Shown: in pieces, positions 1 to 64,000 of the stretch
Layout of the letters: every line of letters starts with the position of its first letter
How positions within the stretch are numbered: the first letter of the stretch is position 1
Source: Deferribacterales bacterium
GTDB lineage: Bacteria; Chrysiogenota; Deferribacteres; Deferribacterales; Geovibrionaceae
Direction of reading: 5' to 3'
NCBI GenBank assembly: GCA_050251945.1
Contig: JBFWLW010000001.1
Location: 320,001-384,000, forward strand
Length of the DNA: 64,000 nucleotides
The notes under the pieces: generated by a model
Told to the model about the DNA's origin: nothing
The model's database searches: none
The model's input: the letters and a program-made list of their open reading frames with translations, nothing else
Program-made: the position numbers and the translations under genes

Positions 1-804
1 TTCGGTGCATGGGTTTGGTGGGAGTTCGGTCACGACAGCGGGTTTAATTATCTGACAGGCTTCGTTGTTGAAAAATCTCTCGCAATGGACAACATCTTTG
101 TTATAGCCATGATATTCGGTTATTTTAAAACCCCTGCAAAATATCAGCACAGAGTGCTTTTCTGGGGTATTCTTGGAGTCATAATCCTCCGTGGTATAAT
201 GATAGGTCTTGGTTCGGCACTCGTGAGCCGCTTTGAGTGGATTCTGTACATCTTCGCCCTCTTCCTTATATACACAGGTATCAAGATGCTTTTCAACAAG
301 GATACTGGTGACGACGACGACCTCTCTGACAATGCTATTCTGAAATTTCTGCGCAAACATCTCAGAATAACTGATCACCTTCACGGACACGATTTCTTTA
401 TTAAGGAACCGCATCCGGAGACCGGAAAACTCCATGTTTACTGTACGCCGCTTTTCGTGGCTCTGCTCATGGTCGAGTTTGCGGACGTTATCTTTGCCGT
501 TGACTCTGTTCCGGCGGTATTCACCATCACAACTGACCCCTATGTCGTTTATACAAGCAATATTTTTGCTATTCTCGGTCTGAGGGCGCTCTATTTTGCT
601 CTCGCCGCCATGATAAAACGTTTTTATTATCTCAAATACACTCTTTCCCTTGTTCTTGTGTTCATCGGATCAAAGATATTCATCGGCGAAGTCCTTGGCT
701 GGTATCATTTTTCCTCGCTCCAGTCGCTTTCGATAACAATACTTCTTCTGGTGTCCGGTGTTGTTTTCTCGCTCTGGAAAACGAAGAAAGAACCTACTGA
801 ATAA
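1..804 (+). CDS. TerC/Alx family membrane protein (5' end outside the window)
   Basis: Frame is open from base 1 (FGAWVWWEFG...EKSLAMDNIFV). TerC motifs DNIFV, QHRVLFWGILG and DVIFAVDSVPAV...VYTSNIFAILGLRALYF. Confidence 0.9.
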   Translation, partial: FGAWVWWEFGHDSGFNYLTGFVVEKSLAMDNIFVIAMIFGYFKTPAKYQHRVLFWGILGVIILRGIMIGLGSALVSRFEWILYIFALFLIYTGIKMLFNKDTGDDDDLSDNAILKFLRKHLRITDHLHGHDFFIKEPHPETGKLHVYCTPLFVALLMVEFADVIFAVDSVPAVFTITTDPYVVYTSNIFAILGLRALYFALAAMIKRFYYLKYTLSLVLVFIGSKIFIGEVLGWYHFSSLQSLSITILLLVSGVVFSLWKTKKEPTE

Positions 805-1252
805 AGGTTTCCGTACCTTTCAGTGTGAGCCATACTGTGGCGGCGTAACGGATGAATTTTCCGATAAGGACAAGCACGGAATATTTGATAAAGTACATTT
901 TAAAAAGCCCGCCGACAAGGCACAGCGGGTCACCTATGATCGGCACCCATGAGAAAAGAAGCGATATCGCGCCGTATTTGTTATAGATACGTTCGGCTTT
1001 TGCCCTGCTCTCATCGCTTATTTTTAGAATCTTTCGTATGGCGTAATCACTGCCGTAATATCCTATGGCGTATGTTGTGCAGGCACCCAGATAGTTGCCT
1101 GAAACAGCGCAAATGAGCAGCAGAACAGGGTTTAACCCCTTTATGACCAGCGCCACCAGAAGCCATTCCGAAGCGAGCGGAAGAGCTGTTGATGCGAGAA
1201 ACGCCAGCAGAAACATCGAAAAGTATCCGTATTGAAGCAGCCATTCATGCAT
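794..1252 (-). CDS. YqaA/DedA (SNARE-associated) family membrane protein
   Basis: FLASTALPLASE, GNYLGACTTY and LLFSWVPIIGDPLCLVGG motifs. Confidence 0.85.
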   Translation of the reverse strand: MHEWLLQYGYFSMFLLAFLASTALPLASEWLLVALVIKGLNPVLLLICAVSGNYLGACTTYAIGYYGSDYAIRKILKISDESRAKAERIYNKYGAISLLFSWVPIIGDPLCLVGGLFKMYFIKYSVLVLIGKFIRYAATVWLTLKGTETFIQ

Positions 1253-1279
1253 AAAGTCTTATACCACCGCCTTATCGTA

Positions 1280-1308
1280 TTGACTAGCAGCCATAGAAAT
1301 ACTATAAC
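1280..1308 (+). promoter_or_regulatory. Putative sigma-70 promoter for the HAD-mtaD-purB operon
   Basis: TTGACT-N17-TATAAC, 45 bp upstream of the HAD gene start. Confidence 0.5.
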
Positions 1309-1353
1309 TGAAAACCCAAAAATCCTACTTATTTAATAATTTCGGGGGAATTT

Positions 1354-1989
1354 ATGATCCTTGCAATATTTGATTTGGATGGAACTATTCTCGACACCCT
1401 TCAGGATATGCACGATTGTCTTGACGATACAATGAATCATTTTGGTCTTAAAAGATTTTCAATTGATGTGACAAGAAGTTTTGTTGGCGACGGCATCCGC
1501 AGGCTCGTAATCCGCGCCGCCGGGGAAGAAAATTTCAAAGATGAAATGGAAACCTATTTCCGCCAGCTTTATTCAGTCAGAATGACAGTTAATACCAAGG
1601 TAATAGATGGTTACAATGAAATATTCGAGTATCTGAAAAAGAATGATATAAAAACTGTTATTCTTTCTAATAAAATCGCCTCACTTACCGGTGAACTTGT
1701 GCAACATTACGGCATAGACAGGTATTTCGACAAATGGTACGGAGGCGACAGTTTCGGCGTTAAGAAACCCTCCCCTGTCCCGGTTGAGAGCATTGTAAAA
1801 GACTGCGGTGCCGAAAAATCCAATACTATAATGATAGGCGACAACCATACGGATATTGAATCGGGCTTCTATGCAGGGGTAAAAACTTGCTTTTGCACTT
1901 TCGGCTATGGTACTGTGAGTGAGGTCAAACCTGACTTTACGGTAAATAATCCGCACGAGATAATCAATATTCTGGAGGGTATGAAATGA
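1354..1989 (+). CDS. gph: HAD-family hydrolase, phosphoglycolate phosphatase-like
   Basis: FDLDGT, KKPSP and MIGD HAD motifs. Confidence 0.75.
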   Translation: MILAIFDLDGTILDTLQDMHDCLDDTMNHFGLKRFSIDVTRSFVGDGIRRLVIRAAGEENFKDEMETYFRQLYSVRMTVNTKVIDGYNEIFEYLKKNDIKTVILSNKIASLTGELVQHYGIDRYFDKWYGGDSFGVKKPSPVPVESIVKDCGAEKSNTIMIGDNHTDIESGFYAGVKTCFCTFGYGTVSEVKPDFTVNNPHEIINILEGMK

Positions 1990-3269
1990 CAAAAAAGGCG
2001 TACTATGCAGATTATGTCTATTATAACAACAAGATACACACCAATACACACCTTCTTGCAGAAAACGGCACAATATCCGGCATTGCAGAAATTCCGGCAG
2101 ACGATTATTCAATTGAAGTTTTTAGCAACTCCGCCATTTTCCCCGGACTTATAAATACTCACACTCACCTTCCGATGGGGCTTTTCAGAGGCATGGCGGA
2201 CGATCTGCCGCTGATGGAGTGGCTCCAGAACCATATATGGCCTGCAGAGGCAAAATGGCTCTCTCCTGAGTTTATTCAGGCGGCAAGCGACCTTGCAGCC
2301 ATTGAGATGATAAAAAGCGGCACAACCATTTCAAATGACATGTATTTTCTTTCAGACCACATAGCGTCTTCACTGAAAAAAAGCGGACTTAAAGGCATAA
2401 TCGGCGTAGGAGTTTTGGATTTCGCCACGAAATTCGGAACCGGAGCCGACGATTATATATCAAAAGCATCAGACCTTTATATGAAATATAAAAACGATGA
2501 GAACGTTACCGTTTCTCTTTGTCCCCACGCGCCCTATACGGTAGGTCCCGAAAACTACGTCAAATGCGTTGATTTTTGCGGAAAGCACGATCTGCTGCTG
2601 CACACGCACTTGATGGAGGCGGCTAACGAGTCAGCAGATTCAGTTGCCAAACACGGCAAAACCACCGTTCAGATCATGAATGAGACAGGAGCCTTTGATA
2701 TTAAAAGCATTTTTGCCCACTGTGTTCAGCTCAATGACGAAGAGATAGCAATAATGGGTGAAAAAAAGGTCAGCGTCGCGCACTGTATCCAAAGCAATAT
2801 GAAGCTTGCGAACGGCTTTGCACCTGTAAAAAAGATGATGGATGCCGGAATCAATGTGACTATAGGCACCGACGGAGCCGCCAGCAACAATGATCTCGAT
2901 ATGATAGACGAGATGCGCAGTGTCGCGCTGGTGCATAAAGGCGTTCTCAGAGATGCAACCGCCCTTTCCGCAGAAACAGTTCTGCATATGGCAACCACCG
3001 GCGGTGCAAATGCGCTTGGCATAGAAGGTACAGGCGAACTCAAAAAAGGAAACAAGGCTGATTTCATAGTGGTATCGTTCGACAGTCCGAAAACCACGCC
3101 TGTTTTCAATCCAGTTTCCCACCTCGTATATTCCGCTTCCGCATCAGACGTAACAGCTATGTATGTCAATGGCAAATGTCTGATGAAAGACAGAATTATT
3201 CAGACAATGGATGAAGACAAGATAAAATACAACGCCCGTCTCTGGGCGGATAAGATAATCAACGGTTAA
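1986..3269 (+). CDS. mtaD: 5'-methylthioadenosine/S-adenosylhomocysteine deaminase (amidohydrolase)
   Basis: PGLINTHTH, FRGMADDLPLMEWL, PHAPYT, HTHLME and GTDGAASNNDLDM. Confidence 0.8.
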   Translation: MTKKAYYADYVYYNNKIHTNTHLLAENGTISGIAEIPADDYSIEVFSNSAIFPGLINTHTHLPMGLFRGMADDLPLMEWLQNHIWPAEAKWLSPEFIQAASDLAAIEMIKSGTTISNDMYFLSDHIASSLKKSGLKGIIGVGVLDFATKFGTGADDYISKASDLYMKYKNDENVTVSLCPHAPYTVGPENYVKCVDFCGKHDLLLHTHLMEAANESADSVAKHGKTTVQIMNETGAFDIKSIFAHCVQLNDEEIAIMGEKKVSVAHCIQSNMKLANGFAPVKKMMDAGINVTIGTDGAASNNDLDMIDEMRSVALVHKGVLRDATALSAETVLHMATTGGANALGIEGTGELKKGNKADFIVVSFDSPKTTPVFNPVSHLVYSASASDVTAMYVNGKCLMKDRIIQTMDEDKIKYNARLWADKIING

Positions 3270-3278
3270 CAGAGGAGT

Positions 3279-4718
3279 ATGATGAAAGATTACAAAAGCT
3301 ATTCAAACCCGCTTCAGGAGAGATATGCCAGCACCGAGATGCTCTATCTCTTTTCACCGCACAAGAAATTCACCACATGGCGCAAGCTTTGGGTTGCTCT
3401 TGCAGAATCTGAAAAAGAACAGGGACTTAATATCACAGACGAGCAGATAGCCGAGCTGAAAGCCAATATCGAGAACATAGATTTCGAGTATGCCGCACAA
3501 ATGGAACGCAAATTCCGCCACGATGTAATGGCACACGTCCACACATACGGCGAGTGCTGTCCCAAGGCGATGCCAATTATTCACCTCGGCGCCACAAGCG
3601 CTTTTGTTGGCGACAATACTGACGTTATCGTCCTTAAAGAAGGACTTGAAATTGTCCGTAAAAAGATGGTCAACGTCATGGACAACATGAAGAAATTCGC
3701 TCTGAAATATAAGAACATGCCCACTCTCGGCTTCACACACTTTCAGCCGGCGCAGCTTACCACTGTCGGTAAGCGCGCATGCCTCTGGCTTCAGGATTTT
3801 GTTCTTGATTTTGAAGCACTTGAATTTGCTCATGAGAACCTTCGTTTCAGAGGTGTTAAAGGTACCACCGGAACGCAGGCGTCGTTCCTCCACCTTTTCA
3901 ACGGTGATCACGCAAAAGTACGCAAACTGGATGAAACCGTGTCCAAAAAAATGGGATTTGATAAGGTTTTGACCATCACCGGTCAGACATACACCCGCAA
4001 GCAGGATACAAGAGTTCTTACAGTCCTTGCCGGAATAGCCGAAACCGCACACAAAATGGCGACCGACCTGCGTCTGCTCGCCAACCTTAAAGAGATCGAG
4101 GAACCTTTTGAAAAAAATCAGATAGGTTCAAGCGCCATGGCATACAAACGCAACCCCATGAGAAGCGAGCGTGTATGCTCCCTCTCCCGCCATGTAATAG
4201 CTCTCAGCATGAACCCATATATGACCCACGCTACGCAGTGGTTTGAGAGGACTCTGGACGATTCCGCAAACAGACGCATCGGCATATCCGAGGCGTTTCT
4301 TGCCATAGACGCAATCCTGGAACTGCTTTACAACATCACTGACGGCATGATTGTTTATGAAAAAATGATCACCAAACGCGTTATGGAAGAACTTCCCTTC
4401 ATGGCGACAGAAAACATAATCATGGAATCTGTCAAACGCGGTGCCGACAGACAGGTTATGCACGAGGTTATACGTGTAAACTCCATGGAAGCCGGCAAAC
4501 GCGTCAAGATGGAGGGCAAGGACAACGACCTTCTCGACAGACTGGCGGCGGACAAAGAAGTGCCTCTGAACAAAGAGGAGATAATGGCTCTGCTCGACCC
4601 TATTAAATTCGTCGGGCGCGCACCGGAACAGGTTGACCAGTTCCTCGGCGAAGAGGTCACTCCCGTCATTGAAAAATATGAAAAACTTCTCGGTATGGAT
4701 GTAGATATCAAAGTTTAG
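3279..4718 (+). CDS. purB: Adenylosuccinate lyase
   Basis: [22 protein letters not shown] and the [14 protein letters not shown] fumarase-superfamily signature. Confidence 0.95.
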
Positions 4719-4749
4719 AAACAAAACGGGCGGGTTTGAAACCCGCCCT

Positions 4750-4890
4750 CAAACTGATGACAAAGTCAGTAAAATGCGAGATCGCGTCGTCGCATGCGCT
4801 CCTCGCGAAGACAAAAAAACGTCTCTGCGAGGGTTTTAACCCGAAGCAGTCTAATGTGAGTCTGTGTAAATTTAGTTTGTCAACAACCTG
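4750..4890 (+). mobile_element. MITE-like repeat, copy 1 (141 bp), between duplicated terminator-like palindromes 4727-4749 and 4891-4913
   Basis: Imperfect terminal IRs CAAACTGATGACAAA / TTTGTCAACAACCTG. Near-identical to the copy at 15954-16093. Flanking 23-bp direct repeats match at 20/23. Confidence 0.85.
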
Positions 4891-4917
4891 CGGGCGGGTT
4901 TTTAACCCACCCTCTTT

Positions 4918-5838
4918 TTATCTGCTTAAATCAACAGTTCCCGTAAGTTCGCTGAAATTCGATATATTGTTATCAGCCATATACTTATCAAGGTCATCTA
5001 TTATCTTTAACGGTATTTCCGGATCAATGAAATTCGCCGTACCAACCTGAACGGCAGACGCACCCACAAGCCCGAATTCCACAACATCACGCCAGTCTAT
5101 TATCCCGCCGATACCCATGATAGGGATATTTACAGTGCGGAACGCCTCGTGCACCATGCGGATGGCAACAGGCTTGATGGCAGGACCTGAAAGTCCGCCT
5201 GTCACGTTGTAAAGATGAGGTTTTTTCGTGTGTATGTTCACGGACATGCCCAGAAGAGTGTTTATTGCGCTGATAGCATCCGCCCCCGCCTGTTCGCAGG
5301 CTTTTGCGTAAACCCTTATGTTTGTTACGTTTGGTGACAGTTTCACCATAAGCGGTTTATTTTTAAGAGCTTTTTTGACGTTATAAGTAACTTCATAGGT
5401 CATTTTCGGGTCTGTACCGAACGCGATGCCGCCCTCTTTTATGTTAGGACATGAGATGTTCATCTCAAGCATATCAACGTCGGCATCGTCGAGGATGCGG
5501 GCAACTTCCACATATTCATCAATGGTTTTGCCCCAGAAATTGACAATTATCTTAGTGTCATACTTTCTCAGTTCAGGCAGTTTTTCATGAACGAATTTAT
5601 ATACCCCGACGTTTTGAAGCCCGATGGCATTCAGCATACCGGATGTGGTCTCCATTATGCGCGGCATGGGGTTTCCCACAGTTTCGCGCAGGGATATCCC
5701 TTTGACGGAAATTCCGCCTAACTTACTTATATCTATATGTTTCGCATACTCCAGACCATAGCCGAAAGTTCCGCTGGCAGTTATCACAGGGTTCTTGAAT
5801 TCTATTCCGCAAAAGACGGTTTTAAGTCTGTCAGACAT
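4918..5838 (-). CDS. pyrD: Dihydroorotate dehydrogenase 1B, catalytic subunit
   Basis: ASGTFGYG, NAIGLQN, NISCPN, KLSPN and GGLSGPAIKP. Confidence 0.95.
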   Translation of the reverse strand: MSDRLKTVFCGIEFKNPVITASGTFGYGLEYAKHIDISKLGGISVKGISLRETVGNPMPRIMETTSGMLNAIGLQNVGVYKFVHEKLPELRKYDTKIIVNFWGKTIDEYVEVARILDDADVDMLEMNISCPNIKEGGIAFGTDPKMTYEVTYNVKKALKNKPLMVKLSPNVTNIRVYAKACEQAGADAISAINTLLGMSVNIHTKKPHLYNVTGGLSGPAIKPVAIRMVHEAFRTVNIPIMGIGGIIDWRDVVEFGLVGASAVQVGTANFIDPEIPLKIIDDLDKYMADNNISNFSELTGTVDLSR

Positions 5839-5853
5839 AAAATATTCTCCAGA

Positions 5854-6633
5854 TCAGATTAGTTTGTCCCATGCTATCGTGGCGCCGTCAAATACGGGAC
5901 CTTCCACGCAGCAGCGCTTCTGCACTATTTCGCCGCCCTCTTTCACATAGATGATACAGCCAAGGCAGGCACCCAGACCGCATGCCATGCGTTCGTCAAG
6001 CGAAACCTCGACAGGAATATCGGCATTAACGCATATTTCGCTGACTGTCTGCAGCATCGGTTTTGGTCCGCAAGTGTATACCATGTCGTATGTTTCAACA
6101 TTTTCTTTGAATGGCAGAGTAACGTAGCCTTTAATTCCGGCAGAGCCGTCATCGGTTGTTACTATGAGATGGTCGGTGTTCTCTTTCAGTTCTTCAAGAA
6201 GCACAACGTCGTCAACAGTGCGCCCGCCGTAATACAGGTCAACCACACATCCGCGGTTTTTCAGTGTTTTGGCCAGCCAGTAAACGGGGGCTATGCCTAT
6301 ACCGCCTGCAACAAGAGCCACCCGTTTGTTTTCAAGCAGGGTGAAACGGTTGCCAAGGGGCGCGGAAAACTCTATCATACCGCTTTCGTGGAATTCACTG
6401 AGCAGCTTTGTTCCTTTGCCCACAACCATATACACAAGACTGAACTTGCCGTCTTTAACATCGGCAATGCCCAGAGGTCTGCGCAGAAGCGGGTCGTGAG
6501 TATAGTTCTGGCTGCCCGGTTTTATCATAACAAACTGACCGACGTGAGCCTGTGTAACAAACTCCTCGGATTTTATCTCAAGGAAAAAGTATTTGTCATT
6601 AAGCTGCTGGTTTTTAACGACCTTCCCTTTCAT
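5854..6633 (-). CDS. pyrK: Dihydroorotate dehydrogenase electron transfer subunit
   Basis: LRRP, GGIGIAP, CGPKPM and the MACGLGACLGC...C 2Fe-2S motif. Start moved to the ATG directly after the carB stop. Confidence 0.9.
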   Translation of the reverse strand: MKGKVVKNQQLNDKYFFLEIKSEEFVTQAHVGQFVMIKPGSQNYTHDPLLRRPLGIADVKDGKFSLVYMVVGKGTKLLSEFHESGMIEFSAPLGNRFTLLENKRVALVAGGIGIAPVYWLAKTLKNRGCVVDLYYGGRTVDDVVLLEELKENTDHLIVTTDDGSAGIKGYVTLPFKENVETYDMVYTCGPKPMLQTVSEICVNADIPVEVSLDERMACGLGACLGCIIYVKEGGEIVQKRCCVEGPVFDGATIAWDKLI

Positions 6634-6635
6634 TT

Positions 6636-9600
6636 TCAGCCTCTTTTGTAATATTCCTGAATGGGTGTGACTGTGAGTCCCTTCTGTCCTGCGGCGATGG
6701 CAACCATACACGCTTTCGCGGCCTCAACAGTTGTAACGTAAGGAACGCTGTAGCTCAGCATTGTCCTTCTGATGGATTCGCTGTCCAGTCTGGATTTTTT
6801 ACCCTCAGGGATATTGATAACAAAGGCTATTTCACCGTTCTTTATCTTGTCAACAACGTTGGGTCTTATGCCTTCGTGTACTTTTGCAAGTTTTTCGACC
6901 TCAAGCCCGTTCTCCCGCAGGAAGTTGTATGTTCCCGATGTTGAAACCAGTCTGAAGCCCGTTTTAACAAGTTCTCTGGCAACGCCGAGGATCTCAGATT
7001 TAACGGAATCCTTAACGCTGATAAATACATTACCGCTTTTAGGCAGTTTGTTGCCTGCGGCTATCTGTGCTTTGTAAAATGCGCTTCCGAAGTGCGAGTC
7101 GATACCCATTACTTCACCTGTGGATTTCATCTCCGGTCCAAGAACAAGGTCAGTTCCGGGGAATTTTACAAACGGGAACACAGATTCTTTCACGGTGAAG
7201 TAGTTGATATCCACCTCTTTGGTGAATCCGAGGTCTTTCAGTTTTGCACCTGCCATGACTTTTGCCGCCATTTTCGCAAGCGGGATACCTATTGTCTTGC
7301 TGACATAGGGAATTGTTCTTGATGCTCTGGGATTGACCTCAAGCATGTATATCTCTTCGTCTTTGATGGCATACTGGATGTTCATCAGACCGATGACTTT
7401 AAGCTCTTTGGCGATATTTCTGGTATGCTCAAGCAGTTGCGCGCGCGCAGAATCGCTTATGGTTCTGGACGGGATGGAACATGCGGAGTCGCCGGAGTGA
7501 ACGCCCGCTTCCTCGATATGCTGCATGATGGAACCTATCACAGTTATCTCGCCGTCGCTGATGGAGTCAACGTCCACCTCAGTTGCGTGCTGGAGATATT
7601 TGTCTATGAGAACGGGGTGTTCCTCGCTCGCCTTGACCGCGTACACCATATAGTTCTGGAGTGATTCGGTATCGTAAACTATCTCCATCGCGCGTCCGCC
7701 GAGAACGTATGAAGGGCGGACAACAACGGGATACCCTATTTCTTCAGCTATTCTGAACGCATCTTCCGCGTTCTTTGCGATGCCGTTGGGCGGCTGTTTG
7801 ATATTCAGTCTGGTTATCAGGTCTTTGAAACGCTCCCTGTCCTCTGCTATATCAATGCTGTCGGGTGATGTTCCAAGAATCGGCACACCTGCCTTTTCAA
7901 GCGGCACAGCCAGTTTAAGTGGCGTCTGACCGCCGAACTGCACGATAACGCCGAAAGGTTTTTCTTTATCAACAATGTTTAACACATGCTCTCTTGTAAG
8001 GGGTTCAAAATAGAGCCTGTCGGAAGTGTCGTAGTCTGTGGAAACGGTTTCAGGGTTACAGTTGACCATGATGGTCTCAAATCCCATCTCTTCCAGTGCG
8101 AAAGATGCATGAACACAACAGTAGTCAAACTCGATACCCTGACCGATACGGTTGGGACCGCCGCCGAGGATCATTATCTTTTTCCTGTCAGTGGGTTCCG
8201 CTTCACACTCTTTTTCATAGGTGCTGTACAGATATGGAGTGAAAGATTCAAATTCAGCGCCGCACGTATCCACGCGTTTATAGACCGCTTTGCCTCTTGT
8301 TTTCTCCCAAACATCAAGTTCTGTACAATTCATGAGTTTTGCCAGTCGTTTATCACTGAAACCCAGTTGTTTTGCTTTAAGAAACATTGCATCATCTATT
8401 GATGATATTGATATTTTTTTAAGTTCAGATTCAAAATCTATTATCTGTTTGATGTTGTCAAGGAACCACGGATCAATGAAGCAGAGTTCGTGAACTTCTT
8501 CAACTGAAAATCCGGCTCTGAAAGCCTCTCCGACATACCATAAGCGTTCAGCCGTGGGGCGTCTGAGGAGTGCTTTTATCTGCTCAAGAGCGGCTTCGGT
8601 CTTGCGTTCTTCATCGCTGAAAACCTCGTCAAAACCGGATTTACCTATCTCAAGCGAACTGATAGCCTTCTGGATGGATTCTTTGAAGGTTCTGCCGATA
8701 GCCATAGCTTCGCCCACGGATTTCATCTGAGTTGTCAGTGTGTTGTCCGCGCCGGGAAACTTCTCGAAAGTGAATCTGGGGTACTTGGTAACACAATAAT
8801 CTATCGTGGGTTCAAAAGATGCGGGAGTCTTAAGGGTAATATCGTTTTTAAGTTCGTCCAGAGTGTAGCCCACGGCGAGCTTCGCCGCTATTTTTGCTAT
8901 GGGAAAGCCTGTTGCTTTCGACGCCAGCGCCGAGCTTCTGGAGACTCTGGGGTTCATCTCAATGATGATCTGTTTGCCTGTCTTGGGGTCAACGGCAAAC
9001 TGCACGTTTGAACCGCCGGTATCAACGCCTATTTCGCGGATAACTGCGATGGCGGCGTTACGCATTATCTGATATTCTTTGTCGGTGAGCGTCTGTGCGG
9101 GAGCGACCGTTATACTGTCGCCAGTGTGTACGCCCATTGCGTCTATATTTTCGATGGAGCAGATGATAACGACGTTGTCGTTAAGGTCGCGCATGACCTC
9201 AAGCTCGTACTCTTTCCAGCCGAGAACGGATTCCTCCACCAGAATTTCTGTAACAGGTGAGGCTTCAAGTCCCCACTCCACATATTCTTTATACTCTTCC
9301 ATGTTATAGGCAACGTTTCCGCCTGTTCCGCCAAGCGTGAACGAGGGGCGGATGATGGCGGGGAAACCGATTTTGTCAATACAGTCAAGTGCATCCTGAT
9401 ATGTATTGACGACGTAACTTTCGGGCAGTGTCAGCCCAATCTTTTTCATTGCCTGTTTGAACAGTTCTCTGTCTTCCGCCTTGTCGATGGCATCAATTTT
9501 AGCGCCTATGAGTTCGACATTATATTTTTCAAGAACTCCGGCGCTGTGAAGGTCTTTCGCAAGGTTAAGCGCAGTCTGTCCGCCGACAGTGGGGAGTATT

Positions 9601-9854
9601 GCGTCCGGGCGCTCCTTCGCGATAACTTTTTCAGCCATCTCAACGTTAAGGGGTTCGATGTATGTAGCATCGGCTATTTCGGGGTCTGTCATGATGGTAG
9701 CAGGGTTGGAATTGATTAGGATAACCCTGTAACCCTCTTCTTTCAGTGCTTTAACAGCCTGAGTTCCCGAATAGTCAAATTCGCACGCCTGTCCGATGAC
9801 GATAGGTCCGGAACCTATTATCATGATAGACTTAATGTCTGTTCTCTTAGCCAA
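6636..9854 (-). CDS. carB: Carbamoyl-phosphate synthase large subunit
   Basis: [17 protein letters not shown], duplicated ATP-grasp halves and a C-terminal MGS domain. 1072 aa, TTG start. Confidence 0.97.
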
Positions 9855-9947
9855 AATATCCTCCGATGAACCGCTATGGGCAAAACTTCAATTTTCTATC
9901 AGATTTCGACCGTTTTTACAAGGTTATTGTGCGCGCGTGGCATTAAT

Positions 9948-10229
9948 TTATGCATTGCTCTCCTGAGGATTGTTTTTTACCTTTTTAACTTTCACAGGTT
10001 CTTCGTCCGTAAAGGGGGTTACGAGATACAGTTCTTCGACCTTAGCCCTTGCCCATGGCGTCTGGCGCAGAAATTTAAGGCACGACGGCACCGATTGATT
10101 TTTGATAAAGCATTTGATGGTGATAAGCTCGCCGAGTTTTTCCCAGCCGTAGTGCTTTGCAAGTCTGTTGACTATCATTTCCAGCGTGATTCCATGAAAC
10201 GGGTCTTTGTTTTTCAAGTTTTCAGTCAT
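9948..10229 (-). CDS. VF530/DUF2132 family small DNA-binding-like protein
   Basis: DPFHGITLE, YGWEKL and SCLKFLRQTPWARAKVEELY. Confidence 0.8.
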   Translation of the reverse strand: MTENLKNKDPFHGITLEMIVNRLAKHYGWEKLGELITIKCFIKNQSVPSCLKFLRQTPWARAKVEELYLVTPFTDEEPVKVKKVKNNPQESNA

Positions 10230-10249
10230 ATTAATCCTTTATGTTATTC

Positions 10250-10279
10250 AAAAAAAAGCCCTGAATTAACAGGGCTTTT
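10250..10279 (-). terminator. Rho-independent terminator
   Basis: AAAAGCCCTG-loop-CAGGGCTTTT hairpin, with a long U tract on the minus strand. Confidence 0.75.
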
Positions 10280-10282
10280 AAG

Positions 10283-10819
10283 TTAAGCGTATTTTTCAAG
10301 AAGAAACATACACGACATTTTTAAGGGATCCGTCAGTGCATGATGTTTTCCGGTCGTATCCTCTTTGACCATAACAGATATCTGATGCATGGAAATTCCT
10401 GTCAGTTCAGAGAGAGTTGAAAGCCCTACGTTAGCTTTTTTAAGCTCGTCCAGAAGCTCTTTCAACGGTGTAGTTTTCACAAAAAACTGTATTTCATTTG
10501 TGGATTGAAGCTTTTTTCTGTCTAATTTTGTTTTGCTGGCAAAGACCCAAGGAGTATAGATGTAGGTCAGACCCAAAGCGGCGGCGTGTTTACAGAAAAG
10601 CTCTTTCGAGTTTTCGCAACAGCATTTATAGCCGATGGGATCGCTCCCGACATCAAGGGTCACCTCATAATCCCCATGATTCCCTTTGATCGTGCCTTTG
10701 ATAACGGAACCGTCAACTGAACAGTTATGGAATTTCCCGACATAATTCTCCGCTCTCTGCAAATTAATGCCGGAGCAGATGTTTTTGAGCTGTTCTTCCG
10801 TCAGTTTGATTAGCTGCAT
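10283..10819 (-). CDS. SWIM zinc-finger domain protein with possible C-terminal HTH
   Basis: CCC...FCKHAAAL SWIM pattern. AGGAGG RBS in front of MQLIK. Confidence 0.7.
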   Translation of the reverse strand: MQLIKLTEEQLKNICSGINLQRAENYVGKFHNCSVDGSVIKGTIKGNHGDYEVTLDVGSDPIGYKCCCENSKELFCKHAAALGLTYIYTPWVFASKTKLDRKKLQSTNEIQFFVKTTPLKELLDELKKANVGLSTLSELTGISMHQISVMVKEDTTGKHHALTDPLKMSCMFLLEKYA

Positions 10820-10897
10820 CGGGGTTGCCTCCTCTAAAGTTGATGTATATATCAATTAAACCTCACAATAACATATAAAGCAAATATAATTGCACCT

Positions 10898-13171
10898 TCA
10901 GGCAATATCTATGTATTCCAGTTCCTTTTTCCATTTTTTAGCCAATACCTGTTTTATGACAGCATTTTTAGACATTGAAAGCGACGGATCGTCTGCCAGC
11001 ACCTCTGCGGCATCCTGACGTGCCTGCTGAAGCACCTTCACATCACGCACGATATTTGAAAACTGAAATTCAGGAATTCCCGACTGGCGCGTTCCGAAGA
11101 AATCACCGGGACCGCGCATCTCAAGGTCAATCTCGCTGAGACGGAAACCGTCGGCGTGCCTGCACATGGCGTTTATGCGTTCTCTGCCCTCTTCCGAAAC
11201 CTCTTTTCCCGTGATAAGCATACAATACGACTGCCTGTGGCTTCTGCCCACACGCCCGCGAAGCTGGTGGAGCTGTGAAAGCCCGAACCGTTCTGCGTTC
11301 TCAACAACCATAACCGTCGCCTGCGGGATATCCACACCGACTTCAACCACTGTCGTGGAGACAAGTATCTTTATTCCGCCATCTTTGAACGCGTCCATAA
11401 GGTGCTGTTTCTGCTCATGTTTCATCCGACCGTGCAGAAGTCCGACGTTCTCTTCGCCGAAAACCCCGCAAAGATTCTCATATTCGTCCGTGGCAGCCTT
11501 AAGATCGACTTTTTCGCTGATATCTATCAGCGGGTATATCACATACGCACCGTGTCCTTTTGCTATCTCGTCTGCAATGAGCTTGTGTGCATCTTCTATT
11601 CTATTACTGTGTTTCGTTATTATAGGTGTCCGCCCCGGAGGCATCTCGTCTATTATACTGATATCAAGGTCGCCGTAAAACGAAAGCGCAAGCGTCCTTG
11701 GAATCGGTGTCGCGGTCATCAGAAGTATGTCTGGCATATATCCTTTTTCTATAAGCGATTTTCTCTGCTCAACACCGAACCTGTGCTGTTCGTCTATTAT
11801 GGCAAGCCCGAGGCGCATGAAATCCGCATTCTCCTGAATAACGGCGTGGGTTCCCACAACGAAATCCATGTGTCCGGCGGCTATCATCTCTTTGGTGCGC
11901 TTCTTTTCAGATGCGGTCATTGAGCCTGTCAGAAGCGCTGCGGTCACATCTGTGCCCTGAATAAGCTTAATAAGGATGGTCATATGCTGACGCGCCAAAA
12001 CCTCTGTAGGGGCTATTACTGCCACCTGCCAGCCGTTTTTAACGGCGACAAAACCCGCAGTGAACGCAACTATAGTCTTTCCGCTGCCCACGTCACCCTG
12101 AACAAGCCTGTTCATCTGCCCTGTCGCTGACATGTCGTTGAAAATCTCCGCCATGACTTTTTTCTGCGCATGGGTGAACTTGAACGGCAGAAGATTTTTT
12201 ATCCACTCAAGATATTCCATCTTTATGTCAAAGCGTATGCCTTCCTGACGCGTATACGCCTTTTTTTTATAGAGAAGTCCCATTTGCAGGTAAAAGAGTT
12301 CCTCATAGATAAACCGCTGATACGCCGGATGACTTCTGTCGGACAGAGCCGGAAGCTCGTACGGAGAATCGGGACAGTGTATCTGTTTCAGCGCCTCTTT
12401 TGCTGACGGGTATTTATATTTCATTTCGTATCTGGCGGGCAGATAGTCCGGAACAAGTCCCAGATATCTTTCCAGAGCCGACTTTACGGCGGAACAATAG
12501 CTTTTAAGAGCAACGGTTTTCGGCAGGGTGTAAACAGGAATTATCTCTCCCATTTCATCCTCTTTAATGAATTGCGGGTGGATAATTGATTCCATGCCGC
12601 TAAAATTGCCGGATTGACCGTAAAGAGTGTATTTATCGCCCTCTTTCAGAGCGTTTGACGGGAATTTCGCAGAAAAATGGAACCAAATGGCGCAGAACTG
12701 ACCGAAATCAGCCTGAAAAACAGCCCTGTAAAAGCGCTTTTTATTTTTAGTTATAACGATGCCGCCGGCTTTAAAAACACCTGTCAGCGCCCTTTTGCCG
12801 CCTTGGGATTCTCCTATGTATTCGTATCTGTATGGAAAATGGTAGAACATATCCTCTACGGTGCGTATGTTCTGTTTTTCCAGCGCATCCGCTGCCTTTT
12901 TGCCTATGCGCGGCACACTGCGGATATCGACAGCTTTAAATTCTTCTGTGGTGTTGGCGGACTGTGCCAGAAGGGTTATCTCCGCAAGGATATTCTCAAG
13001 CTCCCTGCGCTCGTAGGAATCTTTAAAAACAAAACCCGCAGAGTCAAAACCGCTGCGGGTGGTTATATCTTTCAACGCATCCAGATACTTACGCGGATTT
13101 TTAAAGTAATCCGCAGTGTTGTCTTTAATATCTGCAAGCAGTCTTAAAAGCCGTCCTCTGTCGTTTGCCAT
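10898..13171 (-). CDS. recG: ATP-dependent DNA helicase RecG
   Basis: RLVQGDVGSGKT, DEQHRFGV, MTATPIPRTL, QLRGRVGR and RGPGDFFGTRQSG. Confidence 0.95.
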   Translation of the reverse strand: MANDRGRLLRLLADIKDNTADYFKNPRKYLDALKDITTRSGFDSAGFVFKDSYERRELENILAEITLLAQSANTTEEFKAVDIRSVPRIGKKAADALEKQNIRTVEDMFYHFPYRYEYIGESQGGKRALTGVFKAGGIVITKNKKRFYRAVFQADFGQFCAIWFHFSAKFPSNALKEGDKYTLYGQSGNFSGMESIIHPQFIKEDEMGEIIPVYTLPKTVALKSYCSAVKSALERYLGLVPDYLPARYEMKYKYPSAKEALKQIHCPDSPYELPALSDRSHPAYQRFIYEELFYLQMGLLYKKKAYTRQEGIRFDIKMEYLEWIKNLLPFKFTHAQKKVMAEIFNDMSATGQMNRLVQGDVGSGKTIVAFTAGFVAVKNGWQVAVIAPTEVLARQHMTILIKLIQGTDVTAALLTGSMTASEKKRTKEMIAAGHMDFVVGTHAVIQENADFMRLGLAIIDEQHRFGVEQRKSLIEKGYMPDILLMTATPIPRTLALSFYGDLDISIIDEMPPGRTPIITKHSNRIEDAHKLIADEIAKGHGAYVIYPLIDISEKVDLKAATDEYENLCGVFGEENVGLLHGRMKHEQKQHLMDAFKDGGIKILVSTTVVEVGVDIPQATVMVVENAERFGLSQLHQLRGRVGRSHRQSYCMLITGKEVSEEGRERINAMCRHADGFRLSEIDLEMRGPGDFFGTRQSGIPEFQFSNIVRDVKVLQQARQDAAEVLADDPSLSMSKNAVIKQVLAKKWKKELEYIDIA

Positions 13172-13624
13172 TTAAAACATGTTCAGAGCGGAAGATTCGT
13201 TTCCTGAGAAAACTTTATGCACATCAAGGATTATGACCATTTCGGTTTCCGTTTTCGCAACACCCTTAATGTATTTTGTGTCGGCGCCTGTGGATGCGCT
13301 TGGGGCTTTATCAACGACGTCGCTGCTGACACGAAGAACATCTTCAACGTTATCAACTATAAAGCCTATCTTGCGCCCACTGAGGTTAACAACTATGATA
13401 CGCGTGGAGTTTGTAAAATCAGACGCCATAAGCCCGAGTTTTTTTCGCAGATCCACAATAGGAATGACCCTTCCCCGGAGATTTATGATACCCTCAACAA
13501 ATGAAGGAGCCTTGGGTACGGTGGTTATGTCCACCATGCGCAGAATCTCTTCAATATCCATGATATCTATGCCGTATTTGTCTTCCGCAAGAAGCAGGCG
13601 GACATATTGTTTATATTCGGACAT
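13172..13624 (-). CDS. cheW: Chemotaxis coupling protein CheW
   Basis: ITTVPKAPSFVEGIINLRGRVIPIVDLR, GFIVDNV. Start placed at MSEY after a GAGG RBS. Confidence 0.9.
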   Translation of the reverse strand: MSEYKQYVRLLLAEDKYGIDIMDIEEILRMVDITTVPKAPSFVEGIINLRGRVIPIVDLRKKLGLMASDFTNSTRIIVVNLSGRKIGFIVDNVEDVLRVSSDVVDKAPSASTGADTKYIKGVAKTETEMVIILDVHKVFSGNESSALNMF

Positions 13625-13682
13625 GGATAACCTCGTTGTATTTTTCTGCAATCATATCAGTTTAATCGGCAGATTGCAAATA

Positions 13683-14051
13683 TTATACTAAAGCACCTGT
13701 CTTATTGATGATTTTGTTGTCAGCATCAACCTGTACAACAGTGGGCTTATAGTTTTCAAGTTCTTTTTCGTCATACATTGCGAATGTAGCGATTATAACC
13801 ATGTCGCCGACGTGCACCTTTCGCGCCGCCGCACCGTTAAGGCATATCTCGCCGCTTCCTCGTCTGCCTTCGATGGCGTATGTCTGGAACCTTTCGCCGT
13901 TGGTGATGTTCCAGATGTCCACCTTTTCATATTCCCTGATGCCCGACGCTTCCATAAGGTCGAGGTCGATGCCTATACTGCCCTCATAATGAAGATCCGC
14001 GTCTGTTACTGTTGCTCTGTGAATTTTTGATTTGAACATCTCTCTAAACAT
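13683..14051 (-). CDS. panD: Aspartate 1-decarboxylase
   Basis: [14 protein letters not shown] cleavage site and CLNGAAAR. Confidence 0.95.
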
Positions 14052-14976
14052 GATGCACCTCAAAATATCTGTTATCTATTAATCTTGCTTTTCCGACATA
14101 TACGGCAAGCGCCATAACGAAATCCTCTCCTGTGCCGTTTACGGAGACCAGTGTCTCCGGATGTACAGTTTCAATGTAATCTATCTTCGTGTGCGGATGG
14201 CTCAAGATGAAATCCGCGATTTTGTCCTTTATTGTCTTCGTATCTTTAACACCCTCTTTCAGCAGGTTTTCAACTATTTTGAAACTGCCGCTGAGAGCCA
14301 GTGCCGATGTGCGTTCGTCACCTTTAAGATAGACGTTTCTGGAACTGAGCGCCAGCCCGTCAGTTTCGCGGACGATTGGCATACCGACAACCTCAACGTC
14401 CATGTTATAGACGTTTCTGGAACTGAGCGCCAGCCCGTCAGTTTCGCGGACGATTGGCATACCGACAACCTCAACGTCCATGTTCAGGTCTTTGACCATA
14501 CGTTTTATGACCTGCAATTGCTGGTAATCCTTCGAGCCGAAGTAAGCTCTGTCGGGATTTACAATGTTGAACAGTTTTGTTACCACCGTTGCAACTCCGG
14601 CGAAATGCACAGGTCTTGTTATACCGCAAAGAACCTCTGTTATGCCGGAAAGTTCAACTTTCGTACAAAATCCTTCGCCATACATTTCGGCAGGTGCGGG
14701 ATAAAAGATGATATCCGCATTGTTCTTTTCCAGAAGCGCACAATCGCTTTCAAAATCTCTGGGATAAGCCGAGAGATCCTCAGCGGGTCCGAACTGCGTC
14801 GGATTAACAAAGATGCTGACCACCGTCACATCATTATTCTTTACGGATTCACGCACCAGAGACATATGCCCTTCATGCAGAAAACCCATTGTCGGTACAA
14901 GCCCGACAGATCGTCCCGAAGACTTAATTTTCTTTATTTCAGCTTTAATATCAGCTATTTTATTAAATATTCTCAT
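14044..14976 (-). CDS. panC: Pantoate-beta-alanine ligase, containing a 26-aa internal tandem duplication
   Basis: [37 protein letters not shown] (present twice) and RLIDN. Confidence 0.93.
14329..14484. repeat. Perfect 78-bp tandem duplication (14329-14406 = 14407-14484) inside panC
   Basis: Base-by-base identical units ATAGACGTTTCT...TCCATGTT. Confidence 0.95.
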
Positions 14977-14984
14977 CCATCGCC

Positions 14985-15794
14985 TCAGAAAGAGTGTATA
15001 TCCTGCGGGAATTCAGCGGATTTTACTTCTTTAATATATGTTTTTGCAGCTTCAGATATGATTTCATTTACGTTTGCGTACTGCTTGACGAACTTCGGAG
15101 TGAACCCGTCGAAGATTCCGAATACGTCATGAAAAACCAGCACCTGTCCGTCGCAGTGTGCACCTGCACCGATTCCGATGGTGGGTATTTTAACGGTTTC
15201 CGTTATGATTTGTGCTGCCGCAGAGACGGTTCCTTCAAGGACAATAGAAAATGCACCCGCCGCCTCAAGAGCAACAGCATCGGCAAGAAGTTTCTCATGC
15301 CCTTCCCTTCCCTGTATGCGGTAGCCGCCCATTGTGCCTACAAACTGCGGCATGAGACCAATGTGACCCATCACGTTGATGCCGCATCCGGTAAGTTTTT
15401 TAACGAGTCCGGCTCTTTCCGCTCCGCCTTCAATCTTAACAGCGTCAAAACCTGTTTCTTTGATAACGCGGATGCAGTTTTCAAGAGCGTTCTCGTCTGA
15501 TACATGGTATGAACCGAAAGGCATGTCGGCTACAAGAAAAGCGTTTGTCGCGGCACGCTTAACCATTTTGCAGTGATAAATGATTTCATCAACCGTTACA
15601 GGAAGTGTGTTTTCATAACCGTTTACGACCATTCCAAGGGAATCCCCAACGAGAATAATGTCTATTCCGGCTTTGTCAAGAATGGACGCAGATGTGAAAT
15701 CGTAAGCTGTAAGGCATGATATCCTTTCGCCGTTTGACTTCATTTTTTTGATAGTGTTGACTGTAATCTTTTTGATATCAGTGTGTTTGCTCAT
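14985..15794 (-). CDS. panB: 3-methyl-2-oxobutanoate hydroxymethyltransferase
   Basis: LTAYD, LVGDSLGM, ADMPFGSY, VKIEGG and GHIGLMPQ. Start at MSKHTD after a GAGG RBS. Confidence 0.95.
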   Translation of the reverse strand: MSKHTDIKKITVNTIKKMKSNGERISCLTAYDFTSASILDKAGIDIILVGDSLGMVVNGYENTLPVTVDEIIYHCKMVKRAATNAFLVADMPFGSYHVSDENALENCIRVIKETGFDAVKIEGGAERAGLVKKLTGCGINVMGHIGLMPQFVGTMGGYRIQGREGHEKLLADAVALEAAGAFSIVLEGTVSAAAQIITETVKIPTIGIGAGAHCDGQVLVFHDVFGIFDGFTPKFVKQYANVNEIISEAAKTYIKEVKSAEFPQDIHSF

Positions 15795-15814
15795 ATCCAA
15801 CCTCTGATTTTTGT

Positions 15815-15887
15815 GATTACAGACGCAAGACATGGCAAAAATTGAACATTTTTGATTTGCAGTGTCTCGGTCCGAAGATCCAAGCAA
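15815..15887 (-). ncRNA. Probable pan RNA motif (cis-regulatory leader of panB)
   Basis: Leader reads GCTTGGATCTTCGGACCGAGACA...TGTCTTGCGTCTG and starts just after the predicted promoter. It resembles the pan motif as I recall it; not checked against a model. Confidence 0.55.
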
Positions 15888-15891
15888 GAGA

Positions 15892-15920
15892 ATAATAGGT
15901 AATTAAAGAACTTACGTCAA
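15892..15920 (-). promoter_or_regulatory. Putative sigma-70 promoter of panBCD
   Basis: Minus-strand TTGACG-N17-TATTAT. Confidence 0.55.
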
Positions 15921-15953
15921 GATAAAAAAAAGAGGTTTTTTTCAGAATCTCTC

Positions 15954-16093
15954 CAGACCGATGACAAAATCAGTAAAATGCAGGATCGCGTCGTCGCATG
16001 CGCTCCTCGCGAAGACAAAAAACGTCTCTGCGAGGGTTTTAACCCGAAGCATTCTAATGTAAGTCTGTGTAAATTTAATTTGTAAACAACCTG
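15954..16093 (+). mobile_element. MITE-like repeat, copy 2 (140 bp), between duplicated palindromes 15930-15953 and 16094-16117
   Basis: Ends CAGACCGATGACAAA / TTTGTAAACAACCTG. Flanking 24-bp direct repeats match at 22/24. Confidence 0.85.
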
Positions 16094-16135
16094 AAGAGGT
16101 TCTTTTCAGAACCTCTCAGTGATATGTATTAGAAA

Positions 16136-16672
16136 TTAGAAAGTGGGAGGTGTGTCTACCCAGAGAGCAACAGCGGGCTTATCAGTTCTGTTGCGTATCT
16201 TATGAGGCATGTTTGAGCTAAAATAGATGCTGTGTCCTGTCGGCAGATGATATTCGTCAGCACCGATAACAACACATATTTCGCCTTCGATTACATAACC
16301 GAATTCCTCACCAACGTGCTGGTAATATTCGGAACCTGTCTCGCCGTACGGGTCAAGCTCGATAAGCATAGGTTCCAGTTTTCTGTTAACAAGCTTTGAG
16401 GCTATGAAAGACATGGAGATACTTTTGTTTTTGAACACCTTGTATTCGCCGGGTTCAAAGACGTTAACGATGTTGCGTTCGTCCTCAAAAAGCTCACTGA
16501 TGGTGGTTCCGAGCGCAAAACAAATCTTCTTCAGAGAAGCTATAGAGGGAGAGTTCTTTCCGTTTTCAATCTGGCTGATGAAACTTTTAGTGAAACCGGT
16601 CTTCTGAGAAATATCCTCAAGCGTCATGCCAAGTTTCTTTCTTATCTCTCTTAACTTAATACCATAAGGCAT
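16136..16672 (-). CDS. XRE-family HTH regulator with C-terminal cupin domain (PuuR/SutR-like)
   Basis: LREIRKKLGMTLEDIS...SQIENGKNSPS HTH. HVGEEFGYVIEG and PHKIRN cupin motifs. Confidence 0.85.
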   Translation of the reverse strand: MPYGIKLREIRKKLGMTLEDISQKTGFTKSFISQIENGKNSPSIASLKKICFALGTTISELFEDERNIVNVFEPGEYKVFKNKSISMSFIASKLVNRKLEPMLIELDPYGETGSEYYQHVGEEFGYVIEGEICVVIGADEYHLPTGHSIYFSSNMPHKIRNRTDKPAVALWVDTPPTF

Positions 16673-16889
16673 AATAACACCCCTCAAAAATAATTAAGAT
16701 TATATCTCAAAAAAATGTAGGCTGTCAACATCTTTCGTTAATAATTAATCTTTTATTTTATGTGATCTACTAATAGATTAAACCATATTGTTCTATTTTA
16801 ATTAATACCTCGTCAAATATTACTTTAACAGTTGACTGAAAATGAATTGATGAATATCCTATTTTAAATATTAACGGACAGGTGATTAC

Positions 16890-17420
16890 ATGGAATCTGT
16901 ATTGCGCAGACTGAACACAGCCCCCGTTAAGGGTGAGCGGGTTTTTGTGGCAAAAAGCGCCGACATAATAGGCGAGGTCATACTGGAAGACGATTCGAGC
17001 ATATGGTTCAATGTTGTGCTCAGAGGTGACGTTGAAAAGATAGTCATAGGCAAATATTCAAACGTCCAGGATGGAACAGTCATACATACGACACTGGATA
17101 AGTTCCCCACAATACTGGGAGATTATGTCACCGTAGGACATAATGCCATGCTCCACGGATGTAAAATAAACAACAACGTTCTTGTCGGTATCGGAGCGAT
17201 AATTCTTGACGACGCTGAAATAGGTGAAAACTCGATAGTTGCCGCCGGCTCTCTGGTTCCCCCCGGCAAAAAGTTTCCGCCCTGCTCTCTCATAATGGGA
17301 AGCCCCGCCAAGGTCGTGAAAACCCTAGAACAAAAGGACATTGACGGCATAAGAAACTATGCGGACAGATATATCAGTTACAAGCAGATGTATCTTGAGA
17401 ACGGATATAAATCAGTTTAA
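16890..17420 (+). CDS. Gamma-carbonic anhydrase family hexapeptide-repeat protein (YrdA-like)
   Basis: IWFNVVLRGD, SNVQDG, TVGHNAMLHGC and GSPAK. Confidence 0.88.
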   Translation: MESVLRRLNTAPVKGERVFVAKSADIIGEVILEDDSSIWFNVVLRGDVEKIVIGKYSNVQDGTVIHTTLDKFPTILGDYVTVGHNAMLHGCKINNNVLVGIGAIILDDAEIGENSIVAAGSLVPPGKKFPPCSLIMGSPAKVVKTLEQKDIDGIRNYADRYISYKQMYLENGYKSV

Positions 17421-17460
17421 ATATTAGTAACATTTTTTTTAATAGGATAATTGGGCAATA

Positions 17461-17491
17461 AAAAAAGCGGAGGCAAAAACCTCCGCTTTTT
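17461..17491. terminator. Bidirectional Rho-independent terminator between convergent genes
   Basis: AAAAAAGCGGAGG-CAAAAA-CCTCCGCTTTTT. Confidence 0.8.
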
Positions 17492-17510
17492 GATTTATAA
17501 GATAAGTATC

Positions 17511-18353
17511 TTATTTGCCGTCAAACAGTGACCATGGGCCTCTGTGTTTTGAATAGTCGATTGCTTTCGCTTTGTCAGCGTCAACATCTTTGCGGATCTT
17601 GAACTCCTGTCCGGGGAAGATCAGGTCAGGGTCTTTGATCTGCTCTTTGTTAGCCCAGTAGATAAGCGGCCACATAAAGGGGTTAAGGTATTTTGCTTTG
17701 GAGATGTTCCAAAGGTTGTCGCCTCTAACAACTTTATATTTCATGATATCTTCAACTGTGCCTGCGGGTGCTGCTGCGGTGGATTCTTTAACAGCTGATC
17801 TCATAGAGGCAGCTTTGCCTTCCGCAATTTCTTTCTGGATAGTGTCGTTGTCAGCAGAAACTGATTTAAGAACTGCCAGCGCTTTTTCGCCTTCGCATTT
17901 GTCGATGAGACCCTGAGCCTCGTCAAGTTTTGCTTTAGCGTCTCTGTAGGTTGCGGAGTATTTTTCTCCGTCCTCAGCGTTAGCGGCAAGGTTGTTTTTG
18001 GCTGCTGAAAGCTCGGCTTTCGCCTGCTCGTTCACTTTTGCTCTCTCAGCGGCAACGAGCTTAACTTTTTCAAAGTCGGCAGCAGCTTCGATCAGCTCGG
18101 CTTTTGCCTGTTTGTAAAGCTCACTTTTATTGCCGCCTTTTTCTGCATCGGCAACTTTTGCCTCGGCAGCTTCAAGCTTTTGTTTTGCAGCTAAGTATTC
18201 AGTTCCGGCACACATTTCGGCGCCGCCCTCCTGAGCAGCTTTCATAGCGGCTCTGGCGTTATCCATCTCCTGAACGGGAGGTTTTGTGCAGCCTGAGACT
18301 AACACAGCAGCCGCGAAAACGGCTGTAAACAGCACTTTAGTTGCTCTGCTCAT
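17511..18353 (-). CDS. Lipoprotein with Ala-rich helical (DUF4398-like) region and C-terminal LysM domain
   Basis: Lipobox VSGC. YKVVRGDNLWNIS...WPLIYWANKEQIKDPDLIFPGQ LysM. Confidence 0.85.
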   Translation of the reverse strand: MSRATKVLFTAVFAAAVLVSGCTKPPVQEMDNARAAMKAAQEGGAEMCAGTEYLAAKQKLEAAEAKVADAEKGGNKSELYKQAKAELIEAAADFEKVKLVAAERAKVNEQAKAELSAAKNNLAANAEDGEKYSATYRDAKAKLDEAQGLIDKCEGEKALAVLKSVSADNDTIQKEIAEGKAASMRSAVKESTAAAPAGTVEDIMKYKVVRGDNLWNISKAKYLNPFMWPLIYWANKEQIKDPDLIFPGQEFKIRKDVDADKAKAIDYSKHRGPWSLFDGK

Positions 18354-18436
18354 TACATCCTCCGGATTTATTTACACATATTATATCACACATGAAATAG
18401 TTTGTCAAAAACACAAACTACTTATTTTGTAATATT

Positions 18437-20227
18437 TTAGTCATTTTCTGGGACGTTAAACTGCATAAAGAGTTCTTTAAGCTGTTTTTCGTCCACTTTG
18501 CTGGGAGCCTCACTCATCATGTCGGTGGCTCTCTGCGTTTTCGGGAAAGCTATAACGTCTCTGATGGATTCAGAGCCTGTGAGGATAGACGCAAGTCTGT
18601 CCACACCAAACGCTATACCGCCGTGAGGTGGTGTTCCGTAACGAAGAGCCTCGATGAAGAAGCCGAATTTATATTCCCTCTCCTCTTCTGTGAAGCCGAG
18701 AGCGTTAAACATTTTTTCCTGAATGTCACTTCTGTGTATCCTGATGGAACCGCCGCCGATCTCGGAACCGTTAAGAACAAGGTCATAGGCTTTGGCGCGC
18801 ATCTTGCCGGGGTCGGTGTCAAAATAATCCACGTCATCATCCAGCGGAGCCGTGAAAGGGTGGTGAACAGCGACATATCTTTTTTCTTCTGCATCATATT
18901 CAAGCAGCGGGAAATCCAGAACCCATGTGAATGAGTACTGTTCCTCTTTTATGTGACCAAGGAGATTTCCGAGTTTGATACGCAGTTTAGACATATAAAG
19001 GTTAACAATTTCTTTTTTGCCTGCACCGAAGAAAATGATATCGCCCGGTTTTGCTCCCAGTTCACTCACAATCTTATCGGCAGAATCGCCGAGAAACTTA
19101 ACAATGGGCGACTGGAGACCGTCTTCATTCACTTTGATATATGCGAGACCTGCCGCGCCAAGTGAAACAACAAAGTCTGTCAGCTCGTCAATGTCTTTTC
19201 TGGAAAATTTTTCGCCTGCGCCTTCCGCAACAACAGCTTTAACAACTCCGCCGTTGTTTACCGTGTCGTTGAACACTTTAAAACCGCTGTCTTTAACAAG
19301 GTCGTTGACGGTTTTAAGGTACATCGCAAAACGTGTGTCGGGTGCATCGTGACCGTATTTCTCCATAGCGTCGTCATAGGACATTCTGGGGAAACCTTTT
19401 TCAAGCTTAATGCCTTTCAGTTTATCAAATATAAGGATGTACATATCCTCAATGAGATCCATGAGGTCTTCCCTGTCGATGAATGACATCTCCATATCCA
19501 GCTGAGTGAACTCAGGCTGACGGTCGGCACGAAGGTCTTCGTCGCGGAAGCATTTAACAATCTGGAAGTACCTTTCGTAGCCCGCCACCATCAGAAGCTG
19601 TTTGAACATCTGGGGTGATTGGGGCAGCGCATAGCACTTTCCGGGGTTAACACGGCTGGGTACAAGGTAGTCCCTTGCGCCTTCAGGTGTTGATTTTGTA
19701 AGGAAAGGTGTTTCTATATCCATGAAGTTTCTGCTGTACAGGAACTCACGAACGGTGCGTGTCAGTTCGTGACGGAGTCTCAGGTTGTTCTGAAGCTTCT
19801 GTCTGCGCAGATCGAGATATCTGTATTTAAGTCTTACGTCTTCGTTTGCATTTGTGTAGTCGTCTATCATGAAAGGAGGAGTATTTGCGTTGTTGAGGAT
19901 GCGCAGTTCGTCTACCATGATTTCAACTTCGCCTGTGGGAAGTTTTGTATTTACAGTGCCGTCGGGTCTGCCGGAAACAGTACCTTTAACAGCTATGACA
20001 AATTCGTTTCTGATGCTGTTGCCCTGATCGTGGACAGTTTTGTTATATTCGGGGTTCATCACAACCTGAGTGATGCCCTCTCTGTCTCTGAGGTCAACGA
20101 AAATAACACCGCCGTGGTCTCTGCGGCGCTGAACCCAGCCCATTATACAGACTTTTTCGCCGATGTTTTTTCCGGTAAGTTGTGCGCAGTGGTGGCTCCT
20201 TCGCCAGTCTCCCATGTTAGCAAGCAC
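18437..20227 (-). CDS. aspS: Aspartate-tRNA ligase, likely non-discriminating Asp/Asn type
   Basis: [23 protein letters not shown] and [16 protein letters not shown]. His and Gly in the anticodon-binding domain (DHGG, PDG) as in non-discriminating AspRS. Confidence 0.95.
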
Positions 20228-20228
20228 G

Positions 20229-21491
20229 TTAATTCCTCCTGAGTTTATCTATAATATATTCCGTAACCTTCTCGGTAGCAATCTCTTCCTGTGTACCCGC
20301 CTGCATGTCTTTGACAGCGGCGGTATTTTTCGCAGCCTCGTCTTCACCTATAACAACTGTGAAAAGTGAACCGTATCTGTCGGCAAGGCTGAACTGCTTC
20401 TTCATCTTGCGGAAATCGTAGTCCATATCTACACTGATTCCCTGAGAACGCATTTCGTTCGCTAATTTCAGCGCAGTTTTGTCGGAAACATCCTTAAAAC
20501 TGATGATGAACACGTCAAGATCGTTCTCTTTCTCGGTTTCGTTAAGCATACAGAGGCTAACCAGCCTGTCTATGCCAACTGCAAAGCCAATCCCTGCCGT
20601 GTCCGGACCGCCGAGGAGCTGAATCAGCCCGTCGTAACGTCCTCCTGCTCCCACAGCGCTCTGTGAACCAAGTTTGTCGGTTATCATCTCAAACGCAGTA
20701 CGCACATAATAGTCAAGTCCTCTGACCATCATCGGATTCACTTTATACGGTACTGAGAGTGCGTCAAGGTAGCTTTTCACACCCTCAAAATGGTCTTTGC
20801 ACTCATCGCAGAGGAAATCAACCGCTTTTGGTGCATCCGCAGTAATCTTTTTGCAGGATTCGTTCTTGCAGTCGAGTATGCGCATGGGGTTCTTGTCCAG
20901 CCTGCGCAGGCAGTCGCCGCACAGATGGTCTATATTGGCTTTGAAATATTCTATAAGTTTTTCGTTGTAAGCGGGGCGGCAGTCGGGACAGCCGATGGAG
21001 TTTATCTCCATGCTGACATAATCTTTAATGTCAAGGTTTTCCGCCAGTTTATAAAGCAGATAGATAACATCAGCATCTATTGAAGGACCGCCGGAGCCGA
21101 AAACCTCGATTCCGGCCTGTGTGAACTGGCGGAACCTGCCCTTCTGCGGGCGCTCCCTGCGGAACATGGGACCTATGTAATAATATTTTGATATTCCCGG
21201 TGTGGAAAACAGTTTGTTTTCGACATAGGCTCTGACGAGCGATGCAGTACCCTCGGGACGCAATGAAACGGAGGTGCCGTCTCTGTCCTCAAAGGCAAAC
21301 ATCTCTTTCTCAACTATGTCTGTAGTTGAGCCGATGCCTCTGTTAAATACTTCTGTTTTTTCAAGAACCGGAAGATAGAACTCTTCAAAATTGAACGTGC
21401 GGAATGTCTGTTTGAATACTTTTTCGACCTTGTTCCAATATCTGGCTTCCAGTCCGTATATGTCTCTGAACCCTTTGACTTTCTGATACAC
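20229..21491 (-). CDS. hisS: Histidine-tRNA ligase
   Basis: [29 protein letters not shown] and AGGRYDGL. Confidence 0.95.
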
Positions 21492-21554
21492 GGAAAATAT
21501 TCCTCCAAAACCCTGATAATATGCTTAAAACATTGTCCAGTCAACAGGAAGCTT

Positions 21555-22253
21555 TCAGAGTTTGAATTTTATCTTAGCGATAGCTGTGATGGCAAGAGAA
21601 GCCTCTTCAATGTCGAGTTTGGAGAGGTTCAGGGTGCCGTGGTACATCCACTGATCATTTATATCCTGATTGAAGTGGTGTTTAAAATATTTCTCTTTGC
21701 GCTTGTCAACTTCGGCGATACGGTCTTTCGCATCTTTTTTAGAAATGTTCTCACGGGCGCTAACCCAGCGTATTCTGTCATCTTCAAAAGCTATCAGTCT
21801 GAAATGAAGAGTGTCCGGCACATCGGCAAGGATACTCACCCCGCCCCTGCCCATAATTACGGAGTTTGTAGTGTCCGCCGCTTTAACTATTATCTTCTTT
21901 ATCATTGCTTGAAAGGAATCACTGTCGAATGCGGTTGTATCAGGATTATATTTTTCAAAGAAGGTCTCCGCCTCCTGCATAGCTATCTCTTTAGCAGTCT
22001 TTTCGGAATAATCCGTTTTACCCAGCATGTCGGCAAACATGCCCAGATCGAAATATTTGGACATAAAGGAACGCATGGAGGAGAATTCTTCCTCGTCAAA
22101 CTGTTTGAGTTTTTCTTCATCCGTACTCATCAGCACGGAAGCAATGCGTATCAGTTCCTTATGGAGAAATTTAAACCCGAGTTTTTCTGCGATGCGCTCC
22201 GCAACGTATTCGCCGCCGCAGCCGTACTGTCTTGAAATGGTTATGACCGCCAT
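21555..22253 (-). CDS. Cytidylate kinase-like family protein
   Basis: VITISRQYGCGG, VIMGRGG and DKRKEKYF. Confidence 0.8.
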   Translation of the reverse strand: MAVITISRQYGCGGEYVAERIAEKLGFKFLHKELIRIASVLMSTDEEKLKQFDEEEFSSMRSFMSKYFDLGMFADMLGKTDYSEKTAKEIAMQEAETFFEKYNPDTTAFDSDSFQAMIKKIIVKAADTTNSVIMGRGGVSILADVPDTLHFRLIAFEDDRIRWVSARENISKKDAKDRIAEVDKRKEKYFKHHFNQDINDQWMYHGTLNLSKLDIEEASLAITAIAKIKFKL

Positions 22254-22747
22254 ATGCACACCCCCAGTTTGCTTATACCAAGATCGTCCTTAATATTTTT
22301 TACCATATCATTGACGTTTAAGCAACTTACTGGGTGCCTGTAATTTGGATAAATTTCGGAGAGAGGATATAAAACAAAACTTCTGTTCTGCATCTCTTTA
22401 TGCGGCAAGGACAGACCCGAAAACTCTGCGACTATGTTGTCATAGTCTATAATATCTATATCTATCAGACGGGTATACCATCTCCCGGAATTCTCTCTTC
22501 CCAGAACTTTTTCAAGATTTTTAACGGCAGTCAGCAGATTCTCAGGAGGGAAATCTGTGAGGATAAGTACACATAGATTAAAATATCCATCCTGTCCGTC
22601 GCGAAGAAGAGATGCCGTTTTGTATACGGATGATACGCGCACGACCTCGCAGAAACGGGATATCTCATTAACAGCGCGGGCAAGATTACGGGCTTTCTGC
22701 CCCAGATTACTTCCCAGTCCCAGTACCGCCAAGCTCTTTTTGGGCAT
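22241..22747 (-). CDS. folK: 2-amino-4-hydroxy-6-hydroxymethyldihydropteridine diphosphokinase
   Basis: LGLGSNLG, RLIDIDII and LPHKEMQNRSFVLYPL. Confidence 0.9.
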   Translation of the reverse strand: MPKKSLAVLGLGSNLGQKARNLARAVNEISRFCEVVRVSSVYKTASLLRDGQDGYFNLCVLILTDFPPENLLTAVKNLEKVLGRENSGRWYTRLIDIDIIDYDNIVAEFSGLSLPHKEMQNRSFVLYPLSEIYPNYRHPVSCLNVNDMVKNIKDDLGISKLGVCIWRS

Positions 22748-23426
22748 CTTCCATCCTCGCTCTGATAATGTCAAGCATCTCCCTGTCTTTCACGCCTTCG
22801 GGACTAACAGGGTCAAGAAAGCGTATCCGCACCTTTCTGAAGGGATTGATGATAAACGCACCTTTTTTCATAACTTTGCATGAACCGTCTATTACAAAAG
22901 GAATTATTTGCTGACCTGTACGAACTGCAAGTGTGAACGCACCGCGTTTGAATGGGAGCATAACGCCGTCTTCAGACCTTGTACCTTCAGGAAAAAGCAG
23001 AACGGAATAACCTTCCTGAATTTTCTTTGCGGCATCGAAAAGGCTTTTAAGCGACTCGCGGCTCTCTCCTCTGTCGATGGGGATAAGCCCCATGTGCTTG
23101 ATGGCGTACCCGAAGAACGGGAGCGAGAAAAGCTCTCTCTTCGCCATAAAAAGAAAGTCTTTATCTATTATGGATATCATGGAAAAGATGTCAACGTAGC
23201 TCTGGTGGTTGCCCATGAAAACGTAGTTTTTGTCAGGTTCAATCTTCTCAAGCCCTTCAACTTCGTAACGCACGAGGAAAAGCTTTGAGCTTATTTTTGA
23301 CCAGAGTCTTGCCAGCATAAAGAACGGATTTTTCCCTATAAGAACAAACGGCATGCCGCATATAGTAAGAAATGCCGTCATTAAACCGAATATTATCCAT
23401 ACAAAAAGGCTGTAGATTATTTTCAT
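22707..23426 (-). CDS. plsC: 1-acyl-sn-glycerol-3-phosphate acyltransferase
   Basis: NHQSYVD, FPEGTRS and PFKRGAF. Confidence 0.88.
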   Translation of the reverse strand: MKIIYSLFVWIIFGLMTAFLTICGMPFVLIGKNPFFMLARLWSKISSKLFLVRYEVEGLEKIEPDKNYVFMGNHQSYVDIFSMISIIDKDFLFMAKRELFSLPFFGYAIKHMGLIPIDRGESRESLKSLFDAAKKIQEGYSVLLFPEGTRSEDGVMLPFKRGAFTLAVRTGQQIIPFVIDGSCKVMKKGAFIINPFRKVRIRFLDPVSPEGVKDREMLDIIRARMEDAQKELGGTGTGK

Positions 23427-24790
23427 TTTACCTTACCTGCGATATCTCCCAGAACACCGGAGAACGTCGGGTGGTTAAAGACGAAATCTTCAAGTTTATT
23501 AAGGGATATTTTGGATTGTATCATCATGGAAAATGTTGTGACGAGTTCCGCCGCGCCGCTTCCGATAGCATGACAACCCAGAATCTTTTTAGATGTCTCG
23601 TCGTATATAACCTTTATGAAACCCTTGAAAGTACCGGACATTATGGCATTCTCAAAGTTCTTGAATGAATGTTTTATCACTTTACAGTCGATTCCGAGTT
23701 CCTTTGCCTTGTCCTCACTAAGCCCGACTGCCGCGATTTCAGGGTCGAGATGCAGTATCCTCGGACAGTAATCGGCGGAAATGATCTTGCTTTTTTCAAG
23801 TATGTCGTTTGCAACCATATCCGCGGACATAAACGCCCAATTCACGAACATATTTATTCCCGTGCAGTCGCCGACAACATAAACGTTCCTATTGGTTGTG
23901 CGAAGGCTCTTTGTCAGCTTCGGAAAGCCCCTTTCGCAAAGTTTGATACCGGCATTGTCAACGCCCAGCCTGCCCATGTTCGGCTTCCTTCCGATGGAAA
24001 GAAATACCTCTTCAGATTCAAGTTTGGTGTCGTTGCTCAGAAATACGATTGTCTTATTGCCTACCTTTTCAATGCGCTCAACCGAAACACCTTTGACTAT
24101 CTCAACACCGTTCTTTTTTATCTGATCTTCATAGTCTTTAACGACTTGTCTGTCGATGGTTGCAAGTATCTTGTCAGTCTTTTCAACGATAGTTACCGTC
24201 GACCCTATTCTTCTGAAAAAAGTTGCAAACTCTGTTCCGATGAATCCTCCGCCGACAACGATAACGCTCTTAGGCGCTGTGGTCAGTTCAAAGATATTTG
24301 TTGAATCAATAAGTTTTTTAGTTGAAGGAACATTGGTGACCATGTTGTTTGAGCCGGTTGCTATCACGGCTTTTGAAAAACCGAGCAGGAAAGACTGCTT
24401 CTCCTCTGTCACGCGCAATGTATTGGCATCTTCAAAAACAGCCGTTCCGCGCATAAGCTGGACACCGGACTGTTCCAGTTCATCCTGAAAATCCTTAACA
24501 AGTTTGGCAGTTATGCCGTCGATATATTTTTTGGCTTTTTTGAAATCGAATGAAGCCGCTTTATCATAGTCAACGTTGATAAAATTTGAAGCTTTGTTGA
24601 TGCTTCGTTCGTACAGATAGCTTATATGAAGCAGCAGATTGGAAACAACACTGCCTGTAAAGCAGTAGCTTCCTCCGATGTTCCTGTCTATCAGCAGAAC
24701 CTGTTTTCCGTTGTCCGCCAGTTTTTTGGCACATTCGATGCCGGCGGGACCGGCACCGATGACAACTATATCAAAGTGCTGTTTAACCAT
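23423..24790 (-). CDS. Class-I pyridine nucleotide-disulfide oxidoreductase-like flavoprotein (Lpd-like, lacks the canonical CxxxxC)
   Basis: GAGPAG, IATGS, VGGGFIG, GD and HPT motifs. The active-site segment reads GGSYCFTGSVVSN. Confidence 0.8.
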   Translation of the reverse strand: MVKQHFDIVVIGAGPAGIECAKKLADNGKQVLLIDRNIGGSYCFTGSVVSNLLLHISYLYERSINKASNFINVDYDKAASFDFKKAKKYIDGITAKLVKDFQDELEQSGVQLMRGTAVFEDANTLRVTEEKQSFLLGFSKAVIATGSNNMVTNVPSTKKLIDSTNIFELTTAPKSVIVVGGGFIGTEFATFFRRIGSTVTIVEKTDKILATIDRQVVKDYEDQIKKNGVEIVKGVSVERIEKVGNKTIVFLSNDTKLESEEVFLSIGRKPNMGRLGVDNAGIKLCERGFPKLTKSLRTTNRNVYVVGDCTGINMFVNWAFMSADMVANDILEKSKIISADYCPRILHLDPEIAAVGLSEDKAKELGIDCKVIKHSFKNFENAIMSGTFKGFIKVIYDETSKKILGCHAIGSGAAELVTTFSMMIQSKISLNKLEDFVFNHPTFSGVLGDIAGKVK

Positions 24791-24797
24791 TTTTGCA

Positions 24798-26210
24798 TCA
24801 GTACCTGTAATGCTCCGGTTTATAAGGACCTTCGACAGGTACACCGATGTAGTCCGCCTGATCTTTTGAAAGTGTGGTCAGCTTAGCGCCTATTTTTGAA
24901 AGGTGCAGTCTTGCCACTTCCTCATCCAGTTTTTTGCTCAGCCTGTAAACTTTCGCTTCGTATTTTTCTTTATTAACCCAAAGGTCTATCTGGGCAAGGG
25001 TCTGGTTTGTGAAAGAGTTGCTCATAACAAACGACGGGTGACCTGTGGCACAGCCGAGGTTCACCAGCCTTCCCTCTGCCAGAAGATATATAGAATTACC
25101 TGCGGGGAAAGTGTATTTATCCACCTGCGGCTTGATGTTCAGTTTCTTAATACCTTTGAAAGCTTCAAGTTTCGCAACTTCTATCTCGTTGTCAAAGTGA
25201 CCGATGTTGCAAACGATAGCCTGATCTTTCATTTTTTCCATGTGTTCGATGCGGATGATGTCTTTGTTTCCGGTTGTCGTCACATAAATGTCGCCGATGC
25301 CGAGTGTGTCCTCAACGGTTTTGACGCTGTAACCTGCCATGCAAGCCTGAAGCGCACATATGGGGTCAACTTCGGTAACGGTCACTATTGCTCCCATGGC
25401 TCTGAGAGATTCAGCACAACCTTTACCTACGTCGCCGTATCCGCATACGACGGCAACTTTTCCCGCTATCATAACGTCTGTGGCTCTTTTGATTCCGTCA
25501 ACGAGAGATTCACGGCATCCGTAAAGGTTATCGAATTTTGACTTTGTAACAGAATCATTTACATTGATAGCAGGAACTAACAGTTCACCTTTTTCCATCA
25601 TCTGATAAAGTCTGTGAACTCCAGTTGTGGTCTCTTCGGAAACTCCCTTCCACTCTTTAACAGTGTCATGCCATCTGGTAGGAGTTTCTTTCAGAATTAT
25701 TTTAAGACGTTTATAGAGTTCCGCCTCGTCTTCGCCGTGGGGAGTTCTGTCGAGAATTGAGGGGTCTTTTTCAGCCAGATAACCGACGTGGATCATCATT
25801 GTGGCGTCGCCGCCGTCGTCAACGATGAGCTGGGGACCTTTGCCGCCATCAAAACGAAGCGCCATATCCGTACACCACCAGTATTCTTCAAGGCTTTCGC
25901 CCTTCCAAGCATAAACGGGAGTACCTGTCTGCGCTATGGCAGCCGCAGCATGATCCTGTGTGGAAAATATGTTACAGCTCGCCCATCTCACTTCTGCACC
26001 CAGAGCAGTCAGTGTTTCTATAAGCACAGCAGTCTGGATTGTCATGTGAAGAGAACCTGATATGCGAACTCCTGCCAGAGGCTTAAGAGCGGCATATTTC
26101 TCTCTTGTAGCCATAAGACCGGGCATCTCATGCTCGGCAATATCGATCTCTTTGCGTCCGAAATCCGCAAGTGAAATATCGGCTACTTTGTATTTAAGCG
26201 TGTTGTCCAT
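24798..26210 (-). CDS. ahcY: Adenosylhomocysteinase
   Basis: [42 protein letters not shown] and GYGDVGKG. Start at MDNTLK after a GGAG RBS. Confidence 0.96.
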
Positions 26211-26232
26211 TGTTATCTCCTTTAAACACAGA

Positions 26233-26263
26233 AAGCCCGCAAAAGTTGAACCTCTGCGGGCTT
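26233..26263 (-). terminator. Terminator-like hairpin between metK and ahcY
   Basis: Minus strand AAGCCCGCAGAGG-TTCAA-CTTTTGCGGGCTT followed by TCTGTGTTT. Confidence 0.55.
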
Positions 26264-26277
26264 GAATAATTTGATTA

Positions 26278-27420
26278 TCAGCGTACTGCTGCGAGAAGCG
26301 CGTCCACTTTGTCAGTGTTTTCCCATGAAAATTCGCTGCGTCCGAAGTGACCGTATGCGGCCGTTTTTCTGTATATCGGTTTGCGAAGGTCAAGAGCCGT
26401 CATGATACCTTTGGGCGTGAGGTCAAAAACCTCCATAACAGCTTTTTCTATAAGTTTTTCATCAACTTCGGCGGTACCGAATGTGTTCACCATTATGCTA
26501 ACGGGTTCTGCAACGCCTATCGCGTATGCAACCTGTATTTCACATCTTTTTGCCAGACCTGCGGCAACGATGTTCTTAGCGACCCATCTTGCGGCATATG
26601 CTGCGGAACGGTCAACCTTTGACGGGTCTTTTCCGCTGAAAGCGCCGCCGCCGTGGCGACCCATACCGCCGTATGTATCTACGATTATCTTACGTCCTGT
26701 AAGACCGCAATCGCCCATGGGACCGCCTATTACGAAGCGTCCTGTGGGATTTATGTGATATTTGCATTTATCGTCAAGCATATCGCTGGGGATAACCGGT
26801 TTGATGACTTTTTCTATGATGTCGTGTTTCAGCACGTCCATTTTTATATCTTCAGAATGCTGTGAGCTGACAACCACAGTATCGACACGAATTGGTGTGT
26901 AGCCGTCATATTCTATTGTTACCTGAGATTTGCTGTCGGGACGAAGGTAGCTGAGTTCACCGCTTTTGCGGACTTCTGAAAGTCTCTTGGTTATTTTATG
27001 CGCAAGCATGATAGGCATAGGCATCAGTTCGGGCGTTTCGTCGCAAGCATAGCCGAACATAAGCCCCTGATCGCCTGCACCGCCGGTGTCAACACCCATA
27101 GCGATGTCGGGAGACTGCTTGTTTAACGTGATTATAACACCGCAAGTGTCGGCGTCAAAACCGAATTTCGCTCTTGTATATCCTATCTGTCTGATGGTTT
27201 CTCTGACAGTGGCCTGAATATCCACATACGTGCTGGTGGTAACTTCGCCTGATACCACTGCAAGTCCTGTTGTAACGAGAGTTTCACATGCGACACGGCT
27301 GTAAGGGTCGTCTTTGAGCATCGCATCAAGAATTGCGTCGGAAATCTGATCCGCTATCTTATCCGGGTGTCCCTCGCTGACAGACTCTGATGTGAATAAA
27401 TACTTTTTGTTATCCATCAA
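26278..27420 (-). CDS. metK: S-adenosylmethionine synthetase
   Basis: [19 protein letters not shown] and GGGAFSGKD. Confidence 0.97.
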
Positions 27421-27427
27421 CTATCTC

Positions 27428-27658
27428 CTATAAACCATTATCAATTTTGTATTTTATTATGATTTGCGTCATTTTGTCTTTGCCCTTGAGCTTCAGCATT
27501 TTAAGTTCTTTCATTTTAGCTTCGACTTCCGGAGGAAAAAACTTAAGGCTGTAAAGAGCCTCAAGATCCTGTTCAAAGCGGATGTGGTTTTCAAAAAGCT
27601 TCCTGAACTCCTCATCGACCTGACAAATCTTTTCCACCAGTGTGTTGTCTTTAAGCAT
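27428..27658 (-). CDS. DUF465/YdcH-like small coiled-coil protein
   Basis: FRKLFENH...LKMLKLKGKD pattern. Start overlaps the rimI stop. Confidence 0.65.
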   Translation of the reverse strand: MLKDNTLVEKICQVDEEFRKLFENHIRFEQDLEALYSLKFFPPEVEAKMKELKMLKLKGKDKMTQIIIKYKIDNGL

Positions 27659-28100
27659 GCTCGTCACCCCTGTAATCTGTACGGAGGCATGACATCCTCA
27701 GTGCGTGCCTGCCCTCTCCGTAATAATCTTTAATCTGTCCTTTGGGCTGAAATCCCATTTTTTCATACATAGCAACGGCGGACAGATTAGCCTTTTCCAC
27801 CTCAAGATGTATGATGTCAATTTCTTTGTGTTTTTCAACACAATGCGTAATAAGACGGCTCGCTATGCCTTTTCTGCGGAATTTATCGGCAACGGCAATA
27901 TCAGCAAGTTCCGCCTCATCTAAAATATACCAGAAAACTATATATCCTGCTACTTCACCGTCACATTCGCAGACCATAAAGTCGCTTTTAACTTTGAAAA
28001 GCTCGTTTTCAAACGACTTACGGCTCCACGGGCGAGTAAAGCAACTGTTTTCTATCGCAAGTATGGCGTCCAGATCTTCATGCGATGCATTTCTTATCAA
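27651..28100 (-). CDS. rimI: Ribosomal-protein-alanine N-acetyltransferase
   Basis: PWS, IAVADKFRRKGIA, LEV..N..A..MYEKMGF and YY. Follows tsaB; TTG start inferred. Confidence 0.85.
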   Translation of the reverse strand: MIRNASHEDLDAILAIENSCFTRPWSRKSFENELFKVKSDFMVCECDGEVAGYIVFWYILDEAELADIAVADKFRRKGIASRLITHCVEKHKEIDIIHLEVEKANLSAVAMYEKMGFQPKGQIKDYYGEGRHALRMSCLRTDYRGDEHA

Positions 28101-28665
28101 AATTGATCTCCGCCTCGCTGGGACGCATATACATCGGCGCGTAATCTGAAACAAACATATCAAACCTTTCTGAAAGCAGAGCTTCCGAAAGGTTGGCAGT
28201 CTGTCCGCCGACACTGTTGACAACAAAAAGACCGTCAGTGTTTTCAAACTTGCCGGTCATATATTCTGAAAAAACGTTATTTTCAAAGTCGTAATGTCTG
28301 TAGCCATAGAGCTTCCCGCGAAGCCTGACAGCTGTCGTAATTTTTTTCTCTCTGCTGACAATTGCTGCGGCATCAAGGGAACTTATACCATGAAGCTGTT
28401 TTCCGCACGCCATGCAAAAGCCGAGAAGCGTAGCGACACCGATCCGTATCCCTGTGAAGGAACCGGGTCCTTTAACGATATAATATTTGTCGATATCCTG
28501 CGGTGTCAGACCGGAACCGGACAAAAGATTGTCCAGCGCCCAGAGCATCTTTTCACTCAAAGAATTTTCAAGAGACAGAAAAACCGACGAAAAAGGCACC
28601 CTGTTTTCGTCGCATACCGTAACATAAAGTCCCTTTCCCGATGTATCCGCAAGCATGTACTTCAT
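28078..28665 (-). CDS. tsaB: tRNA threonylcarbamoyladenosine biosynthesis protein TsaB
   Basis: LADTS, GPGSFTGIRIG and C-terminal PMYMRPSEAE. Confidence 0.88.
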   Translation of the reverse strand: MKYMLADTSGKGLYVTVCDENRVPFSSVFLSLENSLSEKMLWALDNLLSGSGLTPQDIDKYYIVKGPGSFTGIRIGVATLLGFCMACGKQLHGISSLDAAAIVSREKKITTAVRLRGKLYGYRHYDFENNVFSEYMTGKFENTDGLFVVNSVGGQTANLSEALLSERFDMFVSDYAPMYMRPSEAEINFDKKCIA

Positions 28666-28728
28666 TTAAGTTATCTTATCAGATATGTGGTATAAGTCAA
28701 TAATCCAAACACAGCAAATATTTCAGAA

Positions 28729-29346
28729 TCACATAAACGGATTGAGTTCTCTTTCATGTCCGATTGTGGATTTGGCGCCGTGTCCGGGATAAACAACCGT
28801 ATGCCCTTCAAGAGTGAAAAGCCTTTCGTTTATGCTGTCAACAAGTGACTGGGTACTGCTGTAAGGAAAATCTGTGCGCCCCACCGATTCAAGAAAAAGC
28901 GTGTCTCCCGTGATCACACTTTTTATCCCGTCGATATAAAAACAACAGCCTCCAGGTGTATGACCGGGAGTATGTATAACATCCAGAACGATTCCGCCGA
29001 GATCAAGCTTCTGTCCGTGTTCCAGATAGCTTGTGACAGCGGGTATTTCCATGTCCCCGAAACCGTACATCTGCATGACTTTTTTACCCTGTGCGAGAAG
29101 AAACTCATCCTCTTTATGCATGTAAAAAGGCAGATCATATTTTTTCATCAGCGGATATATCGCGCCTATGTGGTCAAAATGCCCGTGGGTATTCACCAGT
29201 GCAACAGGCTTAAGCTCCTTAGCCTCAAGATGAGCCTCGATATCCTCTTCGTTACCGCCTGCATCGAATATTACTGCGTTTCCGTTGTTTTCTACTATAT
29301 ATGTATTAACCCCGAGAGGACCTGTTATAACTATCTCAATATCCAT
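28729..29346 (-). CDS. MBL-fold metallo-hydrolase (glyoxalase II-like)
   Basis: THGHFDH, HTPGHTPG, GDTLF and YPGHG. Confidence 0.88.
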   Translation of the reverse strand: MDIEIVITGPLGVNTYIVENNGNAVIFDAGGNEEDIEAHLEAKELKPVALVNTHGHFDHIGAIYPLMKKYDLPFYMHKEDEFLLAQGKKVMQMYGFGDMEIPAVTSYLEHGQKLDLGGIVLDVIHTPGHTPGGCCFYIDGIKSVITGDTLFLESVGRTDFPYSSTQSLVDSINERLFTLEGHTVVYPGHGAKSTIGHERELNPFM

Positions 29347-29355
29347 ATTCGTCTC

Positions 29356-29802
29356 CTACCGTGATTCTAATATTATTGTGACTGGACCGTCGTTTTCAAG
29401 CCCGACTTTCATATCCGCGGCAAAAATTCCAGTTTGAATCCTGTCCGCAGCATATTGTTTGCGACATTCATCAACAAATTTTTCGTAATACTGATTTGCC
29501 GCCACAGGTTCCATGGCGGTTGTGAAATCAGGACGCAGACCTTTTTTGCAGTTTCCTGCCAGCGTAAACTGGCTGACAACTATCACCCCGCCGTCAATAT
29601 CTTTAACAGACCTGCCCATTTTGCCGTTTTCATCCTCAAATATGCGCAGATTCATTGATTTATAGGCAAGTTCCGCACAGCTTTCAGCCCCGTCGCCCTT
29701 CTCAACTCCGAAAAGAATCAGAAGACCCTTATCTATTTCAGCCTGAGTCTGCCCGTCAATACGGACGTAGGCGCTGTTTACCCTTTGAAGCACAGCCTTC
29801 AT
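29356..29802 (-). CDS. dtd: D-aminoacyl-tRNA deacylase
   Basis: MKAVLQRV, LRIFED, SQFTL and NDGPVT. Confidence 0.93.
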   Translation of the reverse strand: MKAVLQRVNSAYVRIDGQTQAEIDKGLLILFGVEKGDGAESCAELAYKSMNLRIFEDENGKMGRSVKDIDGGVIVVSQFTLAGNCKKGLRPDFTTAMEPVAANQYYEKFVDECRKQYAADRIQTGIFAADMKVGLENDGPVTIILESR

Positions 29803-31280
29803 CTTATCACCTTCAACAGATCAAGCTTCATCGCTCTCAGGGCAGAATAGTACACGCCGCAACCAAGAACAATATTTAAAAGAACGTGAAGACCATTTTT
29901 ATCGGCAAAGAAAATAACCGCAGACATAGCGGCAACAGACAGGATAATTTTTGCCAAGAGACTGAAACTATTGGTAATTGAGTAGTTATAATGTCTTAGA
30001 TTAACATAAAGAAACGTACAGTTCACCAGAGCCGCTATGGAAGCCGCGAGTGCTATCCCGCCATGCCCTAACGGTTTCATAAACATAAAACCAAACAGAA
30101 CGTTGAACACAAAACCTATAAAAGCCGCCCTTAATGGAGTTCTTATATCCTTATCCGAATAATATATACGGCTGAAAACACTTATCAGCGAATAGAATAA
30201 CAGCCCCGAAGAATACATCCTGAGAGCGAATGCCGTTGCCCTGACATCCATGGCGCCGAACGACAGCCTGCCGTAAATGAGCGATATTATCGGGTCGGCA
30301 AGAATAATAAGCCCGGCCGACGCAGGTATCATAATAACAAGGATAGCATTTACCGCCTTGTCTATAAGTTTGTTGCGCTGTCCGAAATCGCCATTGGAAT
30401 TTGCAACGCTTATCTCTGTCAGTGTAACAGTGCCGACAGCAACCGCGAACATACCGAGAGGAAACTGAAAAAGCCTGTTCGCATAATACAGATATGATAT
30501 ACTGCCGACAGTAAGAAATGATGCGATTATCCTTCCAACCATAAAGTTAAGCTGGCTTATCCCGACGCCGGCAAGCGATGGGAGGACATAGTGGAAAGTC
30601 TTCAATGCGTCCTTATTGATTCCATGAGAAAAAACAGGTCTGTAACCCTTATAAACAGCCGCACCGAACACAAGTAAAAGCTGAAAAACGCCGCCTGCAA
30701 GCACTCCGTAGCACAACATATTTATATTGCCTGAGTTTGCGTAACCAAGCCACGCGCCTATTATCATGGATATATTGAGAACGGCTGTTGATGCTGCAGG
30801 CAGATAGTAAGTGTCTTTTATATTAAGGTATCCTGAAAAAAGCGCGCATATTGATATCAAAAGCAGATAAGGCATAAGAATCACAAGCATTGATGCGGCA
30901 GAACTCAAAATCCATGGGTCATGTCTGTACCCCGGCATGAAAACTGTAACTGAAAATTCAGGAAATATAAACACCGCAACGAGAAGAACCAAAACGGCAG
31001 CGGATACGAAAATTATAAGACTGGTGAGATAATGGGATGCGGAACGCTCCCCTTCTTTTGTAAGTTTATCGCTCAATATGGGAACAAATACGGAAGACAA
31101 TGCGCCCTCCGCAAAAAAAGCGCGGAAAAGATTGGGTATGGCAAAAGCAACGAAGAAAGCGTCTGTGAGAGCGTTTGCGCCGAAAAAGCCCGCCACAAGC
31201 ACATCCCGAACCATTCCGAATACTCTGCTGGTCAGAATACCCAGTCCGGATTTAAGCACTTTTTTAACAAATCCTGCCAT
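29799..31280 (-). CDS. murJ: Lipid II flippase MurJ
   Basis: SRVFGMVRD, DAFFVAFAIPNLFRAFFAEGA and YYANRLFQFPLG. Confidence 0.93.
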   Translation of the reverse strand: MAGFVKKVLKSGLGILTSRVFGMVRDVLVAGFFGANALTDAFFVAFAIPNLFRAFFAEGALSSVFVPILSDKLTKEGERSASHYLTSLIIFVSAAVLVLLVAVFIFPEFSVTVFMPGYRHDPWILSSAASMLVILMPYLLLISICALFSGYLNIKDTYYLPAASTAVLNISMIIGAWLGYANSGNINMLCYGVLAGGVFQLLLVFGAAVYKGYRPVFSHGINKDALKTFHYVLPSLAGVGISQLNFMVGRIIASFLTVGSISYLYYANRLFQFPLGMFAVAVGTVTLTEISVANSNGDFGQRNKLIDKAVNAILVIMIPASAGLIILADPIISLIYGRLSFGAMDVRATAFALRMYSSGLLFYSLISVFSRIYYSDKDIRTPLRAAFIGFVFNVLFGFMFMKPLGHGGIALAASIAALVNCTFLYVNLRHYNYSITNSFSLLAKIILSVAAMSAVIFFADKNGLHVLLNIVLGCGVYYSALRAMKLDLLKVIR

Positions 31281-31315
31281 GACAATTATTTCCTTAAAAA
31301 AAAATGTAAATTGAC

Positions 31316-31344
31316 TTTACACGTTAAAACACATCGGATATAAT
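31316..31344 (+). promoter_or_regulatory. Putative sigma-70 promoter of the IHF/HU gene
   Basis: TTTACA-N17-TATAAT. Confidence 0.5.
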
Positions 31345-31390
31345 GGGACATTGAAAAATATCATAAATAAACGATATTTGCACGGAGATT

Positions 31391-31681
31391 ATGGTTATGA
31401 CTAAATCAGAACTGATCGAAGTAATTGCTACACTCAACCCCGAACTGACAAAAAAACAGATCGAATTCATCGTTAACGGTGTTTTCCAAAACATCAAAGA
31501 CGCTCTGAAAGCCGGAGACAAAGTAGAGATCAGAGGCTTTGGAAGCTTCAAGATCAGAGAAAAGAACTCCAAACTCGGTCGCAATCCCAAAACCGGAGAC
31601 AAAGTGGAAGTACCTTCCAAAAACGTACCCTACTTCAAGCCCGGTAAAGAGATAAAAGAACTTCTGATCGAAGCTGAATAA
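31391..31681 (+). CDS. ihfB: IHF/HU family DNA-binding protein (IHF beta-like)
   Basis: MTKSELIE, VEIRGFGSF, GRNPKTG and YFKPGKE. Confidence 0.8.
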   Translation: MVMTKSELIEVIATLNPELTKKQIEFIVNGVFQNIKDALKAGDKVEIRGFGSFKIREKNSKLGRNPKTGDKVEVPSKNVPYFKPGKEIKELLIEAE

Positions 31682-31776
31682 AAACTGTTTCTGAAAAACC
31701 TGTAATTTTTCCGTCGGGTCAGATTTTAAATCGCTGATGCGTTGAAAACCGACAGCTTTTGCTGTGTTCGGGTTTT

Positions 31777-32118
31777 TCAGATTTTTTTATTCAAAAGCGC
31801 CGATTTGATACTTTTTGAATTGTATTTCTTCTGGATATGCTGTTTGCGTATCTTGTTGGATATCTTTTTCCCAATCTCCGTCTTTTCTCTCTCAAGTCGA
31901 TATTCAACCTTCTTGTGTTCAGCAAGAAGGTTTTTTATTGCGTTTTTTACCTCTTCAGGTTTCTCTGGCATGTTGTCAAGAATTTGAAATATCTGGGAAA
32001 GATAGCTGCTGTAAATTTGATATTTATCTAAGAATGAATCGCTGAATTCTCTTTCGTTTAAGTCTTTTGCAGCGTCATACGCCTGTTTAAACATTATATT
32101 AAAATCAGATTGGCTCAT
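31777..32118 (-). CDS. Hypothetical helical protein in the fliD-fliS operon (possibly FliT-like)
   Basis: 113-aa ORF co-oriented downstream of fliS. No motif recognised. Confidence 0.6.
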   Translation of the reverse strand: MSQSDFNIMFKQAYDAAKDLNEREFSDSFLDKYQIYSSYLSQIFQILDNMPEKPEEVKNAIKNLLAEHKKVEYRLEREKTEIGKKISNKIRKQHIQKKYNSKSIKSALLNKKI

Positions 32119-32159
32119 CAGGATTGTTTCCTTCTCAGCTTTATTACGGACACAGTATA

Positions 32160-32495
32160 TTATTCAAACGGGTAAAACTGCATTACTGTGTTCGGATCCG
32201 CCTTTTTATGTGCATTCAGAGCAGTTTCCGAGCTGTCGGAAAATTTCTGCTTAAGAGTTTCGAGCATCTCAAACGCTTCGTCTTTTGAGGTTATGGCGTT
32301 TGAGCTTTGAACCGCAAGCCTGTTTTCGTTTCTAATGCCTATAACATCAGACATGTACTGTTTGTCAGCAGAAACCGACTCGGCAGAATTATTGCCCGAA
32401 TTCACATCTTCAGACTCAGATTGTGTTTTTTTCCTGTCCATCTGCAGGAGTTTTTCCCGCAAATTAACAACGGAACTGTTGGGGTTGATAGTCAT
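32160..32495 (-). CDS. Hypothetical protein directly downstream of fliS
   Basis: 111-aa ORF starting 3 bp after the fliS stop. Confidence 0.65.
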   Translation of the reverse strand: MTINPNSSVVNLREKLLQMDRKKTQSESEDVNSGNNSAESVSADKQYMSDVIGIRNENRLAVQSSNAITSKDEAFEMLETLKQKFSDSSETALNAHKKADPNTVMQFYPFE

Positions 32496-32498
32496 AAT

Positions 32499-32927
32499 TT
32501 ATCCGGCAAAGTTGATGGATCTGACCTCTGCCTCCTGAGATTCCGGTCTTGCGGCTGTGCCCTCTTCTTTCTGGACAACCTCGCGCCATGCCTCTCTCAG
32601 GTTAGACATAAGTTTTATCACACTCTCAACCTTGTCTTTACTTTTCTCCCTGTTTGCCTCTATAAGCTGCCAAACCATGAAATCATAGAGCCTCAGGAGG
32701 TTTTTTGAAATATCTCCCGCGTCCATGTTCAGGGTGGACATCAGTTCATAGATAATATTCTGGGCTTTCATGATGTTGTTATGAGAGTCCTGAATATTTT
32801 TGTCGTCAATAGCTTTAACAGCAATCCGCATAAACTTGATAGCTCCATCATACAGTAAGAGAACAAGTTTTCCTTTGGTGGCTCCTTCAACTTCCTGTTT
32901 GATGTAGTTCTTGTAAGGGCTTTGCAT
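32499..32927 (-). CDS. fliS: Flagellar export chaperone FliS
   Basis: LVLLLYDGAIKF, KAQNIIYELMSTLN, NLLRLYDF and LREAW. Confidence 0.93.
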   Translation of the reverse strand: MQSPYKNYIKQEVEGATKGKLVLLLYDGAIKFMRIAVKAIDDKNIQDSHNNIMKAQNIIYELMSTLNMDAGDISKNLLRLYDFMVWQLIEANREKSKDKVESVIKLMSNLREAWREVVQKEEGTAARPESQEAEVRSINFAG

Positions 32928-32951
32928 AGATTAAAACTCCTATAGTATACA

Positions 32952-35642
32952 TTAAGATGACGATGATGTCACGCTGCTTAATGCGGATGACTGAGACTGA
33001 GCATCAGATATTGCCTTTTCCATAGCCGTGAACTGCGCCCAGTAGCGTTCAAGCTCCTGCTGCACCCTGTCTTCCTGATCGGTTATTTTTGTGGACAGCT
33101 TATTCAGGTAAGACTGCAGGGTACCGTTCGTTCCTATCTTAGCGCCTATCATACCATCTGAATCGGTATACGCATCAAGCACATAATCACCGAAATATCT
33201 TGCCCAGCCGACTTCATTCTCTATCTGCTGCTGCATCTGCGCTTTCTCTTTGGTGGTTGTAGCATCATCTGTATCTAAATCGGATGAATTCGCAAAAAAT
33301 GTATATACATCTTTAGGATTATTTGTAAGTGCGTCCATAAAAGTTTCGTTGCCTTCAAGAGCGGCATATATTTCATCGTAATCGGTGGACAGCGTAACAA
33401 GGTAACCGTACACCTCTTTTGAAGTGTCACCGGCGCCTGCAACCTCTATTCCGAGATCAGACATATCGTTTATGGAGCTTGTTATCCCCGGACGTTCCGC
33501 AAAGAAAGATTTTCTGAGGTTGGTATCGAGGTTGCGAAGTTCCGAGCTTCGTCTGATTATTTTATAGCTGTTCAAAAGTTCGTAATTTTCCTGATAAGTA
33601 GCGATATCATCTTCGCTCATGCTCTCTTTGTCTGTGTCGGTGAGGTATTCGATGTATTTATCCTCTTCGTCGTCATCAACTTCAGGGGTGTAAAGTTTTT
33701 CCATCAGCACGTTATAGTGCTGTATCAGCTTAGCGAACGCCGCCACCCCCTTTGAAGGGTCAACACTTACGCCTATAGTGGTGGATTCGTTGCTTTCTGT
33801 GTTCAAAGTTAAAGTCAGTCCGGCAACAACGTCGCTTATGACGTTTGTATCTCTGATGTAAGTGGTTCCATCCACAGTAAAGACAGCCCTGCTGCCCTCT
33901 TCGCCTATTGTAGTGGTTTCAGTGGTGTCGCTGGTAAGATTGAACGCTTCCAGAATGTTACTGGTATCGGATGCCGCGCCCACAGTGATAGGGTCTATGG
34001 TATTTGATTTTATTTTAACTTTGTCGGAAGCGGAGTCATAGCTCATCGTAACTTTTGCACCGGATTTGTTAACTTTGTCTATGAGTGTCTGAATGGTGTC
34101 TACAGCAGTATCGACATAAATTGATACGCCGTTTATCGTAAATGTTCCGCTTGCAGGATAGGTGGTAAGCCCTGCGTTTGACAGCTTGGTGGTGGTGCTT
34201 ATGCTTCCCGCCGTACTGCCGACAGTGTATGTCGTATCGCTCGTGGTGTCGAATTTAAAAAGCTTGAGCAAACTGCTGGTATCGCCGTAATCGCCCAGAG
34301 TGATGCTTTTTGCTCCGCTCTCGTTTGATTCCAGCGTGAACTTTTTGGTTGTTGAATCATATGTTGCCGTAACACCGGCACCTGAGCTGTTGATCATACC
34401 CAAAACGTCATCGACGCTGAGTTTCGTGTAATCGCTGATAGTTATTGCAACGTCGTTTATTGTAAAAGTTCCGTTCAGATCGGTGCCGGCGGCAACAGAG
34501 AAACCGGCGTTCTCAAGTCCTTTGGTTGTCGTATTGAGCGTACCTGATGTCACAGCGTCAGACACATATGATGAGTATGTCGATGCAGAAACCTTAAGCG
34601 ACGCGTCCTGCGCAAATACGAACGTTCCGGTTGTGATTGTGCCTGACTGTTCGATAGTTGCTCCCGGTACAAGACCCGAGATTGAACTGGCAAGTTTATT
34701 CTGCAAATTTTCTGCTGTGTCAGCAAGGTGATATTTATTTATTTTGGTCACCGTTGAAAGCGTCGGTGAAGACGAAGAGGAAAAACCGAGTTCATCCCTT
34801 AAAGTTGTGCTGTCGTCACCGCCAAATGCAATGTTGAAATCGTCTATGGTAGTTTCATACATGGAAAAATTCCATGCGGATGATGTGCTGTCATAATCGG
34901 CTCTCATGGTTACATACTGCACATTATTGGTTCCCATGGAAGCGTTAAGAGCGTTGTTCAATGTATCTTCAATATTGGTGGATACAACGTTGATATCCTG
35001 ACCTGACGAGCCGAAAGTCCCGCTTATTGTAACGGACTGGTCATTTCCGTCCGCATCAGTATATGTAAACTGGAGGTCGCCGGAAACGTCTGCTGTTAAG
35101 GCTCCGTTAGCATCAACACCGGCAAATGTTGAACCTGCCTGTTTTGAGACAGATCCGATGTTGCTGACCTCAAAAACATCCGTAGAAAGATATTGTGAAG
35201 ATACCGTCGAAATCGTAACGGTATGCTTTCCCTCAAGGGATTCGGTTGCTCTGCCGGATATTTTTGTAATATTTGCTCCGGCAGTCACAAGACCCACACG
35301 GGTATATGAACTCAATGCTTCGGAGTTTTTCGCCAGTTTTGAAACTTTCAGCGAATGTGTGCCGATATCGGCTTCTGTCGTTGCGGTGGCTGTGGCAACG
35401 GATTCATTAGTGGAGGATACCTTTTTGCTCAGAAACGTTGATTCAAGTTTAAGCGACAGAAGATCGGATGACATATCCCCCATCATCTCGTTGATTGAGG
35501 TATATGTATTTTTCTCCAGTGCTTTATATGAATACTGTCCGTTCAGCCTGTCCACAGCGATATTCGCCTGTTGTGTGAGCTGTTCAACCAGTGCGTTTGT
35601 ATCCAGCCCAGAAACAATGCCGCCAACCTGTATTCCGGCCAT
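32952..35642 (-). CDS. fliD: Flagellar filament cap protein FliD (896 aa, unusually long)
   Basis: N-terminal GIVSGLDTNALVEQL, C-terminal RYWAQFTAMEKAIS, adjacent to fliS. Confidence 0.9.
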   Translation of the reverse strand: MAGIQVGGIVSGLDTNALVEQLTQQANIAVDRLNGQYSYKALEKNTYTSINEMMGDMSSDLLSLKLESTFLSKKVSSTNESVATATATTEADIGTHSLKVSKLAKNSEALSSYTRVGLVTAGANITKISGRATESLEGKHTVTISTVSSQYLSTDVFEVSNIGSVSKQAGSTFAGVDANGALTADVSGDLQFTYTDADGNDQSVTISGTFGSSGQDINVVSTNIEDTLNNALNASMGTNNVQYVTMRADYDSTSSAWNFSMYETTIDDFNIAFGGDDSTTLRDELGFSSSSSPTLSTVTKINKYHLADTAENLQNKLASSISGLVPGATIEQSGTITTGTFVFAQDASLKVSASTYSSYVSDAVTSGTLNTTTKGLENAGFSVAAGTDLNGTFTINDVAITISDYTKLSVDDVLGMINSSGAGVTATYDSTTKKFTLESNESGAKSITLGDYGDTSSLLKLFKFDTTSDTTYTVGSTAGSISTTTKLSNAGLTTYPASGTFTINGVSIYVDTAVDTIQTLIDKVNKSGAKVTMSYDSASDKVKIKSNTIDPITVGAASDTSNILEAFNLTSDTTETTTIGEEGSRAVFTVDGTTYIRDTNVISDVVAGLTLTLNTESNESTTIGVSVDPSKGVAAFAKLIQHYNVLMEKLYTPEVDDDEEDKYIEYLTDTDKESMSEDDIATYQENYELLNSYKIIRRSSELRNLDTNLRKSFFAERPGITSSINDMSDLGIEVAGAGDTSKEVYGYLVTLSTDYDEIYAALEGNETFMDALTNNPKDVYTFFANSSDLDTDDATTTKEKAQMQQQIENEVGWARYFGDYVLDAYTDSDGMIGAKIGTNGTLQSYLNKLSTKITDQEDRVQQELERYWAQFTAMEKAISDAQSQSSALSSVTSSSS

Positions 35643-35668
35643 AGGTCAACCTCCTGAGGATATCAGTC

Positions 35669-35696
35669 TATTCGGACCGATTTCTTCCAATCTTTA
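35669..35696 (-). promoter_or_regulatory. Putative sigma-28 (FliA) promoter of fliD
   Basis: Minus-strand TAAA-N16-TCCGAATA, upstream of an AGGAGG RBS. Confidence 0.55.
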
Positions 35697-35739
35697 GAAA
35701 CAAATTGCCCAAACATCAAAAATGTATTAAGCAATAGGT

Positions 35740-36375
35740 ATGAAAAATATTATCGTTTACGACTGCGACGGCGTGCTGTTTAACAGCACCATGGCGGTTA
35801 GGGGTTATTATGACTTCGTATTTGAAAAATACGGCGTCCCTGTTATCGACTGGGAAAACCCTTCCCTTGTAAAACTCGCCATGATGGGAACCAACGAAGG
35901 AATAATCAGACATTTCGTCAGCGACGAAAAACTGATAGCCGAAATGCTTGAATTCGCCATGAAAATGAACTTTAAGATGTTCATCGACCTCATGAAACCT
36001 AACCCAAACATACACGACACCCTCGAAAAACTCCGGAATTCCGGACGCAGTCTCGCTGTTTTCACAAACAGAGGCATATCGCTTTCATACCTTCTGGAAC
36101 ATTTCGGCATGGGAAATTTTTTCTCCTACACCGTCACATGCATGGATGTAGCAAAACCGAAGCCAAACCCTGAAGGGCTTTACAAAATAATGGAATATTT
36201 CGGGAGTAAAAAAGAGGAACTGCTGTTCATCGGCGATTCAATGACAGACTATCTTGCGGCAAAATCCGCAGACGTGCATTTCCTCGCATATGAGAACGAA
36301 CTTGAGAACAGCAGGATAATCAGTGACCACGCAGAGGTATTCGATTATCTGTGTACAAGCTCTTTCAAAGCCTGA
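35740..36375 (+). CDS. HAD-family hydrolase
   Basis: YDCDGVL, KPKPNPEG and FIGDS. Confidence 0.85.
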   Translation: MKNIIVYDCDGVLFNSTMAVRGYYDFVFEKYGVPVIDWENPSLVKLAMMGTNEGIIRHFVSDEKLIAEMLEFAMKMNFKMFIDLMKPNPNIHDTLEKLRNSGRSLAVFTNRGISLSYLLEHFGMGNFFSYTVTCMDVAKPKPNPEGLYKIMEYFGSKKEELLFIGDSMTDYLAAKSADVHFLAYENELENSRIISDHAEVFDYLCTSSFKA

Positions 36376-37178
36376 TAAACGGAATAAGGCGTGTTCAGAG
36401 TTTCGGGACCGGTACCCAGAGCTATCTTAAGCTTGTTATCGCCGTGAAAATCGCTTCCGCCTGAAACTCCGAGACCAAATTTTTCTGCCATGGCAAGATA
36501 GAAGGGGCGTCTTTCAGGAGCAACCTCCGAGCAGAATACTTCAATGGCATCAAGCCCTTTCTCTTTATATTCTGCAAGAAAAGTTTCCGTGGAATCGTCT
36601 TCAAGGCGCAGGCTGACAGGGTGCGCCAGAACTGTTATGCCGCCTGCTCCGTGTATCATAGCCGCCGCATCTTCAAAACTGAGCCTTGCCTTGTCTGCAT
36701 AAAGAGGTTTGCCTTTCGCAAGATATTTATCAAAAGCCTCCTGCATGGTTGAGACAACATGACATTTTATAAGAAATTTTGCTATATGCGGTCTGCCCAG
36801 TTCTCCTTCGTTGCCGTCTGAAACGTCGTTAAGCGTCACCTCGCGCCCGAGCAGATTGCTGACGGATGTCAGAATTTTCTCATTTCTTGTTCTGCGGGCA
36901 CTTTTAAGAAAATTCAATGTCTCGTTCAGCTTTTTTTCACGATAATCCAGAAAAAGCCCCACAAGGTGAAATGTTCCTTTGTCATAATCTATACTGAGTT
37001 CTGTGCCCGCCACACGCTCAACTTTTGTTTCATGGGAGAAGAAATCAGGCAGCCCGTCAACAGTGTCGTGGTCTGTCAGCGCCAGCACCTCAACACCTCT
37101 TTTTTCAGCATATTCAAGGAGTTTTGCAGGAGAAAACGTACCGTCAGAATAAGTTGAATGACAATGAAGATCTATCAT
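36345..37178 (-). CDS. PHP-domain phosphoesterase (TrpH/YciV-like)
   Basis: DLHCHSTYSDG, LTDHD, GRPHIA, LAHP and GGSDFHG. Confidence 0.88.
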   Translation of the reverse strand: MIDLHCHSTYSDGTFSPAKLLEYAEKRGVEVLALTDHDTVDGLPDFFSHETKVERVAGTELSIDYDKGTFHLVGLFLDYREKKLNETLNFLKSARRTRNEKILTSVSNLLGREVTLNDVSDGNEGELGRPHIAKFLIKCHVVSTMQEAFDKYLAKGKPLYADKARLSFEDAAAMIHGAGGITVLAHPVSLRLEDDSTETFLAEYKEKGLDAIEVFCSEVAPERRPFYLAMAEKFGLGVSGGSDFHGDNKLKIALGTGPETLNTPYSVYQALKELVHR

Positions 37179-37225
37179 GAAAAACTCCTTGTTATTATCA
37201 TTTTAACAATATATTATGTCTTATT

Positions 37226-37609
37226 ATGTATAGATTCCAGTATATACTTTACAGAATTTGTGTCAACGTTATTGGGATAGGTTTTGCATCGCTCGTTATG
37301 GAGAGCATCAATGTAAAATCATACGGCGCTCTGATTGCGGCCTCACTTATCCTTACGTTTTTTCAGGCTTTTCTGCGCCCGCTCCTGTTTTTTCTGACAC
37401 TTCCGTTTCAGATACTAAGTCTGGGCATAGGATATATGATAATCAACTCCATGCTCCTGCTTCTGACGGCACACTTTATTGAAGAACTTGTTATAAAAGG
37501 TTTCTGGGCGGCATTTCTCGGCGCTATAATCATCAGTATAGTAAATCTGGTGTTCGATTCTTTTTCATCCCGCTCCGCCGTCAAATTTTATTACCGCAAA
37601 GGCGAATAA
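37226..37609 (+). CDS. YvlD/phage holin family 4-TM membrane protein
   Basis: LRPLLFFLTLPF.ILSLG and GFWAAFLGAIIISIV. Confidence 0.75.
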   Translation: MYRFQYILYRICVNVIGIGFASLVMESINVKSYGALIAASLILTFFQAFLRPLLFFLTLPFQILSLGIGYMIINSMLLLLTAHFIEELVIKGFWAAFLGAIIISIVNLVFDSFSSRSAVKFYYRKGE

Positions 37610-37613
37610 TTGA

Positions 37614-37910
37614 ATGAACAAAAAGCTGTATAAGGTCGTCTTTATAGACGAAGATAAAAAGGTTCAGACCATACACGCAAGCTATCTGAACCCGTCATCA
37701 TTCCTTGGTCTGATAGAGATATCGGACATCGTTTTCATAGGTCAGTCGGATATAATCATCTCTCCGGACGACGGAAAACTGAAAGAGGTCTTCAAAAACG
37801 TCGAGCGCTCGTATATTCCTCTGAATTATATCATACGCATCGACGAAATTACTATGCAGAAAGAAACTCCGGTTATAAGGCTATACAGTGAAACTAAAGC
37901 TGATTCATAA
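37614..37910 (+). CDS. DUF1820-like protein
   Basis: LYKVVF...FLGLIEI...SYIPLNYIIRIDE pattern. Confidence 0.65.
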   Translation: MNKKLYKVVFIDEDKKVQTIHASYLNPSSFLGLIEISDIVFIGQSDIIISPDDGKLKEVFKNVERSYIPLNYIIRIDEITMQKETPVIRLYSETKADS

Positions 37911-38940
37911 ATACATTCTGAAAGAACTGCTGCCGATATTTTTACTCGGCAACATTTTTTTTATACTGCTTCTGCTTCTGGACAAACTTGTCGACCTGTC
38001 AGACCTTTTTTTCACAAAAAGCGTCCCCGGCTGGCTGATAATTCAAACGGTTATTTATTACCTGCCGTCTTTCTTCGTAATAACCATACCTACGTCGGCA
38101 CTGCTCGCCGTTATTTTCGTCTTCGGAAGGATGTCTTCTGAGAGCGAAATAATCGCTATGCGGTCATTCGGCGCAGGCAAAAGATTTTTCCTTTTGCCCG
38201 CAATGATATTTGCTGTCGGAGTATTTATTTTGGGTGTAGCTATGAGTGCTTATCTTATGCCTAAAGGAAGCTTTCTGGCGGCTGAGAACGTACTTAAAAT
38301 GGCAAAACTTGTATCCATCCGGGATATCAAGGAAAAAGAGCTTTACGAAGAGCTTAAGGGTTATGTTTTTTACGCTGAGAAGAAAATAAGCGATACCAAA
38401 TACGCAAGACTCATGATCATTGATAAATCAAAGAACTCCGTCATAACAGCGGAAACCGCCAAGATCATCCCGACAGGTGACGCGGGGCTTTTGCTTGAAC
38501 TTTCAAACGGACGAATAGCAACCATCCGCGAAGACAATATGCACTCGACCATTAATTTCGATAAATTTGTCATCAATGCCCCTCTGACAGAGGCATCCAG
38601 AGTGACAATAAAAACTGAACGTCTGATGCCAATGGGTGAATTGAGGGCAAACTTCAACGAAGACCCCATATACAAATTTGAATATTCCAAACGTTTCTCT
38701 ATGCCGTTTGCGGCAATCATAATGTGCGTGTTCGGCATGAGCATCGGAATGTTCTTTCACAGAAGCGGAAAAACAATGGCGATCCCCTCAACGGTCTTCA
38801 TTGTCGTCATATACAACATGATGTTCCTTGTTGCGCAGAATATCGCAGCCGAAGGCAGTATCGAACCGTTCTTTGCGGCATGGGTGCCGAACGTATTCTT
38901 CGGCATTATAAGTATTTTCGCTTACGAGAGAGTTCTATGA
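37888..38940 (+). CDS. lptF: LPS export ABC permease LptF
   Basis: KYILKEL, GRMSSESEIIAMRSFG and AAWVPN. Paired with lptG. Confidence 0.85.
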   Translation: MKLKLIHKYILKELLPIFLLGNIFFILLLLLDKLVDLSDLFFTKSVPGWLIIQTVIYYLPSFFVITIPTSALLAVIFVFGRMSSESEIIAMRSFGAGKRFFLLPAMIFAVGVFILGVAMSAYLMPKGSFLAAENVLKMAKLVSIRDIKEKELYEELKGYVFYAEKKISDTKYARLMIIDKSKNSVITAETAKIIPTGDAGLLLELSNGRIATIREDNMHSTINFDKFVINAPLTEASRVTIKTERLMPMGELRANFNEDPIYKFEYSKRFSMPFAAIIMCVFGMSIGMFFHRSGKTMAIPSTVFIVVIYNMMFLVAQNIAAEGSIEPFFAAWVPNVFFGIISIFAYERVL

Positions 38941-40025
38941 TATCCAAATTTGATAAATATATCATATCTTTATTCCTTAAATATACTATTGTGGTTCAGA
39001 TTGTTGTAGGGGTTATTTCTCTGCTGGCAAGTGCCGCAATGCACACTGACCTGATAGATAAATACAAAGTCGGCATTGTTGAAGTGCTAATTTTTGACAT
39101 GATGAAGATACCGTATCTGCTTTATACCACCATGCCGATGTCCATTGTTATTTCGACAATGCTCGTGATACTGACACTTATCAAAAACAACGAACTGATG
39201 GCATACGTTTCCCTCGGCGGGAAGATACGCAATCTGATTCAGCCGTTTCTTATATCCGGCGTAGTTGTCGCCCTGCTTCTTGTCCTTACGGCAAACACAA
39301 TCAACCCGAAAGTAATGTACATGCGGGAAAAATATGCTGCGGAGATCATATATAAAAAAGAGATGGACATCCGCCCTTCCCTTACCAACATATGGATGAA
39401 ACTTCACGGCAATAAATTCATCCACATAACCGCCCTTGACCCTGACAAGATGGAATTTCACTATGTCACCGAATATACTCTGAACGATAAACTGCAGGTC
39501 GAATCAATTGAAACATACAACTCTGCAAAAAAAGACGGCGACAAGTGGAAGCTGTTCAATCAGAAGAAATACGACATGATGAACGTTCCCAAAAAGACCT
39601 ATGACGTCAGAAATATAACTATGACAAAACCGATATTTGACGAACTTTCAAAAATGCCGTTCCTTAAACCGCAGTTCGTATCCATCGGTGATATATACAA
39701 GGTTGCCGAGGTTATGAAAAATCAAAACGTCAATACTTCTAAATATATGCTGCAAATATACAAAATATTCGCTCACGCGATAAGCGTTCTGGTCATAATA
39801 CTTGTGATCTTCCCGCTTTGCGTGGACTTTAACAGAAACCACTCATACATAAAAGCTGCGGCAAAATCTTTAGGGGTCGGTTTCGCATTCTGGATGAGTG
39901 TCGCATCATGCTCTTCTCTGGGTAAGAACGGCGTTCTCAGCCCTTTCATGTCGAGTTTTCTGCCTATAATCCTGTTCGCATGTCTCGCGGTTTACATCAT
40001 CTACAGGCGTGAACATGCAATGTAG
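38937..40025 (+). CDS. lptG: LPS export ABC permease LptG
   Basis: Start ATG overlaps the lptF stop (ATGA). FDKYI, KNNELMA...G and SFLP. Confidence 0.85.
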   Translation: MISKFDKYIISLFLKYTIVVQIVVGVISLLASAAMHTDLIDKYKVGIVEVLIFDMMKIPYLLYTTMPMSIVISTMLVILTLIKNNELMAYVSLGGKIRNLIQPFLISGVVVALLLVLTANTINPKVMYMREKYAAEIIYKKEMDIRPSLTNIWMKLHGNKFIHITALDPDKMEFHYVTEYTLNDKLQVESIETYNSAKKDGDKWKLFNQKKYDMMNVPKKTYDVRNITMTKPIFDELSKMPFLKPQFVSIGDIYKVAEVMKNQNVNTSKYMLQIYKIFAHAISVLVIILVIFPLCVDFNRNHSYIKAAAKSLGVGFAFWMSVASCSSLGKNGVLSPFMSSFLPIILFACLAVYIIYRREHAM

Positions 40026-40106
40026 TTTTATTGAACATATTACAGTTTGACTTTACAGGCATATTGGAATAATATTCGGAGTTCACTAATATAAGGAGCG
40101 TTCAAA

Positions 40107-41183
40107 ATGGCAAAAATAGCAGTTTTACCGGGTGACGGAATCGGACCCGAAGTGATGCAGCAGGCTATTAAGGTTCTGAACAAAGTATCTGAAAAATATA
40201 ACAAAACATTTGAATTCAGCTTTGCCGACATAGGCGGTATAGCCATAGACAACCACGGCACACCCCTGCCCGAATCCACACTGGCACTTTGCGAACAGTC
40301 AGAAGCTATCCTGTTCGGCTCTGTGGGCGGTCCCAAATGGGAAAACCTTCCCCCTGCCCAACAGCCCGAAAGAGGCGCCCTGCTCCCCCTGCGCAAGCAT
40401 TTCGGTCTGTTCTGCAACATCAGACCCGTAAAGATATTCCCTTCCCTTATTGATGCTAGCTCGCTTAAAAACGAACTCATCCCCGAGGGACTTGATATAG
40501 CCTTCTTCCGCGAACTTACAGGCGGTATCTACTTCGGTCAGCCCAAAGAGATAAACGCTGAACGCACCATGGGTATGGATACTATGCTCTATACAAAACC
40601 CGAAGTTGAGCGTATTGCAAAACTCGCCTTTGAAGCCGCCAGACTGCGCAGAAACAAAGTCACCAGCGTGGACAAGGCAAACGTACTCATGTCCTCTATC
40701 CTTTGGCGTGAGACCGTTACAGAGGTTCACAAAAGCTATCCCGACGTTGAGCTGAACCACATGTATGTTGACAATGCCGCAATGCAGCTCGTTCGCTGGC
40801 CCTCCCAGTTTGACGTTGTAGTGACAGAAAATATGTTCGGCGACATCCTTTCCGACGAAGCCGCTATGCTTACAGGTTCTCTGGGCATGCTTCCTTCCGC
40901 TTCTATCAACGAGTCCAACTTCGGACTTTACGAACCCATCGGCGGAACGGCACCAGACATAGCAGGACAGAACATAGCTAACCCTATCGCACAGATAATG
41001 TCAGCGGCTCTTATGTGCCGTTATTCTCTGGGCTTGGATGCTGCGGCAACGGATATAGAGAACGCTATTCAGAAAGTTCTGGACGAAGGTTACAGAACAG
41101 GCGATATCTTTAACAAGAACAAGACAGGTCAGACACTGGTCAAAACAGACAAGATGGGCGACCTTATCTCTGAAAGAATATAA
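40107..41183 (+). CDS. leuB: 3-isopropylmalate dehydrogenase
   Basis: [26 protein letters not shown] and [19 protein letters not shown]. Confidence 0.96.
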
Positions 41184-41210
41184 CTTAAAAAGGCGACCTT
41201 CCGGTCGCCT

Positions 41211-41352
41211 CAGACTAATGACAAAGTCAGAAAAATGCGAGATCGCGTCGTCGCATGCGCTCCTCGCGAAGACGTAAATTGCTGTCATTGCGAGGAAGCT
41301 GTAGGCTGACGCGGCAATCTCATTAACTTTTAACCAGTTTGTCAATAACCCG
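41211..41352 (+). mobile_element. MITE-like repeat, copy 3 (142 bp, variant right half), between perfect 20-bp duplicated palindromes 41191-41210 and 41353-41372
   Basis: AGGCGACCTTCCGGTCGCCT on both sides. Ends CAGACTAATGACAAA / TTTGTCAATAACCCG. Confidence 0.88.
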
Positions 41353-41375
41353 AGGCGACCTTCCGGTCGCCTTTC

Positions 41376-41633
41376 TTATTTCCTTTTAAACATATAACTT
41401 TTAAGCGCTCCCCAGTTCAGATAAATGTGGAACAGGGTGATCATCGCCATCAATACCGAACCGTATTCGTGAGTTCTCTTCAGTACAAGCCCGAAACTTA
41501 TTGCTTCGACAGCTTTGTGTGCTGCATCAGGTCTGGGACCGTGAGGCATAAAGAAAATTGTTAATCCTGTTACGGCAGATATGATGAACAGGGCAAAAGT
41601 AATAATGGAAACAGTATTTCTGTATTTTGACAT
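41376..41633 (-). CDS. DUF4405-like small membrane protein
   Basis: SAVTG TM helix, then HEY...FHIYLNW His pattern. Confidence 0.7.
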   Translation of the reverse strand: MSKYRNTVSIITFALFIISAVTGLTIFFMPHGPRPDAAHKAVEAISFGLVLKRTHEYGSVLMAMITLFHIYLNWGALKSYMFKRK

Positions 41634-41756
41634 GTTTTCCCTCCACGGGAAAATATGCAAACAGCATGCCATTTAATATTTTGTTATTCAACAATTATTT
41701 ACAATATAATGCGTATGCGTATTTTTCACACATGATGGAAAAATTTGCACACTTCT

Positions 41757-42569
41757 TTATTTACGTTTGCCAAGCTCTCTGGATTTTTCCGCTGCAGCTT
41801 CCACAGCGTTCATAACTGTCGCCCGCATAGCACCTTTTTCAAGTTCGTGCAGACCGCATATGGTCGTTCCGCCGGGTGACGTAACGCCGTCTTTAAGTTC
41901 TCCGGGGTGTTTTTTGGTCTCTATGACCATCTTTGCCGCTCCCATCACAGTCTGTGCGGCAAGAAGAGTTGCGTCGGCACGCATGAGCCCCATTTTAACG
42001 CCGGCATCGCTGAGCGCCTCGATAAACTGATAAACGTATGCGGGTCCGCTGCCTGAAAGCCCTGTAACGGCATCTATTTTTGATTCGTCGACTATTATGC
42101 AGCTTCCGACGGCATCCAGCATGGATTTAACCGTGGCAAGGTCGTTATCAGTGGCAGACTTGCCGCCGCATATAGCCGCCGCACCGCTGAGAACCAGCGC
42201 CGGAGTGTTAGGCATAACGCGCACGATATGCGTATCTTCACCAAGAAAACTCTCTATATATTCTGTAGTTATCCCCGCCGCGATGGAAACGATGAGCTTA
42301 TCGCGCACCCTGCCCTTAAGCTGGCGAAGAACAACGGATATTATCTGCGGTTTCACAGCAAGAACTATTATATCTGCAAAATCGGCAACCTTTTTGTTGT
42401 CTTTGGCAACGCCATCGATACCGTAGACGGTACGGATAACCTCCAGCCTGTCGACGCTGGAATCGCTGACTGCAAATTCCGTTTTAAGCTCGGATGCGAG
42501 AAGCCCCTTAATTATTGCTTCCGCCATGTTTCCGGCTCCGATAAAACCTATTTTCAGAGTTTCAGTCAT
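41757..42569 (-). CDS. proC: Pyrroline-5-carboxylate reductase
   Basis: GFIGAGNMA, LAVKPQ, RVMPNTP, SGSGPAY and VTSPGGTT. Confidence 0.95.
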   Translation of the reverse strand: MTETLKIGFIGAGNMAEAIIKGLLASELKTEFAVSDSSVDRLEVIRTVYGIDGVAKDNKKVADFADIIVLAVKPQIISVVLRQLKGRVRDKLIVSIAAGITTEYIESFLGEDTHIVRVMPNTPALVLSGAAAICGGKSATDNDLATVKSMLDAVGSCIIVDESKIDAVTGLSGSGPAYVYQFIEALSDAGVKMGLMRADATLLAAQTVMGAAKMVIETKKHPGELKDGVTSPGGTTICGLHELEKGAMRATVMNAVEAAAEKSRELGKRK

Positions 42570-43402
42570 TTTTCGCTCCTGTCTTTCAGCCAAACGGCAA
42601 TATTTGCAAACATCTCATCTCTATGCTGATTCAGGTGGGATGTCAATATATGAGTTTGCCCGTCTTTATCCGGAAATTCAACATACAATTTATCTTCTGA
42701 TCCGGCACGTCCGAAAAAGTTCTTCGTTGCCTTTGCGCTGACTATCATGTCTCCGGGAAACTGAAAACCAAGAAGCGGCATCTTAAAATCAGATGTGAAC
42801 CCTGCCGTATATACTGTAAGCCTGTAAAGTTCGGCAACGCCTTTCATCGGCCAGTTGTCGTAAAATATATCCGAATACTGCATGTCAAAACCTATTTTCG
42901 GCATAACAGGCATAAATTTACTGATTATGGGCGTAAGAAAGGTCATCGGAGATTTTATTTTTATGCACGGAGCAAGCAGTACGGCGCCGTCCAACCCGTT
43001 CAGATGCGCCGTCATAAGCGATACAAGACCGCCCATAGATGAACCTGCGATAAAGACTTTTTTGCAGTTTCTTCTGAGAATAAACAGTCCGTATTTTACG
43101 GAATCGTACCAGTCTGCGTATGTGATCATATTGAGATAGCGATAATCAGATGCATGTCCCGCAAGACGCACATTGTAAGTGCTGAATCCCTGACCTGTCA
43201 GGTATTCCTCCAGCGGCTGCATCTCCAGCGGGCTTGATGTGAACCCGTGGACAAGGAGAATTCCAACGTCCCCCCTCTTCTCAAAACGGGGGTAATTGGC
43301 TTTCAGTGCAACGTTTTCTGATTCTGCGCGTTTAAAGTCCAGATCGTGCAGTTCGATATCTTCGACCTCTGAAAGGTCTTTAAAAGGTTTCAGTTCAATC
43401 AT
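42566..43402 (-). CDS. Alpha/beta-fold carboxylesterase/monoacylglycerol lipase-like protein
   Basis: LVHGFTSSP, GSSMGG nucleophile elbow, downstream Asp and His. Confidence 0.85.
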   Translation of the reverse strand: MIELKPFKDLSEVEDIELHDLDFKRAESENVALKANYPRFEKRGDVGILLVHGFTSSPLEMQPLEEYLTGQGFSTYNVRLAGHASDYRYLNMITYADWYDSVKYGLFILRRNCKKVFIAGSSMGGLVSLMTAHLNGLDGAVLLAPCIKIKSPMTFLTPIISKFMPVMPKIGFDMQYSDIFYDNWPMKGVAELYRLTVYTAGFTSDFKMPLLGFQFPGDMIVSAKATKNFFGRAGSEDKLYVEFPDKDGQTHILTSHLNQHRDEMFANIAVWLKDRSEK

Positions 43403-44388
43403 CAGTATATACTGCCATCCATGTCGCTGTAGAGTCTTTCAAAAAATTCTTTTCTGTTCTGATCATATCTGGGCGCAAAATGGAAAAACCGTACTTTTTC
43501 CGCGCCGCTCTCTCTGAAAATCTTCTTTGAAAGGGTCATGGTCAGGTGTTTCTTAATATCTGCATGTTCGGCATCCTCTTCCAGAAAAACACACTCTATG
43601 AGCAAAACGGATGTGTCTTTCGCAAGAGCGACAGCTTTTTCATAATTTTCTTCACTGGGCGCAATGTCAGTTATAAAAGTGACGGATTTCGGCTTAACAT
43701 GTTCAATGAACCTGTCCTTCGCCTCTCTTATGGTCATTCTGACCGAACCGCCTTTGCTCTCCGCTTCAATTTCACCTTCCAGTTCGTCGGCAAGCACCCT
43801 TCTTTTCAGCTCGCCTATCCATCTGCCGGACATAAAACCGTCATCAAGGGCATCTTTTTTGACTGCGACCATCTCCCTTTCAGTAACTCTGTAACCGACG
43901 GACGGCACCCTGTGGTCGAAAATATCAAAATCCAGACGAAAACCGTCGCCGAGAACAATATCCCCGTGTTTAACGGAGCCTTTGACCATTTCAAAGCCGT
44001 CAGCGGCTGAAAACACTGCTGTTTCGTACTCTTTCTTTTCAGAATTAAGCTCGATGACCTCGTAGCTGACCGGATAACTCTTTATCAGGTTCCATGTATA
44101 CGCGTCTATCTTTCCGCGAACGTTCTTTATTATGCCCTGCGGACCGAAAACGCGAAACCGTTTGCCGGAAAGGAGTGTTCCTCTCAGGATTCTGTCGAAC
44201 CCGTAGAAATGGTCTATGTGTGTGTGGCTTATGAATATTTCAGATATGGCAAGAACTTCGGAGTTTGTCAGTCCGCCGAGCTTGCCGCAATCGAAAAGAA
44301 AACCTTCCGTCTTGTACACGTTGCGTACGAAGAACGACGTATCCTCGAAAGGCGAATTAACCTGCTTTATATCAAAATTATGCTTCAT
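43402..44388 (-). CDS. RNase Z-like MBL-fold hydrolase
   Basis: LFDCG, SHTHIDHF, DH.VPSVGY, flexible-arm region and FHFAPRY. Confidence 0.8.
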   Translation of the reverse strand: MKHNFDIKQVNSPFEDTSFFVRNVYKTEGFLFDCGKLGGLTNSEVLAISEIFISHTHIDHFYGFDRILRGTLLSGKRFRVFGPQGIIKNVRGKIDAYTWNLIKSYPVSYEVIELNSEKKEYETAVFSAADGFEMVKGSVKHGDIVLGDGFRLDFDIFDHRVPSVGYRVTEREMVAVKKDALDDGFMSGRWIGELKRRVLADELEGEIEAESKGGSVRMTIREAKDRFIEHVKPKSVTFITDIAPSEENYEKAVALAKDTSVLLIECVFLEEDAEHADIKKHLTMTLSKKIFRESGAEKVRFFHFAPRYDQNRKEFFERLYSDMDGSIY

Positions 44389-45922
44389 TAATAAGAAATC
44401 CCAGTATTTTCATAGCGTTGTCTTCCGCTCTGCCGGTAGTTTCCATCTCAAAGTCTGCGCCAATGTTCTGCGCGGTCTTCTTCTGACTCTCGTATATCTC
44501 GATACGCCCGTCAGTGACGCATATCTTGTTCTTGCGTCTTTCCAGACGAGCCAGAATTTCTTCTTCTGATGCGAAAAAGCGTATTTTCAGAAAATCACCC
44601 TTGTAAGAAACTTTAACTCTGTCCAGATATTCCATTTTGCTGAAACTGCCGTCGATAACGCTCATGCGACCGAGTTTTCTGTTGGTCTCCGCCATCATGC
44701 CAAGTTCTTCATAGAGTTTCAGGGAATTCTCTTTGGAATAGATATCAACGCCGAAATCAACGTGGACTTTGCTTTCGGGGTCAATGCCGTGCATAACTTT
44801 GCGCACAACGTCGGTGTTTATGTGCCTGACAGGGAAAATCTCGCTGAACACTTTTGCGTTCCTTGTTTTTCCGGACGCCATAAGCCCGTAAAAGATAAAA
44901 CTTTTTGTCCCGAACATATTTGACGCGTAGAGAGCCGCCATGTTCATAAGCTTAGTAACGTCATCTTTATTCTTTTTATAATGTTCCCAGTTTTCGTCTT
45001 TTGAGCTGAGCAGGAAACAGGTCACTTTCGCGCGGACATATGCCCTGTAGCAGCGATAAAAATTCAGCAGTTTTTTGGAATCCTCATCATCGTAAACCTT
45101 GAAAAAGCCCTCCAGAAGCCCGTCTGAGAATTCAGTTTTTCCCATCTGGTCAACTTCCATGCTGAGAAAGCCTATTTCAGACATAACGTCGTTGAATCTG
45201 AACCTCTGGTTAAACTCGATACAGTCGATAAGACCGAAGTCATCCCCGTCCATATAGATATGTTCAAGGCGTAAATCGCCATGTCCGTCAACAACATAAC
45301 CTTCTTTTAGCCTGCGGTCGAAAAGTTCCTTGTTCTCGTCCAGAAATTTCATGGTCTGCTTTTTTATGAAATCAAACTGTGCCGCGTTTATCAGACCGCC
45401 CTTGTAGCCTTCGGTCTGGGAGAAATTCTCTTCACAGTTGAAACGAACGATGTCATAACTGCCGTTGGCTTCCGCAGAAGACGGATCTGTTTTTATATTT
45501 TTAAAGAGTTTCGCGATATTCCCGCCTATTTTAACCGCATCTTCGGTGCCGACTTCGCCGTTTGCCACTTTCGCGGACAAAAAAGCGTCGTCCTTGATCC
45601 GTTTCATCTTAACACAGTAATCTATAGTGAGAAGTGAGCTGTCATATTTGACAAGGTCGAATGATTTCTCTCTGCGGACTATTTTCAGAACGTCCAGATA
45701 TATATCCTTACAGAAGCGCTCGTTCAGCTCTTTTTCCAGTATGCACATGGCCTTGCGTTTTTTTTTCGAGCTGAAATCAAGGAATCCGAAATCCACCGAC
45801 TTTTTAACTTTGTAAACGTAATCGTCTTTCAGAAACACATAAGAAATGTGAGTTTCCACGATTTTGTCCGGTTTAATAAGTTCTTTCATAACAGTTACTA
45901 CCGGAGTTTCGGTGATTTCCAT
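44378..45922 (-). CDS. Fused aminoglycoside-phosphotransferase-like kinase / P-loop (AAA_33) kinase
   Basis: ETHISYVFL, KVKK.VDFGFLDFS, DGHGDLRLEH, IDCIEFN, YRAYVRAKV, then GLMASGKT and D.VRK. Confidence 0.85.
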   Translation of the reverse strand: MEITETPVVTVMKELIKPDKIVETHISYVFLKDDYVYKVKKSVDFGFLDFSSKKKRKAMCILEKELNERFCKDIYLDVLKIVRREKSFDLVKYDSSLLTIDYCVKMKRIKDDAFLSAKVANGEVGTEDAVKIGGNIAKLFKNIKTDPSSAEANGSYDIVRFNCEENFSQTEGYKGGLINAAQFDFIKKQTMKFLDENKELFDRRLKEGYVVDGHGDLRLEHIYMDGDDFGLIDCIEFNQRFRFNDVMSEIGFLSMEVDQMGKTEFSDGLLEGFFKVYDDEDSKKLLNFYRCYRAYVRAKVTCFLLSSKDENWEHYKKNKDDVTKLMNMAALYASNMFGTKSFIFYGLMASGKTRNAKVFSEIFPVRHINTDVVRKVMHGIDPESKVHVDFGVDIYSKENSLKLYEELGMMAETNRKLGRMSVIDGSFSKMEYLDRVKVSYKGDFLKIRFFASEEEILARLERRKNKICVTDGRIEIYESQKKTAQNIGADFEMETTGRAEDNAMKILGFLINEA

Positions 45923-46747
45923 CTATTTCCCCCTGTATGATCTCAGTTTTTTTATTTCTTCTTTATAATCTTCTTCAACGGGCGTTTCCAATATGCCCAA
46001 AACATCGTTAAATCTTTTGTCGTTAACAACCTTTTTGAAAAATTCTTCACCAATTTCTCCGTCAGCAATAAGTTCGTGTCTGTCCAGACGTGAACCGAGC
46101 GGCTTTTTGCTGTCGTTAAGGTGAAACACCTTTATCTTATCCGCGAAAACACGGAAAAATTCATCAAAAACTTCGTCATATGCATCGACTATATCATATC
46201 CGGCAGCAAAAATGTGGCAAGAATCAAGGCAAACGCCTATTTTATCGCCGTGTCTGCATTTTTCTATTATACGCGCGATTTCCTCAACTCTGTGACCAAT
46301 GCAGGTACCCATTCCGGAAGTAGTCTCAAGCAGTGTCATAGCGGAAAATCCGCCCTCATCGTAGGCTCTGTCCAGAAACTCTGCCACGCTTTCGATCCCT
46401 GCGTCAACGCCTGCCTTCATATGCGCTCCCGGGTGTATCACATGAAAAGGCACTGTGAGCCTGTCGCACCTTAAAAGCTCGTCTTTAAATGATATAAACG
46501 ATTTGGAGGCTGTTTCCGGATTAATTGCGGCAGGATTTATAAGATATGAGGCGTGTGAGCAGACCTTCAGCCCGCTTTCAGCAAGCGCAGACGAAAAAGC
46601 AAGAGCCTCATTGCCTGAAAGCGGTTTGCCCTCCCATCTGTTCTTGTTCTTTACAAAAATCTGAAGGCACTCACAGCCGTCTGCAAGTGCCCTCTCGATA
46701 CTTTTATCTATTGAACCTGTTATTGATTTATGTGCGCCAATGAGCAT
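45923..46747 (-). CDS. nfo: Endonuclease IV
   Basis: IGAH, QIF, HASYLIN, HPG, LET, CLDSCHIFAAGYD, HLNDSK, DRH and ETP. Confidence 0.93.
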   Translation of the reverse strand: MLIGAHKSITGSIDKSIERALADGCECLQIFVKNKNRWEGKPLSGNEALAFSSALAESGLKVCSHASYLINPAAINPETASKSFISFKDELLRCDRLTVPFHVIHPGAHMKAGVDAGIESVAEFLDRAYDEGGFSAMTLLETTSGMGTCIGHRVEEIARIIEKCRHGDKIGVCLDSCHIFAAGYDIVDAYDEVFDEFFRVFADKIKVFHLNDSKKPLGSRLDRHELIADGEIGEEFFKKVVNDKRFNDVLGILETPVEEDYKEEIKKLRSYRGK

Positions 46748-46750
46748 GTT

Positions 46751-47752
46751 CTATTTGAGTTCGCCCCTCTGAAATTTCAGATAGGTCTCAACTTCGTATT
46801 TTGAACCGATAACAAGCGGCTCTTTCTGGTGAAGAGTGTCAGGAACAATGTCCAGAATATCCTGAACGCCGTTTGTTGCTCTTCCCCCTGCATTTTCAAT
46901 GATATACGCCAGCGGAGCGCACTCGTAGAGCAGGCGCAGTTTACCGCGTTTATTCTTTTCGTCGGCAGGATAAAGGAAAACTCCGCCTTTAAGCAGGTTT
47001 CTGTGGAAATCCGCAACGAGAGAACCTATGTATCTTGCTGTATATTTTCTTTCCGGATGATTTTTGATATGTTCGATATATTTTATGGTTGGTTCGTCCC
47101 AATGATGATAATTAGCTTCGTTTATGCTGTATATATTTCCACATTCAGGAATTTTCATATTGGGGTGGCTGAGTATATATTCACCTATGCTGGGATCAAG
47201 TGTAAAGCCGTGTACTCCGTTCCCTGCGGAATACACCATCATCGTGGAAGAGCCGTATATCACATACCCTGCGGCGACCATCTTGCGTCCCGGCTGCATA
47301 AAGCTTTTACAGCATGGGGTATCTGTTTCGCCGTCCTGTCTTTTATAGATGCCGAATATTGTTCCGATGCTGATGTTAACGTCGATATTGCTTGAGCCGT
47401 CCAGCGGGTCGAATACAGCGAGGTATTTACCTTTAGGATATTCTTTCGGAACCTGAATGACTTCGTCGTTTTCTTCGGAAGCCATAGCACAAAGTTTTCC
47501 GAGGTGATCCATCGCCTCTATCATCTTTTTGTCGGCATAAACGTCAAGCTTCTGCTGTTCTTCGCCGTGAACGTTAATAGACTGAGCTTTTCCGATGATA
47601 TTTACGATACCCGCTTTATTCACCTCGCGACCTATTATCTTTGAGGCAAAAGCGATTGATTCAATAAGCATGGTAAAGTCGCCGGTAGCTTCGGGAAACG
47701 CCCTCTGCTCCTCGATAAGGAATCTGTTAAGATTCGTAACACCCTTTTCCAT
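46751..47752 (-). CDS. fbp: Fructose-1,6-bisphosphatase class 1
   Basis: GEEQQKLD, ASEE, FDPLDGSSN, RYIGSLVADFHR and GKLRLLYEC. Confidence 0.95.
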   Translation of the reverse strand: MEKGVTNLNRFLIEEQRAFPEATGDFTMLIESIAFASKIIGREVNKAGIVNIIGKAQSINVHGEEQQKLDVYADKKMIEAMDHLGKLCAMASEENDEVIQVPKEYPKGKYLAVFDPLDGSSNIDVNISIGTIFGIYKRQDGETDTPCCKSFMQPGRKMVAAGYVIYGSSTMMVYSAGNGVHGFTLDPSIGEYILSHPNMKIPECGNIYSINEANYHHWDEPTIKYIEHIKNHPERKYTARYIGSLVADFHRNLLKGGVFLYPADEKNKRGKLRLLYECAPLAYIIENAGGRATNGVQDILDIVPDTLHQKEPLVIGSKYEVETYLKFQRGELK

Positions 47753-47882
47753 AACACCCTCTTATATTTGTATACCTATTATTTGTGTTATATGTGAAGC
47801 ACTTATTAAGTGTAACCATTCGTTTTGAAAATGTAAAGAAAATAACAAGTATTAATTTTTCCTATAGGCAGAATATGCCAAT

Positions 47883-48584
47883 TTATATAATATCCATAAT
47901 GGTTTTCAGGCTTTTAAGAGGTTTCTCAAACACATGTCCGGCATAAGCGCCAAGAGCCGCAAGCACCTGTATCTCTTGTTTTCTGTTGATTGTCAAAGCC
48001 TTATACAACGGAGCATTGCCGAAACAGCGGATTATGTATGCCGATTCCCTGTCGCAAAAACTGTCAAGATCAAGCTCTTTGGCGCAGGTCGGGCAATACA
48101 TTCCGTTTGATGCAACGGTAAAAATATCCTCACCTGAAGAGCAGTTCGCACAGTTTTCGGTATCGTACATAAGCCCTGCGCGGCGCAGCATAAAATATAT
48201 CAGATAAGGTGTTATTTTTCTGTAATTTACGTCATCAACCTTAAGTATCAGGTCAAACAGGCGATCGTCAGGCATATCCACCTGATAAAGTCCGTCCAGT
48301 ATCTCGAAAACAAGATGCAGTCTAAGAATTATCTCATGATTATTCAGATACTTATAGAATCCCGTATCCGGCTCGAACGAATAGAATCTGCTGAGGTCAC
48401 TGTCTTTTCTGCCGATGTCGAGCAGCCCCGGAATAAAGGTCATCACCCCGCCTTTTTTCGTGTATGCCTTCGGCACAAACAGTTTCACTTTGCCGAAATC
48501 CCTTGAGAACGCCATGGCTATGGCGGAACTGTCGGAATACTTAACAAGACGGTATAGGATGGCGCCGGTTTTCTCTCTGCTCAT
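47883..48584 (-). CDS. recO: DNA repair protein RecO
   Basis: N-terminal OB-fold pattern (Y.DSS....FSRDFGKV) and a CxxC...CxxC zinc finger. Located downstream of era. Confidence 0.75.
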   Translation of the reverse strand: MSREKTGAILYRLVKYSDSSAIAMAFSRDFGKVKLFVPKAYTKKGGVMTFIPGLLDIGRKDSDLSRFYSFEPDTGFYKYLNNHEIILRLHLVFEILDGLYQVDMPDDRLFDLILKVDDVNYRKITPYLIYFMLRRAGLMYDTENCANCSSGEDIFTVASNGMYCPTCAKELDLDSFCDRESAYIIRCFGNAPLYKALTINRKQEIQVLAALGAYAGHVFEKPLKSLKTIMDII

Positions 48585-48632
48585 GCAGATACATTACTCC
48601 AAAACGACAGAAATCAAAGAGCTAATTTACGG

Positions 48633-49595
48633 TTACAGCCATCTTTTCTTGCGGAAGATAAGCACGGGCAGAATCGCGGAAACTATCATGAATACCCACG
48701 AAAGCCCGTAACCGTATTTCAGTCCCAGTTCCGGAAAATGCTTGAAGTTCATGCCGTAAATGCTCGCGACCAGTGTGGGCGGCAGGAAGATGACGTTTAC
48801 CACTGTAAATATCTTAATAACCTTGTTCTGTTCGATGTTTACGAAACCGAGAACTATGTTCTGGATGTAATCCATACGGTCGAAATTGTACTTAGCGTAA
48901 TCTATAAGCGAGTTAACGTCTTTGATCATGATACGGAAGTTGTTCTTTATTATCTCCGCCAGTTTATGCGATTTAAGCAGCGCGGAAATAATGCGCTGTT
49001 TATCAATAAGGCTGTCTCTGATGTTGGTGTTAAGGTTTTCGTAGTGATAGATATAATCCAGTATATCTTCGTTGTCGATGTCGTTTGCCGACAGTTTCTT
49101 GCGAAGACCGGATATGTTGCGCGAAAGCCCTTCGATGATATCCGCATCAAGGTCGATGCGCGTTTCAAAGATATAGCTTAAGATGTATGATCCGTCGCGG
49201 AAAATGCTGGGGCTTGAAACAAGTTTTTTCACGCACTCGTTGAAGACTTTCAGTTCTCTGTATCTCATTGTTACAAGAAGATTATTCTGAAGAATGAAAG
49301 TAACGGTCTCGTTATAGACCGCTTCACCCTCGACTATAAGGAAATAACTGTTTATTGTGATATCTTTATCGGATTCCCAGAAACGGGAGCTTATCTCAAT
49401 CTCTTCCGTTTCCTGTTTTGATGGAAATTCTATCTCAAATGACTTCGCTATAGTGTTTATGTCGTCGATGGAAGGGTTTATCATATCAATCCAGAGGACG
49501 TCGACGTCGCTTTCCAGCTCTTCCATATTTTCAAGATATTCGGAAAGTTCAAAAATTTTCAGACGGGAGTTGATGTTAGTATAAATCTTAACCAT
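48633..49595 (-). CDS. corA: Magnesium/cobalt transporter CorA
   Basis: LWID, EIEISSRF, QNKVIKIFT and PPTLVASIYGMNF. Confidence 0.93.
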   Translation of the reverse strand: MVKIYTNINSRLKIFELSEYLENMEELESDVDVLWIDMINPSIDDINTIAKSFEIEFPSKQETEEIEISSRFWESDKDITINSYFLIVEGEAVYNETVTFILQNNLLVTMRYRELKVFNECVKKLVSSPSIFRDGSYILSYIFETRIDLDADIIEGLSRNISGLRKKLSANDIDNEDILDYIYHYENLNTNIRDSLIDKQRIISALLKSHKLAEIIKNNFRIMIKDVNSLIDYAKYNFDRMDYIQNIVLGFVNIEQNKVIKIFTVVNVIFLPPTLVASIYGMNFKHFPELGLKYGYGLSWVFMIVSAILPVLIFRKKRWL

Positions 49596-49653
49596 GGCAC
49601 TTCTCCTTTCATAGCGCTGATAAACAAAGTTTTTCGGAAACGGTTCAATCCGT

Positions 49654-49686
49654 TCAGCGCGATCGGGAGTCGGAGGGCTGATCCAT
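49654..49686 (-). CDS. Putative corA leader peptide (MDQPSDSRSR)
   Basis: 10-codon uORF in the corA leader. Its stop lies in the 5' arm of a stem that ends next to the corA RBS. Confidence 0.4.
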   Translation of the reverse strand: MDQPSDSRSR

Positions 49687-49783
49687 CTCTGTGAAATACT
49701 GTCTCTGCACGCGCATCTGCGGATGCTTGACAGCGCTTATCCCAATATGTCTGTTTTTGGTTTTCGCAGAGATTCCTGTCATG

Positions 49784-50674
49784 TCAATAAAGCCCCTGTA
49801 ATCTCAGATATTCGTCTTTAGTCTGCCATCCTTCAATAACTTTAACATATAATTCCAGATAAATCTTTACACCGAAGAAATTTGACAAAGAAATGCGTGC
49901 CGCCGTACTTATCTCTTTAAGCTCACGCCCGCCCTTGCCTATAACTATCCCCTTCTGGGAATCACGGTTAACGATTATCGAAGCCGCAATGTACATCAAA
50001 TTGTCGTTTCTGTCTTCAATTTTTTCTGTTTCAACAATTATCTGATATGGAATCTCGTCTTTCAGTCTGCGGAACACCTGCTCTCTGATAAATTCAGAAA
50101 TAAGAAGTTTTTCCGGCTGTGTGGTTATCTCATCGTCGATAAAAAGAGGGTCGCCTTCCGGAAGCTCCTCAATGGTAAGCTCAATCAGCTTGTCCACGTT
50201 TGTACCTTTCAGAGCGGAAACGGGAAGCACATGTTTAAACTGGAGTTTAGGAAAAAATTTGTTAGCGGCGTCATAGATCTGTTCACGTTTAAAGTTGTCA
50301 ACTTTGTTAACCACCAGAAACTTAACTGCCTCAGTCTTTTCCAGCACTTTAACAAGGCTTTCAAGCTCCGGTCCCATAAACTCGTCGGGCTGCACAAGCA
50401 TATATATAACCTGCGCATTATCAAGGCTGTCTTTTGCCTGCTGAACCATCATCTTGTTTATGGAATCTTTTGCGTTGTGATACCCGGGGGTGTCTATGTA
50501 GATGATTTGGGAATCCTCTTTTGTGAGGATTCCCTGAATGTTTGTTCTTGTCGTCTGCGGTTTCGCGGACGTAATTGCTATCTTTTCGCCAAGGATGGCA
50601 TTAAGCAGTGTTGATTTGCCCACGTTGGGGCGTCCTACTATTGCTACGAAACCTGTTTTATGCTGTTTGTTCAT
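49784..50674 (-). CDS. era: GTPase Era
   Basis: GRPNVGKST, QTTR, DTPG, NKVD and the KH-domain IVIGKGG. Confidence 0.96.
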   Translation of the reverse strand: MNKQHKTGFVAIVGRPNVGKSTLLNAILGEKIAITSAKPQTTRTNIQGILTKEDSQIIYIDTPGYHNAKDSINKMMVQQAKDSLDNAQVIYMLVQPDEFMGPELESLVKVLEKTEAVKFLVVNKVDNFKREQIYDAANKFFPKLQFKHVLPVSALKGTNVDKLIELTIEELPEGDPLFIDDEITTQPEKLLISEFIREQVFRRLKDEIPYQIIVETEKIEDRNDNLMYIAASIIVNRDSQKGIVIGKGGRELKEISTAARISLSNFFGVKIYLELYVKVIEGWQTKDEYLRLQGLY

Positions 50675-51965
50675 ATTCGGCGGAGTTCTCCTCGTTATCT
50701 TCAGGCTCTCTGTGTAGCCTTGTTAACTCCACCTTGTCAAGTCTTCTTTCGTTTTTGTTTAATATTTTAAACGAATAGCCGTCGAATTCGTACACTTCGC
50801 CGACCTCCGGAATTTTCCCGGCAATGTCAAAGACAAGTCCGCCAAGTGTTTCGTATTCCTCCATATCGTGAGTTTTCTCAAGCTCGAATTTTTCACAGAA
50901 GTCGTCGATATCCATACGCACATCAACGATATAAGTATCATTAGAAGTTTCAACCACCTCGTGTTCTTCCGTGTCATACTCGTCCCATATCTCACCGACA
51001 ATCTCTTCCAGAATGTCCTCAAGTGTGACGATTCCGGCAACACCGCCGTATTCGTCGATCACCACCGCCATATGATTGCGGCTTTTCTGGAATTCTCCCA
51101 TCATGGAATCTATCTTTTTGGTCTCCGGCACAAAGAAAGGTTTTCTTATAACTTTTCTCAGGTCGAAATTGACTCCGTCTTCCTTAACGAATTTCAAAAG
51201 GTCTTTGACATAAAGGATACCGACAATTCTGTCGATGCTGTCTTCATATACGGGGATCCTTGAAAATTCGGAGGCGAGTATCCTGTCCAGATACTCTTCC
51301 GCAGGAGCGTTTATGTCCACGGCAACCATATCCGTTCTGGGCACCATGACCTCTTTTACATATATTTCACTGATATCAAAGATATTTTGAAGCATTTTTG
51401 TTTTATTGTCTTCAAGCATCCCCTCTTTTCCGCTTTCAGAAATGTAGAATTCAAGCTCATCTTCAGTTATCTTGTGCCTGGCTTTTTCCACATTACCGCC
51501 GGAAAGAACGATTATCCATCTCACCAGTTTATTAAGTGCGAATGAAAGAGGATAGAACACAACGAATGGCACTTTCAGTGTTTTTACAATGAAAACGGCA
51601 TGTTTTTCAGCGTTATGTTTGGCGTAGGTTTTGGGTGTTATCTCTCCGAAAATGAGGACTGTAAGGGTCATTATACCCGTTACAAGGGCGATATTGGAAT
51701 TACCCGCTATCTTGGCGGTGAAATCCGTTGCCAGAACAGAAGCCAGAATGTTGACAATGTTGTTTCCGATAAGGATGGTGTTAAGCACCTTGTTCGGGTG
51801 ATCAAGCCACAGACTAAGCGGCTTATTTTTAGGGTTTTCGTCCATCATGCGGCGCACCCGTATCTCGCTGAGAGACGTCAGGGTAGTTTCGCTTCCTGAA
51901 AAGAATGAAGAGAGGACGATACAGAGCACAATCGCAAGTAACTCAATGATTAACGAATCACTCAC
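50658..51965 (-). CDS. HlyC/CorC (CNNM-CBS-CorC) family transporter-associated protein
   Basis: FFSGSETT, TILIGNN, FGEITPK, FSRIPVY, VIDEYGG, EDILEEIVGEI and TLGG. Confidence 0.9.
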   Translation of the reverse strand: MSDSLIIELLAIVLCIVLSSFFSGSETTLTSLSEIRVRRMMDENPKNKPLSLWLDHPNKVLNTILIGNNIVNILASVLATDFTAKIAGNSNIALVTGIMTLTVLIFGEITPKTYAKHNAEKHAVFIVKTLKVPFVVFYPLSFALNKLVRWIIVLSGGNVEKARHKITEDELEFYISESGKEGMLEDNKTKMLQNIFDISEIYVKEVMVPRTDMVAVDINAPAEEYLDRILASEFSRIPVYEDSIDRIVGILYVKDLLKFVKEDGVNFDLRKVIRKPFFVPETKKIDSMMGEFQKSRNHMAVVIDEYGGVAGIVTLEDILEEIVGEIWDEYDTEEHEVVETSNDTYIVDVRMDIDDFCEKFELEKTHDMEEYETLGGLVFDIAGKIPEVGEVYEFDGYSFKILNKNERRLDKVELTRLHREPEDNEENSAEYEQTA

Positions 51966-52099
51966 TCATAGCTCCTTTGAAGCAATAACACGAACTGTCC
52001 GAGTCCATTGAAAGGTCTTTTACCTCATTATTGATTTAAATTTCGGCATGAGAAAATCTCACGCCGATTAGCTCTAAATAACATAACGCAGAAACTTTA

Positions 52100-52555
52100 T
52101 CAAGCCACTTTCCCTGATTTGACAAGTTTCAGTAATATTTCCTCCTGAAGAGTGAACATCTCCTCCTCTTCATCCTGCCCAAGTTCATGGTCAAAACCCA
52201 TGAGATGCAGAAGTCCATGGATGAAAAGAAAACTTATCTCGCGTTCAAGGGCAATATCCGCCTCCTGCGCCTGTTTTTTCGCCGTATCAAGCGAAATGAC
52301 TATGTCGCCGAGCATCCCCCCTTCGCCATATGGATCGTCGGACATAGGGAACGACAGAACGTCAGTCGCATAGTCCTTCTCACGGTATTCCTTGTTCAGC
52401 TCCTGAATCTGTGCATCATCGCATATCAGAAGTGATATCTCGCACTCGTCAAACTCAACATCAAGTTCTTCAAAAACGGCTTCCGACGCCTGACTGAAAA
52501 GTTTTTCACCAAGCCCGCTTTCAGTTTCATCTGTTATAAATATTTCCGCTTTCAA
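52100..52555 (-). CDS. ybeY: rRNA maturation endoribonuclease YbeY
   Basis: LNKEYR, TDVLSF and HGLLHLMGFDH. Confidence 0.94.
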   Translation of the reverse strand: MKAEIFITDETESGLGEKLFSQASEAVFEELDVEFDECEISLLICDDAQIQELNKEYREKDYATDVLSFPMSDDPYGEGGMLGDIVISLDTAKKQAQEADIALEREISFLFIHGLLHLMGFDHELGQDEEEEMFTLQEEILLKLVKSGKVA

Positions 52556-53502
52556 TGTACATCTCCGTGAAATTTATCGTAAGCCTGAACAATTTTCTGT
52601 ACAAGGGTGTTGCGCACAACGTCCTTCTCAGTAAACTGTATAAATTTTATTCCGTTGATATCTTTAAGTATCTTTCGCGCCTGTATAAGTCCGCTGTTTC
52701 TGGACGTTGGCAGATCTATCTGGGTGATGTCGCCTGTCACAACGACCTTCGACTGAAACCCCATCCGCGTCAGGAACATCTTCATCTGTTCCTCCGTGGT
52801 GTTCTGAGCCTCATCAAGTATGATAAAGGCATCGTTAAGCGTCCGCCCGCGCATAAATGCCAGCGGAGCCACCTCGATTATGCCGTCTTCTATGAGCGCG
52901 TTCACTCTGCCGTAGTCCATCATGCTGTACATAGCGTCATAAAGCGGGCGCAGATAAGGGTTTATCTTGTCGTTTATGTCGCCTGGAAGGAATCCGAGGT
53001 TTTCGCCTGCCTCCACTGCGGGACGCGTCAGTATTATCTTACCGCATTTTTTACGCAGAAAATAATAAACACCCATCGCCATGGCAAGGTATGTCTTGCC
53101 GGTTCCTGCGGGACCTATTCCGAATACCATATCGTTGTTGCGGATGGCATTGACATAATCCCTTTGAATTGCGGACTTCAGCGTAACTTTTTTAACACGT
53201 CCGGCAACTGGTATGCCGTCCTTCATGATGTCGTAGGCATCCTCTGTATTGTCGGCTATCATACGGATGATATCCGCTGCCTTGGATGTGTCCAGATCAT
53301 CTTCTGTGGCTATTTTTATCATCTCTTCCAGCACCTTGACAGCCATACGGACATCCTCCGCCTTGCCCTCGACAGTAAACTGACCGCCGAGAACACTTGT
53401 ATTAACGGAAAATTCGGAATTTATCATCCTGAGATGTGTATCCTTATGCCCGAGAATGGACGGAACGAGAATTTTTGCAACCTCAACAGTCTTTTTTATC
53501 AT
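52552..53502 (-). CDS. phoH: PhoH-like ATPase (YbeZ type)
   Basis: GPAGTGKT, LTRPAVEAGE, LAFMRGRT, LDEAQN and GDITQ. Confidence 0.92.
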   Translation of the reverse strand: MIKKTVEVAKILVPSILGHKDTHLRMINSEFSVNTSVLGGQFTVEGKAEDVRMAVKVLEEMIKIATEDDLDTSKAADIIRMIADNTEDAYDIMKDGIPVAGRVKKVTLKSAIQRDYVNAIRNNDMVFGIGPAGTGKTYLAMAMGVYYFLRKKCGKIILTRPAVEAGENLGFLPGDINDKINPYLRPLYDAMYSMMDYGRVNALIEDGIIEVAPLAFMRGRTLNDAFIILDEAQNTTEEQMKMFLTRMGFQSKVVVTGDITQIDLPTSRNSGLIQARKILKDINGIKFIQFTEKDVVRNTLVQKIVQAYDKFHGDVH

Positions 53503-56125
53503 TTTTCACCATTTCCTGCACAAATCTGAGCTGACTTTCCCTGTCGGTGCATTTTTTATCAATTTTCGCATCTCTGACAGCTGAAAGCAGGTGCGAATAT
53601 TCGGTTTTCGGCTCAACTTTCATCTCCAGCAGGTCGTTTCCCGTTATGTCAGGCTTCGTATACCTGAAAACAGTGAAGAAGTCTTTAACCTGCCGCTCAT
53701 AATTCTCTCCCGCAAGTGCCGCAACCGCTATTGCACAGGGTGTTTCCAGCTTATCCATGCACCGCGCAAATACGGAATCCGGCATCTTTCTGGAACGTTT
53801 CAGCCATGCGACGGTATCTTTCACCTGTTTGAAACATTCGCCGTGCTGCTGCGTTTTATGCTCGTCAAGACTGAACCGTTTCAGAATCTCTTTAACCGCC
53901 TGTTTGTCCATATCGCTGAAAAGTACCGACATACGGGCAAGATATGCCTCCGGTTCTTCGTCAAACTGGAATCCGTACCAGTCCAGAATGGTGTCAAGGT
54001 CGTCAAACATCGCCTCTTTCCGCTCGTCCAGCCTCAATGTTTCGTGGAAAAATTTCAGCAGGTCATATTTCCGCATCATTCTGAGTGCCTTCCGGTAGCT
54101 CTTTTCGCTGAGGATATATTTAAGTTCAAGAAACATGCGCTGTCCCTGAACCCGCTCGAACAGGTCAAGATTCACCGCGTGACGAAAAAGCCTGTCTGTG
54201 TGGGGACCTATCATGAAATCAAACCGCACTGCAAACCGGACGGCACGAAGTGCGCGGGACGGGTCGTCAACAAAGCTCAGTGAGTGCAGAACGCGTATCT
54301 TTTTATCCTGCAAATCTCTCTGACCGCCGAAAAAATCCAGCAGAACGCCGAATTCTTTTTTATTAAGCTTCACAGCCATGGCATTTATTGAAAAATCCCT
54401 GCGGAACAGGTCATTTTTTATTGATGCATCCTCCACTGTTGGGGCTGATGCCGGAAAAGTATAGAATTCCGTGCGGCTGGTAGCGAAATCAACGCGGAAA
54501 CCGTCGGGAAAAATCACGACAGCCGTCTTGAACTTCGCATGTACGGCAGCTCTTGCACCCATCCTGTTCGCAAACTCTTTTGCGAAACCGGGTGCGCTTC
54601 CCTCAACAACTATATCTATATCCTCATTGGTTTTTTTAAGCAGGATATCGCGGACGACACCGCCAACCAGGTAACATTTATACCCAAGCTCGTCAGCCAT
54701 AGCGCCTATGTCTTTAAGAGTTGCAAAGACCCTTTCAGGCAAAACGTTCTCCATCTGCCCCGCTACGCTTTTGCTTCTGCCGTTTTCCCCTTTCATCAGC
54801 CTTCCGTCGCTGAATCTGGGCATTTTGGCTATCTCGTCGTGAATAAGACGCAGAAGGTCTGTGCGGGTTATAACGCCAATCAGTTTCCCGTCGTCCTCAA
54901 CTATCACCATCTTGCTGCTGCCAGCAAGCATTGTCTCTTCAACAGAGTAATAAGGCATGTCGGGCGGAATTTTTATAAACTCAACCTGCATGATGGAGCT
55001 GACAGGCTCCCTGTTCAGTCCGTGCTTAAGCCCCTGCAAAATATCGCGGCGGGAAACGATGCCAACCGGCACTTTCCCCTGAACAACGGGCATATTATTG
55101 AGATTATGCTTCATAAAGATATCTATCGCCGCATCAAACGTCACATCAGCAGCAAGGGTTTTAACGGGCGAGGTCATTATGTCGCGTGCTTTCTTAACGG
55201 GTTTTACAGCCTCCCCGAGCATCAAGTCCAGCTTTGCCACGCACTCGTGCAGCATCTGATCTTTGATAACTGCGCTGGCGGCAGTGTAATGCCCGCCGCC
55301 TCCGAACGAAGCGGCTATCTCCGACGCATCAACGTCGTCGGTGCGGCTTCTGCCCACGAGAACTATCCTGTCTCCCGTGCGGACAAGAATGAAAAGAGCA
55401 TCCAGCGACTCAATATCCATTATCTTATGTGCAAGATGAGAAATATCTTCTATATATTTATCATTACTGGCATTTGAAATTCCGATACGTACGGAGCCGA
55501 TGGCTCGTATATGCATATTTGTCAGAAGCTCGTTGAGTATGAAAACATGGTCGCGGCTAAGTTCCCGTTTGACGTATTCGCCGACCTCGTTCAGGTTTGC
55601 ACCGAACGAAAGAAGCCATGCCGCCGCCTCCATATCCTTTACGGTGGTGCTTGCAAAACTCAGCATGCCGGTATCCTCATAGATACCCGTCATAATGAGC
55701 GTCGCCTCTTCCGGCGTAAGGGTTAGTCCCTGCGCTTTCATCTTTTCAACTATGACAGCGGAACAGGAACCGGTTTCCTCAACATACATCTCTTCCGCCT
55801 CTATATCCTGCCCGTGGGCGGGGTGATGATCGTAAATGATCACTTTTTTTGCTTTCGCAACGAGACCGTCCAGCGGCTCAAGCCTGCCCGCAAGCTTGCA
55901 GTCGGTTATGACCAGCAGGTCGATGGATTCGATGCTTTCGATCTCTTTCTCCCGCAGATGCACAATGGGAAGCGGTTTTTCAAGGGTCGAAACGTATTCG
56001 TTCACGGCGGATTCATATGAAGTCGCCGTAACCACAGCGTCCAGCCCGTAAAGCCTGTATGCGGCGTAGGCGCTGGCTATGGCATCAAAATCCGGATTTT
56101 TATGAGTGATGACTATTTTTTTCAT
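53483..56125 (-). CDS. tRNA nucleotidyltransferase with N-terminal DHH/DHHA1 and CBS domains (A-adding type)
   Basis: THKNPDFDA, DHH, EDTG and GGGGH. CBS pair. VGGVVRD..DIDI, DLFRRDFSINAMA and DDPSRALRAVRF. Confidence 0.88.
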   Translation of the reverse strand: MKKIVITHKNPDFDAIASAYAAYRLYGLDAVVTATSYESAVNEYVSTLEKPLPIVHLREKEIESIESIDLLVITDCKLAGRLEPLDGLVAKAKKVIIYDHHPAHGQDIEAEEMYVEETGSCSAVIVEKMKAQGLTLTPEEATLIMTGIYEDTGMLSFASTTVKDMEAAAWLLSFGANLNEVGEYVKRELSRDHVFILNELLTNMHIRAIGSVRIGISNASNDKYIEDISHLAHKIMDIESLDALFILVRTGDRIVLVGRSRTDDVDASEIAASFGGGGHYTAASAVIKDQMLHECVAKLDLMLGEAVKPVKKARDIMTSPVKTLAADVTFDAAIDIFMKHNLNNMPVVQGKVPVGIVSRRDILQGLKHGLNREPVSSIMQVEFIKIPPDMPYYSVEETMLAGSSKMVIVEDDGKLIGVITRTDLLRLIHDEIAKMPRFSDGRLMKGENGRSKSVAGQMENVLPERVFATLKDIGAMADELGYKCYLVGGVVRDILLKKTNEDIDIVVEGSAPGFAKEFANRMGARAAVHAKFKTAVVIFPDGFRVDFATSRTEFYTFPASAPTVEDASIKNDLFRRDFSINAMAVKLNKKEFGVLLDFFGGQRDLQDKKIRVLHSLSFVDDPSRALRAVRFAVRFDFMIGPHTDRLFRHAVNLDLFERVQGQRMFLELKYILSEKSYRKALRMMRKYDLLKFFHETLRLDERKEAMFDDLDTILDWYGFQFDEEPEAYLARMSVLFSDMDKQAVKEILKRFSLDEHKTQQHGECFKQVKDTVAWLKRSRKMPDSVFARCMDKLETPCAIAVAALAGENYERQVKDFFTVFRYTKPDITGNDLLEMKVEPKTEYSHLLSAVRDAKIDKKCTDRESQLRFVQEMVKNDKKDC

Positions 56126-57009
56126 TTTTTGAATCTCGGGTGGCAGTTGAGCAGAACGTTTCTGGACTTATCGTCTGTCACATGAGTGTAACGCTGTGTT
56201 GTGGAAAGGTCTGAGTGACCAAGGAATATCTGTATTGTTCGCAGATCAGCACCGTTCGTCAGAAGATGTGTCGCGAACGAATGGCGCAGAGTGTGCGGCG
56301 ATATGTTCTTATTTATCCCGGCCTTTTCAGCGTATTTCTTAACAAGCATAAATATAAGCTCCCTATCAAGCTGTTTACCGTTTTTGCTGAGAAAAAGCCA
56401 GCCCTCATCCCTGTCTTTTACAAAATAATCTTTACGAAAGCCCAGATATGCCCTCATCTTCTCCGCAAGAGAGCTGTACATCGGAACGAAACGCTGTTTC
56501 CCGCCCTTACCCGTAACACGCATTATCTCACGGTTCATGTCCAGTTCAGCAACCTTAAGTCCTGTCAGTTCGCTTATGCGCATCCCCGTTGAATAGAGCG
56601 TTTCAAAGATGATCCTGTCGCGGAAACCGAATCTGGAAGAAACGTCGGGCGCTTCGATAAGGCTTTCAACCTCGTCAAAATTGAGAAAAACAGGCAGTTT
56701 TTCCCATTTTGAAGGTTTTGAGATAAATCCGCAGGGGTTCGTTTTTATAACATGTTCCTGAATGAGAAAATCATAGAACGCCGAAATGCCGGATAGCCTG
56801 CGCAAAACAGTTTCAATGCTGTAACCATCCTTACGCATTCCGGTCATGAAGGTGACTATCTCCTGAGCGGAACATTCCGCCAGATTTTTTCGGGCAGACG
56901 ATGCAAAAATGGAAATGTCTGATTCATATGCGGCAACAGTGTTATCGGAAAGTCCCTGTTCGTGCTTCATCCATGCTTTGAAATTAAAGATATGTTTTCC
57001 GTTGTCCAA
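56122..57009 (-). CDS. xerD: Tyrosine recombinase, XerD-like
   Basis: LYSTGMRISEL, GKGGKQR, PHTLRHSFATHLL and LGH..LSTTQRYTH. Confidence 0.88.
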   Translation of the reverse strand: MDNGKHIFNFKAWMKHEQGLSDNTVAAYESDISIFASSARKNLAECSAQEIVTFMTGMRKDGYSIETVLRRLSGISAFYDFLIQEHVIKTNPCGFISKPSKWEKLPVFLNFDEVESLIEAPDVSSRFGFRDRIIFETLYSTGMRISELTGLKVAELDMNREIMRVTGKGGKQRFVPMYSSLAEKMRAYLGFRKDYFVKDRDEGWLFLSKNGKQLDRELIFMLVKKYAEKAGINKNISPHTLRHSFATHLLTNGADLRTIQIFLGHSDLSTTQRYTHVTDDKSRNVLLNCHPRFKK

Positions 57010-57455
57010 AATATCCCTTTTTGTGCTAACATTAAGCTTACATATGTATACACCTTGGGAGTGTGGATTTCAATTTTTTAAGAACACGCATAAAAAATTT
57101 CAAAAACGCTTGTTAAATTCTGATTACATTTCCAAACAAACCCCAATGCAGACATCATAAAAACCTATAGCATATATTTACATTATGATTATAGTATTGA
57201 AAACCTATTAAAATTTCATCCTATGAATTAAATCAAATATCAGGATAACTACCAATAAAGGCTTTATTTAAAGCTTTAGAGCAATCAGTAAATTCTATAA
57301 CAAACATATATTTGATTTTCATACTATTTTCTATTTCAATAATAGAGGACTGATATAGGAAATACAAATTGATTTTTTCAATTTAAATATCACTGATTTT
57401 TGGTTAAATTTAATTTAACTTTTTCATGAAAAAAAGTTGACCACCCTATTTTGAG

Positions 57456-57484
57456 TTGACTTATAGTTTAATATACCGTATTCT
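57456..57484 (+). promoter_or_regulatory. Putative sigma-70 promoter of maeB
   Basis: TTGACT-N17-TATTCT, followed by a GGAGG RBS. Confidence 0.5.
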
Positions 57485-57514
57485 TTAACAGAACAATAGT
57501 ATGGAGGACTGTAT

Positions 57515-59800
57515 ATGAAGAACAGAAAAGTCATCACAAAAGAAGAAGTTCTTGATTACCATAAATATCCGAGGTGCGGAAAAATCGAGGTGGTTCCCAC
57601 CAAACCATGCTACACCCAAAGAGACCTTTCACTTGCATACACTCCCGGAGTCGCCGTCCCCTGTCTGGAAATTGAGGCGAACCCAGAACTTGTGTACGAA
57701 TATACCTCAAAAGGAAACCTTGTGGCTGTCGTTTCAAACGGAACCGCGGTTCTCGGTCTCGGCGATATCGGCGCAGCTGCCGGAAAACCTGTTATGGAGG
57801 GAAAAGGTGTTCTCTTCAAAAGGTTTGCAGATGTTGATGTTTTCGACATCGAACTTAACACGAAAAACCCCGACGACATTATCAAAGCATGCGAGCTTAT
57901 GGAGCCTACTTTCGGCGGCATCAACCTTGAGGACATCAAGGCTCCCGACTGTTTTTATATAGAAGAGACGCTGAAAGAGCGCCTCAATATCCCCGTTTTT
58001 CATGACGACCAGCACGGAACGGCAATCATAGCCGTTGCGGCTCTCATAAATGCACTTGATCTCGTCGGTAAAAAGATTGAGACTGTAAAAATAGTCGTCA
58101 ACGGCGCAGGTGCGGCGGGAATAGCCATCGGTAAGCTGATGGTGCTCGTCGGCGCAACACGTGAAAACATCACCATGTGCGACACTAAAGGCATTATATA
58201 TAATGGACGCACCGAAGGTATGAACAAATATAAAGAGGAGTTCGCCGTCAATACAGACAAAAGAACCCTCGAAGAAGCCATGGACGGTGCGGACGTTTTC
58301 CTCGGTCTTTCACAGAAAGGCGCCGTTGCACCAAACATGGTAAAAAATATGGCTCGCAACCCCATAATCATGGCAATGGCGAACCCGGATCCCGAAATAA
58401 CCCCCGAGGAAGTTGCAGAGATACGCGGCGATGCTATAATGGCGACCGGACGTTCGGACTATCCCAATCAGGTTAATAACGTTCTCGGATTCCCGTTCAT
58501 ATTCAGAGGCGCGCTGGATGTCAGAGCCAAAGCGATCAACGAAGAGATGAAAATGGCGGCTGTTAACGCACTCGCCCAGCTTGCCAGACAGGAAGTACCG
58601 GAATCAGTATGCAAAGCTTACGGTGTGGACAGAATTGAATTCGGTCCCGAATACATTATCCCGAAACCGTTCGACCCCAGAGTTCTGACGTGGGTTGCCC
58701 CTGCCGTTGCCAAAGCCGCTATCGACTCCGGCGTTGCACAGAAAGATATCCCCAACTTTGAAAAATATAAAGACTATCTGGAATCAAGACTCTCATTCGC
58801 AAAAGAGTTTACCAGACAGATTATAAGCGTTGCCAGACAGAAGCCGAAAAGACTTGTTCTGCCGGAAGGCGAACACGAAAAAGTTCTCCGCGCCGCACAG
58901 AAGATGGTGGAGGAAGGCATCGCAAAACCCATCCTTCTCGGCGAAGAAGCGCATATCAGGGAACTTGCGGAGAGACACAACATAGACCTTACAGATTGCG
59001 AGATCATAAATCCGTCTCTTGCGCCCAATCTGGACAAATACACCAAGCTTCTGCACAACATGCGCCAGAGAAAAGGACTTACGCTCGACGAAGCACACAG
59101 ACTTCTGGTGCGCATAAGCGACTACTATGCGGCTATGATGGTCTATTGCGGTGATGCGGACTGTCTGCTCAACGGATATTCACGCAACTATCCCGACGCA
59201 ATCAAACCTCTGCTTGAGATAATGCCCATGCAGGAAGGCTATACAAGCCCGTCCGGTGCATATTTCATGGTGTTCAGAGACCGTGTCGTCCTTTGTGCGG
59301 ACACAACAGTGAACATAGACCCCGATGCGGACGTTCTGGCACAGATAGCTATGCAGTCCGCTGACACATGCGCCAAATTTGAGATTGAACCTAAAGTTGC
59401 AATGATATCATTCACAAACTTCGGTTCTGTGAAGATGCCAAGAACAACAAAAATTGTCGAGGCTATCAAAAAAGTTAAAGATAAATACCCCAAACTCATA
59501 ATCGACGGCGATATGCAGGCTGACACAGCCCTTTACAGACCCATAGCGGAAGAGGCATTCCCCTTCTCCGATATCAAAGGCGACGCGTCAGTGCTTGTTT
59601 TCCCCAACCTTGAGGCGGGCAACAGCGCATATAAACTTCTTTGGAGACTGGGCGGCGGTATCGCCATAGGACCGATACTGCAAGGTTTTCAAAGCTCCGT
59701 ACATGTTCTGCAAAGGGGCAGCGGAGTGAACGAAATAGTCAACCTCGGCGCAATTGCTGTTGTTGACGCTATCGAAAAAGCAAAACAGAAGCATAAATAA
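57515..59800 (+). CDS. maeB: NADP-dependent malic enzyme with C-terminal PTA-like domain
   Basis: [37 protein letters not shown] and [13 protein letters not shown], then a PTA-like domain. Confidence 0.96.
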
Positions 59801-59873
59801 TACCCTCTTAATAAAGAGGAACCAGCGTTTGCGACACCATTATCCGGCATAAAAGCCGTACCTCTCTTATCGT

Positions 59874-59903
59874 ACGGGGCGGATTTTTCCGCCCCGTTTT
59901 TTT
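59874..59903 (+). terminator. Rho-independent terminator after maeB
   Basis: ACGGGGCGGA-TTT-TTCCGCCCCGT followed by a T tract. Confidence 0.8.
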
Positions 59904-59966
59904 CCCTTGCTGTCTTCTGCCGAACTCTATATCCTGATTTTTAAATTATTGAATTCAGGGAAACAG

Positions 59967-61646
59967 ATGCAGAATGAACTTTCCAAGCAAAAAAGCCTTT
60001 ATCTGAAACAGCATGAAAACAATCCTGTTCTATGGCAGGCGTATTCAGAAGAGGTTTTTGAAAAAGCAAAGCAGCTAAACATGCCGATATTTTTCAGCAT
60101 CGGCTACTCCTCCTGCCACTGGTGTCACGTCATGGCGCACGAAACGTTTGAAAATCAGGTGGCGGCAGAAATACTTAATAAATATTTCATCCCCGTAAAG
60201 ATAGACCGTGAGGAATTCCCGGGCGTGGACAAACGCTATCAGTTTTACCTGCATGCCACAGGAAAACGCGGCGGATGGCCGCTTTCGGTCTTTACACTGC
60301 CGGACGGCAGACCATTTTTCGGTGGGACCTACTTCCCGCCAAAACCAACCCACGGACTGCCGGCTTTCACAGAGATAGTCGTACAGCTTGGCAAACTGTA
60401 CCGTGAAAACCAGAAGGAAGCGGAAAAATATGCGAATAACTTCGATGTTTTCATGCAGAAATTCACTTCATTCGACGGAAAAATGACTGACCTTGACAAT
60501 TTCGATTTCCATACCGCGTCAGAAGATTTCTCAAAGATGTTCGATGTGGAATTCGGAGGACTGGGCAACGATGCCAAATTCCCAAATACTCCCGTGCTTA
60601 ACGCTATGCTTTACTATTACGAAACTGACCTGTATGTGCGGGATTTTATGAACCTGACGGCTGATATGCTCTGCACATCGGGAATATACGACCATGTGAA
60701 CGGCGGATTTTACAGATATGCGGTGGACAGACACTGGACAGTTCCGCACTTTGAAAAAATGCTCTATGACAACGCGCAGAATGCTGTGTTCCTGCTGGAA
60801 ATGTTTGAGCGCACGGACAACATGCTCTATTTCCACATAGCGGAAAAGACAATAGATTTTATCCTGCACGAGTTTAACACCGATTTCGGGCTGATAGCCG
60901 CTATGGACGCAGACAGTCTTTCCGATGGCGGAAAACTCATAGAAGGTTATTACTATCTTTATACCGAAAGCGCTATGGAACCTGTCAAAGACAAGGTTTC
61001 TCTCCACGAAGGCGTTATTAATATCAACGATGCTGATTATGAAAACTACGTTCGGCTTGAGAAGCATTTCGACCTGTTGAAAGACACCAACACGCGCGAA
61101 AGACCGCTTAAGGATACAAAGATAATCCTTTCACAGAATATGCTTTTCTGTAAAGCGCTTGTAAAAATGTTCGAGGTGTCGGGTAAGGATTTCTATCTTG
61201 AGCAGGCAACGGCTTTGATGAACAAGATGCGCCACTTTCACATGGAGGGTGACAGACTCTTCCGAATCAATTACTCAGGCGACGTTATGCACCATGTAGC
61301 CCTTGAAGATTACGCATACACTATTGACGCACTGCTTGAGTTTCTGCATATAACGAAAGAGCGCAGTTTTATGGCGGAAGCGGCAAAGCTGACCCGAAGC
61401 GCTCTTGAACTGTTCACCAGAGACGGTCTTCTCTATCTGGATACTGACAGGACGGTTGCGGATACTTTTGACGATTCGATGCCAAACCCGATAGGCGTCT
61501 TTGCGGGGATACTGCTGAACTACGGCAAAACGCTCGGCGCGGAAAACACCGACATGATTCTTGATTACACCGCTGACAGGCTTATGAAATACGCAAGCGG
61601 ACACCCTACTCTGTTCTCTCAATTTATGAGGTATATAAACAAATGA
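59967..61646 (+). CDS. YyaL/SPATA20-like thioredoxin-domain protein
   Basis: SLYLKQH..NPV.W, SIGYSSCHWCHVMAHETF, GGWPL and VPHFEKMLYDNA. Start at MQNELS. Confidence 0.88.
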   Translation: MQNELSKQKSLYLKQHENNPVLWQAYSEEVFEKAKQLNMPIFFSIGYSSCHWCHVMAHETFENQVAAEILNKYFIPVKIDREEFPGVDKRYQFYLHATGKRGGWPLSVFTLPDGRPFFGGTYFPPKPTHGLPAFTEIVVQLGKLYRENQKEAEKYANNFDVFMQKFTSFDGKMTDLDNFDFHTASEDFSKMFDVEFGGLGNDAKFPNTPVLNAMLYYYETDLYVRDFMNLTADMLCTSGIYDHVNGGFYRYAVDRHWTVPHFEKMLYDNAQNAVFLLEMFERTDNMLYFHIAEKTIDFILHEFNTDFGLIAAMDADSLSDGGKLIEGYYYLYTESAMEPVKDKVSLHEGVININDADYENYVRLEKHFDLLKDTNTRERPLKDTKIILSQNMLFCKALVKMFEVSGKDFYLEQATALMNKMRHFHMEGDRLFRINYSGDVMHHVALEDYAYTIDALLEFLHITKERSFMAEAAKLTRSALELFTRDGLLYLDTDRTVADTFDDSMPNPIGVFAGILLNYGKTLGAENTDMILDYTADRLMKYASGHPTLFSQFMRYINK

Positions 61647-62326
61647 CAAAAGACGAAATTCTATCCATCCTTAAAGAAAAAAGCTCGGAAGAGAATAAGG
61701 AAGGAATGTCCAAAGCCGGTATAAACACGGCGAACGCATATGGCGTCACCGTGGTGGATCTGCGCGAAATATCAAAAAAACTCAGAAAAAACCATGAACT
61801 CGCTCTGGAGCTGTGGGATACGGGTATCCACGAGGCACGGATTCTGGCAACCATCCTTGCCGATAAGGATCTTGTGGACGATGCTCTCCTTGAAAAATGG
61901 GTCATGGATATTAATTCATGGGATCTTTGCGACCAGTTCTGCACAAACCTTGCCTATAAGACTGAAAGCGGGAAGATGAAAGTTTACGAATGGGCGGTTC
62001 AAAATGAAACGTTTGTAAAACGCGCCGGATTTGCACTCATCGCAAACTTTGCATCAAAAGACGAAACACTCACCGCAGCCGAGGTAGATAGCTATTGTAC
62101 GCTTATACTGAATGAATGTGACGACAGCCGCAACTATGTCCGCAAAGCGATAAGCTGGGCGTTGCGCAGTATCGGAAAACGCAATGAGGATTACCGCAAG
62201 CACGCTGTCAAAATAGCAAAGGTAATGCGCGACGGCGGATCGAAAACTGCAAAGACCACAGCAACTGAGGTTTTTAACGAACTGAACAGTAAAGAAGTGA
62301 AATCTAAATTCAAACCAAAAAAATAA
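61643..62326 (+). CDS. DNA alkylation repair protein (AlkD-like HEAT repeat)
   Basis: LALELW, SWDLCD, FVKRAG and YVRKAISWALRSIGKR. Confidence 0.85.
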   Translation: MTKDEILSILKEKSSEENKEGMSKAGINTANAYGVTVVDLREISKKLRKNHELALELWDTGIHEARILATILADKDLVDDALLEKWVMDINSWDLCDQFCTNLAYKTESGKMKVYEWAVQNETFVKRAGFALIANFASKDETLTAAEVDSYCTLILNECDDSRNYVRKAISWALRSIGKRNEDYRKHAVKIAKVMRDGGSKTAKTTATEVFNELNSKEVKSKFKPKK

Positions 62327-62381
62327 CATGCAAATCTGATTTTGCGTGGTAAACTTAATATTGAAGTATACGGAGCATCTT

Positions 62382-62654
62382 TTGAGTTATAAATATTTTA
62401 TAAACGATAAATGTGAATACTTCCCGTGTCACGGTCTTGCAGACCAGAACTGTCTGTTCTGTTATTGTCCGCTTTATTTCTTCCGCGACTGCGGAGGTGA
62501 TGCGCAATGGAAGGGAAACGTTAAAGACTGCTCCGCATGCACAAAAAATCACGATGAGAACAGTTATCAATTTATTATGGATCGTCTAGGCAAAGCCTTT
62601 GGCAATCTGAAAGAAAACGGAGAAATGCTCGCACTCGATAGAAAAACCGAATAA
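62382..62654 (+). CDS. Cysteine-rich small domain (zinc-finger-like) protein
   Basis: CEYFPCH...NCLFCYCPLY...C...KDCSAC. TTG start after GGAG. Confidence 0.75.
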   Translation: MSYKYFINDKCEYFPCHGLADQNCLFCYCPLYFFRDCGGDAQWKGNVKDCSACTKNHDENSYQFIMDRLGKAFGNLKENGEMLALDRKTE

Positions 62655-62683
62655 GGCTATTTAGATATTTTTTGTATCTTTTG

Positions 62684-62713
62684 TTGACAAAGCTCCCGCA
62701 CAAGATGTATTGT
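62684..62713 (+). promoter_or_regulatory. Putative sigma-70 promoter of the Rrf2-ccoN operon
   Basis: TTGACA-N18-TATTGT. Confidence 0.45.
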
Positions 62714-62732
62714 TTACCTGTGAGGTATACAA

Positions 62733-63176
62733 TTGGATTCATTCATACTGCGTGAAGAAGACTACGCCATAAGAATAATTGTGTTTCTGGCAACTGTCGG
62801 CAAACAGGTCAAAACCGACGACATCTGCCGCACTCTCTATCTTTCACGTCCTATAGTTGTCAAAATAATAAACAAACTTAAAAACTGCGGTTTTATCATA
62901 ACAAAAACAGGAAAGGACGGCGGTCTGACTATCAGCGACCATACACTGGAAGCAAGCATATATGACATTCTTGCCTGCATGGGCTTCACCGGAAGGGTGA
63001 ACTCCTGCAAAACGGACAACGCAACCTGCCAGCTTTTCCCCATCTGCAAGATCAACAGACTTTTCAGCAATATCCAGAAAGATATAGAGGATAGGCTGAA
63101 ACAGGCAAAGATAAAAGAGTTTCTTTTTAACGGTAACGAATTGTTTTCAAAATCCAAATCAATGCAGGAGGTCTGA
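62733..63176 (+). CDS. Rrf2-family transcriptional regulator
   Basis: EDYAIR, winged-HTH GKDGG, and a three-Cys C-x6-C-x5-C cluster motif. TTG start. Confidence 0.85.
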   Translation: MDSFILREEDYAIRIIVFLATVGKQVKTDDICRTLYLSRPIVVKIINKLKNCGFIITKTGKDGGLTISDHTLEASIYDILACMGFTGRVNSCKTDNATCQLFPICKINRLFSNIQKDIEDRLKQAKIKEFLFNGNELFSKSKSMQEV

Positions 63177-64000
63177 ATGAACAACGAGTTTCATTACGAC
63201 TACAAGACGGTACAGGGATTCGTTCTCTCCGCCATCTTCTGGGGTGTTATTGGTCTTGTGATCGGTCTTCTTATCTCTGCTCAGCTTTGGGATGCTAACC
63301 TTAATTTTGGTGAGTATTTCTCATACGGCAGACTTAGAACCCTTCACACCAATGTTCTGGCATACGGTCTCGGAATTGGAGCCGAATTCGGTATATTTTA
63401 TTATATCGTTATGAGGCTGACAAAGAGACCTCTGGTTCTTCCAAAGGTTGCACGCTTTCACCTTTGGCTGTTCAATGTAGGTATGGTGCTTGCGACGCTT
63501 TCACTTTTCGTAGGTATGAACCAGTCTCTTGAATATGCTGAGTTTGAGTGGCCCATCGACATTGCGATAGTTATCCTCTGGGTGCTTTTCGCAATCAACG
63601 TTCTCGGCAACGTGTTCACAAGAAAAGAGAAAAACATGTACGTTTCTCTCTGGTATGTAATAGCGACAATCATAACAGTGGCTATTCTGTACATCGTGAA
63701 CAACCTTGCTATTCCCGCATCGCTGACAAAATCCTATCACATTTTCGCAGGTGTAAACAGTGCGAACGTGGAATGGTGGTACGGACACAACGCCGTGGGT
63801 TTCCTTTTCACAACACCCATACTGGCAATGTTCTACTATTTCCTTCCTAAGTCTACCGGGCTGCCGATATACAGCCACAGACTTTCCATCATCTCTTTCT
63901 GGTCGCTGATATTCGCATATCTCTGGACAGGCGCACACCACCTTGTGTACACTCCCCTGCCCGACTGGATACAGACGCTGGGCATCGCCTTCACTCTGTT
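63177..64000 (+). CDS. ccoN: cbb3-type cytochrome c oxidase subunit I (runs off the window end; not in the ORF track)
   Basis: Manual translation from ATG 63177: SYGRLRTLHTN, EYAEFEW, WWYGHNAVGF, YSHRLS and WTGAHHL. Confidence 0.93.
   Translation, partial: MNNEFHYDYKTVQGFVLSAIFWGVIGLVIGLLISAQLWDANLNFGEYFSYGRLRTLHTNVLAYGLGIGAEFGIFYYIVMRLTKRPLVLPKVARFHLWLFNVGMVLATLSLFVGMNQSLEYAEFEWPIDIAIVILWVLFAINVLGNVFTRKEKNMYVSLWYVIATIITVAILYIVNNLAIPASLTKSYHIFAGVNSANVEWWYGHNAVGFLFTTPILAMFYYFLPKSTGLPIYSHRLSIISFWSLIFAYLWTGAHHLVYTPLPDWIQTLGIAFTL

Follow-up and report, generated by a model that had tools for sequence, protein, structure and literature searches.

Gene-less elements with IS1182-type ends and a REP-pair interior lie in duplicated terminator-like hairpins of a Deferribacterales genome

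How does a short piece of DNA without a gene come to lie between two copies of the same hairpin, at three places in one window of 64,000 nucleotides? The window is the whole stretch analysed (positions 320,001 to 384,000 of contig JBFWLW010000001.1, assembly GCA_050251945.1, Deferribacterales bacterium). An earlier note, written from the letters alone, had proposed a MITE family that targets terminators and descends from IS1182. Re-reading the window reproduced its three elements, their 15-bp ends and their flanking repeats (20/23, 22/24 and 20/20 identical positions), as well as the neighbouring genes purB/pyrD, panB/XRE-cupin and leuB/DUF4405 (Table 1). We hold it to be very probable that these elements, which combine IS1182-type 15-bp ends with an interior of REP pairs and sit in duplicated terminator-like hairpins, owe their movement to an IS1182 transposase that acted in trans and likely joins the ends at the hairpin feet.

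The element family and its duplicated hairpins

Table 1. Features of the three elements and their neighbours in the window (G002 and G004 denote two sister species)
Feature	Position	Strand	Remarks
MITE copy 1	4750..4890	+	141 bp, subfamily 0 (30 copies)
Copy 1 terminal repeat, IS1182 IRR type	4750..4764	+	14/15 vs G002 IS right end
Copy 1 terminal repeat, IS1182 IRL type	4876..4890	-	15/15 vs G004 IS left end, 14/15 vs G002
Copy 1 CGTC/TGTC-type REP unit 1	4779..4813	-	tag points inward
Copy 1 CGTC/TGTC-type REP unit 2	4820..4852	+	tag points inward
Copy 1 left hairpin duplicate	4727..4749	.	U-tailed hairpin for pyrD (minus strand)
Copy 1 right hairpin duplicate	4891..4913	.	U-tailed hairpin for purB, with one change in the stem
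MITE copy 2	15954..16093	+	140 bp, subfamily 0
Copy 2 REP unit	15984..16017	-	
Copy 2 REP unit	16023..16055	+	
Copy 2 left hairpin duplicate	15930..15953	.	far copy for XRE gene; both mismatches vs G002 here
Copy 2 right hairpin duplicate	16094..16117	.	intact; terminator-like score draws on T-rich letters of element end
MITE copy 3	41211..41352	+	142 bp, subfamily 1 (12 copies)
Copy 3 REP unit	41240..41274	-	
Copy 3 REP unit	41283..41320	+	
Copy 3 left hairpin duplicate	41191..41210	.	U-tailed hairpin for DUF4405 gene
Copy 3 right hairpin duplicate	41353..41372	.	U-tailed hairpin for leuB
purB (adenylosuccinate lyase)	3279..4718	+	upstream neighbour of copy 1; TIGR00928 above cut-off
pyrD	4918..5838	-	convergent neighbour of copy 1; NF005574 above cut-off
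XRE-cupin regulator	16136..16687	-	copy 2 sits in its 3' hairpin
leuB	40107..41183	+	upstream neighbour of copy 3; TIGR00169 above cut-off
DUF4405 gene	41376..41618	-	convergent neighbour of copy 3

The homology that had been seen among all three copies holds for copies 1 and 2, but copy 3 belongs to another subfamily and has only its first ~63 bp and its far end in common with them. Their common orientation is real in the window but an accident of it, since across the genome the elements favour neither direction of transcription (17 vs 18) and neither sense of GC skew (47 vs 38). As written, copy 1 has an end of the IS right-end type on its left and one of the IS left-end type on its right. 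A search of the window against Rfam at the gathering score gave no match, and therefore no known RNA family is represented; the stable fold (z about -7) is due to repeats and carries no word on function.

The genome-wide search and tabulation of flanks that the earlier note had called for yielded at least 86 TIR-bounded, gene-less copies, which measure 107-267 bp and have 15-bp ends. They include subfamilies of 30, 12, 9, 8, 6 and 6 copies, whose non-IS spacers are up to 99-100% identical across unrelated sites. The elements are short, lack a transposase, have terminal inverted repeats, occur in many copies, are flanked by a target duplication and have empty orthologous sites, as is typical of MITEs. 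The exact end-pair pattern, which misses longer or imperfect copies of the relative G005, was found in 4 of 68 genomes of the phylum, all in one genus, and a metagenome search with the first pattern gave 0 hits.

A flanking repeat of at least 14 bp at 70% identity or more was present at 70 of the 86 copies, while 16 failed this test. It was passed by 106 of 7310 mismatched (shuffled) flank pairs, so the repeats are not a product of chance. They are 16-33 bp long, with a mode of 20 bp (20/70), and the duplicated unit is nearly always the whole hairpin at the 3' end of a gene. The duplication is symmetric about the hairpin axis: among 33 near-perfect examples (17-26 bp) the first base pairs with the last in 24, and 31 are symmetric if an offset of up to one base is allowed. 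Whole-hairpin duplication of variable length, as originally claimed, is supported. Among full-length relatives with both flanks, 47/52 have a duplication of at least 12 bp, and 45 of these 47 are palindromic from end to end (13-52 bp). Compared by class, duplications accompany 65/86 paired elements, 10/103 TIR-less REP loci and 26/300 random places, and thus go with the ends, not with the REPs. A reading of the flanks as inverted instead of direct repeats was rejected, because only 2 of 48 imperfect pairs match better as reverse complement; loop flips are present at empty sites too. At C6:50982-51281 a tandem pair of elements is accompanied by three hairpin copies, so a duplicated hairpin was re-used.

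Comparison with five relatives at purB-pyrD, panB-XRE and leuB revealed empty sites with a single hairpin. For copy 1 such a site was found in 3/5 of the relatives searched (G002, G004 and G005); G006 has another hairpin with REPs there, and G001, which has a gap 1.6 kb longer, was left out of the alignment. For copies 2 and 3 the empty site was found in 3/5 and 4/5 relatives, respectively. Contigs from sequencing runs of relatives' DNA also skip copies 1 and 2, and are counted only as further empty sites.

The mismatches between the two hairpin copies had been taken as a sign of different insertion ages. They do not date single copies: more mismatches do not go with a greater distance from the subfamily consensus (Spearman -0.03, p 0.86, 47 copies), and copy 1 is 99% identical to its consensus yet has 3 mismatches, while copy 3, at 96%, has none. 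Only the average fits the idea of age (8.1% between two copies vs 4.0% per copy).

Terminators as targets

In gene-context counts based on home-made gene calls, 47/84 elements lie between convergent genes, compared with 176/1369 gaps in the background, 2/84 lie between divergent genes, and 72/82 are at most 80 bp from a stop codon, which supports the proposed targeting of terminators. At pattern level the targets have the make-up of intrinsic terminators, a GC hairpin and a U-tract at the 3' end of a gene, and about 31% of the terminator-like hairpins in the genome (70/229) are occupied. The targets are diverse, as had been stated, but they are not without any sequence preference: an AGG start is found in 50/88 occupied hairpin copies vs 48/159 free hairpins, and occupied hairpins are shorter than free ones (median 20 vs 22 bp).

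The suggestion that both neighbours keep a terminator is true in part. The T-tract lies outside the duplicated unit and stays single, which in most cases leaves the U-tail with the far hairpin. In copies 1 and 3 the stop-proximal hairpin runs directly into the element end and the far hairpin is the U-tailed one, and the transcripts of the neighbours may read through the element to reach it. Two observations speak against this far-hairpin reading. At copy 2, the exception, the near hairpin scores as a terminator, and in tandem contexts the far hairpin is more often the weaker copy (13 vs 4 of 28, p 0.09), the opposite of the decay of the near hairpin that had been considered for these contexts and was not borne out.

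IS1182 ends, REP cargo and competing explanations

A transposase-bearing IS with the same termini was found in the sister genomes G002 and G004, where the ends of an IS1182 agree with those of the MITEs at 14-15 of 15 positions. The protein is of the IS1182 family: a full-length homologue reaches 487 bits on NF033551, against a cut-off of 270, and for the 129-aa fragment from G002 NF033551 is the best match, below the cut-off as it is a fragment. Contig ends interrupt the sister IS, whose two ends were matched up through their flanks; the sites with both flanks have perfect 20/20 hairpin duplications in 4/4 cases. One of these sites is the leuB hairpin that holds copy 3 here, with the IS1182 of G002 in the opposite orientation. 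Ends and target footprint, the latter also seen on transposase-bearing relatives, thus mark the elements as IS1182-dependent, in agreement with the guessed parent. All four sister duplications and the MITE mode being 20 bp, a length preference exists beside structure.

The likeness between MITE and IS stops after about 15 bp (four subfamily members; right ends compared by eye), and blastn with the IS interior gave no hit in the genome. An internal-deletion derivative of IS1182 was therefore rejected, as no subterminal or internal IS sequence is kept. The elements are not autonomous either: none contains a DUF772 plus DDE transposase gene, no IS coding remnant is present in the 86 copies, and in the draft genome (26 contigs) the transposase profiles PF05598, PF13751, PF01609 and PF01797 had no match and tblastn and blastn with IS parts found no IS1182 gene or remnant.

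What the earlier note had missed is that the interior is not an IS remnant, but consists of REP pairs of two unrelated kinds. The cargo REPs are short, imperfect, intergenic palindromes with a terminal CGTC/TGTC tag that occur as dimers, as do the CGTC-tagged REPs described in PMC3733652; the part of that 2013 survey considered reports two species in which REP dimers lie within longer palindromes, and inward tags are the rare arrangement there, in contrast to their usual occurrence here (22/28 free dimers). Membership in REPIN/RAYT was rejected, because PF01797 has no match in the genome and the tags are CGTC/TGTC, not GTAG. In relatives, cargo REPs occur around small GIY-YIG genes (~96-106 aa, arranged repeat-gene-repeat) at 6/9 loci by profile, compared with 0/7 UvrC-size controls, and around DUF559 genes at 4/4. 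The same repeat-gene-repeat order around a small, single-domain GIY-YIG gene is found for the Ssn nucleases with their NTS/SRM repeats, as far as the part of PMC11893778 considered describes them, but the published SRM pattern matches no cargo (13 hits in the genome, 0 inside elements). A PDB search with the small GIY-YIG protein gave no match. The DUF559 locus, a possible birthplace of the second cargo type, has one good end, one degenerate end and no duplication, and relatives differ throughout the gap; empty short shells (28-106 bp), including ~65 bp, which would order the REP capture, were not found.

The shared ends and footprint suggest that an IS1182 transposase would act in trans on the elements. 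It may attack an extruded cruciform; the element ends would be joined at the two feet of the hairpin, and gap repair would then copy the whole hairpin. An IS-end shell may have captured the REP pairs, and the family is probably inactive in this genome at present. Only the recognition step would change if the transposase recognised, on duplex DNA, symmetric half-sites (AGG...CCT) with a spacing of about 20 bp, and hit terminators because these contain such half-sites. The enriched AGG start, the mode of 20 bp and the uniform length in the sister IS favour such a ruler without an extruded hairpin, but we consider it unlikely, since lengths vary, from 16 to 33 bp in this genome and from 13 to 52 bp in relatives, and remain symmetric on the palindrome, and the whole stem is palindromic and diverse in sequence. 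Insertions are tolerated in intergenic 3' regions, and untargeted insertion with survival of only the terminator copies would draw on this tolerance; it is scarcely credible, as survival alone cannot place the duplication borders at the hairpin feet within one base.

The REP machinery itself, a small GIY-YIG or DUF559 nuclease, might spread the whole unit with the IS-like ends as passengers. The genes flanked by cargo REPs in relatives, the 140 REP loci outside paired elements and the DUF559 gene kept in this genome would fit; however, around REP loci without TIRs duplications are no more frequent than by chance, the same ends occur with two unrelated REP types, which also have one footprint, that of the IS, and neither a small GIY-YIG gene nor a Y1 transposase gene was found in the genome, which makes this origin highly improbable. 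Conversion in place, by which a full IS had its interior swapped for a REP pair on site and the short form never moved, would account for the fact that 6/8 sister-genome IS sites carry a MITE or remnant here, vs the general occupancy given above (p 0.012). Shared sites are more simply explained as hot spots, as the relevant part of PMC4923244 reports for TnSha1. The orientation is moreover opposite in 4/6 shared sites (one inferred from the surviving end), subfamilies share their spacers across unrelated sites and no IS interior is left anywhere in the genome, and we regard conversion as very improbable.

Known systems and implications

Duplicated hairpins are also formed by IS1630 of Mycoplasma fermentans, reportedly described by Calcutt in 1999 as a member of the IS30 family. 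Its duplications measure 16-26 bp according to the part of PMC3317919 considered, but it is autonomous and differs in transposase family and ends. Also close are the ISBspe1-like members of the IS1182 family (NCBIfam NF033551), which have the same 15-bp CAG...CTG ends: in NC_013792.1 ISBspe1 lies in a duplicated 20-bp hairpin, its transposase is 58-60% identical to the G002 fragments, and members on Klebsiella plasmids have the same ends and footprint. The elements here differ in having no gene, REP DNA inside and only the 15-bp ends in common. Structure-directed insertion into hairpins is likewise described for IS1272 and TnSha1, also of the IS1182 family, in the parts of PMC5678879 and PMC4923244 considered, where terminators were confirmed by RNA-seq, sites were re-used in both orientations and Wan et al. 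drew the entire stem-loop's duplication as pathway b; IS1272, according to the same parts, deletes the hairpin without duplicating it, in contrast to the family here. Hairpin targeting is already known for IS1182, and less ordinary is an interior of two kinds of REP pairs in place of IS DNA.

In Escherichia coli K-12 a 152-bp REP pair with linker, which we take to be BIME-1 from published descriptions and the REP consensus (no record feature names it), has consensus ends identical to the G002 IS ends at 14/15 and 15/15 positions. Hairpin duplications were found at 11 of the 30 best BIME-1-like copies vs 4/870 in the null set. BIME-1 (RIB/RIP) differs from the elements here by its GTAG-type REPs, its IHF-binding linker and its far stronger decay, and the passages of PMC3333891, PMC2817692 and PMC1187871 considered link BIMEs with RAYT and say nothing of IS1182 ends. 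We lean toward the view that IS1182 ends are a reusable, hairpin-duplicating shell that takes up REP pairs which arose in unrelated nuclease systems (GIY-YIG, DUF559, RAYT) and carries them to terminators, with BIME-1 as an old example: a MITE with IS1182 ends that owes its spread to an IS1182 transposase and not to TnpA-REP alone.

The known hairpin habit of IS1182 now has numbers, with 70 footprints dated by comparison, empty sites, hot spots that IS and MITE have in common, and an occupancy of about 31% of strong terminator-like hairpins in one genome. The cargo joins two classes of selfish DNA that are usually treated apart and points to a possible way for REP pairs lacking an enzyme of their own to spread, and a transposase guided by hairpin shape to gene ends would amount to a gene-sparing integration tool. 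If the proposed origin of BIME-1 is true, its single-copy, present-or-absent pattern at gene ends would be explained, and a long-open question about a textbook repeat of E. coli would become testable.

Elements and their hairpin duplications

The three elements of the window, their 15-bp ends and their flanking repeats lie where the earlier note had placed them, as re-reading of the window sequence confirmed (see table). Copies 1 and 2 are similar over their full length, and copy 3 shares with them only its first 63 bases and its far end. A paired-end search of the genome (3.07 Mb, 26 contigs, 46.6% GC) yielded 76 candidate pairs, and a relaxed search with overlaps resolved yielded 86 elements of 107-267 bp, in subfamilies of 30, 12, 9, 8, 6, 6, 2, and 2 members plus 11 singles. 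Among 41 genomes searched, no full-length DNA match was found outside the own genus. The element family is real and well supported.

A flanking direct repeat (at least 14 bp, at least 70% identity) is present at 70 of 86 elements versus 106 of 7310 mismatched flank pairs, which served as null. The duplications are 16-33 bp long (mode 20), and 22 are perfect. At 86% of the elements a flank folds at -8 kcal/mol or better, compared to 7.6% of random 30-mers, and in 33 near-perfect duplications the first base pairs with the last in 24 cases, and within one base in 31. According to home-made gene calls, convergent-gene gaps hold 47/84 elements (background 176/1369 gaps), divergent-gene gaps hold 2/84, and a stop codon lies within 80 bp of 72/82. 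Hairpin duplications at gene 3' ends, described in the earlier note for the window, recur throughout the genome. Of 229 sites with a strong terminator-like hairpin, about 70 carry an element, and the hairpin targeting is overlaid by a preference for lengths near 20 bp and for AGG starts. Loop inversions inside terminator hairpins were seen at duplicated and empty sites alike, also at two further loci (L164, L097).

Features in the window and in other contigs (C) of the genome under study
Feature	Position	Remarks
Copy 1	window 4750-4890	Neighbours purB/pyrD
Copy 2	window 15954-16093	Neighbours panB/XRE-cupin
Copy 3	window 41211-41352	Neighbours leuB/DUF4405
Repeat within panC	window 14329-14484	Exact 78-bp tandem duplication (26 codons, in frame); recent duplication or assembly artefact
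panB leader	window 15859-15920, minus strand	Conserved; pan motif matched weakly (23.7 bits against a gathering score of 36.2; E 0.1), second hairpin alone convincing
Sigma-70-like promoter	window 15920-15892	Directly above panB leader; ten bases off far hairpin of copy 2
Two elements in tandem	C6:50982-51281	One hairpin in three copies, between the elements and on their outer sides
Loop inversion	C3:14542-14683	
Loop inversion	C5:47878-48017	
DUF559 gene (L200)	C4:8080-8670	Flanked by C-run/G-run REPs
Intergenic gap with REPs	C4:8030-8690	With orthologous gaps (L242-L247): differing REP types in 5/7 genomes, none in 2

Empty sites and the probable IS1182 parent

Five congeners were searched and aligned at each window site (G001 was left unaligned at copy 1), and the empty sites with a single hairpin that the earlier note had proposed to seek were found at all three loci. 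The copy 1 site is a single hairpin in G002, G004, and G005, and G006 has a different hairpin between REPs. The copy 2 site is a single hairpin in G002, G005, and G006, G001 has no hairpin, and G004 carries an independent element that lies in opposite orientation within a duplicated hairpin of its own. The copy 3 site is a single hairpin in G004, G005, G006, and G001; in G002 it is occupied by the IS itself, which a contig break interrupts and whose hairpin duplication is 20/20. The reverse case also exists, i.e., several sites with an element in relatives are one hairpin in the genome under study.

The genome under study has neither a match to the transposase domains PF05598, PF13751, and PF01609 nor a detectable IS remnant. 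G002 and G004 contain a multi-copy IS, located at contig ends, with the left end CAGATTGTTGACAAA in G002 and CAGGTTGTTGACAAA in G004 and the right end, read inward, CAGACTGATGACAAA. These ends and those of the MITEs agree at 14-15 of 15 positions, and therefore the left end of the earlier note corresponds to the IS right end. Together with the assignment of the sister IS to IS1182 by NF033551 and an identical hairpin footprint (20/20 hairpin duplications at 4/4 sites with both flanks), this bears out the guess of an IS1182 parent. Six of eight sister-IS sites have been taken up by an element or remnant in the genome under study, four in opposite orientation, and thus some hairpins are hot spots.

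Of 79 related loci from other taxa, 52 had both flanks; the duplication is at least 12 bp in 47 and end-to-end palindromic in 45, with lengths of 13-52 bp. The same behaviour is seen in the named ISBspe1 and in two copies on Klebsiella plasmids. In one Cloacimonadales genome, an IS1182 relative (L094-L108) hits a 14-bp hairpin within a repeated element, not terminators, with duplications of 13-14 or 51-52 bp. A 2.5-Mb genome from the order of the genome under study (G024; L030, L036, L042-L050) has 46 DUF772 matches, with ends unlike those of the MITE family. The review by Siguier et al. from 2015 reportedly also names members that duplicate the whole stem-loop. Targeting of hairpins by IS1182 members has been published (PMC5678879, PMC4923244), and for members that target palindromes the accessible text of both papers refers to Siguier et al. 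(2015). IS1630 is described, in the accessible text, to duplicate variable inverted repeats (PMC3317919).

Proposed insertion route and its effect on terminators

Beyond the ends, the footprint, the empty sites, and the cargo, which are observed directly, we propose that a DDE transposase of the IS1182 family would work in trans and join the element ends at both feet of a hairpin, and that gap repair would then copy the hairpin. This scheme equals pathway b of Wan et al., as the available text of that paper presents it.

The earlier note had concluded that both neighbours keep a terminator, which holds only in part: the hairpin is duplicated, but the T-tract is not copied. In tandem cases the mean T number in 8 nt is 2.0 after the near copy, next to the stop codon, and 5.6 after the far copy across the element. 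Because the T-tract is not copied, transcripts would cross the element and stop at the far hairpin, and convergent transcripts would overlap across it. Terminator scans revealed this pattern, with a U-tailed far hairpin, at copies 1 and 3. However, the near hairpin scores as terminator at copy 2, and the weaker copy is more often the far one (13 vs. 4 of 28 tandem contexts).

The view that duplication mismatches reveal insertion age had to be abandoned, as they cannot date single copies; hairpin loops diverge at twice the rate of stems (13.8% vs. 6.9%). A mean divergence of 4%, together with the lack of a transposase, suggests that the family is now inactive in this genome.

REP-pair cargo, nuclease genes, and E. 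coli BIME-1

Similarity between elements and IS ends at the termini. The interiors contain a pair of CGTC/TGTC-tagged palindromes with inward tags in 79/86 cases and an unrelated pair of C-run/G-run palindromes in 6, and a few are mosaics or bear extra inserts. No empty shell, i.e., ends without a REP pair, was found in the genome. A CGTC/TGTC profile detected 313 units (none in the reversed genome), 127 within paired elements and 186 at 140 other loci, 35 of which have an end motif close by (chance 5.8%). Flanking repeats around TIR-less REP loci are at chance level (10/103; random 26/300; paired elements 65/86).

In relatives, the CGTC/TGTC type flanks small GIY-YIG genes, with profile matches at 6/9 loci (UvrC-size controls 0/7) and a related variant spotted by eye at a seventh; a search of the genome under study found no such gene. 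The accessible text of PMC11893778 already describes a REP link with GIY-YIG as the Ssn family, and its table includes a Seleniivibrio genome for which an ssnA homologue and an SRM count at chance level are given; its SRM pattern, however, misses the units described here. The C-run/G-run type flanks DUF559 genes in relatives on at least one side in 4/4 cases and on both in 3. The DUF559 gene retained in the genome under study is followed by a REP pair with one good and one degenerate end. The flanking of a DUF559 gene by C-run/G-run REPs recurs at L197, L198, and L199, and L198 has in addition a long tandem array of REPs. This resembles a repeat-gene-repeat unit built around a nuclease of the PD-(D/E)XK type; a literature search for DUF559 with palindromic repeats turned up only unrelated work. 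The gap around the gene and its orthologues are a REP hot spot.

An end-pair scan of metagenomes yielded at least 120 loci, with 46 clusters and at least 35 flanking duplications among the matches listed. Of the loci with a duplication, some have REP-like cargo and many do not; part of the listed loci are chance matches. REP cargo is thus a recurrent but not an obligatory feature. Other MITE families (L271 cluster, L289/L322, L306, L343, L360/L366) combine the same ends and hairpin duplications with unrelated structured interiors, and three loci (L272, L290, L338) have CTAG-like flanks in place of hairpin duplications.

IS1182 is not mentioned in the accessible text of two MITE reviews (PMC10969869, PMC3184786), and that of PMC3196728, PMC9208149, PMC3281130, and PMC6053426 contributed nothing further. 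In a search with thin coverage of subscription and older literature, no paper was found on MITEs that combine IS1182 ends with a REP cargo, and none on BIME-1 with such ends.

The largest cluster among the matches listed (37 loci, many of them the same site) has a GTAG-type REP pair and a conserved linker, features that agree with how E. coli BIME-1 is described. A search of K-12 gave 68 matches at E 1e-15. The consensus ends of the best 30 of these 68 are identical to the G002 IS ends at 14/15 and 15/15 positions, 11/30 have a duplication (null 4/870), and, when each side is taken by itself, more than half show a strong hairpin, compared to 11% of random windows. Flanking repeats of BIME-1 were reportedly remarked on in the 1990s. 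It seems somewhat more probable than not that IS1182 ends form a shell that delivers REP pairs, and that BIME-1 is an old IS1182-ended MITE.
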